DNA of 64,000 bases, taken from assembly GCA_964016885.1 (NCBI GenBank), contig OZ024740.1, positions 369,210,001-369,274,000 on the forward strand, read 5' to 3'. This DNA comes from Eledone cirrhosa (lineage: Eukaryota). Shown here piece by piece: positions 1-64,000 of the stretch. The stretch's first letter is position 1. The number at the start of each line of letters is the position of its first letter. A program made the position numbers and the translations under genes. The notes under the pieces were generated by a model. That model was given only the letters and a program-made list of their open reading frames with translations, searched no databases and was not told where the DNA came from.

Positions 1-1456
1 CTCTTATATATTCCATGTGCCATTACCAACCTCAATTTTCTCTATAACCTTCGTTTTGTGTAGAAAATTACACTTTTCATATATATATATATATATTCCG
101 GTCACATTATTGACAAATGCATTAAACTTTTCTGTAGGTTAACACTCAGATACAGCACATTTGAAAGCAATTATCATAACAGTATCTTTCAAGATCTAGA
201 CATTTTATATCAGGCATCCACGGTTTATATCTATATTTCCATGATTTTTTACGACCAAGACTAAACACAGAATTACTTGTGTGACCGATGTTTCTGAGTA
301 GGTTTCGAAATCTTCATGCATGCACACATTGCTTCAGAAACGCTAATGCTCAAAACTGGTCTTAATGAGCTACCACGGAAGAATATAACTCCCTAATAAA
401 TATGTTCAAACGTGGACACATACTTTTAATACAGCCTGTTTAAAGGAAAAGCTGTCCCAAGTTGTATATATTTATATAGATTAAATAGGTCCTGCCCAAC
501 GAAAGTTACTATAAACAGTGTCGCCACTATAAATAAAAAGCTACTTGTTAACTCGGTCGTGCGGCATCCGATATGTGCAAGGTTCGATTACCAGGCTGCC
601 ATGTCTTTCCATATTTTACGCCGCAAGAGATACTTTAACTGAATTTCACAACTATTATTCATAGTGGTCGACTATTATGGTAATAATATTATTGTGGTCG
701 ACATTTATGGTAAATGCTCTCTCAGTTTAAATTCCGCCGAGGTCAACTTTACCATCCATTTATTTTAGGTCGATTCATTAAGTACCTGGCGAGTAGAGAG
801 CTTGATTCTTCATACATATCTCTCATTCTCTTCCTTCCTCTTACTCTCAATCCTTCTCTGAAATAAATCTGCTGTACTCAGGCCTGGAAATGGAGGATCT
901 CCACCAGATTTTTAAAATATACCATAAGAATCTCGTCCACGACACTCTCGGGAGTTACTTGTTGATAAAATGCCCTATTTATATACTAATTAACAACTAC
1001 CTTCCACACATACTTTTCCTCACTCTTTTCTCTTCCCTTCAAACTTATTCTCTACCTGGTGTGACAATAATTCTTTCGTCTGATAATTCTCTGACGAATA
1101 GACGTGAAGCACTGTCTGTGTGCCTACACTTTCGTTTTCTCCGATATATATTTAACCTGCTTGTGTTGACAAATGATTAATGATTGTATAACCGTAAAGT
1201 GTTTTATTGTAAAATGTATCTATTTTTGTTTGTGATATACCTATTTCCCGACGACTCAGTTGTTCACTTCCTTCGGGAAGAAAGACAGTGCTGCCCGGTT
1301 AATGAGATATATTATTACCCGATGGGGACATCTCATGAGCACAGAATTTCTGTCTTCATCATTTTCTCTTCGGTTAATTTCTTGTTGTCCTAATATATTT
1401 GTCTATTTGTTAATAAAACACACATACACACACACACAAACACACACACACACACG

Positions 1457-1498
<42 letters not shown>

Positions 1499-1530
1499 CA
1501 CGCACACACACACACACACACACATACACG

Positions 1531-1604
<74 letters not shown>

Positions 1605-1860
1605 TATATATATATATGTGTGTGTGTGTGCGCGAGAGGGGGGGGCACGTGTGTGTGTTAGTTAAGTGCTTAACAACAGTTACAGGCGTCAGAAGCACTC
1701 GATGCTGTTTCGAGTTTCATTTCATGTGGCTTGTATTCCAATGTTACGGTTGTAGCGTGCAGAGCATAAGTAGATTTAAAAGAATCGAGTAAGTGCTGCA
1801 GCATATGTACAAACTTTAATTTGTTAGTATACGTGCTACAACACTGGATTCGACCCTCAT

Positions 1861-1911
<51 letters not shown>

Positions 1912-1966
1912 AATATATATAAAGTTAGCTCCACAACATGTAGCAAACCATCCTCGAGGATGCGTA

Positions 1967-2039
<73 letters not shown>

Positions 2040-2389
2040 GATAACAGGAGGCTGGACTGGTGTCAGTTCAGCCTCCTGTTATCTTATAATAATTAACTCC
2101 GTACTCGCACCACCAACAACACAAACGAAGACGGGTGAGGTGCATTACGTCGAGTGCTCTCCATAATATTACATCGAGGTTGACCATACGGAATGACCAG
2201 TTCTATCCAGTGGTGAACCAACAAACCTAAATAAATATATATATATACATTTCGAGTATATGTTGGTTGTTTACCGACACCCTAGTATTCAGATTGGAGC
2301 ACACGACAAAGCACGGGGGTTGGTTTGGTTACTGCGGAGTAATGTAAAATAAAATAATTAAGACAAATATTTTAATATATATATATATA

Positions 2390-2445
<56 letters not shown>

Positions 2446-2834
2446 TAACAGCGCTTGATCTTTGTATTCCAGCCACTTCAACCCGATCAGTCTTTAAGTA
2501 TGTGAGAGCGTTTGTATTTGTAAATGTATATCTATGTGTCTGTGTGTTTGTCTGTGAGTTAGAATTTTATTATTCATTGACCCCTTCGCACAATCTTTAG
2601 ACTGTTCGGCTATGTTTTGTGGAAGATATTGTTGCTATTTCTAGCAGATCCACTAAGCGTTGAGGCACCACGTCACTAGTTTCTGAATGTCTTACAGCTG
2701 AGTGAACTCTTTATTGTTTAATCCGAGATCAAATCTGACATGGGAGTCATATAATCAAAGCCATTCTAGACATGACCATGTGTGAGAACCTATAGTTACA
2801 CTCAGCTCGCGTGCCTAATTGTTTATATATATAT

Positions 2835-2868
<34 letters not shown>

Positions 2869-2872
<4 letters not shown>

Positions 2873-3060
2873 CAAAGGAATTGTGGTAAGCAACCAGATG
2901 GACCATAACGCACCAGAGTACTCAATACTTAGGGTTGTAGAGTAGGTAATAGGAAAAAGTATGACCCGACGGCAGAGCTCAAGCCGCTTCGACGGCTATT
3001 TCTGAGTCCAGAAATAGCCGTCGAAACGGCTTGAGCCCTGCCGTCGGGGTCATACTTTTT

Positions 3061-3064
<4 letters not shown>
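2869..3064. mobile_element. Miniature foldback insertion of a family-A-like pLTR in (TA)n
   Basis: Hairpin 2950-3064 built from the 3' half of the HHR (gccgtcgaaacggcttgagc...gtcggggtc). Confidence 0.8.
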
Positions 3065-3111
<47 letters not shown>

Positions 3112-3289
3112 TACCAGCAGAGAAAATATCAAGGTAGGAATATCCTGATTAGTTTTTGATGGAAGTGTTGTTGATATTGTTGATAATGTTACAGTTGCTG
3201 CTGCTGTTCCTTCCTTTACTTTCTTTTATTTATTTTGTGATATTTTGCTTCTTTACGGCTCTCTCGTTTCTGTGCAGTTCTTTCTTTAC

Positions 3290-3830
3290 TGTTGTTGTTG
3301 TTATTGTTATTGTTATTTATTGATTTGAATCTCGGCGATGGCATTGATGCGATGATGGTGACGATGAGGATGATGGTGATGATGTTGATGGTAATAATAT
3401 TGATGCTGAGAATGGTGTTAGTGGCGATGACGATTATGATGTTGATTGGGAGTAGGAGATAGTGGAGGGATTATTAAGAGAAGGAGAAGGAGGATGAGGC
3501 GGGGAAAGAAAGGAATGATGTTGATAAACATGATAATAATGATGACAGTGATGTTCATGATGGTAGTGATGATGATGGTAGTAAAGTTGGTGACGATGAT
3601 GGTGATGATGATGATGATTATAAATCTGATGATGATGATGGTGATGGTGACGGCTATAACTAAGATTGACGATGATGATAATGATGAACAAGATAAAATC
3701 GTAGCAGTTTATGATTTGATTTTCTGGATTTTGTTGTTGCCATAGTTATGGTTATTGGTGTTGTTTCTACTGCTGCTATTCTTGCTGCCGTGGTTGCTGT
3801 TGTGCTGCTTGTGATGATGATTTCTTTGCT
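3290..3830. repeat. Degenerate (GAT/GTT/GCT)n low-complexity tract
   Basis: Direct reading; it generates the spurious poly-His and poly-Met ORFs. Confidence 0.85.
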
Positions 3831-4054
3831 ACTGCAATATTATTGCCACTGTTTTTGTCATGTATTGCTTGTTATTCTTCTTGTTCTTACTCTCTGCCTG
3901 AGGCTGCTATCTGAAGCAGATCCGATCGACCGATTTTCATCGTCCGACCGACCAACCCTAACAAACTTCAACACACACACGTCCTCATTACCACATATAC
4001 AGGTGTTACAAACAGATACACTTATACACACACACTCACAGACACACACACACG

Positions 4055-4200
<146 letters not shown>

Positions 4201-4768
4201 CATATATATAAATATATATATATTTACAAATATACATCACATAGAGAGGGTACTAAATGGTATTTCAAACAAAAATTGCATCTGCAGTATTACTGCTATT
4301 CCACTCTATCGCGAGATGATCAGGAATTCCCTAACTTTAGGAGATAGTAAAACACTACTAGATCAGCAGAAGTCCCTCCCATAAACATACTAATAATTAT
4401 CATTTTGTTATTAATGGTGGATTGGCAGTATTGGTAGAGGGTCGGATGCCATTCTTTGACACATAGTTACGCCCTTGCCATTCTGAGTTCAAATCCCGCC
4501 GAGGTTATTGTGCCAAAAGTAAAAACAATTATTTTATTATTAATAATTCTTACGGGGTCGATAAAATAAAATACCAGTAATGCACTGGAAATTGCTGGCC
4601 TTGTTCCAAAAGTAGAAACAATTGTTTTATTATTAATATAAAAGTAAAAAATATACACGCATATATATATGTATATATATACGTACGTTATTCCGGGTTG
4701 AATCGGAGGTAACCACAGTAAGTAAGGTACTCAATACATAGCAGAGTATAAAAAGTTTAATATATATG

Positions 4769-4819
4769 AGATTCTACAGGACTAGAACTGTTTCATTATT
4801 TAGAAATCATCAGGAATCT
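4769..4819 (-). ncRNA. Type-I hammerhead motif with weak helix II
   Basis: Minus strand reads agattc / CUGAUGA / tttctaaataat / GAAA / cag-ttctagtc-ctg / UA / gaatct, within a (TA)n-flanked insert at ~4685-4822. Confidence 0.6.
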
Positions 4820-4839
4820 GATGTATATATACATATATA

Positions 4840-4884
<45 letters not shown>

Positions 4885-5519
4885 GTGATGATCCCAGGAA
4901 GGATACATATATGTGTGAACCGGCCAGATTTGTACCCATCTGGACGTAAACAATACCAATAACAACAATAGCTAATAAACGAACAAATTATTGTCGCATC
5001 ATTATTGTTAACTAATCAGTTCAAATAGCATTTCCCCAGAACATATAATGTCATCTTTAGTTGATAAAAATCAAATAGGAAAATGTGATCCTACATTCTT
5101 TTGAAAGGGCCGGAATATCGTAGCTGGGATGCTTTCGATCACAAAAAGTCTGCTCAATCAGAGTTCACTTAAAGATAAACAGTAATATCAGCAACAGAGA
5201 CAACAACAACGCTAGCAGCAGCATTAACAATCCATTACTATCACATCTTATATTTTTATCTTTATTTCCTTAGCTGTTGCTGTTTATTTTGCTGTTGATG
5301 CTGTGTTGATGTTACTGATGATGGTGTAGTATGTTAATGTTATTGATGTTGACGTGGTGTTTGTGATACTAGTGTTTATGTAGTTGATGATGCTGGTTTA
5401 TATGATATTCCTGCTGTTGAGACTGCTGATTGCTGCCCTTGTTGCTTGTCAATCTGCTGCTGTCGCTGCTCTGACTTCATTCATAGCGTATTACAGGTTT
5501 TCATATTATTGATGATGCT

Positions 5520-5580
<61 letters not shown>

Positions 5581-5630
5581 CAACACCGGCAGTAGAAGTG
5601 GTAGTAGTAGTAGTAGTAGTTGTAGTTGTA
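5520..5630. repeat. (TAG)n microsatellite
   Basis: Direct reading. Confidence 0.95.
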
Positions 5631-8600
5631 GTAGCAGCAGCAGCAGGTGTAGTAGCAGCAACAGCGACAGGAGTAGTAGTTGTAAATGTTGTTTTTGTTG
5701 TTGTTTTAGTTGCTGTTGTTGTTTTGCTGCTGGTATTGTTGCAAAAGCTACTGCTGCTGCAGCTGATGTTGTTGCTTTTTTAGTTAGTTGATGTTTATGG
5801 TGTTTTTATTGGTAAACTTCTATAGCAGAAGTGTGTTGGTTAGTCTTGGTGTTCTAGTTGACGTAGCCGTTGTGGAGTCGGTGTCATTGTATGTTGTTGT
5901 TATTGCGTTTGTAACAATTCTAACTTAAATCCCAAACACTGATTATGTTTCTACTACCACAATTTTGTTTTCATAATTGGCTCATTATTATTATTATTAT
6001 TATTATTATCATCATCATCATCATCATCATTAGGGCGGTGGATTGGATGAATCAGTAGAGCGTCGGACTAAATGTTTCGAGGCATAGAATTATGGCTCTT
6101 TGCGTTCTGAGTTCAAATCTCGCCGAAGTTAGCTTTGCCTTTCATTTTTACGGGGTCGATAAAATAAAGTACCATATCGTACTGGGATCAATATAATCGA
6201 CTTTCCTCTCCTCACAAAAATCCTGATTTAGCCTTGTGGCTAAATTAGAAATTATTATTTGGATAGGCAGTATCGGTAGAGGGTCGGACGCCATGCTTTC
6301 CAGCATAATTTCGTCCCTTTACGATCTGAGTTCAAATCCCTCCGAGGTTGACATTGCCTTTCATCCTTACGAGGTCTATAAAATAAAGTACCAGTAATGC
6401 ACAGGGTATTTGCTGGCCTTGTGCCAAAAGTAGAAACAATTATTATGATCATCATTTTCATTGTGAATTGTTTTTGTGACGTATTTTCCTCGATTTTATT
6501 GTAAACCCCCGCTGTCCCTGTCTGTGTATTGTCCCTTATATATCGGACCTTGTGGCCAATACATGAAATCATTATTATCATTGTTTGATAATAAGGCGGG
6601 ATTGGGAGTATCGGTAGAGGGTCGGACGCCATGCTTTGACTCATAGTTACGGCCCTTGCCATTCTGAGTTCAAATCCCGCCGAGGTTAACTTTGCCTTTC
6701 ATCCTTACGGGGTGATATAGAATAAAGTACCAGCAATGCACTGTGTATTTGCTGGCCTTGTGCCAAATGGAGAAACAATTATTATCATTGTTTTATCGTC
6801 GACGTTGTTATTTTTTATCACCACCATCACCATCATCAATACAACCAGCATTATCCTCATCATCGCCAATGTTAATATATTTTCATAGTAAAATCATGAA
6901 AGCATCGGACAAAATGTTTTGCAGAGTGTGTTCCGGCTCTTTTCGTGTTTAAGTTGACGTGTTTAAGTTTTTTTCTTCCTCTTATTAGGGTCATAGGGTC
7001 AACAATACCAGTCAGGAATTGGTGCAGATTATTTGCAACATCCCTTTCTACCAAATATATAACTTTGTGCTTAATCTAATGACGGTTATTATTTTCACCG
7101 TATGGTGGTGAACATAACAATCTATGCAAGATTTGTGAGTTTAAAGGTAACTTTCAATATTTATTTATTATTATTATTTTTGTTCACCTTCTCTCATATA
7201 ATGAGTAAGCCATATTAAATTTAGACCTAATTTACAATACCAACTCCAGAAAGTCTATGAATATATCCTATATTTGAAAATGGTTATTGCTACAGCACCT
7301 AGAAACATATTACTTTTAATGGAAAGTATTATTTATGGATATCACTAATTTTACAAAGATTAACACTTATTCTTTTATTATTTATATCTCCTTGAGGGCG
7401 GTGGATTGGCAGTATCGATAGAAGTCGGACGCCAGCCTTTGACGCATCCTTGCCATTCTGAGTTCAAATTTCGCGGAGGTAAACTTTGTCTTTCATCCCA
7501 CGGGGTCGATAAAATAAAGTACTAGTAATGTACTGATAAATGTGTGGCCTTGTGCCAAAATAGAAACAATTATTTATATTACTGTAACTGCCATTGCTGA
7601 TACATTACTTATCATATTTTGGCATTTAATTGTAGCTTCGGCTGCTATTTTTATATACACTATTGTTATTTTTTTTCTAGCGAATATATTTGTTTATATA
7701 AACATTAGTCAGGGATGGGAGAGCAGGACGGAAACACTTTTCATCGCTACCAAAACATGTGGGAGCAAGTAATTAAGATATCCTCAACCTACAAACTTGA
7801 CTTACAACAGAAATAATTTCGCTGAAGTCACACTCTACTGCTATGTTGATAATCGCTTAACGATCTGGAACAAACACACAATTCCATTCGTCCATCGACC
7901 TTCATTATTACATTATTTTATCGATACCGAATGACAAGGTTCACCTTAGTGGCGTTTGAACTCAGAGCACACATATATACCGCCAGACATTTGGTCTTAC
8001 CAACAGCATGCTGCCAATCGACTGACTGTTACAGTTATCGTATTTCGTGTTGCTTATATTGAAGATGTTGTTCTTTTTTAGGACCAGTAAGGTTCTAATC
8101 TAAGAGACTTGACATCCATCAAAGTCATTCCGGCCAAGAACATGCCGTTGAACTTGTGTGGAAAACAGAGATCGAATCATTAGTTAATGTATTTCCTATA
8201 TTGATGGTGGGTTCGTTATTTAAGACAGGCATGGCTGTTATTTTCTAGAAGGTAGAGCAATAACTTGTTGTTGATGATTATGGTGATGCTGTTGCTGTTG
8301 ATATTGTTAGGAAGGTGGATGGGTAAAAATGTTAGAGCGTTGAACAAAATGACAGATGATATTTATTCCGATTCCCTAAGTTCTCAATGCAAAATCCACT
8401 CAATAGGCATTCAAATATTAGGAATCATTGAATTGAATGACATTTCCTCTCTATACTTAAGCTTGAGTTTATGTTAGATATGGCCTTTGTCATTGTTATA
8501 GCGGTTATAATTGGTTTTAATGCTGTGTAGGGGGATTAGCAGTAACGGTCGTAACGTACATAATGGTTTATACATTAGGACGACAACCAGGGGTAAATAA

Positions 8601-8955
8601 ATTAAATTACCACTAAAGTATTGGGGTCGATATTACTGATTCACTCCTTTTACAAAATTGCCAAACATCAAACAATTTTATAAAAAAGTATTATACTATA
8701 CTTAGTTGAAATCTAACCGAGATCAACATTACCTATCATGCTTTTGAGACTGATAAAATAAAATAGTAGTAAAGTACTGGGATGTGTATAATCGATATAC
8801 ACCTCGTCAAAAATTGCTGGCCTTGTATCTAACTTCATTATAAATATTTATATTTTGCTATTGATCTATGTCCTTGTATTTACGTTGTTGCAGGTGCTAT
8901 TATACTATTGGTATGTTTATGTTGCTGCATTGCTACAGTTGTTCTAACTCCTATA

Positions 8956-9039
<84 letters not shown>

Positions 9040-9186
9040 CGTGAAGCTAATAAACCTTTATTTGTCTGCCTCTCTGTTTTGTTCACGTATAAGTTTGCAC
9101 TATATATATATATATATATAGTGCAAATTTATACGGGAACAAAACAGAGAGGCAGACAAATATATATATATATATATACACACAGT

Positions 9187-9254
<68 letters not shown>

Positions 9255-9256
<2 letters not shown>

Positions 9257-9772
9257 TATACAAGAATCGGACTTAGAGTATTCCGCATGTCACAGTAATA
9301 ATAATATTAGCTCAAAGAAGGACAGAGAATTTTCAACTGAGCTCAAATACAAATATATTACACAGAGAGAGATGTGTTATACAGTGAGATGTGTGTAAAT
9401 AATTATTACATGTGGGTTTAACCGTTACTGTATGGAAAACAACACCTACAGGTTAGCAATTATGTTGAATAAACCCTAAGTCACAATCAAATCTCCGAAG
9501 TAGAGTTTTAAATTACTAACCTTATAACTATAAGCTTGCTGATACGAACCTATTTCGTTTCGCCACTGAAATGTGTAGCGTACAAAACCACAGTCATCAA
9601 GCGTGGAATTGCTCGCCACACATCTAGCCTAATTCTTTACACACATTTCACTGTGTAACACTTCTCTCTGTGTGATATATTTGTATTTGAGCTCAGTTGA
9701 AAATTGTCTGTTCTTCTTTGAGCTAATATTATTATTACTGTGACATGCGGAATACTCTAAGTCCGATTCTTG

Positions 9773-9847
<75 letters not shown>

Positions 9848-10372
9848 AGTGTGTGTATATATATATATATATATATACCTCTCTGTTTTGTTCCCGTATA
9901 AATTTGCCCTATATATATACTCTAATTCCGATTCTTGTATTATTAACGAGCTCCAAATTGTTGAGCTAATAAATTCGAATGGTTGGGCTGAACTCTCTAG
10001 CATTCATGAGAGCCGTTATTTGATACAAATAACACGTGTTGACGCCCTGCTCTGGGCAGCGTGTATATTTGCGTCCTCTCTTTCCATTAGGCTAGATTTG
10101 TGGCGGGCAATTCCACGCTTGATGACTGAGGAGCCTGTGGTTTTATACGCTACACATTTCAGTGGCGAAACGAAATAGATTCGTATCAGCAAGCTTATAA
10201 TTATAAGGTTAGTAATTTAAAACACTACTTCGGAGATTTGATTCTGACTTAGGGTTCTTTCTATCTAATTGCTAACCTGTAGGTGTTGTTTTCCATACAG
10301 TAACGGTTAAACCCACATGTAATAATTATTTACACACATCTCACTGTGTAACATACTTCTCTCTGTGTAATA
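9255..10372. mobile_element. HHR-bearing PLE-type/retrozyme fragments in inverted arrangement between (TA)n tracts
   Basis: 9636-9778 is the reverse complement of 9255-9400, and ~10085-10372 is the reverse complement of ~9355-9632. Confidence 0.7.
10117..10194 (+). ncRNA. Type-I hammerhead ribozyme with canonical core
   Basis: gcttgatga / CUGAGGA / gcc...ggc / GAAA / cgaa-ataga-ttcg / UA / tcagcaagc. Confidence 0.75.
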
Positions 10373-10376
10373 TATT

Positions 10377-10464
<88 letters not shown>

Positions 10465-10687
10465 AAGATATATTTCTTTATTTACCATAAAGGCATAAAA
10501 AGAAGGGACAAATACAAAGTGGGAGTTTACATATAATCGAGTAAAAAGGGTGTAACATGAAAATAATCGAAAATAACCTCAAAAGGGTGGGGACGTGATG
10601 GGGGTTGCACACACCCCCGAAAAAGTGTGCAATCCTTTGCCCGGGGAGCACATGGAGAAGGTGCTCCCCTCTCCTTTACTTCTTTAC

Positions 10688-13600
10688 CTACAGGATGGTA
10701 TACAGAGAAGGCCCATTTACACGAGCCATTCTCGCCACTATCACCCACCTTTCATAAAACTGCCTGTGGCCAAGCACCTCTCTCTCCATTCTTATCCTTC
10801 TTCCGAAGTGATATCGGAAGAAGTAGACCAGACTATGGCCAGAGAGGAAGTTGTCTGACCTCAGACCTTTCAATCGTGTCCACCAAACAACCTCTTTCAA
10901 CATGGCTATTACGCACAGAAAAACTGCCTTTGCTTCCTTTGTGAAGAGGGGAGGCGGTTTGATTGTCATCACGGACTCGGCGGTCAATTTAATCGGCGCC
11001 ACCCGCGACAGCAGTCGTTCGGCGTAGCCCCACAGATCAGCCACGCTCGGACATTGCACCAATGCGTGCGCAACGGTTTCTTCGTGACGCACGCATCTAG
11101 GGCAAATCTTTTTTGAGGGATCCCTGCCCGGGCGCCCGTGTCTGTAGAGCCTCTCTTGAACGGGTAGAGCCCCCCGGTAGCACTGCCAGGCCAGTGACTT
11201 CTGGAAGTTGTCCATTGGTCCTGGGCCGAAAGTCCTACCGAACAGGCTGGTCAGTTCGTCCTCTTCCATGTCTAGCGACTCTCCAAGGGTGTCATCGCCC
11301 CTGCTAGCCACCAGCCCTCTATAGAATGATGAGGTGGATTCTCCACCGATGGCCTGGCCCGCTTGCCAGAGCGCCCTGAGCGCTTGAGCACACTCAGTGT
11401 GCCAGTCTCCCAGTTTTCCGGATCTTTGCTTGACCCAGGACTGTAGCTCGGTGAGCGAGACGAGTCTTGGAAAGGCTCGTTTCACGAACGGAGCCCACAC
11501 CGGTTGACCAGTGGGGAATACCTGTAGGTGCCTTAGCCTTAATGCGTGCCTACGCATCATCAACCACGGCATCCCCAGCCCTCCTTTCGAAGGTTGTTGG
11601 CAGCAGATGGATCTTCTCACCATAGGAGGGCGCTTCTTCCAAAGAAATTGGAAGAGCATGCGTTCCATGGTGGTGAGTGTTTCCTTAGGGCAAGGCACGA
11701 CAGTCAGGCGGTAGTAAGTGACGGACGCTATGTAAATGTTCGCCACCTCCGCCCGGCCTTTTAGGGACAGCTTACACTTGGCCCATTTCTGGGTTAGTGC
11801 AAACACCTTGTTCGTAACCTCGTTCCAGTTCTTTTCCACCTGGAGGTCCGGTCCAAACCAGACCCCAAGCAACTTTACCGGGCCCTCCGTCCAGTGTCCG
11901 ACGACACCGTCAGGAGGCATCGGTCTGCCTCTCCACGTTCCGAGTTGCAGCCCGATGGATTTTTCCCAGTTCAGTTTCGCTCCTCACAACCTTTCGTAAT
12001 CCTCCAGTAAGGTACCGATCGCCTCGATCTCCGAGTCGGTCGATACCATTACTGTTACGTCATCGGCGTAGGCCGACACCGCTTTGCTCAATCCTGGTTC
12101 CAGGGGTATACCATGCAACAACTCCAACTTCCTCAGTAAAGGCTCGAGAGTCAATACGTACAGAAGGGAGGAGAGAGGGCACCCCTGTCGAATGGATCGT
12201 GTGATTTCGAACGGCTTCGAAAGGTAGCCGTTCACCTTGATCCTAGAACAGATGTGGTTGCTATGTAAGGCAGTGATCCAGCCTCTGAAAACAGGACCGA
12301 ACCCAGCCGCCGCTAGCACCGCATCCAGGTAACCATGGTCGACCCTATCGAAGGCCTTAGACTGATCCAAGTTGATCAGGGCCCCACCGAAGCCGGGTTT
12401 GTTGCCAACCCTCTCTATGATGTATCGCATGAGGTGGAGGTTATCGTGAATGGACCTGGATGGGATAGCACATCTCTGCGCATCTCCCACCAGGCCACCC
12501 ACGATAAGCGCCAACCTCTCTGCTAACACCTTGGCCAAAATCATTAACTCTGTGTTTAGCAGGGTTATGGGCCGAAAATTATTTATACTATTTCCCTTGT
12601 TCTCGTCCTTCCTCACCAGCGTGACTACGCCCTTGGCTACAGAACAAGGAATTCTCCCGTTCTGCTGCCAATTGCAGTAGACCGCTTCGAGGAGTTCGGA
12701 GAAGAAGACCGGCATTGCTAAATAAAGTTCGTAAGGTATACCATCGAGACCTGCAGATTTGCGTCTGCTGCATTGGCTCAGCGCATCTCCGATCTCATCA
12801 GCCGAGATTGGTCCCTCGCAGGACTCTGCCTCTTCGCTCGAGAGACGCGGCAGGCCGTCGAGTTAGGGACCGAAATCCACGACCCCGCCCGGACCCTCGC
12901 CTCCCCCGAATAATCAGGCAAAGTGCCTTTGAAAGGCCTCGCACATCTGCTTAGGCTCCCTGATCACCCGTCCATCTTCGTCTTGCAACGACCGGATGGT
13001 GGATCGATTTCCACTCTTAGCTTCTGTCAGGCGGGCCCAGCCAACGGCTTTGGCCCCCTCATTACCTAGAGCACGTATTTTACTTCGAATGACGCAGCCT
13101 TCGTGCTTTGCATCGAAAAACTGGTTCAATGCCGTCCTCGATGCCAGCACTCTGGCCACATCTTCGCTCTTGATTGCCTCTTCTAATTTACCTGTTAATT
13201 CTTTCTCGTTTCTATTCCTATCGGCAGCTAACATCTTGCTATAACTTATTGATTCTGTTATAATCTCTCTTTTGAGAGATGCCCACCATCGGTTGTTGAC
13301 GATTTCACCCGTCAACCTCTCCTTAACTAATCTGCTAATCCGGTTTCTGTAAGTCTCTTTTGCCGGTAAAGACAAATTAAGTTTCCAGTAACCGGGACCC
13401 TGTTTATGTGTTTTCTCGAGATTGACTACGCAGGTCACTAATTTGTGATCCGTGTAGCCAACCGTGCGCATTTCTGGACAGCTTAATATGTCCCTATCCT
13501 TACTTCTAACTAAGAATCTATCTAAGTACGATCTAGATTGACCACTGTGGTTTCTCCAAGTCCAGGTAGGCACAGTTGGAAAATCTAGTCGATATCTATC

Positions 13601-14125
13601 GACCAAATTAAAACGGTCGAGTAACCCTTTGAGGCTGTTACACCCCCCTCTATTAGGACATGCTCCTGCATAGTCCCAACGTGCATCGGGGATGTCATTC
13701 CAATCCCCCGCTAGAAGCAGGGAACGCGACGTTCCCAGAAAAGTCTCCAAATACTGGAAGAAGTCGGGCCGTTCAGCTCCGAAAGGGGAGTAGACGGCGA
13801 CCAGTCTCAAGGCCGCACTTTCACTACTGCCAACGTCTAGCACCAACAAACGACCCTCCGGGTCCGAGTGCACAACCTGTACGGCAAGACCCTGGTGTTT
13901 TTGCAGCAGTACGACAACCCCACCCCCACCTCCAGGTTGACAGAGAGATGCATGCACCTAAAAGTCATCGAAGGTGGGGGCCAGCTGCCGCACGACGCTG
14001 ATTCGAGTCTCACAGATAACCATTACATTTATACTACATGACCTGAGGTCATTTAGAAGCTTTGCTTGCTTCCAAGTTGTGCCCAGGCCACGTGCATTCA
14101 AACATCCTACTCTTAACACATCCAT
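10688..14125 (-). pseudogene. LINE ORF2: APE endonuclease, reverse transcriptase, C-terminal Cys domain; disrupted
   Basis: ATG at 14125 gives MDVLRVGCLNARGL...ICETR. APE motifs AGDWN, SYLDRF and TDH; RT motifs LDQSKAFDRVDH, RQGCPLS and AYADD; C-terminal CPRC...HALVQC. In-frame TAG at ~13958 and further breaks near 12914, 12750 and 11984. Confidence 0.92.
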
Positions 14126-14158
14126 GTGGGCGGCAGAGCCAAAGGAGAGTGTAGAGAC

Positions 14159-16031
14159 CTACCTTTCCGCTTCCCGGGGTTCGGGTTGCACGACTTCCAT
14201 GGGGTCGGGGGTGTTGGGTGAAGGGGTGTCTTGTGGTGGTGTGGGGTCGTCAGTGTGTGGTGGGGTTGGGGTGTTTGGAGTTGTGTTGGGGAGGGGAAGG
14301 GGAGGGGGAAAGCTTTTTAGTAGGACGCGGTTTATGGGTTTGACAGAGGGTGGTCCTACGTCCTCCTTAAAATCCTTTTTTAGTTTTTGGTAGAGGTTCA
14401 TTGGGATCTTTATTAGTTTTAAATGTGGGTAGTTTTCTGAAGAAACAAAATTTACACCTTCGGTTTGTACCGAAGGATTATTGTATATGAGTTCATTTAA
14501 TTTATTATTGTTTCTGTTGATGTAAGTATAGTGTAATGTCTTTTTTTCGGATGGTGTGAGTGCTTCGAAGAGGAGAGGGGCAGGTTTGGTTTTGTTTGTT
14601 GCTGGAGGGGTGTTTTCTGTTTTGTTGGATTGTGTTGAGATTTGGGTGGGGGTTGTTTGGCCTTGTGTGTTTTGCACATGTTTTCTTTTTTTCCTTTTAA
14701 TCTGTCTGAAGGACTCCGTTTCTTCCTCCGAATTCGTTGGGTTATCTTCAGTGTTGGAGGGAAGAGGTATGTTTGCTGGTAATGTTTCCGTGTTGGTTTT
14801 CTTTGTGGGGGAGATGGATGTCACTATGTTAGACTGTGTTGTGTGTTGTGTCTGCGGTGGTTGTGTTGTTTTATTGAGTGAGAGGTTGGGTGGGCCTCTA
14901 TTTTGTTTTGGGGTAATGTGTTGTGACTGTTTGTGTTGTGGTGGTGGTGTGGTTTTACTGAGGGACGGGTTGGGTGGGACTGGGTTTTGTTGTTTGTTTA
15001 TCTGTTGTGGTGGTGGTGGTGGAGCTGGTGTTGGTAGCAGGGTTTTCTTTTTGTTGAGTTGGGGACAAGCGGCCTTCAGGTGCCCTCTGCCTGCACATAT
15101 ATGGCAGGACGGCCTTCTCCCCTCCACGCTAATGTTTATATACCCGTGGCCCTCTAATAGGATTCTGTCGGGTATTTGGGCGATACGTTCAGGCTTCATT
15201 TGCACTACCAGCTCTATACCTGTTCCACTGAACGCATTGCCTGTGGTTTTCCCGATGGAAATCACGTTGTCATTCACTGGATCGATGAAGCCAGCTATGA
15301 GCCTGCAGTAGTCCACATCTGGCATCATTGCATCCAGCCATATGCGTTGAGTTCTTTTACCCATATAAGATGGATAAAAGGTAAAATTTTTCGAACGAAT
15401 CGGTGACAACACATTTTTTTGCCGCCGATTCGTTCTTCATGATAATTGCTAGGCTTCCATACAGTCTGTCTTTTCTTATGAAAGTGGTTTCATTAAGTAC
15501 TTCTGTGAGTACTGTTTTGATATCTGCTTGAGAGGGCTGTTCATTTTTTTTTATACTGTTGTTGATGGTGCGAAACTTGACCGTTCGGCTTTCAATGTCT
15601 TTGATGAATTCTTGAGGCATTTTTACCGATAAAATACCATTCTCTCCTTCACTTATGTATTGTTTGGCGTCTGTGATTCGTCGTGCCACATCTGAAATAT
15701 TTTCCGGTATATAAGTCAAAGATTTCTTTGTTGTCTGTGCAAATGAAATCTTGTCGTCTGCTTTGCTTTCTGTTATGGTGTTATTTTCAAATGTTATTTT
15801 TGTGTTTGTTGTGTCTTTGTTTGTGTTATTAGTATTGTCATGCAATTTTTCAAATTTTTTTTTTTCGTTGTTGGAATCCATGTCCAGATTTGTGTTTTCG
15901 TCATTTTTTTTTTTCGCAGATTCGTCTGTTTTTATTTTAATTTTTCGTTCCTTCTCTATGACGTTAGTTGGAAAGGAAGGGGGGACTAAAGCGTGCGAGC
16001 TTACAACTCTTACCGCTGTCCCCCCCACCAC
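14159..16031 (-). pseudogene. LINE ORF1 (gag-like, CCHC zinc knuckle, Pro/Thr/Gln-rich tail), one frameshift
   Basis: ORFs 15357-16031 and 14159-15412 overlap at a T-run (~15414-15420). Motif CHICAGRGHLKAAC matches CX2CX4HX4C. Confidence 0.8.
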
Positions 16032-16356
16032 TATTTTCGTTCGCTGCGTTTAACATTTCTATTAGACGATTGAAATTTTTTTGCCACAAAATTTTTTAAA
16101 ACAGGTTTTTCACCTCTAGGAGGGGTAAAGATGAGCTGACCCACCGACTGACAGTTCAGACGGGGGGTCAAGCTACACAATTGTATCAAAATTAAATTTG
16201 AACTCACAAAATTTCCGCAATAAATTTGAACAAAACTTCTGCGCGAAGTGAATTACATCCACACTGTAGAACGGACGACAGCTAGTATATATATACATAA
16301 AGATAGATAGATAGATAGATAGATACACACACATACTCACAAACACACACACACAC

Positions 16357-16423
<67 letters not shown>

Positions 16424-17186
16424 CACATATGTATGTGAGTGTGAGAAAAAGAAAAGGAGAGTGTGTGTAAGTGTTGTTGATGTTGCTACGCATTTTATTA
16501 TCTATCTCTGTTTATGTTGCTACTGCTGTTGTTATTATCTGTGTTGTCAGTGTTGCACGTGTTACTGCTTTCTATAGCATTACAGCTTTCTTGAAGTAAC
16601 AACTGCTGCTTCACTTGATCATTTCTATTTCATTCGTTGTTGTTGCTACAGTTTCAACAGCTGACCTCATTGTTGTAATACCGCCTTCAATGATGACAAT
16701 GACGACGATGATAATTACGTTGATGATGATAGATATTTTTATTGTGAATATGACGGTGAGCTGATGATGACGAGAATGAAGTTGATAAAAGAGTATTAAG
16801 GTTGCTGCTGTACCTACTTCTGTTGCTGCTGGTGGCGGTGGTGGTGGTGGAAGTCGTGGAGGTAATGGTGGTGGTGGTGGTGGTGGTATTCTTCCTGTTC
16901 GTTGTCTAGGTCCCCAAGATGATGGTTATGTTGTGGATTTACTATAGCAGCAGGTGAGACATAGTCGTAGAAGCGTTTAATAAAACCTGTTGACGAACGT
17001 ATCCAGGTGGAACATTATTTTACGCGATTCGAATAGAATGTATCAGCCGATGATTCGTCCAACACACAGATAAATAAACTGGCGATACGAATACATACAT
17101 AATATACACAGAAGTAGATACGAACACGAAGCACACGTTTGTTATCACATTAATATGCATTCACACACACACGCCACACGAATATA

Positions 17187-17259
<73 letters not shown>

Positions 17260-17346
17260 CAAGTATACTGTTCAGCTTTTCTGTTATTCAATCTTTGTTT
17301 TCATATTTTCTAACTGAAAACACGTATACGTATGTAATAATTTGTA

Positions 17347-17406
<60 letters not shown>

Positions 17407-17409
<3 letters not shown>

Positions 17410-17590
17410 TAAGATGAGAGTGGGCCATAACGCACAAGAGTACTCGATTCTTAGAGTAGTATAATCAGTAGTAGGAAATGAGTCAGGACCTCGACGGCTA
17501 AGCTCCGGCAGCTAGATTCGAAATAAACAGTTCGTATGTAATTGTCGAAACGGCTGGATCTCAGCCACCGGGGTCATGACTCCTTTCCTA
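17407..17590. mobile_element. Diverged miniature foldback pLTR insertion in (TA)n
   Basis: ccataacgcacaagagtactc...aggaaatgagtcaggacctcgacggct / gtcgaaacggctgg...ggggtcatgactcctttccta. Confidence 0.65.
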
Positions 17591-17709
17591 TATATATATA
17601 AACGCCGATATCCCTATGATCTGCAGATAACAGCTGATGAAGGGTTTCTACGCTTGTTTCGTCATATTTCCATCTTAATATTTGTTTACAGTATCCACAC
17701 AGTCAGTTT

Positions 17710-17767
<58 letters not shown>

Positions 17768-18242
17768 GTGGAGAGAATCTCGATAAATTAGAAGAGAAAG
17801 AGCAAGTAAGCCTAAGTTGGGTGTAGATATGTTCACATGGTCTTTAAATGATTGATTCACAACCTGGTCGTCACCGGCTGGGCCAGCCGATACTCTATTA
17901 GAAAATGTAGCTGATCAGCCAATGTAAATAGATTTCTAAACTGTATCTTTTCGATGATATTAAGTTCCAGCAGTATGCGGAGTCAGGGAGTGCTAGCTTT
18001 CTGATGGCAAGCGTCACAAATGATGACGTCATCATCGTTAATTACCTGTACTCATCTTCTTCTGGGACAATCTCGATAGCGCTACCTCATCAGCTTTCAA
18101 ATCCATAGCTGAAGGCTTTTAAAATGCTGATTCAGAAACATACACCATTTCGCCAGATTTACAAATTAACATGCTAGAGTTAATGCCCTTTCACACACAC
18201 ATTCACATACACTCATTCACATACGCACTCACACACACACAC

Positions 18243-18337
<95 letters not shown>

Positions 18338-18340
<3 letters not shown>

Positions 18341-19198
18341 CATTATGAAGAGAGAAGAAACATTAGATGTAATTAATAATAAGATATACCATACCAAAAT
18401 TCCTTCTTTACTCCTCGACGACGTAGTTTCGTTGAATATTATAAAAAAACACTACATCACAGAGATATAGAATTATTGTGAGGTCTGCCGACTTATCAAG
18501 AGGATACCTCATTAAGAGTTTCAAAATACGTCCGTAGGACGCGAGATAGATTCCCGAAAGGCGAGTCACTTACGTGATACAGCGGTCAAGAAACAGATAA
18601 TAATCATTATAACCATGAAAAAAATGCCACGGTGGCGGAGGGGGTACTTATATCAAAGCCGTAGAAGAGGTGGCTAAGGTGGAGAGATGTATGAGTAATG
18701 ATAGCTTTCCAGCAGTCATTACACTTCAATGGTTACTCTACCAAAGGGAGTTATAAATAATATATAGAAACACACAGACAAATGCGGACAAATACATATA
18801 CATGAATATACCCACATATATCTTTGAATTAGTGGTGCCAACCTCAACCGATGTCGCTCTATGAATAACTGGGACAAAATAATCCGAATGGATTAGATTG
18901 ATTCAGTATCAGAGCTATATAATACATTATGAAGAGAGAAGAAACATTAGATATAATTAATAATAAGATATACCATACCAAAATCCTTCTTTACTCCTCG
19001 ACTACGTAGTTTCGTAGCATATTATGCAAAAACACTACATCACAGGGATATAGAATTCTTGTGAGGTCTGTCGACTTATCAAAAGTATATCTCATGAAGA
19101 GTTTCAAAACACGTCCGTAGGACGCGAGATAGAATCCCGAAAGGCGGAGGGGGAGTCAATCACGTGATACAGCGGTCAAGAAACAGAGGTAAGATTAT
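18338..19198 (-). mobile_element. Tandem 1.5 copies (584-bp period) of the same retrozyme-like family, between (TA)n tracts
   Basis: cattatgaagagagaagaaa at 18341 and 18925. Homologous to 60320-60776. HHR motifs with the UUGAUAA core at 18412-18504 and ~18995-19087. Confidence 0.75.
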
Positions 19199-19217
19199 AT
19201 ATATATATATATATATA

Positions 19218-19304
<87 letters not shown>

Positions 19305-19736
19305 GTATATATACAATGATATTAAATAAATGGAAACTATATTTATAAAACCATATTTATTCTATTATATATATCTAAAGGGTACCACAACTTTGGTACG
19401 CTTTCATCAGATAAAATACGAAGTGTGTTTTATAAATTTTGACATAACCAAGGAAAATACCTTAACGGTTCAAGTTGTCGTTGGATACTGGAGGGATAAG
19501 AGAAGAAAAGTCAGATATTTCAAATTGTTAAGATGAGTATGCAAATGAGTATGCAAATGAGGTTGAGGTAAAGGGCTGATAAAACGTTATGTTAGAGGCT
19601 ATGGAGAATTTAAATAATTATGATATGTATTTTATCTAATGAAAGCGTACCAACGTTTTGGTACCCTTGAAATATATATAATAGAATAAATATGGTTTAT
19701 AAATATAGTTTCCATTTATTTAATATCATTGTATAT

Positions 19737-19807
<71 letters not shown>

Positions 19808-20108
19808 CTTACCTCTGTTTCTTGACCGCTGTATCACGTGATTGACTCCCCCTCCGCCTGTCGGGATTCTATCTCGCGTCCTACGGACGTGTTTTGAAAC
19901 TCTTCATGAGATATACTTTTGATAAGTCGACAGACCTCACAAGAATTCTATATCTCTGTGAATATTATACTCCAGAAAACCTATCGAGTCCTCTGAATCA
20001 GTTATAAACATTTATACTTGTTGAATTACCAACAAATTGAATATCCCTTCTGCTTATAAATAGCTCCTTTAACTTTGAGCACTTTGAAATATAACTGATT
20101 GCAAAATA

Positions 20109-22547
20109 ATGGAATTATTTAGGATTTCTTCTTCTCTAAAAGATGTACCCTTACCTAAAATTAAAGAATATCTAAAACAACTCATTGAGAAATCTGACTC
20201 ATTTATACGAAGAATTAGATGGCGTGCTTTCCATTTTGATAGAAAATCGGATGACCAAATAAATAAATACAGTTACAACTTTCATATTATCTTCAAATCT
20301 AAGAAGAATCCACCTAGCAACAAACTACTAGCTGAATTTGAAAATGAAGTAATATCTATTATACAAAACATTAAAATAAAAAAAAACAATTTATGGTCCA
20401 GGAGTACCTTAAAGGCCTCAAGAATAAAATAGTGAATCTAGAAAAAATTAAGAGGATCCTCGTAAAATCTGATAAAACAAATAATTTATATGGTATGGAA
20501 AAGGACGAATATAATACCCTTATATTGAAAGAACTCAGAAAAAACTACAAAATACAATCAAATGAAGATCTTTCAACGTTAAATAGAGAAGATTCTGAAA
20601 TTATTTATAAATTAGGCGTCAAAATAGGACTTGACCCTTTATATCTAGAAAACCGAAAATTAACCTGAAGGACAACAAAAGCAATTTTGAAATTGAACTA
20701 CCAGTCAGACTCATCGCACCATCTAAATCGGATTTAGGCATAATTAGGAAAAATATATTAGATAGAAGTATACTCCAACCTAAAGAAAAATCACACCTTA
20801 AACTATGGAACGGTACTAATAAAATTATAGATTGGTTCAATAATATAAAATTAAAACATAACAAAAAATAATTCAAATGGATATTGCAAATTACTACTCC
20901 CTATTACCCCTAGTTTACTCAATAAGGCACTTATCTACCCGTCTAAACATACAGACCTATCTAGTGATAAAATGAATATAATTCTAACAGCACGTAAAAC
21001 ACTAATAGAATTTAATAATCATCTCTGGACAAGAGCCGACAGAAAAAAAACAATTTTGATATCACTATGGGATCATCTGACTCGGCGCAAGTAACGGACC
21101 TCGTTGGATTATTTATTAATAATGTACTGCATAGGAAAATGCCAGAGATGACCGGAGGTATATATCGTGACAATGTGTTGCTTTTAATTGAAAACCATAG
21201 CAATAGTGAAATTAATAGTAAAAGGAAATCCATAAAACAATTTTTCAACTACTACAACCTTAAGTTAGACAGAGAATAACTACAAAATCGTTAAATTCTT
21301 AGATGTAACCTTAAACATTGCCAAAGGTATTTACTATCCTTTCCATAAAATTAATGAAAATCTAAATTATATAAGTTTCAATTCTAATCATCCTAGAAGT
21401 ATTAAAAACACTATTGTCAATAGCGTCCAACAAGGGATTTCAAGCATCTCTGCTAATAATATATTTGATGAAAAGGCTGAATATTATAATGAAGCTGTAC
21501 ATAGAGCAGGATACTCGAATAAAATTAAATACATAGATAACAATAACATGAAAAATCATCATAGTATTAATAATAATAATAATTGTTTCTACTTTTGGCA
21601 CAAGGCCAGCAATTACCCAGTACATTACTGGTACTTTATTTTATCGACCCCATAAGGATGAAAGGTAAAGTTAACCTCGGCAGGATTTGAACTTAGAATG
21701 GCAAGGGCCGTAACTCTATGCTAGAAAGCATGGCGTCCGTCCCTATACCGATGCTGCGAACAATAATAATAATAAACAATTTAACTTAAACACTAAACCA
21801 AAAAAAACTAGAACTAGAAATATTATTTGGTACTCACTCCCTCATTCTCATTAAGCGTTAAAACACCTTTACCAAAGCTATTCTTTAAAGCACTAGATAA
21901 ATGTTTTACTAAAGCCTACAAATACCACTCTATTTTTAACATACATACTATAAAACTATCTTACTCTACTACTATGAACATAGCACAACATATAAATAGA
22001 ATTAATAATAGAAACTTAAATTTAAACCCTAACCAAACTAACCAAAATAACAATAATAATATTTCTAACAACAATATTCAGAATAATTGTACCGTTCCGA
22101 ACAACAACAACTCCAGTAAATGTAACTGTAGAATCAAATCAAACAGCCCTTCACAAAATAATTGTTTTAGACAAAAACGTAGTTTATATATGCACAGTTT
22201 AAAACTAGAGACAAACTATTTAACTATATTGGTGCCACTTCAACAAAATTCAAAGAACGCTGGATAACCATAAACACACATTTAGAAGATCTGATAAAAA
22301 AATCTTCTACTTCACTTTCACATCTAATTTGGAACTTAAAAGACAATATAAACTATTCAATATCTTGGAGAACGATTTCAAAACACCTGCATACTGCAAT
22401 ATGGCTTTATCAAGATTCTGTAACTTGTGTATCGAAGAACTTTTTTATATAAATAACTGTCAAAGCTCTATTAATCTTAGAACAGAATTATTTTCTTCTT
22501 GCAGACATTGCCAAAATTCCAAGTTCAGAACTATTTTTAATTTATAA
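20109..22547 (+). pseudogene. Frameshifted PLE RT/GIY-YIG ORF
   Basis: RRIRWRAFHFD, VKSDKTNNLY, MGSSDSAQVTDLVGLF, YRDN, IKLSYSTT, CNCRIKS and CNLC, collinear with the 29366 ORF. Interrupted by a SINE at ~21581-21760. Confidence 0.88.
21581..21760 (-). mobile_element. SINE inserted into the family-B PLE ORF
   Basis: Reverse complement of the SINE consensus, flanked by (AAT)n. Confidence 0.85.
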
Positions 22548-23675
22548 TATTCCTATACACCTTCAAAATGATCCTATCTCATCTAAAAATTAAAATGTAA
22601 ATTTTTAAAATTTTTTAATATTTTTAATATTTTTAATATTTTTTATATTTCTAATTTTTTTAAATATCTCTAATATTTCTAACATTTTTACCTTTTCACA
22701 TTAATTTTGTTTAAAATATATATTTAATATTTTTAATTCTGACATTATTTTTCTAATGATACCCCTCTAAATATATTTTTTTAGATGCAGATTGATAATC
22801 TTTAATTGAAATTCTGAAAATGTATCCTCTTTACGATAGTTCTTCGAAAAGCACATTACGTTTTTCCTCGCTTTTTTGATATCCAAACATTCACACATCT
22901 TTCGACTAAAATAATTAATCACAGACAAAATAATATATCATTTACTCTATATATGTTTTAGTAAATCACTCATCAAATTTAACGGTTAACAAACACAATT
23001 GTAGTTATCTTTCCTTTCTCAATCGGGCAAACATAAACATATTATGTATGATAATCTGTATAAGTTCGCTAAATTAACAATATTCTGAAAACATTTTCAA
23101 TGTTGAACAGAATATTCGAATCTACAAATTGTTGTCCTCTCACAACTTGAACCACCTATTTGTTTATGTAAATTACAAAATCAATATCCTTCGTAACTCA
23201 TTAAAAATATGAACAACTAATAATTATAAATTATTTCTATTTTTATGATACGCAATTATTAATCTTAATAGATATGTATATACATATAACCTATTGAAAT
23301 GTAATAAGATAAAAATACCTACAACCATAATTCTTCATATAATCTAATTAATTATATATACAATAGTATAACTCATAATATAATTAAATAAATTTAAATT
23401 CAAACTCACGAATCATATTCCACCTTTTCCCCTTCTTCTTTTTTCTTCTTTCCTACGCATACAAACACATCGTAATTATTTAAATTCTCCCTAGCGTCTA
23501 AAATAACGTTTTTTCAGCCCTTTACCCCAACCACATTTGCATACTCATTTGCATACTCATCTTAACAATTTGAAATATCTTACTTTTCTTCTCTTATCCC
23601 TCCACTATTCAAGGAAAACTTGAACCGTTAAGGTATTTTCCTTGGTTATGTCAAAATAAAAAAAAAACCACTTCG

Positions 23676-23736
23676 TATTTTATCTGATGAAATCGTACCC
23701 ATGTTTTGGTACCCTTGACATATATATAATAGAATA
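23676..23736 (+). ncRNA. Minimal hammerhead relic in the family-B pLTR (other copies ~19628-19688 plus, ~19357-19418 minus)
   Basis: tattttat CUGAUGA ...gtacc/ggtac... GA(C)A UAUAUA UA atagaata. Each copy has a different core lesion, so the consensus is intact. Confidence 0.6.
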
Positions 23737-23933
23737 AATATAGTTTTAAAAATATAGTTGCCATTTATTTAATATCATTGAATATTATACTCCAGAAAAC
23801 CTATCGAGTGCTCTGGATAAGTTATGAACATTTATATTTGTTGAATTATCAACGAATTGAATATCCTTTCTGCTATATGTATATATATATATATGTATAT
23901 ATATAAATATACATACACATACACATAAAAACA

Positions 23934-24110
<177 letters not shown>

Positions 24111-24628
24111 TATATATATACATACATACACATACACATAAAAACACAAACACACACATATATATACATATATATACATAATTATATAAATAAATATATA
24201 AAATTAAATAAACGACCGTGTGCAGTCACATTACCATACAAAGTCAAAATACATATAAAAGAAATCAAATTAATAAATAACTAAAAGTAAAAAATAAAGT
24301 CAAATTTAAAAAATAATAATACTTTGTAACTGGATTGACATTCCTACGATGACTCAACCGCTTTGAACTCTTCTTTACTCATTACGCCTTACATCCACTA
24401 CGATTATTATTACTCTGTGAACTCACATTCCTTACCCATATATTCTTTTTCTCCCTCATCTCCTCTTATATTTATATATTTTTTCCTATGTTATTTATTT
24501 TTCCTATTCCCCCCTACTTTCTGCCTTACCCTTTGCACACCCACCTCTTTTATATATAGATCTTTACTTTTTTGTGTGTATGTATGTATATGTATATATG
24601 TGTATGTGTGTATGTGTATATATGTGTG

Positions 24629-24693
<65 letters not shown>

Positions 24694-24695
<2 letters not shown>

Positions 24696-24983
24696 TGGTA
24701 AACGGAAAGGAAAATGCTGACAAATTGTTCACAGTGATGTGATGTCCGTGATGTTTGCTCTGATCTGAGCAAACATCACGGACGCTCTATCTTAAAATTA
24801 TTTTTGAAAAGCATTAGAAATGCGCAACCGGTAAAACTTAAAACCAAGACTGAATACTAACCAATACTATTACTAATTCTCACTTATTCCTAATGAAACT
24901 ATTTTTCACTGTGAACAATATGTCAGCATTTTCCTTTCCGTTTACCAATATATCATAACTCGTGTGTTACACCTCTATTCTTT

Positions 24984-24987
<4 letters not shown>
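24694..24987. repeat. Dispersed (TA)n-flanked repeat with 5' inversion (second copy ~51582-51815)
   Basis: 24694-24735 is the reverse complement of ~24906-24950; internal hairpin at 24744-24783; shared body with 51582-51815. Confidence 0.75.
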
Positions 24988-26163
<1,176 letters not shown>

Positions 26164-26270
26164 CTTGATGGTTTTTTATATATTTCAATCTCTATTTTAT
26201 TTGTCTATTCAAAACCTGTTACCTAACAGACCTAGTGTATTGAATCTTTGTTCTTATCAATAAACAAGCA

Positions 26271-26411
26271 TCATTATTTCTGAAGACAGCATATATATGT
26301 GAAGGTATGTATATTCCCTCTGATAGTTTGTATAATATTGTACATAGATCTATAGAATATCCATACCAATTCTAACACATGTATGTCCTAGAAACGATCG
26401 TAAAATAATGA
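26271..26411 (+). ncRNA. Type-I hammerhead ribozyme with ~100-nt extended helix II
   Basis: tcattattt / CUGAAGA / long hairpin (atatatgtg:cacatgtat; ggtatg:catacc; atattc:gaatat) / GAAAC-GAUC-GUA / aaataatga. Confidence 0.72.
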
Positions 26412-26485
26412 ACTTTTTTTGTTTAATATAAGGAACTGTTTCTTTGTTTATTCATTATTTTTTTAAATAATTTATATATATATAC

Positions 26486-26792
<307 letters not shown>

Positions 26793-27386
26793 TATATATA
26801 TATATTTAATTTGTGCTTTTGCTTACCACGTGTGTTTGTTTATTTATTTTTATTTGTGTTTTTTCGTATCGCTGTCAACTTGGTAATTTTTTTATTTTTA
26901 TTTCTTTTTTTTTTTAAATTAGACTTTATTTTTACTTTTATTTATTTATTATTTTGATTTCTTGTATATGTATTTTGTCTTTGTATGGTGATGTGACTGC
27001 ACATGGTGGTTTATTTATTTTTATATATTTATTTATATAATTATGTATATATATGTATATATATATATTTAGATGTTAAATAAAGTTCAATGAATAAATC
27101 AATGAATAAAGTTTTACAATAGATTAGAAAAACTCCACAGAAATGGTTTTCCGGAGTTATTAATATTAATTCAAAATATTAACAAAAATAAACATTCGTC
27201 AGATCAAGTATATTTTATTATACATATTTCAGAGGTACTGAGCTATCTTCAGCAGTACATCCTCATCAGATAAAATAAGATGATGCGTGACATACCTTGA
27301 CTAAGTAGATGGTTAAAATTCAGTCATGGCAGTGAATAAGATAGGACAAAACTCAATATTTAGTCAAGGTATGTCATGCATCAACT

Positions 27387-27453
27387 TATTTTATCTGATG
27401 AGGACATACCGTTGAAGATAGCTCAGTACCTCAGAAATATATATAATAAAATA
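27387..27453 (+). ncRNA. Minimal type-I hammerhead (inverted twin at 27211-27277, minus)
   Basis: tattttat / CUGAUGA / helix II / GAAA-UAUAUA-UA / ataaaata. Confidence 0.68.
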
Positions 27454-27616
27454 TACTTGATCACACGAATGTCTATTTTTCTTAATATTTTGAATTAATA
27501 TATATATATATATATATATATATAACGAAGGAAATGTGGTAAGGAACCAGGTGGACCATAACGCAACAAAGTACTCAATACTTGAGGTAGTAGAGTGGGT
27601 AATAGGAACCAGTAAG

Positions 27617-27710
27617 ACCCCGACAGCTGAGCTCAAGCCGTTTCGACGGCTAATTCTGGACTAAATGAAAATTTATCCTGGTATTTAAATAGCCGATCTT
27701 CTCAAGGGGT
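27617..27710 (-). ncRNA. Type-I hammerhead ribozyme, U3-A8 variant (inverted arm, family A)
   Basis: Reverse complement of the 32643-32736 motif. Confidence 0.8.
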
Positions 27711-29086
27711 AATTCCATATATGGTCAAAGTGATTGTCAAAAATCAGTAGTAATTCTGTGGTTGCAAATTAGTAGGGGAGATGGTGGCTAAACCTGCCAG
27801 TAGGAGAAAGAGGGGAAGGGGTGGAGTCGACCCAATCAAGCGTTTGTAGTGCCAGCTACAGCTGGGCATGAGGTCAAAGAAGATACAGGGGAGGGGGAGG
27901 GGAAGGAAGTCGGAACGGTAGGTAGAACAATGGGGGGTAGAAATATATAGGAAAGAAAAAATACTGAGAGTGAAGAAAAGCAAATAAGTGTAAAGAAACA
28001 CAAAAGAGTGTAAAGAAAAAAGTAAAGTAAATTAAATTCTACGACCTAGGTCTCTAGATATTGTTAGGCTAGAATAAATAAATAAATAAAGAAAGAAAGA
28101 AGTAAAGAAAGAAATAAAGAAATAACGAAATAAGTAAAAGAACTAGGTGGGACGGATAAGGCGAGGACCCTTTTAAGAGGTATAAGTACGTAAATGATAC
28201 GGTGACGGGTCAACAAAAGGGGCCAAAATACTAAAGAGACTACCACGAAATAAACAATAAAGGTTTCCATCCCGGGCACAATTCCAGCAACCACCCAGTG
28301 CAGCAAAGTGAACTAATACGAGATAATAATTCAGAGTCCCGAGAAAAATATATACTAAAGCTAACTCTAAAAGATCTAAAACAAGCTACATGAAAGTTCG
28401 TGCGAAGTAAAGGTGGAAAAATAAATTCAGAATCCACCCCGCCCAAAAGAAAAGCGAAGAAAGAAATGCTGAAACGAAAAAATAAGGCATAAGTGCCACT
28501 AAGAAATATAGAGGGCACAGAGAATAGTGGGAGCGGTCGGAAAAAGGGGACAAGTATCCGGGGTCTAAACCAACTGCTATAAAGGGCGGAGTCCGCCAAA
28601 TCTATCCTAGACTAGGGGAGGGGGTGGGGGTACTAAGGCTACAAGGGGCAAAGGGCAGCCTCGGGTGGGCGAGAAAAGACGCCGACAAAGGAGAAGAGCT
28701 GGGGTAGAAGGACTAAGGAGAGAGGGGGGAAGGAAGGAAATAAAGGAAGCGATAAAAGAATACAAAGAAGATCTTACGTCTCCCTTGGCAAGCAGGGGTT
28801 ACCCATAGCAAAATCGGCAAGTGGGGTGTTATAGCCTTGGTCTACCCCCCCGGGTCATTATGGGGTTTGAGGGCGAGGTATGTCCTACGCAATCTATGTT
28901 TACATGCAGTAACCAGTTCATCTTTCTTGTTTAGGAGTTGGTCCGTCGAAAACAGCATTTGTAAAGTTTCCTCGGAGCATAAATTGCACGGACGGCGTCC
29001 TCCCGTGTAAGAATTGGCTCTGGACAGTAATCTCCAATCAGAATTACTACTGATTTTTGACAATCACTTTGACCATATATGGAATT

Positions 29087-29180
29087 ACCCCTTGAGAAGA
29101 TCGGCTATTTAAATACCAGGATAAATGTTCATTTAGTCCAGAATTAGCCGTCGAAACGGATAGAGCTCAGCTGTCGGGGT
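29087..29180 (+). ncRNA. Type-I hammerhead ribozyme, U3-A8 core variant (5' pLTR, family A; helix III has two substitutions)
   Basis: acccc / UUGAGAA / ga(t)cggcta...tagccgtc / GAAA / helix III / GUC / ggggt. Confidence 0.72.
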
Positions 29181-29365
29181 CTTACTGGTTCCTATTACCC
29201 ACTCTACTACCTCAAGTATTGAGTACTTTGTTGCGTTATGGTCCACCTGGTTCCTTACCACATTTTCTTCGTTATCTAGCTCCTACCCCCGTAGTAGAGC
29301 ACTTTCCGACCCTACCACGCCGTATCCAGACTTTTCCGCTCAGCTCAATTCATTTCACCCGCACC

Positions 29366-31513
29366 ATGCGAAAACACAACATTGACTTCTCTACCAAGAA
29401 CATCCCAATCCCACCGAAAAAACTTTACCTTCGGAGGCTCACGCAAAAAATCGATCTATTTGCGAAAAGACTTAGATGGAGAACTTTTTTCTATGACAGA
29501 TATTGCGACAACCAAGACTTCGGCACCAAGGAGAGATTCGGATTTATTACCTACAAATCTCCGCCCCTGAACCCCTTGCTCGCACCCTTCGAGAATGACC
29601 TCTTCCAACTGGTCAAGAACATTAAATTTAAACCCAGACACAACCGATTCCTACAAAAACTCCGTAGCAACCTAACAGAGTATGATAACACACATGACAT
29701 CATGGTGCATTCGGATAAAACTGGGAACCTATACTTTGTCAACCCTGACAGATACCACACACTGATCAGGAGCAGCCTAAACTCCACCTATAAAAAGGCC
29801 AACCACTCTTACATCGAGGACATAAATCGAGATGGACAACAAATTACCTGCAGCCTCGGGGTCGCCGACCGCACGGAACTTCTAGACCCACGGACACCAT
29901 ACTTCACACTGAAGGACCATAAATCCGATTTAGACCGTAAACCCTCTATCAGGCTTATTAACCCAACGAAGTCCGACATAGGGAGAATCAGCAAAAAAAT
30001 CCTAGACCGCGTGATACCAAAAGTCAAGCAACACACCCGACTTAGCCTATGGATCAACACCCAGGAAGTAATCTCCTGGTTCAGCAATATGGAGGATAAA
30101 CGAGAAACTAAATTCATACAGTTCGACATAGAGAGCTACTATGCTTCAATCACCTTACCGCTACTTACTGCCGCCTTGGACTTCGCCGAAACACTTGTGC
30201 CCATTACTGACCAGGAAAGAAAAATCATCCTCCACGCCAGGAAGACAGTCTTACTCTTTGACGACTCTAAATGGATAAAAAGAGCTCCCGACTCACCCTT
30301 CGACATCAGCATGGGCGCCACGGATTCGGCGGAGGTCACAGATCTTATAGGATTATTCCTAATAGCCAAACTCACTGATATGTTTCCTGCATTCGGTGGT
30401 GGATTGTACCGTGATGATGGGCTCCTTATCCTTAAAGGGTACAACCCCAGTAGTAGGGATCGGGTCCGGAAACAATTAATCAGATTCTTCCGCGACTTAT
30501 TTAAAATAACCCTACAAACGTCCCTGACCAGAGTAAACTTCCTGGACGTGACCCTCGACATCGAAAACGACCTGTACTACCCATACAGGAAACCTAATGA
30601 CAATCTGCACTACATCCACCGCCGATCAAACCATCCTAGGAACTTCACAAACAACCTGGTCAAAAACATCTCCCTCCGCATATCCCGTTTGTCAGCTAAT
30701 GAGCGGATATTCGATGAACATGCGCCTTATTACAACCAGGCCCTCAAGCGGAGTGGTTTCCGGGAGGAAATATCCTACTGTCCAGCTCCCATTAGCGGAA
30801 CCAGCAGGAGACACCGCCGCTCACGCAATGTAACATGGTTCAATCCTCCCCACAACGCAGAGGTGACAACTCCCATCGGGAAACTATTCTTTAGGCTCAT
30901 TGAAAAACACTTCCCATTACAACACCGCTACCACAACATAATTAACAAAAATACCATCAAACTCTCTTACAGCACTACACCAAACTTCGCACAAAACATC
31001 GTCTCCTCTAACAACAAAAAACTCAACCCCGATGGCAGAAATAACCTAAATAGCAGTGGAGAACCGACCAGGAGGTGTAACTGCCCGGATAGATCTATTT
31101 GCCCACTCGACAATAGATGCAGAGACCGTAATGTGATCTACCAGTGCAACGTGAGGACGGATACCTCCAACAAAGCCTATATAGGACTTACCGCATGTGA
31201 CTTCAAGACCCGGCTACACCAACATAGACATACCTCCCGAAACCCGGCCCGACGTCACGCCACTACACTTTCGGGCCACATATGGGACCTCAAGGACAAC
31301 ATCACCTATGATCTCACTTGGAGATTACTGTCCAGAGCCAATTCTTACACGGGAGGACGCCGTCCGTGCAATTTATGCTCGGAGGAAACTTTACAAATGC
31401 TGTTTTCGACGGACCAACTCCTAAACAAGAAAGATGAACTGGTTACTGCATGTAAACATAGATTGCGTAGGACATACCTCGCCCTCAAACCCCATAATGA
31501 CCCGGGGGGGTAG
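29366..31513 (+). CDS. PLE reverse transcriptase / C-terminal GIY-YIG endonuclease, 715 aa from the first ATG, apparently intact
   Basis: RT motifs DKT (Naiad-type, replacing DKG), FDIESYY, MGATDSAEVTDL, YRDD, FLDV. Linker CNCPDRSIC. VIY...YIG and CNLC in the GIY-YIG domain. Confidence 0.93.
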   Translation: MRKHNIDFSTKNIPIPPKKLYLRRLTQKIDLFAKRLRWRTFFYDRYCDNQDFGTKERFGFITYKSPPLNPLLAPFENDLFQLVKNIKFKPRHNRFLQKLRSNLTEYDNTHDIMVHSDKTGNLYFVNPDRYHTLIRSSLNSTYKKANHSYIEDINRDGQQITCSLGVADRTELLDPRTPYFTLKDHKSDLDRKPSIRLINPTKSDIGRISKKILDRVIPKVKQHTRLSLWINTQEVISWFSNMEDKRETKFIQFDIESYYASITLPLLTAALDFAETLVPITDQERKIILHARKTVLLFDDSKWIKRAPDSPFDISMGATDSAEVTDLIGLFLIAKLTDMFPAFGGGLYRDDGLLILKGYNPSSRDRVRKQLIRFFRDLFKITLQTSLTRVNFLDVTLDIENDLYYPYRKPNDNLHYIHRRSNHPRNFTNNLVKNISLRISRLSANERIFDEHAPYYNQALKRSGFREEISYCPAPISGTSRRHRRSRNVTWFNPPHNAEVTTPIGKLFFRLIEKHFPLQHRYHNIINKNTIKLSYSTTPNFAQNIVSSNNKKLNPDGRNNLNSSGEPTRRCNCPDRSICPLDNRCRDRNVIYQCNVRTDTSNKAYIGLTACDFKTRLHQHRHTSRNPARRHATTLSGHIWDLKDNITYDLTWRLLSRANSYTGGRRPCNLCSEETLQMLFSTDQLLNKKDELVTACKHRLRRTYLALKPHNDPGG

Positions 31514-32642
31514 ACCAGGGCTATAACACCCCACTTGCCGATTTTGCTATGGGTAACCCCTGCTTGCCAAGGGAGACGTAAGATCTTCTTTGTATTTTTT
31601 ATCGCTTCCTTTATTTCCTTCCTTCCCCCTCTCTCCTTAGTCCTTCTACCCCAGCTCTTCTCCTTTGTCGGCGTCTTTTCTCGCCCACCCGAGGCTGCCC
31701 TTTGCCCCTTGTAGCCTTAGTACCCCCACCCCCTCCCCTAGTCTAGGATAGATTTGGCGGACTCCGCCCTTTATAGCAGTTGGTTTAGACCCCGGATACT
31801 TGTCCCCTTTTTCCGACCGCTCCCACTATTCTCTGTGCCCTCTATATTTCTTAGTGGCACTTATGCCTTATTTTTTCGTTTCAGTATTTCTTTCTTCGCT
31901 TTTCTTTTGGGCGGGGTGGATTCTGAATTTATTTTTCCACCTTTACTTCGTACGAACTTTCATGTAGCTTGTTTTAGATCTTTTAGAGTTAGCTTTAGTA
32001 TATATTTTTCTCGGGACTCTGAATTATTATCTCGTATTAGTTCACTTTGCTGCACTGGGTGGTTGCTGGAATTGTGCCCGGGATGGAAACCTTTATTGTT
32101 TATTTCGTGGTAGTCTCTTTAGTATTTTGGCCCCTTTTGTTGACCCGTCACCGTATCGTTTACGTACTTATACCTCTTAAAAGGGTCCTCGCCTTATCCG
32201 TCCCACCTAGTTCTTTTACTTATTTCGTTATTTCTTTATTTCTTTCTTTACTTCTTTCTTTCTTTATTTATTTATTTATTCTAGCCTAACAATATCTAGA
32301 GACCTAGGTCGTAGAATTTAATTTACTTTACTTTTTTCTTTACACTCTTTTGTTTTTCTTTACACTTATATGCTTTTCTTCACTCTCAGTATTTTTTCTT
32401 TCTTATATATTTCTACCCCCCATTGTTCTACCTACCGTTCCGACTCCCCCCCCCTCCCCCTCCCCTGTATCTTCTTTGACCTCATGCCCAGCTGTAGCTG
32501 GCACTACAAACGCTTGATTGGGTCGACTCCACCCCTTCCCCTCTTTCTCCTACTGGCAGGTTTAGCCACCATCTCCCCTACTAATTTGCAACCACAGAAT
32601 TACTACTGATTTTTGACAATCACTTTGACCATATATGGAATT

Positions 32643-32736
32643 ACCCCTTGAGAAGATCGGCTATTTAAATACCAGGATAAATTTTCATTTAGTCCAAAAT
32701 TAGCCGTCGAAACGGCTTGAGCTCAGCTGTCGGGGT
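32643..32736 (+). ncRNA. Type-I hammerhead ribozyme, U3-A8 variant (3' pLTR, family A)
   Basis: Helix I acccc/ggggt; core TTGAGAA; helix II gatcggcta/tagccgtc; GAAA; helix III acggc-ttgagctca-gctgt; cleavage triplet GUC. Confidence 0.8.
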
Positions 32737-32746
32737 CTTACTGGTT

Positions 32747-32840
<94 letters not shown>

Positions 32841-33148
32841 TGATTGTGTATTTATATGTATGTCTATGTATATTTATATATATATATATAATTATATATG
32901 TGTGTTTGTGTGTGTGTGTATGTGTGTATGTGTGTATATATGTGTGTATGTGTGTTCATATACTTATTTATTTATTATATTTTTGTTTTCAAATCCAAAT
33001 TCAATAAAAACAGCAGGATTCTTTCATTCTGACTAATGAAAGCAGATTTGTTTGCTTCCTAGAAACCACTGATAAATGAAATAATTATCTTATGTTGTTT
33101 ATTACATAACTATATATATAAAAGAAGCTGTCGCGCTACAGGCTGAAT

Positions 33149-33660
33149 ACAATAAATGTAATCTGAGTTTTTCGAATATAAATAATAACTTTCGATTCAT
33201 TTGCAATGATGTAAACAAGCCTCAATTTTATAGCCATGTCAGATTACATTTATTGTTTTCAGGCATGTAGAGCGAAATTTTCTTTTTTATTTCAATTTGG
33301 CAAAGCCGGCCATTTTTCGCTCGTATACAGGAAACTGACTGGCCGGTCTGCTGATATGCAAATCTTACTGATCAGTGGATTTGCTACTATGCAAATCAGA
33401 CCGATCAGTCACTGTGTATTTTCGAAAATAGCATATATTTGCACTAGCTCTGACAGTTTGGCAGGTGAACAATGAGCTGTACTAATAAAGGGTAATACCT
33501 AGAAACATTCGTGTCTGCAGTTCTGTTTGCATGCCAACACAGGAGCAAGGATGTAGTGTTGATTCTACTGACATGGCTATACAATTGAGGCTTGTTTGCA
33601 TAATTGCAAACGAATCGAATTTTATTATTAATATTCGAAAAACTCAGATTACATTTATTA
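33149..33660. mobile_element. MITE-like element with ~95-bp imperfect terminal inverted repeats
   Basis: aataaatgtaatctgagtttttcgaatat...gccatgtcag / ctgacatggc...atattcgaaaaactcagattacatttatt, TA-flanked. Confidence 0.7.
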
Positions 33661-33701
33661 TATATATATATATATATTTACGTATATAATTGGTGACTTA
33701 G

Positions 33702-33745
<44 letters not shown>

Positions 33746-35098
33746 TTTCTCTTCTCACTCTCTATGTTTCTATTTCATCTTTTACTTTTCTTTCTGTATA
33801 CTGATGAAGGTCTAGTGTCCGAAACGTAAACATTCTTTTCCTAATATATCACGGATTAAACTAATATAGTACTTCATTTACTGTTATGTTCCCTTACATG
33901 TTTCCATTTTTTTGTATAGCCACATCACACAGACATACACGCACGCAAACACAAATGTGTGCATGATAAGCCCAAAATCCACTATATAATATATATAAAG
34001 GGACTCTATGCACATTATATATAAATTACGAGATTCTACACACATTTTCTTGACCACAAATGTACCTCATTATGCCAGTCAAGATGTGATTGCGAAACTA
34101 CCATTTGAAACCATGACTATTCTTGAATCTATCCCTCTCAGCTTCTGTGTGTAGGTGTAAGCTTGTGTTAAACGGTGAAAAGTAAATCTCCTCCAATCGT
34201 CAACGATAACCTGTATCAAATTGAAATGTATTGCGAGGCGAAATGATCAACTAAAATGTTTTTGTGTCCCAGCATGGCCTCAGCCCAATAATTGAAACCA
34301 GCAAAGGATGGAAAATAAAATGTATATTTTAATATATCAAAGATTTTATTTATATATTCCGCTGTCTGTATGTCTATCTCTTTGAACATCTCTTTTCAAT
34401 TTATCTAATATTTTCCGGGTGTTGTTTTTTTATTATTTGTTCGATATACTACTATCTGACCATAGGTATCCCGCTGTGCCTATGTGTTTTCCCGTTATTT
34501 TTCAATCTATTTCGGTGAATCTACTAACCTAGTTACACATCTACCAACATGATAAAAGGTATTTGTTGATTATATTTATTTTGTCGTCGCTGATATTTCC
34601 AACCTCTAGGTTAATTATTGATTGACGTTATGTTTCGCTCGCTTTACACCATCATCTGGCATTGTGGTTGCTTTTAGCCGAGTCAAAGGCACTGCAATTA
34701 TTTGAGACGAATCACTGGTTTTAATCTGCTGTCACTATTCCTCATATATATCGCGGAACCCAGAAAATGTACTGCAGAATGTCGTAAAATATAGAGAAAA
34801 CAGTTATGGTATACGTAAGACATGACAAGGAAATCCATACGTTATGAATGCGCATAACATAATCAGAGCTAATGCTCCAAATATTCTCCCACACAAGTGC
34901 CCGGATTTGAATTTTATTTATACATTACGGAGGATGAAAGATTAAGTTTCATGATTGACGAGGAAAGAAAAGGAATCTTTCAACGTATAAGGCGTCAATC
35001 CTTCATCGGAATGCGTAAGGTTAAGAGAAAGATTGTCTTGAAGAAAACATTTATATATACATACATACTTACATACATGCATACATACGTACATACAT

Positions 35099-35179
<81 letters not shown>

Positions 35180-35310
35180 AGAGTATTGAAGTTTGCTTGA
35201 AGCATTGTGGAACAATAAGTAAATATCTGTAAGTCGTTTGGAAGCCTCGACAATGCAAATGGGTAAATCTCCGGGTAACAAGGTCCGGTGGTGGAGAGAG
35301 AGATGTAAGT

Positions 35311-36198
35311 GGGTGTACGTTGAGATGCGTGGTGTGTATAATATGTGTGAGATGTGTAGAATGAAGGGAAGAGTATAAAGGATAAACATAAGAATAACAA
35401 CACAAGAGAGAGTTACCTTGGGAGAGATTTATATATATATAATGACATTATTTATAGTTATATATACACTATATAGAACTATAAACAGGAAAGGTCAGTA
35501 ATTCATTACTACCTTATTACCAGTAAGAGAATAGCTCAGTGTAAATACATGAGATGTTTTACAGAGCCGGAATATAAATTACACAATAATCAAAGCTATG
35601 TTTAAATCATTATATTGCAGACAATCGTTTCTTCCAAACTATCGTTTGGAATCTTCGGAGCAGAAGCAATGTTTGTACATATAATCAACCTCCTATTCAA
35701 CTGAACAATCATATAGATACATCGTTATTAATGTTGTAAACAACAGTTTCGTAAATACGAAACTGTTGTTTACAACATTAATAACGATGTATCTATATGA
35801 TTGTTCAGTTGAATAGGAGGTTAATTATATGTACAAACATTGCTTCTGCTCCGAAGATTCCAAACGATAGTTTGGAAGAAACGAGGGTCTGCAATATAAG
35901 GATTTAAACATAGCTTTGATTACTGTGTAATTTATATTCCGGCTCTGTAAAACATCTCATGTATTTACACTGAGCTATTCTCTTACTTGTAATAAGGTAG
36001 TAAAGAATGACTGACCTTTCCTGTTTATAGTTCTATAAAGTGTATATATAACTATAAATAATGTTATTATATATATATAAATCTCTCCCAAGGTAACTCT
36101 CTCTTGTATTGTTATTCTTATGTTTATCCTTTATACTCTTCCCTTCATTCTACACATGTCACACATCTTATACACACCACGCATCTCAACGTACACCC
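35311..36198. repeat. 888-bp near-perfect palindrome with a 2-nt centre, part of a repeat starting at ~35178
   Basis: gtttcgta-aa-tacgaaac centred at 35754/35755. The outer ends gggtgtacgttgagatgc / gcatctcaacgtacaccc are equidistant from the centre. Confidence 0.92.
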
Positions 36199-36200
36199 CC

Positions 36201-38120
36201 AGAGTGGAATTGATGCGAGATTGATTTCAAGAGAATTGTACAATAATTAAAATTAAAAATTAAAAATTAAAAATTGAAAAGGCACAGAGTGGGATGCTTG
36301 CGACAGAGATTGCAAGGGAATAGTATAACAATTAAAGAGTCATTAAGGTAGAAGGTTACTCGGAAAACGAGGACACTAGAAGTACATATGCAAGCGCAAA
36401 GAGAGTGCAAATGCATGAGACATATACAGGAAGGAAACAAGCAATGGTACTAGGCATATATAATTTCTGCAAGGCAAAGGTATCACATAAAATAACGTAT
36501 GTTTACAAGCATATGAAGCAGTCAAAGCTGTCTTTGTATTAAAATTATGGGTTTTTGTATTAACATTATGGAATTTTGAAAGTGTGGAGATGCATCTCCA
36601 CACTTTCAAAATCGCAATCTCGCCAACTCCACTTCTTTATCTAGCTACATACACTCTCTAAAAACTAGGATAGACCATATACACTTCAATGGGGGAGAGT
36701 AGATAGGGCCGCATCATATAAACAACCAAATGAATTATGTAACCTCTGTCTTCTAGAGACCAGAACAATAATCTATTCTAAGCTAGACCTCCTAAATAGA
36801 AAACCAGACGTTTTATCGATGACCCATCACTACTACTGACACTCTTTCCATAGCTTTAAACCTAGGTGCTAATGTATAACAATGTCAGATCTGAATTCCT
36901 CACCACCATTAACACTTCACCTCTAGGTCTTATCAGCATATAAGTACCCCCACAGCATCACACTCTATGATCAGCTCATTACTCTACCTAACTCCTTTTT
37001 ATCTCAAACTTTATACTCTACAATAACTATTAGGAATAAACATAAAGCTAACACCATTTAATGTAACCACTATAGCTTGCTTATATTATATTTAATAATG
37101 GATAGATAATAATAATATGATGAGACACTTAATGTAGTATAGGAAAATAAATTATATTTATAATTAAATATATTAATTAATAGCATTATATATATATATG
37201 GGATTCACTTATAACATAATATAATGTATATTAATAGCACAACAGATTTAACAAATTGGACCTGTAAACAACTATACATTTCTTCCTATAGCTTTATTAT
37301 ACTTTATTCAGTAATGGATAGAAATCAATATAATGAGACCTTTAATGTATTATAGGAAAGTAGATTGTATTTAAAATTAAATATAAACAAGTAGCATTAT
37401 ATAAAAGGGATTCACTTATAACACAATATAATGTATATCAACACCATAATTGGAGCTGTAAACAACTTTACATTTTTCTAGCTTCTTATATCATTTACAA
37501 TGTAATTCGCTAGTTACCTTCCCTTTCATATTAGCTCCCCTTAATATAAATCAAACTCATTTCCGGAAATTAAACCTTTAGAAGAATCACTCCACAGCAA
37601 CTCGAACCCCGGATAGCAATATAATAGGACCGCTGTACAATCCATGGCTGTGACTGATTAAAACATTCATTAAGCTAAAACATAGCCAATGCGATAGCAA
37701 TAAAATTGATACTCTCATCACATATACATTTCAACATTACAGAAACAACAGTCACACGGCATCCACCATAAACCCATAATGTTAATACAAAAACAGCTTT
37801 GCCTGCTTGATATGCTTGTAAACATATGTTATTTTATGTGATACCTTTGCCTTGCAGAAATTATATATGCCTAGTAACATTGCCTGTTTCCTTCCTGTAT
37901 ATGCCTTATGCATTTGAACTCTCTTTACGCTTGCATATGTACTGCTAGTGTCCTCGTTTTACGAGTAACTTTCCACCTTAATGCCTCTTTAATTGTTATA
38001 CTATTCCCTTGTAATCTCTGTCGCATGCATCCCACTCTGTGCCTTTTTAATTTTTAATTTTTAATTTTTAATTTTAATTATTTTAATTCTCTTGAAATCT
38101 ATGCCGCATCCATTCCACTC
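36201..38120 (+). mobile_element. 5'-truncated Naiad PLE, family C, with inverted arm
   Basis: 36201-36553 is the reverse complement of ~37769-38120. ~36590-36835 translates with frameshifts to NRNLANSTSLSSYIHSLK...YTLQW...ELCNLCLLET...LLNRK, homologous to the GIY-YIG C-terminus. Confidence 0.75.
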
Positions 38121-38396
38121 ATATATATATCTATATATATGATTTTCTTTTGAAATTAACGCCAACCAAATTTCCCACACGAGGCGTAGGTCAACTCTGG
38201 AATATAGTGGAAAACATTTGGCCTAAAATCCATACACCAAGAACCACGTGGTTGATAAGCAAATTCCTTAACTGGACAACATGTTCGGAGATATAAATAA
38301 ACACACTTACTCTTCATATATTTATATAAATACATATATATGTGTGTGGGGGGTGTATATGTGTGTGTGTGTGTGTGTGTGTCTGTGTGTGTCTGT

Positions 38397-38446
<50 letters not shown>

Positions 38447-40951
38447 GCGTGTGTGCGTGTGTGTGTGCGTGCGTGCGTGCGTACAGGGTTTACGAGAGTC
38501 AGTGATGTTATTTCAGAGATTCCCAACCATGACTCACTCACTCCATGAATCTATAAGTTTGCATTTGTGAAACTGTATCTCGATGTTCAGACTACACCCA
38601 TAATAAATAAATAGCGAGTGCAGTGGCAGATTTTTGGAAAAGATACGTTATATATATATAAATACATTTATCAAGTCTGATAATTAAGTAGTAAACTATA
38701 TCCATTGCTTTGAAATATGTCATCTGAATAACGTTGTTGGTGAAAAACACTTTCAGCTTGCAGGCATACCTTGGTCTAATGGCTAAATTATAGGAAACAA
38801 TGTTTGACAAGTATAATATACATAATGTTTACATCATACCTCACAAGTTAGTGATTATCTGAATCATCAGGTATTTTTTCCAAATTAATAGTGCCTAATT
38901 TCATCAGCTGAACATTTGAAAAACTTCGGTACATTTTACGGCCTGCAGGAATGAAAAAATTCGAGCATCACAGCGCTGAAGATCATTCCGGTATTAATGT
39001 CTGATATGTACTGCATTTCGTTCCCACATTTACTTGCGAAGCGGAATCCCTTCACACATATTTAATTGCTTCCTCAATAGACTGGCGTCCTCAATGTATA
39101 CGTTTGTACGCTGGCTTTCATGCATAATTTTAATAATCATTCGTGACTAGCATCAAATTTCATGCTGCCCGTATATATAACTAGTTTGGCATCCTCACTT
39201 TCAGTTTCTATATCATGAAAGTTTTTAACTCAACTGTCGTAATTGTGTTTTGAAGATTTGAAGCAGCAATACACCACCTTGTGCAAAAAGGTAATAATAG
39301 AACATTTTTAAATAGGCTAGTTTGTACTTAGCAGGACTTATGACAATCATTCGTCACAAAAGGACCAAATGCTAACATCCTCATATGATATTATTGCTGT
39401 GTCACGCCTAGTAAAATGCTTGCTCTTTAAATTATCAAACACCAAATTAAGACGTGATGCATAATATAGGACGGAAAGCTGAAATATCAATGATAATTAC
39501 TAGAATACACACCTTGTGTTGTCTCGTAAATTGTAGTATATGGCACAGACTCACCTACTAGCGAGAAGGCTACTTCGGGTATTTCTGGCCATGGAATTTG
39601 CACCCATGACAGACCATGGATTTCACTCACCGAAGCACAAACTGAGCAGATTATTTGGTGGAAAACCTATATTTACTCATGCATGCTTGTTTCCCATCTC
39701 TAAAATTGCGATAGTATGCAAGGAAAATTTCCGAGACATCTTGGCACCATTATGTGATTAAATTTTACATCACGTTTTATTATTTTGCAACTATTCAGAT
39801 AAGCTTTACATTTATGGTTGCGTTGGAGTCGTTATTTTCAATTCAGACATAGCACCTACAATTTCATTTAATTATCTCTAACCAATTAGAACTACATATT
39901 TACCTGACACCATTTTATTTCACATCAGAGGACGTTTCAAGTTTGAGTAACCAATGAACTGTTCATTACCTTTTTCGCCTTAAATGTTATATGTTCTCGT
40001 ATACATACTGTAACTGTTTATATTTAACCGCTAATATTGTTTAGGCTGCATATATGATCCTTTTTGTGTTTGGTTTTGTCTCATAAACTACTCATTTATT
40101 TCCATATGTCTATATAGGGTATTTCCTGTACTCCTACTGATGCCAAGTGGATTTAAATAATTTATCTCTCACTCTCAAAAAAACATACCATGTGCAAACT
40201 CCTAAATCACGCACTAGAACTTTAATAGGGAAGTGACACACTGGACAATGCAGCTGTTGATATTGCAGAAACAATGATTGCTTCAGTTAGAACATTTGTC
40301 AAACTAGGAAATACTGTATCCATGAGATAAAACTTCGATTAAAATAGATTAATGTATGGCGCACGATTTCTGACAAATCTGTGGAAAACACTATTTGAAA
40401 TAATTGAACGAACAAGTAGTTCATTTGATCGAATAACATAATACGAATCGTCTAATATATCAGAGGCTTCAACGTCAAACAAAAAACATATAGACGTCTT
40501 TAATGTTGATAATAAGCTTGTTTTAACAGGACTTATCTCGGGATAAATAGTAACAAAATTCAATTATTAGAGACAGAAAACATACAACACTAGTTGTCAC
40601 GAACAAATATGGGGCATACTCATCTATTTGTATGATGCAAATACGATTTACAACTCCCTCAAATAACACTCTGCCTCTCTTAACAGCAGAGACGATGCAT
40701 TTCATAATATTGGCCTAATTAGGGACATATTCAAACATAAGCTAACATGATAGGGGGGTTCAGTTTGGCAGAAACAACACAAACATTACAAAAACACAAC
40801 AAAATAAAACAATGCAAATGCATTGCTAATATGTCTTCAAATTGCTCATTTGATATAACCAAATTTGCAACTATAAATATTACCTTAACTAAATTATGTG
40901 CTATTATTTTTCATTTATGTTTACGCATTTTCCATTAAAGATTTTATGTAA

Positions 40952-41143
40952 TAATTGTTTCTACATTTGGCACAATGCCAGCAATTATCCCAGTGCATTA
41001 CTGGTGCTTTACTTTATCTAACCCATAAGAATGAAAGGCAAAGTTAACCGCGGTGGGATTTGAACTCAGACTGGAAAGGGCTGTAACTCTATGTTGCAAA
41101 GCCTGGCGTCCGACCGTCTTCCGATACTACAAATCCACCACCC
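40952..41143 (-). mobile_element. tRNA-derived SINE
   Basis: Full-length match to the in-window SINE consensus. Confidence 0.85.
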
Positions 41144-43311
41144 TTTATGTAATTTTATGTTCCAAAATTTAGCCCAAAGTTTTCGCAATAAATTTAAGTC
41201 AACTATGGGTAAATTCAACATGGGAAACGATTAAAACTCTCAATTAATATATCAATTATGATGTTGTATTACCATAGGTCACCTTCATATGAATTGAGGG
41301 ATATTTGAATAAAACCAACATTCAATCCTGTAATTATTAACTCCTAGTTTTGAAAGGATGTGTATTTTTAAAATTTACATATTTTTCAAACATTTCCTCC
41401 TTGACCAAATTTGAATTCCCTTCCTTTGGAATATGAATATTCTATATCAAATATTCATTTGGTTTTATTATAAATTTCAGACTTCAGATCGGCACTTTTC
41501 TACATTCCAATACCATTCATGAAATTGCTTAGTGTATTACCGAAACATCACTGTATTATTTTGTTTGATATAATTTACCTACTACCAAAGGAGTAATATA
41601 TATTATTCTCTTTTTTTGCTTGTTCTCATAGAGTGATGAATGTTATGTTTCAAACAAGTTTAGGCCAAATCTCGCTGTTATATACTTTGCCGTTCATCTA
41701 TGCATGGTCGATAACATTTGAAATGTCTGTCAAATACTGAAGCCGACATAGTTGCCTGACCCCAACCACACTAATTTCTGGTTTTGATCCTTTTTTGCAG
41801 TATAGTACCGAAAGCTACACGCATTACTATGTAAACAATGAAGAAACATTTAATAAAGCATAGTGGGCTATTGATTAAATAATAATTTTGCCGAACATTT
41901 CTAAACAAAAGCATCGGTCTATGGTTCAGCTTAATAATCTATTTATAGTTTTCATTACAGATCTGATATTTCATTGGAGAATCACTTCCATAATTCTCTT
42001 TAAATGTACACAGCCGTCCCTAAAGAATTGGTGTAACGTTTGTTTTACATGTTTACATTTTACACAAACTTTAATTCGTGTTCGTAAGACTTTACTTTAC
42101 ATCATTCTCAATTTTCACGTTTTCAATTTAGAGACAGCATTTCTTTTCATTTCTTTTTACTGATGTGTGTGTTCGAAATATGGACATATACCCTCTTCAA
42201 CGTTAGCAGTATTAAAATGAAAGTTATAATGGAATAATCGGTCATGTTGGTGTATTTCTTCCCAAATAAACTGTCTGCTTATAATGTTTTCTCTAACATG
42301 TATACAATAAGTAGTACAGCAATTCTTCTCTTTTGTGATTACTTCTTGCCACAATCATTAGTCCTGTAACATTATCCAATGAACACAAGTTTATTATATT
42401 AGCACGTTTATGATTTTAAGGGATTTGGTGAGCACGAATGTATATCCTGCAATTCTTTATTTGCTTACAATGATATATTTGAATTCATTTCCATTAATTA
42501 TGTTCAATTCATTCCCGACTTTGTTAATTCATATACCTTTAAATATATTATTCTTCATATATTTCAAACTTACATTAAAACGTATTTTATTTTTATATTA
42601 TTCGTTCATATTTTATCATGATATAGTGTCTGTTAATGTACACAAAGAGTTTGATTTATAATGTATGCCATTTTAAATTATTTTAATGCCAAATCGTAAT
42701 ATATATTAAAATCTAAAATATTCTAGTAAAAAAATTACATTTGCAACAGATCAGGGGATATAGCAAGACTGAATTAAGCAAGATGGTAAAAAATATCTGT
42801 TTAGAACAGATGATCGAAGAACTGAAGATAAATATTTTCTACAAACACAAAACAATTATTGGTTTCTGCAATAAAACATCTTTTATAAAATGTTTTATCG
42901 TTATATACAGTAAGGTATAAAAGTAATCAGAATGAAAAGCCTATAAAATTTATTTTTTAAAAATGAATGGTTTCTTTCGGATATGAGTAAATAAGACACA
43001 AAATATATATAAAACAGATAAATTTAAAGGAGGTGAAATAAAACGTACGCTAAGATACTATTAATGAAAACTTCTACATTGTCAATGCATGACAATAATA
43101 ATCGAAGAAGCGTCTAATGGGTTTTTCAAAAGTGAACTCTAGCATTGTTTTCTATACTAATTTTGTTTTCCGTCTGCAACATTGATCGTTAGATTAATAT
43201 ATAAATGTTGCAGTTTATTGTAATATTACAGATAAATGCGTAGGCAGTCTCGTTTAACGTGTTGATTATATCCCTAAAAGCCAGCCAGGAAAGTGAAGAC
43301 AGTCAGAGAAT

Positions 43312-43345
<34 letters not shown>

Positions 43346-43646
43346 GAGGGAAGAAAGCATTCCCGTTGCACATTTGTTCACAGATAGTGATCTACTAACG
43401 AACAATTAGTTAGATAGCCCCACCAGATGTCATTAAACTTCTCCCACCTTCCTTACTCTTAAGATCAGCCATGCAATATTTGATATTGGGTGTGAGCTAT
43501 AAATGCACGTAATGATCTGGTGTGCGCGTCTATCAAATATTTCAATGTTTTCTATTGTCTAATCAACTATACCAGCCCTGTAACAAAATTCCCTGTATAC
43601 AGCTTTCGCTTGGACAATTTTCTCATAATAGCAATATTAATGATAA

Positions 43647-44124
43647 CTAGCAGAAAAAACACCATTCGGGTGGTTTCTGCTAGCATGTGTAGTGTGTAAA
43701 TTGATATTATACGCAAATATATATACATGTAGATATGATACATCAAATGAAATCGTAATTGACAATATATAATACATAGAAATTGAACGAAGACTGCGTT
43801 ACACTGTTTTAATCAGTAACGTAATCCATGATACATTAAAAAAGATGATATTATATATAAACTGCATTAGGAGAAAATTAGTGACGGAAAATTAGTATGT
43901 TTATTTAAGCGATCGCCACCGGGAGTATTGACATTTCAGCAATTTTAAAGAAGTGAATCTTTAAATAAACAAAATATATTTAATGAACAACCACGAAATT
44001 TAGTAGATAAATTATGTAATATTCATTCATTATTTCTTCAAATTAATCCAACTTATTTCATAAACGGGATAAAAAAAAATAAACCGTACGCAATCCCGCA
44101 GACCTTTCTTTATTATAGTTTAGA
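43647..44124 (-). mobile_element. Possible non-autonomous Helitron
   Basis: Minus strand starts A|TCTAAACTATAATAAAG and ends with a subterminal hairpin (cacc/ggtg) plus CTAG|T. Confidence 0.42.
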
Positions 44125-44126
44125 TG

Positions 44127-44342
44127 GTTTCTGATTTAGATACAGGGGCAGTAATTTTGGGGAGGGAAAAGTCGATTAAATCGACTCCAGTGCGTTACAG
44201 GTACTTTATTTTATCGACTCCGTAAGGATGAAACGCAAAGCTAAACTCGGTGAGCTTTGAACTTAGAACGTAAAAGGCAGTAACTCTATTCCGAGAAGCA
44301 TAGTGTCCAACGATCCACCTATACTGCCAATCCACTACCCTT
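44127..44342 (-). mobile_element. tRNA-derived SINE
   Basis: Core tttatcgactccgtaaggatgaaa plus B-box relic. Confidence 0.8.
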
Positions 44343-44771
44343 ATACAGCCACATAATAATGATAATAATAATTTATTTATTTATTATTATTTTTTTAATA
44401 AGAAGAAAGCAGAAGGAAGTTAGATGTCAACTTGGCTCCGTGTCCGAACACATTGCAACTGTCATGTGGATCATGTTATAGTAGACAGTATCGACAACAG
44501 ATTTAAAGAAGCGATCGCGTATATAGTTATGAAACCCTCAACCCCACCCCGTTGAAACAATTTACAAAAACAGCAACAACAACAAAAACAATACCAGTCC
44601 AAGCGACTTCAAAATGAAGGCATCATTCTATTTATAGACTGATGTTGCAATACTGAGGTAAAAAAACAAATGCTACGGACATCAAACAATTACAATGACA
44701 GCCACGCCATCGGCACCACTAGCAACATAGAAGCATTTCACAAAGTATCAATTTCAAAAAATGGCTAATAA

Positions 44772-44990
44772 TTGATTCTAATTCAGGCGCATGGCCAGAA
44801 ATTTGAAGTGGAGGGGAAGTCCAGATAAATCTACCCTAGTGCATTACTGGTACTCTATTTTATCACTGGGGTAAGGATGCATTGCAAAGCTAAGCTCAGG
44901 GACATTTGAACTCGGAACGTAAAGGGCCCGAACTCTCTGCCTCGAAACATGGTATCCGACGCTCTACCGATACTGTCAATCCAATACCCT
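44772..44990 (-). mobile_element. tRNA-derived SINE (diverged)
   Basis: cattactggtactctattttatc...tttgaactc...tctaccgatactgtcaatcc. Confidence 0.75.
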
Positions 44991-45194
44991 CATAGGTCCC
45001 TTCCCTAATGCGAAAAAAAAATCTTAATGTTACTATTGTTAATGGTTTCTTAATTGTAAAGTGTGAGTCTATGTGCATATTATCCTTCGATATATGAATT
45101 TATGTAGCATAGCAACTGAAATATAACTACATCATTGGCGGAGTATGACAGGCACATGTTTCTTGATCGCAAACTGATTTGTGCGGCGGTTCAT

Positions 45195-46010
45195 CCATAC
45201 AATGGATTTCTCTGAGTGAGTGTGAAGCAGTAACAGGAGCGAAAATTAACTGGGGTCTGCAGCTCGGCCCCGGGAGAAGCAAATCTATGCCATCCAATAG
45301 CGTCGTAGTGCACTGGATAGAGGCACCGCTTAAATTGCCCAGTGTTTGGTTTGGTTTGATCAATAGTTCCAGGTGGACATAAATGGGAATGACATTACGA
45401 GCAGAGTCGACCCTTTCACCCATAAGTGGGCTGAGAGGAAACTATCATTGAAATATTCGACACAACAGGCGAACGTCATCTACTACCGCCTGATATCGTG
45501 ATTTCCGAAGAGTCTCCCTGTCGAAGATGAGAAAGTAGCAGCTTTTTTTCTGGAGGATATTTGTTTGTGGGACGATGAATAAGTTCCAGAAATCTCTGGC
45601 CTTGCATAGCCGTCAGCCAAGTATTTCCGAGATCTACGTAGGGCAACGAAACCGTCGTACATGCAATCGTTCAGTTCCCTGACATTGCTGATCTGAGGGT
45701 TTATGTCGAATATATGCTCTCACGTGAAGTAGGGATCCAGGTATTAACTGAATCCATCGGGAAAGTCGCCACGCCGCTTTCCTTTAACTAGAGAGGACAT
45801 GCAGTTTTTATATGCCTGCTGGCCATGACGCAAACAGGTTGTATGGCAGACGGAATTAATAGGTTTGAAGACGAACAATTTTCCTTTTGGCAAATCCCTC
45901 ATCAACCTCTTCAAGTTTCTCTTGAAAACGAAAATCAGAGTGGAGAGGAACGTATTACCTCCCAGCCATCTTATTGAAAGGTGGTGGGAGTGAAAAGCAT
46001 TGTCCGAGTC
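45195..46010 (+). mobile_element. Older Tx1/L1 ORF2 3' fragment
   Basis: EAVTGAKIN..GLQLGP..KSMPSNSVVVHWIEAPLKLPSVWFG; ...GKSLINLFKFLLKTKIRVERNVL...ERW matches the ORF2 C-terminus. Confidence 0.7.
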
Positions 46011-47242
46011 GAGGCGCCTGCCCTGAATATAGGCCTGTAAATTGGAGCTGAAGAACTGAGATTTGACACTTGCCTTCGTAGTCATACCAGTCTGCAATTT
46101 ATCAGTTTCTTTCCTCCTATAGCCATCGGATGTCTCTTCCCTATTGCGGAAAACTAATTTTGTAAACATTATTGTTACCTCACTTATTATACCTGTTTCT
46201 CGCAAAACCCACAAACTTAATGTTTTGTCGTTTTTGTCCTTAATGTTTGTATTAATTGTAAAGTGTGAGTGTTAGCGCATATTATCATCCGATATATGAA
46301 TTTTCCAAATAACTGATATATTCAAAAAATTCCAGCTTATATTTGTTTCATATTTCAACTATATTTTTAATGAAATATCTTTTGTTTCTAATGTTTGAAT
46401 ATATTTAAATGTTATCTCCCAAATAATTTTCGTGTGATCGCAGCATTTTGTACCTATAGAACTCATAATTACAAATGATACATTATTCTAGTGCATAAGC
46501 AAAGTCTTTTGAGCTACAATGTACTTGATATACCACAGTTTAAGAAAATTGATTTTATCACATTCGCTGGAGTGTATAATGAACTTGCATCACTATCCCT
46601 GAAATATCGCATCACTTTCCTTTTATATATTTCTGAGTATATTTTTATCACTTTTCAAGAAGTTTGGGTGTACAAATTCACACATATTCTCAAATATTGA
46701 TTTACTTCAATTTCCAAACCTGAAACGTTCTCATTCAATTGACGTGTCTATGTCTCATTCTTCTCCATTGAAATTCCATAACCCACCTTTTTTTTAACAC
46801 CTGATCTTCTCACTTTTAATCTCCGATACACTAGTGTTTCAAAACATTCGAATGTTGAACTAAAGAATACCATACAAATACACAGGCAATATACGTGAAC
46901 TCTCTGTGACTTCCCATCTCATTATCTCGTTTTATTCTTCCGTTTCTTTATCTCTCCCCATTATTATTTTAAGTTTATCATAAACATAACAGTAATGTGA
47001 CTTTCAAATTATCCAAAGATTTTCTACTAAACATATATGCATATAGAAATGGAGAGAAGCATAAATGTTTAGTAGAAAATCTTTGGATAATTTGAAAGTC
47101 ACATTATTGTTATGATACATATATACATATATGTATGTGCGTGTGTATGTTCGTATGTACGTACGCGTATGTATTTTATATACATATGTACACACACTTA
47201 TGTAGCCAAATATGTATATATATATATATTTATTAAAATAAA

Positions 47243-48070
47243 AGGTGGACGACATGACCGTGGTGGTGTTGGACACATCAGAAATCAAGGTGGTCGGCAA
47301 CTTATTTGAGGAATAGGAAAGGTTGACGGGAGCAAAACTTAACCCGGAAAAGTCGGTGGGTTTGCAACTCGGCACCTGGAGAGGTAAGTCCATGCCGTCC
47401 AACAGCATCGTTAGGCGCTGGACGGACCGGTAAAGTTGCTAGGGGTTTGGTTCGGGCCAGACCTCCAGGTGGATAAGAATTGGTACGAGGTGACGAGCAG
47501 GGTAGCCAATCTCGCCCAAAAATGGGCTGTGAGAAAGCTATCACTGAAAGGTCGGGCGGAGGTGGCGAACGCGTACATCGCGTCCGTCATCTACTACCGT
47601 CTGGCCGCGTCTCATGCCCCTGTTCGCGCCTCGCCATCTTGGAGCGGCTCCTCTTCAAATTCTTGTGGAGGGGTCAGGTTCCGTTGGTGAGGCGGTCCAT
47701 CTGCTGCCAGTACCCTCTACGTGGAGGACAGGGCATGCCGTGACTAATGATGCGCAGACACGCGCTGAGGCTGCGGCATCTCCAGATATTCCGCCTAAAC
47801 GGTGAACAGGTGTGGTCGCCGTTTGTCAGACGAGCCTTTCCGCAGCTCTTTGACTGAGCTGCAGTCCAGGGTCAAGAAGAGACCGAGACTGGGTGACTGG
47901 CATCTGGAATATTGCCAGGCACTCACTGCCCTCTACCAGGCGGGAAATGCGGTCAGTGGAAACTTCCACTCTCGAGTTCTATAGGGGATTAGTGGTGGGG
48001 AAGTGCGACGACGCACTCGGAGAGGCTCTGGGCGTCGACGAGGTCGAACTAACCAGTCTCTTCCGGAGGT
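47243..48070 (+). mobile_element. Tx1/L1 ORF2 fragment related to the 10.5-16.3 kb element
   Basis: VDDMTVVV...; LLGVWFGPDLQVDKNW...LSLKGRAEVANAYIASVIYYRL; VRRSICCQYP. Confidence 0.88.
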
Positions 48071-48152
48071 GCTCTACGGTTCTTATATATTTGATATATA
48101 TTTATCCTTATCGAGCCCTCTTTGGATTTTAGTCTTCACATTTATTATTATT

Positions 48153-48190
<38 letters not shown>

Positions 48191-49442
48191 GATGTGTGAT
48201 GAGAAATATGACCAAGTACTATTTGAGAAAAGCAGTAGGATGCGAAGATAAAAATATATTGCTGGATATGAAGTAGGGTAATTTAAGAGAAATACAACAC
48301 TACGCTACTCAGAAATGTCGACAACTCACGTAACCCGCTAGATCACCATTTACACCACTTTAACATATATGATTTCCCCTTGATTATTCTACAATAGAAT
48401 TAAATGCACATTCAACATTAGAAACAGTAAATTACGCGACTTCTAACACCGTATTTATATTGTAAATAACTGACACAATCAATAAATTTCAAACTCATTT
48501 GCTTTTGTCTTATTGCTGCTGACATACAGAAGTTGCTTTCCGTCATCAAAAGCAAGCCTTTCTTCTGGATAAGGGTTTCCATCCTCAAGCAGATCTTTTT
48601 AGAGAAAATGCCAGCCATGATGAGGCTTATCGGTCACTGGAGCTTAGAGCGCTTACCACCTTTCACTCACGCTCCGTTGTCTTCAGATATGCGGATGATG
48701 ATATTCTCATGTTAAGTTGAATCCAGGATGAGTTCTTAAAAATTATACGATAACTTCAAAAACATGGATATTAATGTTTTTTTCTGTTTCCGCGACGTAA
48801 TCCAAGAATCATAATTACCAAAGTTAGGTATATGCTACATAAACCGCACGTCAATGGGAAGACCACAGCTGCTATTTTCAATCTTTCCCGATATCGTTCT
48901 GAATATACAACTGTTACACTACGGACTATCACTGAGGAGGCCTTTGTGCATGAACCGGACCAGATAGTGTAACAACACACTAACAGGTCCATCAAAACAG
49001 TGGAAATTTACATAAGAATGTCTAAGCTCATGCATTTAAAGCACGGTCGAGAACCTACAGTGATCAACGAACAAACAAATACAACTTTTTACTCTATCAA
49101 AAACATTTTCAAAAATTCAATCCATGATACTGATTAACACTAGTTATAGCTGAGGGGAACATTGGTGCAACCGCATATGTGAAATGTATACAGCTGAGAG
49201 ACTACATTCACCGGTTTGTGCAAGTTACTTTTCAGATACCAGTCAAACTCACAGTAAAAGAGGACGCGTAAGAAAAAGAAAATTCATTTCATTTGGTAAG
49301 GGTGTTCTAGCCATGAACTATTATGATACATAAACTCAGAGAATATATCATTTTGTTCTTAATTTACTCTACACCAATTCTACCATTATATTTCCTATTC
49401 GCATAGTAGCGCCTCTTCCCCATATTCTTTTCATCGCATATA

Positions 49443-50321
49443 CGAGGGCAATCCCAAAAGTAAGGTCTCCAAAGCGATGGCGACGCAGAGAAACTGTTCG
49501 TACAGCTGTTGACAACACTGGTGCTGCCTTCACACCCAAACAAGCATGTGCACGCGCCGCTAGGATGCTCAACCTTGGCTCGGCAGCCGTTGAGAATGGA
49601 GCTCCCGTTGAACGCTACCGCCAAGTGCGAAATTCGCGCAGTTATTCGGATTTTGAACGCAAAAGGCGTTGAACCGATTGAAATTCATCGCCAATTGACG
49701 GTAGTGTATGGACAGTCGTGCATGGATGTCAAAAGCGTTCGCAAGTGGTGTAGTGAGATTACAGCCGGTCGTACTGTGAGTCACGACGAACAAAGGAGTG
49801 GGAGACCGTCAATTTCCGACGAGACAGTCGCAAAGGTCGACGAAGACATGCGTAAAGATCGGTGGATCACTCTGGATGCTCTCCGCATTTTGGTTCCTGA
49901 GATTTCCCGAAGCACCATCCACAGGATTTTAACGAATAAATTGCGACTGGCGGTCTCCCCCTCCTTTGTTGGTCGTGAATTTCAGTACGACCGGCTGTAA
50001 ACTCTCTACACCTCTTGCGAACGTTTTTGACATCAATGCATACTCTTCATACACTTCCGTCAATTGGCGATGAATTTCAATCGGTTCAACACCTTTTGCG
50101 TTTAAAAACCGAATAAGTGCGCGAACTTCGCACTTGGCGGTAGCGTTCAACGGGAGCTCCATTCTCAACGGCTGCCAAGCCAAGATTGAGCATCCCGCGA
50201 AGCGCGCGCATGCTTGTTTGGGAGTGAAGGAAGCAACAATCACAACAGTGTTGCCAACAGCCGTACGAAGTTTCTCCGCGTCCCCATCGCTTTGGCGAGC
50301 TTACTTTTGGGATTGCCCTCG
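49443..50321. mobile_element. Mariner-family foldback made of two 5' halves, TA target duplication
   Basis: TA-cgagggcaatcccaaaagtaag...cttacttttgggattgccctcg-TA. Both arms encode the transposase N-terminus. Confidence 0.88.
49596..49945 (+). pseudogene. Mariner transposase N-terminal HTH region; no DD(D) domain
   Basis: MELPL...EIRAVIRILNAKG...EIHRQL..VYG...VRKW...DEQRSGRPS. An inverted shorter copy starts at 50162 (minus). Confidence 0.85.
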
Positions 50322-50672
50322 TATGTATATATATATACACAAGAGAGTGTTGAAGTTTGCTTGAAGCATTGTGGAATAATAAAATTGGACGTTTTCGAAG
50401 CCTCAATGCAGATGGGTACATCTCCGGGTAAAAGAATCAGGTGGTGAAGAGAGAGATGTAAGAGGAAATGTAAAATGAGACGTATAGTGTGTAGACTATC
50501 GTAGGAAAAGTGTAAAAATAATAACATGAGATAGAGTTAACATGGAAGTGATTTAATTGTCCCGATATTTCGGATTTCGCATCTATCAACTGGGGGTTTT
50601 CCGAGGAGAAAAAAGCTTTTAGTCGGAGAGGGACAACACGTTGCCTCTGTTGTTTACCGGGTGCAATATTCA

Positions 50673-50707
<35 letters not shown>

Positions 50708-51520
50708 CACACACACACACACACATACACACACCCACATACGCACAACACAGACACACACACATACATATATATAGATATATATGTATACACTCTTCAT
50801 ATCCTCGGCATATTTTCAAGCAATATTTTTCGGTAGAATGTATCGGAACATCAATCAGATTTCATAGTAATCTCATTGCTACTTTTCAGAAAAAAATATA
50901 TGTTAGAATAGAAAATATGATTTTAACCTTGCCATTCTCTGATTTGGCTTCGATTAAATAATTAACTATGCTGTCCGACATTCCTTCCCCAATCGTCTAT
51001 ATATTGGATTATTTTTTTCCTGATGTGAGATATATATGTTGTCATGCATCTTTACATCCGCCATACTATCTCTTGATCTTGAAACAAATAATATTTATAT
51101 TAAATTTAGTAACTGAAAATATCAACATCGGCAGAAATATAAAAATGTTCTTAATTTTTCCATTAATACATTAATTTACCCAAATTTCATCCAACTCGTT
51201 CACGAGTTTATTGAACTTGCCTGCAAATTAGAAGTGTCTAACCTATTCCTGGCCGGCATATATATATTAAAGGCAACACAAATAACAAATTAGGTTTTAT
51301 GTTTGATTTTTCAAAATTATTTCCTCTCAGCAATGTGTGTGTTTTATCAATAACTTGAACTTACAATACATTTATCGGTCTATCAGAACCAATATATTTA
51401 ATAATAAGTAACTATTTATAAATGTAAATATCATGGTATTTGTTTTCCTAATCAGTACAAACAATTTTTTCTAGTTATTTCTAATAGGTATGTACGTATA
51501 TGTGTAAACCCACAAACACA

Positions 51521-51557
<37 letters not shown>

Positions 51558-52196
51558 CGTTTCTGAATTTCGAGCAAGGTCAGAGCAAACAGCACGGACA
51601 CTCTATCTCAAAATTATTTTTGAAAAGCATTTAGAAATGCGCAACCGGTAAAAACTTAAAAACTTAAAACCACAACTGAATACTAACCCATACAATCACT
51701 AATACTATTTTATTCCTAATTAAACCATTTTTCAACTGTGAACAATTTGTCAGCATTTTCTATTCCGTTTACCAATATATAATAACTTGTGTGTTACACC
51801 TCTATTCTTTTAACTATATATATATGTATATGTGTGTATGTGTGTGTATGCGTGACTGTGTGTGTGGGTGTGTGTGTGTGAATGTCTGTGTGTGCACGCA
51901 TATATATATATATTAATGATGTATTTTCAATTCACAGGGAATTGTATAGAATGTATATATTTCTAGCATGTATACATTTTCTGGCAACTTGTAAATATCA
52001 TGGTATTTGTTTTCATGCGCGTAATTATTGAAATTTACAGACAAATTGGATTGTTTCGAATATTTACATTCCTAAATGCATAGATATGTGGATATACTTA
52101 TACACGATAGTGCATTCCCGATACCATACTCTATTTATATCGATATAACCTGATCATACATGTCGGCTGTTATCATACTTCTTACTACATATGTAA

Positions 52197-52279
<83 letters not shown>

Positions 52280-52291
52280 GGAACCAGTAAG

Positions 52292-52385
52292 ACCCCGACA
52301 GCTGAGCTCAAGCCGTTTCGACGGCTAATTCTGGACTAAATGAAAATTTATCCTGGTATTTAAATAGCCGATCTTCTCAAGGGGT
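52292..52385 (-). ncRNA. Type-I hammerhead ribozyme, U3-A8 variant (family A)
   Basis: Same motif on the minus strand. Confidence 0.8.
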
Positions 52386-53280
52386 AATTCCATATATGGT
52401 CAAAGTGATTGTCAAAAATCAGTAGTAATTCTGTGGTTGCAAATTAGTAAGGGAGATGGTGGCTAAACCTGCCAGTAGGAGAAAGAGGGGAGGGGGTGGA
52501 GTAGACCCAATCAAGCGTTGGTAGTGCCAGCTACAGCTGGGCATGAGGTCAAAGAAGATACGGGGGAGGGGGAGGGGGAGGAAGTCGGAACGGTAGGTAG
52601 AACAATGGGGGTAGAAATATATAGGAAAGAAAAAATACTGATAGTGAAGAAAAGCAAATAAGTGTAAAGAAAAAAGTAAAGTAAATTAAATTCTACGACC
52701 TAGGTGTCAGGCTATTGTTAGGCTAGAATAAAATAAAGAAAGAAAGAAAGAAGTAAATAAATAAATAAATAAATTAATAACGAAATAAGTAAAAGAACTA
52801 GGTGGGACGGTATAGGCAAGGACCCTTTTAAGAGGTATAAGTACGTAAATGATACGGTGACGGGTCAACAAAAGGGGCCAAAATACTAAAGAGACTACCA
52901 CAAAATAAACAATAAAGGTTTCCATCCCGGGCCAGCAAAGACCCAGTGCAGCAAAGTGAACTTGTACGAGATAATAATTCTGAGTCCCGAGAAAAATATA
53001 TACTAATGCTAACTCTAAAAGATCTAAAACAAGCTACATGAAAGTTCGTACGAAATAAAGGTAGAATACGGAGGAATAAATTCAGCATCCACCCCGCCCA
53101 GAAGAAAAGCGAAGCAAGAAATACTGAAACGAAAAAATAAGGCATAAGTGCCACTAAGAAATATAGAGGGCACAGAGAATAGTGGGAGCGGTCGGAAAAA
53201 GGGGGCAAGTATCCGGGGTCTAAGCCAACTGCTATAAAGGGCGGAGTCCGCCAAATCTATCATAGACTAGGGGAGGGGTG

Positions 53281-54072
53281 GCCCTCAAGCGGAGTGGTTT
53301 CCGGGAGGAAATATCCTACTGTCCAGCTCCCATTAGCGGAACCAGCAGGAGACACCGCCGCTCACGCAATGTAACATGGTTCAATCCTCCCCACAACGCA
53401 GAGGTGACTACTCCCATCGGGAAACTATTCTTTAGGCTCATTGAAAAACACTTCCCATTACAACACCGCTACCACAACATAATTAACAAAAATACCATCA
53501 AACTCTCTTACAGCACTACACCAAACTTCGCACAAAACATCGTCTCCTCTAACAACAAAAAACTCAACCCCGATGGCAGAAATAACCTAAAGAGCAGTGG
53601 AGAACCGACCAGGAGGTGTAACTGCCCGGATAGATCTATTTGCCCACTCGACAATAAATGCAGAGACCGTAATGTGATCTACCAGTGCAACGTGAGGACG
53701 GATACCTCCAACAAAGCCTATATAGGACTTACCGCATGTGACTTCAAGACCCGGCTATACCAACATAGACATACCTTCCGAAACCCGGCCCGGCGTGACG
53801 CCACTACACTTTCGGGCCACATATGGGACCTCAAGGACAACAACATCACCTATGATCTCACTTGGAGATTACTGTCCAGAGCCAATTCTTACACGGGAGG
53901 ACGCCGTCCGTGCAATTTATGCTCGGAGGAAACTTTACAAATGCTGTTTTCGACGGACCAACTCCTAAACAAGATAGATGAACTGGTTACTGCATGTAAA
54001 CATAGATTGCGTAGGACTTACCTCGCCCTCAAACCCCATAATGACCCGGGGGGGGGTAGACTAGGGCTATAA
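53281..54072 (+). pseudogene. 5'-truncated PLE ORF (linker plus GIY-YIG)
   Basis: Matches the C-terminal ~260 aa of the 29366 ORF. A longer G-run near the end shifts the stop. Confidence 0.9.
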
Positions 54073-55169
54073 CACCCCACTTGCCGATTTTGCAATGGGT
54101 AACCCCTGCTTGCCAAGGAAGACGTAAGATCTTCTTTGTATTCTTTTATCGCTTCCTTTATTTCCCTCCCCCTCTCTCCTTTGTCCTTCTACCCCAGCTC
54201 TTCTCCTTTGTCGGCGTCTTTTCTCGCCCACCCGAGGCTGCCCTTTGGCCCCATGTAGCCTTAGTACCCCCACCCACCCCTCCCCTAGTCTATGATAGAT
54301 TTGGCGGACTCCGCCCTTTATAGCAGTTGGCTTAGACCCCGGATACTTGCCCCCTTTTTCCGACCGCTCCCACTATTCTCTGTGCCCTCTATATTTCTTA
54401 GTGGCACTTATGCCTTATTTTTTCGTTTCAGTATTTCTTGCTTCGCTTTTCTTCTGGGCGGGGTGGATCCTGAATTTATTTCTCCGTATTCTACCTTTAT
54501 TTCGTACGAACTTTCATGTAGCTTGTTTTAGATCTTTTAGAGTTAGCATTAGTATATATTTTTCTCGGGACTCAGAATTATTATCTCGTACAAGTTCACT
54601 TTGCTGCACTGGGTCGTTGCTGGCCCGGGATGGAAACCTTTATTGTTTATTTTGTGGTAGTCTCTTTAGTATTTTGGCCCCTTTTGTTGACCCGTCACCG
54701 TATCATTTACGTACTTATACCTCTTAAAAGGGTCCTTGCCTATACCGTCCCACCTAGTTCTTTTACTTATTTCGTTATTTATTTATTTATTTATTTATTT
54801 ACTTCTTTCTTTCTTTCTTTATTTTATTCTAGCCTAACAATAGCCTGACACCTAGGTCGTAGAATTTAATTTACTTTACTTTTTTCTTTACACTTATTTG
54901 CTTTTCTTCACTATCAGTATTTTTTCTTTCCTATATATTTCTACCCCCATTGTTCTACCTACCGTTCCGACTTCCTCCCCCTCCCCCTCCCCCGTATCTT
55001 CTTTGACCTCATGCCCAGCTGTAGCTGGCACTACCAACGCTTGATTGGGTCTACTCCACCCCCTCCCCTCTTTCTCCTACTGGCAGGTTTAGCCACCATC
55101 TCCCTTACTAATTTGCAACCACAGAATTACTACTGATTTTTGACAATCACTTTGACCATATATGGAATT

Positions 55170-55263
55170 ACCCCTTGAGAAGATCGGCTATTTAAATACC
55201 AGGATAAATTTTCATTTAGTCCAGAATTAGCCGTCGAAACGGCTTGAGCTCAGCTGTCGGGGT
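55170..55263 (+). ncRNA. Type-I hammerhead ribozyme, U3-A8 variant (family A)
   Basis: Same motif on the plus strand. Confidence 0.8.
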
Positions 55264-55379
55264 CTTACTGGTTCCTATTACACACTCTACTACCTCAAGT
55301 ATTGAGTACTTTGGTGCGTTATGGTCCACCTGGTTCCTTACCACATTTCCTTCGTTATATATATATATATATATATATA

Positions 55380-55610
55380 TGAAAAGTGTAAGTTTCTACA
55401 CAAAACGAAGGTTATAGAGAAAATTGAGGTTGGTAATGGCACATGGAATATATAAGAGACAGAATACTTTTTTGTGAAAAAAACATAATTTTATAAGGTA
55501 AGGTAAGAATAAACCCTTTATTCTTTCCTTACCTTATAAAATTATATGTTTTTTCACAAAAAAGTATTCTGTCTCTCATATATTCCATGTGCCATTACCA
55601 ACCTCAATTT

Positions 55611-55615
<5 letters not shown>
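55380..55615. repeat. Foldback repeat between (TA)n tracts; same family as window positions 1-80
   Basis: 55416-55512 is the reverse complement of 55516-55614. 55380-55459 is the reverse complement of 1-80. Confidence 0.85.
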
Positions 55616-55654
<39 letters not shown>

Positions 55655-55719
55655 CATACATACATACTTACATACATACATACATCCATACGTACATACA
55701 TAATGATTTCTTCATTTTC

Positions 55720-56862
55720 TCAGATGATAGACGTCTCAATTTCATCTCAATTCCTCCAGTAAATTTGCAACTTCACTTGTGTAGAGATGCGAATGTACAA
55801 GGTCTCTGGCAAAAGTAACTGACGAATATTTTTGTTTGTACTGGCCTTGTTGTATTAGGATGTGGAAGTTTAAGCTGATTAACAGTCATATTGCGTTTTA
55901 ACCATGAGGTTGTCTTACATATCTTGCCACAAATTTGACAAGTTGTAACATCTGGAGATGCAGGGAGATTTGTAACAAAATGTGGTTGTCATTATCTATT
56001 TACTGGTGTATATATGGTATAATAACCAGGGTTTGAAGACGACACGGTGACAGAAATTAAAATTATAGCATTCATTATTTCCAATCCCAAATCAATTCAC
56101 CTTTTCCTAGTGCCAATTTTAGCTCTGCTTTAGCACTTTTCATTTTATTCAATAAATGATACACTTTTATAATTTTCCTTCTCCTTGTATTACGAACAAT
56201 AGCTTTCTTTTCACATTGATTTGTATATAACCCAGCCATTTTACACTTTCCTTAATACAATCTTTGTAGCTTTTCTTAGGTTTATGCTGTTGTCAGTTTC
56301 CTTGCTCAAGCTCATCAAAAAGATTTCCATTGGAGGCTTTGCGGCATTAGTGCAAGCATGATGCGATACCCTGACCATTTGACTCTTAATAACAAATAAA
56401 ACGGATTCTAGAACACTCCGATCTTTATAAAACTCTTGTATAAGGTTTCACACTTCTCCATTTAGATATCTAGGATATAGCGGAGATCTTAAAATGTTCA
56501 AGTAGTCGAGACTTCATGCACATACAACTACGCTGTAGGCAAACATGTCTCATACACAATTATTTTTTTCATCAATATTATGGTTATGTCTAACCACACC
56601 CTTTTCAATACTCTTCCAAAAGCAGTGTTTGGCTTTCCAAATACAAAGAAAACATACACCCCTACCAACCCAGTCCCATTCACATATATATTTGGCACAA
56701 AATAAGATGTTAGTGATGATGGAGAGTACATCATATTGGCCTTATTCAAACTTACAGTGAGCTCTAAAACAGCATATGTTTCTGAAAATTCATTCATCCT
56801 TTACCGATTTTCTTCTTCCGAGTGTGCAACACAGTCCGCATCGCCACTATACAAACATTCTC
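55720..56862 (-). mobile_element. Decayed RTE-clade LINE 3' portion with C-terminal C2H2-like fingers
   Basis: ECLYSGDADCVAHSEE (YADD relic), LTVSLNKANMMY, AFGRVLKRVW, ELEQGN...KPKKSYKDCIK, TCQICGKICKTTSWLKR. Confidence 0.72.
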
Positions 56863-57408
56863 TAATTAACACATTAAATATCAATGTGTGTGTGTGTGTG
56901 TGCGTGTGTGTATGCGCGTGGGCGCGTGCGCGTGTGTATCAAATGGGTTTCCAGAGAATTTCCTTCTTTGAAATATCATTCCCGAGGTGTTGAACTGCCC
57001 ATGGCTTTAGCAGAGGCTCTTTCTCAATATGCCATGACTTGCGGAGTAGACTTCTTGACTACATACCTATGCTTGCAACTATAATGTTAATTTTATTTCA
57101 AATTTCATGGAACATACACATTCGTAACATATTTTCTGCAAATACATTTTAACTCCCCCTTCTCTCTCTCACTCGCTTTTTTATCTCTATCTGTATCTAT
57201 CTATCTATATATATATATATCTCACTCTCGCTCTATGTATCTCTTTCTCTGTATTTCTCTCTCTCTTTCTCTTACTACTCTCTCTCATTCCCAGAGACGC
57301 ACACACTATACCCGCATCTTTACCATCCCTTCATATGAAGCTTTGTGCCTCTTCCTCTCTCTCTCCCTGTCACACACACACACAAACACAATCACACATA
57401 CACACACA

Positions 57409-57466
<58 letters not shown>

Positions 57467-57661
57467 CTATCCCCTATCCAGAAATACATATCACATATCT
57501 CTCTATGTTTCTGTCTTACACACACATACACACATGTTATTACATACACAAACACACCCTGTCTCTTTATCTATGTCTTTAACTACATATGTATCTGCCA
57601 CTCATTCACACACAAACACACATATACACTAACCACATTCCATAAAACAAAACAAAAACAA

Positions 57662-57990
57662 GTGATTTGAAGGGAAGGGGGAAGTCGATTAAATCGACGC
57701 TATTGCATTACTGGTACTTTATTTATCGACTCGGTAAGGATGCCAGGAGAAGCTAACCTCGACGGGATTTGAACTCCGAACATATAGGGACACCACTCTG
57801 TGCTGGGAAGCATGATGTCCGACGGTCTACCGTTACTGCCAAGTGATTTAAAATAATTGTTTCTACATTTGGCACAAGGCCAGCAATTATCCCAGTGCAT
57901 GACTGGTACTTTATTTTATCGACCTCGTAAGGATGAAAGGCTAAGTTAACCTCAGCGGGATTTGAAATTAGTCCGTAAAGGGACGTAACA
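57662..57990 (-). mobile_element. Two adjacent SINE copies
   Basis: Two SINE cores at ~57710-57780 and ~57900-57970. Confidence 0.8.
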
Positions 57991-58713
57991 AGTGATTTAA
58001 AATAATGCAAATTTGCTGCTACCACTAACACTATCACCGCACTCCTATCACCACTATGTCTTACTTTCTCGCACAAACATTCTTACGTTCCACTTTTTTT
58101 AGCGTAATAGACTTTGTACGCAAGAGATACTAAAAGTCAAAAGTATTTCTCCAAGCTAGTAGGCTAATTAAGCCGTTCCTTTTGTCAGTTTTCTTGGCAT
58201 TAAGCCACGGATAGTACATGGCGCATCCCTGGACAGCACACCATTCCATCGCAAGTTGAAACCTGCAAGTACTGCAGGTACTATAATGGAGCAACATGAA
58301 AATGCAAGTACTGCATTTCCAGGTGGCTATAATGGAGTAACGTGAAATGAAGTGTTTTACACGAAGTGACAAAACAATTCCTCGTCCTAGACATTACGAA
58401 CGTAAGTCCAATGACCTCACCTCAAGGCCACATGTACACCAACATTAATATAAAAATATTTTCATTTTTGTCCTATACATCATGTTTTATTTTCTTTATC
58501 GATTATTTTTTATTATGTTTTCGTCTCAAATTATTATATCATTTACGCTACTATCTATGTTGCGAATCAATGTTTCTCTTATCCATACACATGAAATCTG
58601 TACAAGGCGATTGTCAATGCTTATTTTCATTTAGTACACACAATCAGTACAAGGAAGGTGAACGAAGCAACTAAGAGTTCCATCACAGAAGTCCTAAAAT
58701 TAACATTATATTA

Positions 58714-58793
<80 letters not shown>

Positions 58794-60162
58794 CGTCCAG
58801 TAGATAGTATTGGGAATTGGAAAAACCAATGGAAACGTTGATTCCTCGGGCCGATTTTATGTGGTATGGGATTTGAAGAGATCTCGGATCTTTTCAATCG
58901 ACTGTCGATATATATATACACATATATACATACAGTTAGCTCAAATGTATGTCTCCACCCCTGTTATTATGGAGCAAGTTCTGTGGAGTACATTATTGAA
59001 ATAATATCGAAGGCCTATATTTATCTACCTTTGTACCGATCTAATTTCCTATTATAATTTACTTTCGACTTCATTGGTTGACTGCTTTGTTGGGCGAGGA
59101 AAGTGTTTCTGATTTTAGATTTTCCGCCAATTTCACCCTAGCAGCTTTCCCCTGTCCTAGTGATATAGCATTCATTGTAGCTACTCAAGTAAAATACAAA
59201 GGAATGAAATGCGTGAGCTTTGCCTCACTGTGTAGACGACATTGATTTTTTGTTTTCTTGGATTATCGCGCTGGAGAGATCATTATAACATAATTGATAC
59301 TTAAAAGTTTCTAATAATTCTATTCGAAACAGTATGATCTAGGCGTTTGAAATCTAAGTCTTTCAACGTTTTCTTTGTTAAATAGTTAATTTTCTGAGAA
59401 TTCTTTGATTTATTATCCGCCTCATGGGAATTGCTCCTCCATGACTGTATCGTTTTGTGTTAGTACTGACACAATTCTTTCCACATTGAGAAAGTAATAT
59501 GGATGACATGATCGAAATAATAGTGAAAGCTTCAATGCATCAAGCATGGTATCGATCTAAAATCTTCTTTTATATATATATAAGGCGTATATTTCATAGA
59601 AGATCAGTTTGAGATCTTTATCTATACGACCGACTTCAATCGAATCTTCAGAAATGATGAGCAGATCGATACCAGCGTCAAATTAATCGTATATGACTAC
59701 GAGCTGACAATCTGCGAAACACAGGCTGTGGATTGGGTGAGAATACGTTGTCTTTCACTTAATGCTGCTTTGCCGACAATTTGAAACCTATTGATGTCCT
59801 GGAGAGAGCACAATTTCAACTGGAATAATCCAGTCGACCTAACTGCATTCATTCCTCATCCTGGCCACCATCTAAAATATAACACAAAACAAAAAGAAAA
59901 ACAACATAATGCATATAATTTCAAAAGCAGAAAATAACTATGAATAACAGAAGATTGGTATGAATAATAGGTTAGAAAATCGGGTAAAATACCCCTATAC
60001 AGATAAGATAAGGCAATTAAAAAAATTGTCATTTAGTTACGATACTATGAACATATTCTGTATACTATTATTTTTGTTTTTAGATTTTAGATTACAGGAA
60101 ACTATTCTGTTTGTACTATGTTTAATATATGTATATGTGTTAGTGTTAGCGCACGCACGCGT

Positions 60163-60232
<70 letters not shown>

Positions 60233-60281
60233 GTATGTGTGTATGTATGTGTGCGTGAGTGTGTGTTTGTGTGTGTATGTA

Positions 60282-60323
<42 letters not shown>

Positions 60324-60389
60324 GAAGAGAGAAGAAACATTTAGATATAATTAGTAATAAAATGTATCATACCTAAACTGCTCCTAGAT

Positions 60390-60479
60390 TCCTCGACTAC
60401 GTAGTTTCGTGGCATAAATAAAAACAATACATCATAAAGATATAGAGTCCTTGCGAGGTCTGCCGACTTATCAAGAGGA
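60390..60479 (-). ncRNA. Type-I hammerhead ribozyme, U3-A8 variant with palindromic helix III
   Basis: Minus strand reads tcctc / UUGAUAA / gt(c)ggca...tgccac / GAAA / cuacguag / UC / gagga. Confidence 0.78.
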
Positions 60480-61171
60480 TACCTCATTTTACTAGTCTCA
60501 AGAACGCGTCTACACGACGTGAGAAAGAATCCCAAAAGGCGGAGGGGGAGATAGTCACGCGATATAACGGTCGAGAAACAGAGCTAAGCCTCTTATAACC
60601 CCGAAGAAAATACCACGGAGGCGGAGGGGGCATGTATATCGAAGCGGTAGAAGAGGTGGTGAAGGGGGCGAGAAGTATGAGTAATGGAAGCTTTCCAGCA
60701 GTCACCACACTTCAAAGATTACTCGACCAGAGGGAGTTATTAACAATATATTTAGAAACACACAGATACATGCGGACCGGATTGGTCTGTCCCAGTCATT
60801 CATTGAGCAACATCGGTGAGGTTGGCACCCTTAACTCACGGTTGGGTGTGGATGCATTCATGTATATGTGTGTGTCCGCATGTATCTGTGTGTTTCTAAA
60901 TATATTGTTAATAACTCCCTCTGGTCGAGTAATCTTTGAAGCGTGGTGACTGCTGGAAAGCTGCCATTACCCATACTTCTCGGCTCCTTCACCACCTCTT
61001 CTACGGCTTCGATATAAATGCCCCCTCCGCCTCCGTGTTATTTTCTTCGGGGTTATAAGAGGCTTAGCTCTGTTTCTCGACCGTTATATCGCGTGACTAT
61101 CTCCCCCTCCGCCTTTTGGGATTATTTCTCACGTTGTGTAGACGCGTTCTTGAGGCTAGTAAAATGAGGTA

Positions 61172-61261
61172 TCCTCGTGATAAGTCGGCAGACCTCGCAA
61201 GGACTCTATATCTTTACGATGTATTGTTTTTGTTTATGCCACGAAACTACGTAGTCGAGGA
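61172..61261 (+). ncRNA. Hammerhead copy of the same family with a position-3 mutation (GUGAUAA)
   Basis: tcctc gtgataa gtcggca...tgccac gaaactacgtagtc gagga. Confidence 0.65.
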
Positions 61262-64000
61262 ATCTAGGAGCAGTTTAGGTATGATACATTTTATTACTAA
61301 TTATATCTAAATGTTTCTTCTCTCTTCATAATGTATTTTTAACTCTGATACTGGTTCAGTCTAGTTCAACCGGATTGGTCTGTCCCAGTCATTCATTGAG
61401 CAACATCGGTGAGGTTGGCACCCTTAAATCACGGTTGGGTGTGGATGCATTCACGTATATGTGTGTGTCCGCATGTATCTGTGTGTTTCTAAATATATTA
61501 TATATATATATATAAAAGTGTAAAGGAAGTGCTCAGGTGCAGAAATGCTACAAAGATAACTTATAAAATAAGTTGAAGACCCTTAAAAGGCAGAAAAAGA
61601 ATTTGCCAATGACGGCTAAAGGGTATCTGGAAGATATGGGTTCATTTTCTCATAGTAGTCGTTAGCAAATTTTTTTCTGTCTTTTAAGGGTCTTCACCCT
61701 ATTTTATAAACCATCTTTATAGCATTTCTGCGCCTCAGCACTTTCTTTATACTTATATATAAATATATATTCTCAAAGCTTCAAAAGCCGGAAATTCGGC
61801 TTCTTACATATATGTATATGCGCATCAACACTTTCCTAAAATTCAATCATTTACGAGCCCAGATGTATATATTTTATTATATGATAAAAATGCAGAAAAA
61901 TGTTTGTGGCCGCTTTGCAAACAGATTTCAAATTCTTTGTTTTCAACTAAGATAAATAGCTGTCTAAATGTATTAGTATGCGTATAAATTGAAGTGATTT
62001 TATTTAACACTGAAAACAAATACGTTAGGGTTTTTATTCAATGCTGGAACGGTGTATTACAAATCCATATGGATGCAAATAAATAAACGCTGAATATTTG
62101 TAGGTGTGTGTATATATATATATGTATGAATATTGATGTGTATGTGAGCAATATAAACAAATTGCTTTTCTATACAATTACAGACATGCCAACCACTAAA
62201 ACCCAACGGGGATTGCCATGAAAACAGTACACCAAAACGGAGAGCAATGTGGCAAAATGTGGAGATTTCACATAATGAAAGATATACCCATTTCACAAGA
62301 GAATGCATCGTTCATCCACTCTAAATTGTGTGGGAGATCTCCCCATCTGACGAGGAGAGTTGACATGTCTGCTGTTATGTTTTATAGCGATGACTTTGAA
62401 ATTAATATTCCCAAGGTTCTGCTTATATGGATGATATCCAATTAGTAGCGACCACAGGGACAAAATTAGAAACATTTATACGTAGCTTGCATGGTGTATT
62501 CAGCGCAATACTATTTCCATATCATAGCCAGGAAATATTTCATTAGATAGACAATACATGAGTAAATCTACGATCTCCGCTGTGTTACTGTAGTAACATC
62601 TATATTTTGGTGTCGTGAGCACTTAAAAATGATAAAACAGAAGTATAAATAATTAGAAAGATAAAACACAAATCTATAGGGACAAATACTGTTCGAACAT
62701 GTGGACCCGAACTTAAGCAGCCTTCGGGCAAATTCGTATTAGCTGTTCGGCCAGATATATTCGCCTTTGATTGATGACAAATAATTTTGATGAAGACTTC
62801 TCTGCTATTATCTGTCTAGCTGTAGCTAATTAAATGAAGAAGCGTAATAAATCTATAAAAAAAAATGATTTACACAATACTTCTAGTTGTTTCTTCAAAC
62901 GCCATAAATGCCATCGAGACAAAGCTGAAATAAATTCTGGACGAATCTTAGCACAAATTTATGCCAAACAACTGCTGCTAATGCTGATTAATCCTAGAGA
63001 CTCATTACGTGATTGAAATTTTCTTCGTCGAAACTATATGTCTGTTATCTCGCATGAATGGAAACATTTCATACCAATTTCATCAGATTGTAGCGTACGT
63101 GTGATTTAAATGCGCATATACACAACCATAGATTTACACATATATACACTCAATTGATAAGTGCATCATCTTAATTATTTGCGTTTTGTGAGTTACCGAT
63201 ATGTACCAGCTTTTAGTTTTCCACTTTCGTACATGCAAAAAACTTAACATTGTATTCACCCGGCATCAGCCATATATTTGTTATTCAAACATACAGATGC
63301 CTTAAAATTCCTTTATTTAAAAAAGTGCAATAAATTGTTTTACATCAATTTTTGTACATTTATATTTTAAAATCTTCAAATACAGGACGGGGAATGTATA
63401 TATAAAAGAAATCTAATGCTTTTAATCAAATGCCTTGCCTCAGCGTAGATTCAATCTTACTGATTCTTTTTTATTGTATTGTTATAAAAATAAAAGGAAG
63501 CAAGTGGCAGGTTGTGTAGAAGGATTTCCTAATGCTCTCTTGATCATTGACTCTAACGCATCTCATGTTGTGGAATTGAATCTCGCTGAATTTGAACTTA
63601 TCTTTATTATTGAAAAAAAAGATTGTTTTCACTAAATATATATTCATCCCTGTGTATCTGGGTTATTTTTTTTTTTCAAATATACTAAAAGCCAGTTAAA
63701 ACAGGGCCATAATCGAAAATATATTTCTAAATGTTCCGTATATATGTATGCCTCTTCATCTTTCTCACAATGCATTTTTCTTTGCCTACTCGTCATCACA
63801 TTATTACACCGTCCTAAAAACAAACTTTCTTTATATGTAGCCCTCAAATTCTATATTATGTGCACATAATTTAATTCTAAGTCATCAACAGAATTAAATA
63901 AGGTATTGTACTATTCATATGGAGGATGTATTTCTACCACGGCTGATTATATATCGGATTACTTAAAACACTCTCGACAAAATACTATTTCTAACATAAA

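Follow-up and report, generated by a model that had tools for sequence, protein, structure and literature searches.

Penelope-like elements (PLEs) are the sister group of telomerase, and the way in which they enter a chromosome is the question raised by a locus of Eledone cirrhosa where several insertions consist of two arms joined head to head, both running outward into (TA)n. In the available sections of three studies (PMC8557442, PMC3846280, PMC11167929), the origin of the head-to-head repeats and of the one-sided tail of PLEs, as well as the in vivo role of their hammerhead ribozyme, is called unresolved. In this study, a window of 64,000 nt (assembly GCA_964016885.1, contig OZ024740.1, forward strand, 369,210,001-369,274,000) was analysed, and all five two-armed insertions into (TA)n that an earlier note on this DNA had described were recovered (Table 1). 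These include the insertion at 17407, for which a slightly shorter end had been noted and which shares 72-75% identity with the other short units. The inverted arm of the intact insertion is 99.0% identical to 31318-32751, and the inversion joint at 29037/29039 was bridged by none of the public contigs listed.

Table 1. Features of the intact element and of the other two-armed insertions (positions of the window).
Feature	Position	Strand	Remarks
Inverted arm of intact insertion	27523..29037	-	Runs into (TA)n at site B; inner end corresponds to position 31318, within the ORF
Direct arm of intact insertion	29039..32751	+	Partial pLTR, then leader, ORF and a full pLTR; runs into (TA)n at site A
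Predicted type I hammerhead ribozyme, U3:A8 core variant	29087..29180	+	UUGAGAA 29092-29098; GAAA 29153-29156; cut after GTC 29175; helix I ACCCC/GGGGT
Candidate core promoter within hammerhead helix II	29106..29138	+	TATTTAAA 29106-29113, which we take to be TATA-like; TTAGTC 29133-29138, presumably initiator-like; putative +1 at A29135
Site A (TAT)	29193..29195	+	+59 to +61 from the putative start; 20 nt past the hammerhead cut
80-nt tail between sites A and B	29196..29275	+	
Site B (TAT)	29273..29275	+	100 nt past GTC 29173-29175
Open 715-codon ORF	29366..31513	+	RT: RWR 37, DKT 117, YRDDG 348; CxCX5C linker 571; C-terminal GIY-YIG-type EN 591; CxxC 668; CxH 696
3' pseudo-LTR	31514..32751	+	Terminus at site A
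Second hammerhead copy	near 32643-32736		
Second two-armed insertion	52278..55357	.	Inverted arm 52277-53278 to A; direct arm 53280-55358 to B
Short B+A unit	2869..3064	.	A arm begins at the 29135 equivalent; preceding G common to the other arm
Short B+A unit	26590..26792	.	Both arms halt near the 29131-29135 equivalent
Diverged short unit	17407..17590	.	A end; on the B side, stops about 14 nt before reaching B

With reference to the identity of the element, its single open reading frame places the reverse transcriptase (RT) motifs (residues 117-352) before a GIY-YIG-type endonuclease (EN) motif (591-607). The R and W of the RWR motif are 99-100% conserved among 114 aligned sequences, and C571/C573/C579, C668/C671 and C696/H698 are conserved at 97-100%; the GIY-YIG core is without the cysteine pair, having a single C594 that is 11% conserved. 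A Pfam scan of the ORF protein returned no family, and the EN was assigned by motif match. The hammerhead is likewise a prediction; its minimum free energy fold yields the three-helix junction with a folding energy no better than that of shuffles and without an Rfam match at the gathering score; its U3-A8 variant is already known (PMC4209133). The order of RT before EN, the Hydra motifs and the hammerhead together lead us to assign the element to the Hydra clade, on features of sequence. It resembles the C-terminal EN+ PLEs of that clade (Craig et al. 2021, PMC8557442) in its single ORF, RWK-like motif, DKT in place of DKG, CxCX5C linker, CxxC and CxH, in the predicted hammerhead within the pseudo-LTR (pLTR), in its insertion into (TA)n, and also in partial tandems bearing an inverted 5'-truncated copy and in a tail at one end. 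It differs in a unit of about 3.55 kb against generally <3 kb, a tail of 80 nt against 30-40, and the U3:A8 hammerhead core, and no named reference Hydra protein was among the protein search matches. Naiads carry an N-terminal EN and no canonical hammerheads (PMC8557442), and the Naiad label of the earlier note is contradicted by the C-terminal EN, the hammerhead fold and the motifs RWR, DKT (not DKA) and CxCX5C.

Sites A and B lie at the distances downstream of the GUC cut (29175) that had been proposed, with TAT at both. Pattern searches of the 3.0-Gb assembly put these ends far beyond chance: site A runs exactly into (TA)n at 6,773 places and site B at 19,368, against 0 matches for the reversed-control patterns. 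Public contigs, which come from one study and possibly from the assembly's own sample, display the same ends at 29195 and 29275 together with a step in depth at 29134. The segment from A to B is the known PLE tail, which the earlier note did not recognise. Interrupted repeats run on past the insertion in both flanks and therefore the (TA)n targets existed before insertion, which, with the exact junctions, upholds the earlier claim of insertion into TA microsatellites. An origin of the (TA)n by RT slippage is not favoured, since the interrupted repeats continue on both sides, though no empty sites were seen.

The pairing of the two ends is strict. Short head-to-head units, counted over the whole assembly in matched length windows, comprised 9,981 A+B, 90 A+A and 44 B+B, such that A+B represents 99%; random pairing would give 2*sqrt(90*44) = 126 A+B units, and the observed excess is 79-fold, a ratio unaffected by pattern efficiency. 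All long two-armed copies examined (22/22) were A+B, with 16/16 among 20 ORF loci (one A end at the locus edge and one B end shortened) and 6/6 in 8 further loci, as were the 15/15 hammerhead-stop units fetched. When 90 loci chosen by their B end were classified with a rule-based script, 59 had an A partner, none a B partner, and 31 a single arm or an unclassified partner. Thus the genome-wide tabulation bears out the fixed ends and the A+B pairing, and "always A plus B" stands for two-armed insertions and falls for loci at large. Again, 48 distinct junctions were noticed in the 56 scorable short units (of 76), and because the junctions differ from locus to locus they record separate insertion events. 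The paired A/B ends are confirmed as a real observation.

The very high copy number of the short units, their near-uniform length of about 200 bp and the artefact-prone nature of long near-perfect palindromes would suit an origin by copying from a few masters, MITE-like or retrozyme-like, or else fold-back artefacts of assembly; the pairing would then be inherited or artificial. This account is hardly credible and largely refuted, because the 48 junctions in 56 units do not present the one common internal junction of a MITE, the rule is also kept in the 22 long copies with unrelated junctions, substitutions distinguish the arms, and the public contigs, with the reservation on their source given above, repeat both ends and the step.

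The inner ends of the arms, which the earlier note passed over, are equally patterned. In short units they cluster at 29131-29149, with a pile-up at 29131-29142 and mostly at about 29135, and the base before AGTCC at this stop is G in 4,546 cases and A in 765, G being non-native before 29135. A non-native G at this stop is expected from the copying of a cap, and an extra G likewise marks full-length L1 insertions (PMC11702581). The G is absent from the 34 distinct long-arm contexts listed, of 62; judged by eye, it is not explicable by the partner arm in about 17 of 30 cases, and in 13 of 30 it is readable as a 1-nt microhomology with that arm, which counts against the cap reading. In L176, L191, L286 and L303, and at two joints in public contigs, the sequence leaps from 29135 to a point further downstream, which marks 29135 as a template end. 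A second class, of about 260 units, has both arms stopping at the hammerhead cut: 43 of 50 listed hammerhead-class units halt ≤1 nt from G29176 on both arms, falling to about 14 of 50 listed units in a wider length window (both by eye), and microhomology classes at 60-61 and 66 nt match this class in frequency. The cut-end reading is also weighed down by PAc (Poseidon from Anolis carolinensis), for which hammerhead cleavage is dispensable in vitro and the available sections of PMC11167929 give no reads ending at the cut. Palindrome centres can be lost by deletion after insertion, which counts against the hammerhead-stop reading too. The inner arm ends likely coincide with RNA 5' ends, and it is from the DNA that we infer the start site, the cap, the cleavage and the circles.

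The two arms of an insertion match in inner-end class. Mixed units of cut and cap amount to about 14/94 by eye, against roughly 1,000 expected with independent RNAs (a rough estimate), and partner arms run past 29135 in 21/22 long copies. The exceptions are L062 and L153, which join a cap-stop arm with a long segment, and one array with a short arm stopping at 29150. The same subfamily was found on both arms in 89/105 units against 20.6 expected. Rare variants were shared between arms in 8 instances and confined to a single arm in 89, several being sub-subfamily markers. With lengths equalised and two short-armed loci dropped, the own partner was the nearest arm in 11/13 long copies and an arm at another locus was nearer in 2/13. 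Subfamily agreement of arms could also reflect subfamilies active at different times, and this and the few shared rare variants count against a common molecule.

The inner-end signatures, cap-like G and hammerhead cut, and their common class on both arms point to a single RNA template, and we consider it probable that A-end and B-end insertions arise as both 3' ends of a (TA)n break prime reverse transcription on one sense RNA. The third of B-picked loci with one arm or an unclassified partner counts against it. In a rather unlikely alternative, each end primes its own RNA in an asymmetric complex whose active sites are set on A and B, the RNAs usually being sisters of like processing state, paired for example through the palindromic hammerhead loop. 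The predicted dimer of PAc (PMC11167929), the palindromic loop III (TGAGCTCA) of the present hammerhead, the proposal that PLE hammerheads act as dimers (PMC4209133), and the freedom from any displacement of the first cDNA speak for it, and about 3 of 49 listed A+A units join arms of different subfamilies (by eye), signifying that two-RNA events occur. Nevertheless, 99% A+B and scarce mixed units follow from it only if two things are assumed in addition, asymmetry and a pairing of RNAs by class, and a capped leader from 29135 is without the 5' half of the hammerhead.

Fold-back of one cDNA, or of an antisense self-primed product (cf. PMC3846280), which snaps back and copies itself before the second arm is cut back to A by EN or by repair, would also yield identical, class-matched arms and a one-sided tail, and both self-priming and EN-mediated resolution are published suggestions. 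In many short units the A arm lies inside the span of the B arm, in keeping with such copying, but units in which the A arm is the one reaching further 5' are about as frequent as those in which the B arm does so. The B arm stops within the tail, with no A-arm overlap, in 8/90 B-picked loci (L070, L076, L088, L157, L159, L171, L179 and L197), of which some could stem from later deletions. Since, moreover, the copy at 27523 is not constructible from either arm alone, and the 5' ends recorded by the cap-like G and by the hammerhead stops belong to a sense RNA rather than an antisense one, we regard fold-back as very unlikely.

Under priming of both ends on one RNA, the GIY-YIG domain would cut a (TA)n tract already in place on both of its strands, and each broken end would base-pair with UAU at A or at B. 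Each cDNA would extend to the RNA 5' end, the second displacing the first or coming after it, and the cDNA 3' ends would either be joined or serve each other as template, with 1-4 nt of microhomology or untemplated filler left behind; one or two protein molecules may carry this out. The product would depend on the template. A capped RNA from 29135 would yield the palindromic units of 200 bp that are so abundant, their G being derived from the cap, and cleavage by the hammerhead would yield an RNA for the 120-bp units beginning at 29176. Where the RNA has no 5' end nearby, being a circle closed by ligation or a tandem read-through, the outcome would be long arms and tandem arrays; priming at one end alone would leave a one-armed copy. 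Of the integration model put forward earlier, the fixed ends, the A+B pairing, the extension of both target ends and the head-to-head joining are retained, the assignment to Naiads is lost, and the dimeric protein complex is no more than a candidate. A broader reading, offered tentatively and a little short of an even chance, is that PLEs perform programmed twin priming: one ribonucleoprotein and one RNA, whose 5' leader has a fixed RT site at A and another at B, would extend both target strands, and the cDNAs would prime each other's second strand, with tail, inversion and pseudo-LTR all being products. As priming lies near the 5' end, full-length progeny would then come only from hammerhead-cut, circularised RNA, and capped or linear RNA would end in tens of thousands of dead mini-palindromes.

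In L1 twin priming the poly(A) end serves the first primer, whereas the second site varies in position and need not be used, and the resulting segments are not known to overlap. Here, unlike L1, the two sites are fixed and lie internally, most events are primed at two ends, and the arms copy the same stretch. The likeness to L1 (PMC11702581) lies in both target ends priming one RNA, resulting in inversion, and in the extra G at full-length 5' junctions. PAc in vitro (Frangieh et al. 2024, PMC11167929) likewise has both strands cut and extended at AT-rich targets, and two internal RT start sites past the hammerhead that bracket the tail, which here are known from genomic ends at two such sites. 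Its start sites are non-homologous to the target, with no strand difference reported in the available sections, whereas TAT is present at both sites here; nor do those sections give per-insertion A+B coupling, a cap signature or in vivo ends at the hammerhead cut, where cleavage appears to leave a genomic trace in our data. The available sections of PMC8557442 ascribe the tail to EN-mediated resolution and give no pairing counts. The hammerhead is similar to those of PLEs and non-LTR retrozymes (PMC4209133; 10.64898/2026.07.22.740005) in being type I with a palindromic loop III and the U3-A8 variant; circles have been proposed there as templates of tandem copies, and opposite-strand hammerhead pairs 100-700 bp apart were noted. 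Unlike retrozymes, the short units hold the 3' hammerhead half only, are head to head and not tandem, and apparently arise anew with every insertion.

The family thus offers about 10,000 reaction products from nature, which provide a quantitative A+B rule, indicate a sense template and mark a likely cap and ribozyme cut. The rule is directly convertible to experiments with the open ORF and the 140-nt leader, and it also explains why TA microsatellites contain MITE-like palindromes, a large class of sequences that it makes by-products of retrotransposition. The probable priming of both ends on one RNA is a testable answer to the question of PLE integration, and if programmed twin priming is true, the genome logs, to the base, where transcription of the element starts and where its ribozyme cleaves. 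The one-sided tail and the two start sites are already published. Strict pairing and template ends are apparently new, as we found no report of strict A+B pairing or of cap or cut signatures in the literature searched, including the text supplements of PMC11167929; novelty may further depend on the content of subscription papers about Drosophila virilis Penelope and of the supplementary files to PMC8557442.

Two further candidates were rejected. The first explains most long copies by strong stop and a jump across the 41-nt overlap (29135-29175). Only 24 direct junctions of this type were found, with about 4-5 of them falling on the cut site and a single one carrying upstream pLTR, and independent jumps would yield many units of one long and one short arm, whereas 21/22 long copies are long on both arms. 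An RT stall in the tail as a sign of collision with the A primer was also discarded, with 8 B-arm stops in the tail against about 9 in the next 45 nt.

The coupling of two fixed outer ends in head-to-head insertions of this hammerhead-bearing Penelope-like element (PLE) was observed across the whole Eledone cirrhosa assembly. The five two-armed insertions claimed in the earlier note were all found in the window as it described them, and the spacing and TAT motif of sites A and B, as well as the shorter B variant, were borne out (see table).

PLE insertions in the window, with their end sites and open reading frame
Feature	Position	Strand	Remarks
Intact copy, inverted arm	27523-29037	-	outer end in (TA)n at site B
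Intact copy, direct arm	29039-32751	+	outer end in (TA)n at site A
Second two-armed copy	52278-55357		arrangement opposite to 27523 copy
Short unit	at 2869		
Short unit	at 26590		
Short unit, diverged	at 17407		end ~14 nt short of B
Site A	29193-29195		TAT, 20 nt after GTC 29173-29175
Site B	29273-29275		TAT, 100 nt after GTC 29173-29175
ORF	29366-31513		715 residues

Exact junctions with (TA)n numbered 6,773 for A, whose pattern is subfamily-specific, and 19,368 for B (pattern counts). When short head-to-head units of the whole assembly were tabulated by both junctions, as the earlier note had proposed, using length windows 31 nt wide and shifted by 80 nt, the length of the tail between the sites, 9,981 A+B, 90 A+A and 44 B+B units were recorded, and reversed control patterns gave no matches in the same assembly. 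Random pairing would give 2*sqrt(90*44) = 126 A+B units, independent of each pattern's efficiency, so the excess is 79-fold and the consistent pairing claimed from the window is stronger genome-wide than first shown. Some A+A and B+B matches (e.g. loci L092 and L138) are not true units, which only strengthens the excess. Among 90 loci chosen by B alone, the partner was A in 59 and B in none, the remaining 31 being one-armed or unclassified by the rule. Likewise, 16 of 20 ORF-bearing loci were two-armed, all A+B (one A end lies at the locus edge and one B end is shortened), and four were one-armed; eight further loci, six of them tandem arrays, yielded six two-armed cases, 6/6 A+B. The long arm may be either the A or the B arm. 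Loss of A+A units as hairpins is an unlikely cause of this bias, since the same palindromic core would be present in every A+B unit.

Of 76 short units, 56 were scorable. Their junctions overlap by 0-4 nt or contain untemplated filler, and 48 distinct ones were counted, which rules out a single master origin. In several of 125 units the same interrupted microsatellite pattern occurs on both flanks, and the (TA)n targets thus predate insertion. Contigs of four public runs, which come from one study and may represent the assembly's own sample, have loose ends at both 29195 and 29275 that lead into TA, and their depth rises several-fold at 29134 and falls at 29277.

At the inner ends, both arms stop at 29131-29149 in all 56 scored short units. 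The motif TTAGTC supplies the A at 29135, which lies 29 nt downstream of TATTTAAA; we take the two motifs to be an initiator and a TATA box, respectively. Base 29134 is T or C in long arms, with no G in 34 distinct contexts listed from 62 of them, and only T and C were listed in the public-run contigs. In the assembly, however, the base before AGTCC is G in 4,546 cases vs A in 765 (window G+C, 36%). By eye, 13/30 G cases are readable as the partner arm's C and ~17/30 are not; in some of the unexplained ones the arm is fused to TA or to unrelated DNA, and at one locus (C1:79590539-598, on assembly contig C1) both abutting arms carry G. An extra G is described as a mark of full-length L1 insertions and attributed to the cap in PMC11702581. 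The inner end at 29135 is, judging from sequence, likely the 5' end of a cap-bearing RNA. Arms also run from 29135 on into 30093 (locus L176), into 29388 twice (L191) and into the hammerhead cut site (L286), at locus L303 (1267-2029) an A+B unit contains 29135-29186 fourteen times in tandem, and public contigs display joints from 29360 to 29134 and from 29405 to 29136; such continuations are the expected trace of jumps off a template 5' end.

At six loci (L253, L257, L263, L270, L276 and L165), junctions beside the 29135 end contain stretches of A or T, at most ~25 nt long; either untemplated cDNA tailing or copying that jumped to a poly(A) tail would account for them. L303 is the second case of reiterative copying after L358-L360 (G000:C1 ~91,489,170-91,492,740), where ORF segment 30886-30943 recurs as ~65 near-identical repeats of 55 nt, a minisatellite that occupies the head-to-head junction in a four-unit array; here the reverse transcriptase (RT) appears to have repeatedly copied one short template.

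A second class of inner ends lies at the hammerhead cut. Assembly pattern matches gave 260 units with both arms ending near G29176; among 50 of them listed, 43 stop within 1 nt of it on both sides (by eye), with filler in 27 of these, and all 15 hammerhead-stop units fetched were A+B. The stop at the cut is thus sharp, and it affects both arms. With a broader length range (1,572 units), ~14 of 50 listed belonged to this class; microhomology joins made up the remaining peaks (60-61 and 66 nt).

With a separate RNA for each arm, units that combine a cut arm and a cap arm should be commoner than cut+cut units. About 1,000 mixed units would be expected, an estimate built from ~220 cut+cut units and from the 9/56 units in which both arms reach 29135 or a position before it, but the mixed pattern gave 94 matches, of which ~14 truly stop at 29176 (by eye). 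Of 22 long copies, 21 have a partner arm that likewise extends past 29135, though most genomic arms stop there, and in 11/13 long copies the nearest arm is the copy's own partner. Both arms belong to the same subfamily in 89/105 units vs 20.6 expected, a concordance that may instead reflect the timing of subfamilies; the mixed or complex units L062 and L153, and one array with a short arm ending at 29150, also speak against one RNA.

Given the fixed ends, A+B coupling, separate events and class-matched inner ends observed, we regard twin priming on one RNA as quite probable. Both strands of (TA)n would be cut, each cut end would prime on the same sense RNA, using the UAU of site A or site B, and both cDNAs would extend toward its 5' end and be joined or prime one another. 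As a single RNA has one A and one B, the A+B rule needs no further assumptions. Capped RNA would yield the 200-bp units and hammerhead-cut RNA the 120-bp units, and long arms would require RNA without a nearby 5' end. Fold-back of one cDNA, which would build both arms, is disfavoured, with non-overlapping arms in 8/90 loci and the 27523 copy arguing against it. The six tandem arrays have six different unit lengths (~3,528-3,546 nt), with 0-2 differences between units in arrays with at least three comparable units; this pattern would fit rolling synthesis on circular monomers of the kind that PMC4209133 proposes, and tandem read-through or later duplication is a possible alternative.

The ORF protein search gave 2,518 matches among 7,998 scored candidates, with 38-52% identity in the best 120. 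An alignment of the query and 113 of its matches revealed conserved RWR (37), DKT (117), YRDDG (348) and CxCX5C (571) and, on the endonuclease (EN) side, GIY-YIG-type (591-607), CxxC (668) and CxH (696) motifs. Placed by these motifs, the element is a putative match to the Hydra clade in the definition of PMC8557442; the Naiad label of the earlier note fails because Naiads, according to that paper, have EN first and no canonical hammerhead. Segment 29087-29180 is predicted to fold as a type I hammerhead whose core, UUGAGAA, is the U3:A8 variant known in Schistosoma PLEs (PMC4209133); its folding energy is unremarkable, and an Rfam search did not pick it up. In one subfamily (public contigs, long arms) C replaces T at hammerhead position 3 (29092) with A8 kept, giving a C3:A8 mismatch. 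Hammerhead activity may differ between subfamilies, since the hammerhead-stop units among those listed are mostly of the ACCAG subfamily.

Among the standard features of PLEs are an inverted 5' copy and a tail that is optional and one-sided (PMC8557442). PMC11167929 describes cutting and extension of both strands, with two internal start sites bracketing the tail, PMC4209133 notes hammerhead pairs on opposite strands, and PMC3846280 favours self-priming on an antisense template. The observation builds on a known signature; strict pairing and evidence that the two arms share one template end are what it adds. No end-pairing count, cap signature or genomic trace of hammerhead cleavage was found for a PLE in the search listings and paper passages that our literature search covered.

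The window also harbors many other palindromic or head-to-head repeats, unrelated in sequence (27163-27501, 19305-19740, 23465-23790, 35311-36198, 55416-55615, 60315-61336, 61500-61770 and 46985-47114), most of them flanked by (TA)n; some contain CTGATGA and could represent further families with hammerheads. A broken element at 10688-16049 (- strand), with gag-like, APE and RT segments, is presumably a non-LTR retrotransposon, and a transposase fragment at 49464-50000 (+ strand), inside inverted repeats 49440-49811 / 49948-50324, is assumed to be Mariner-like. A family of SINE-like dispersed 200-bp repeats, 70-88% alike, occurs at 4393-7581, 21565-21776, 40949-41144, 44155-44990 and 57665-57989.
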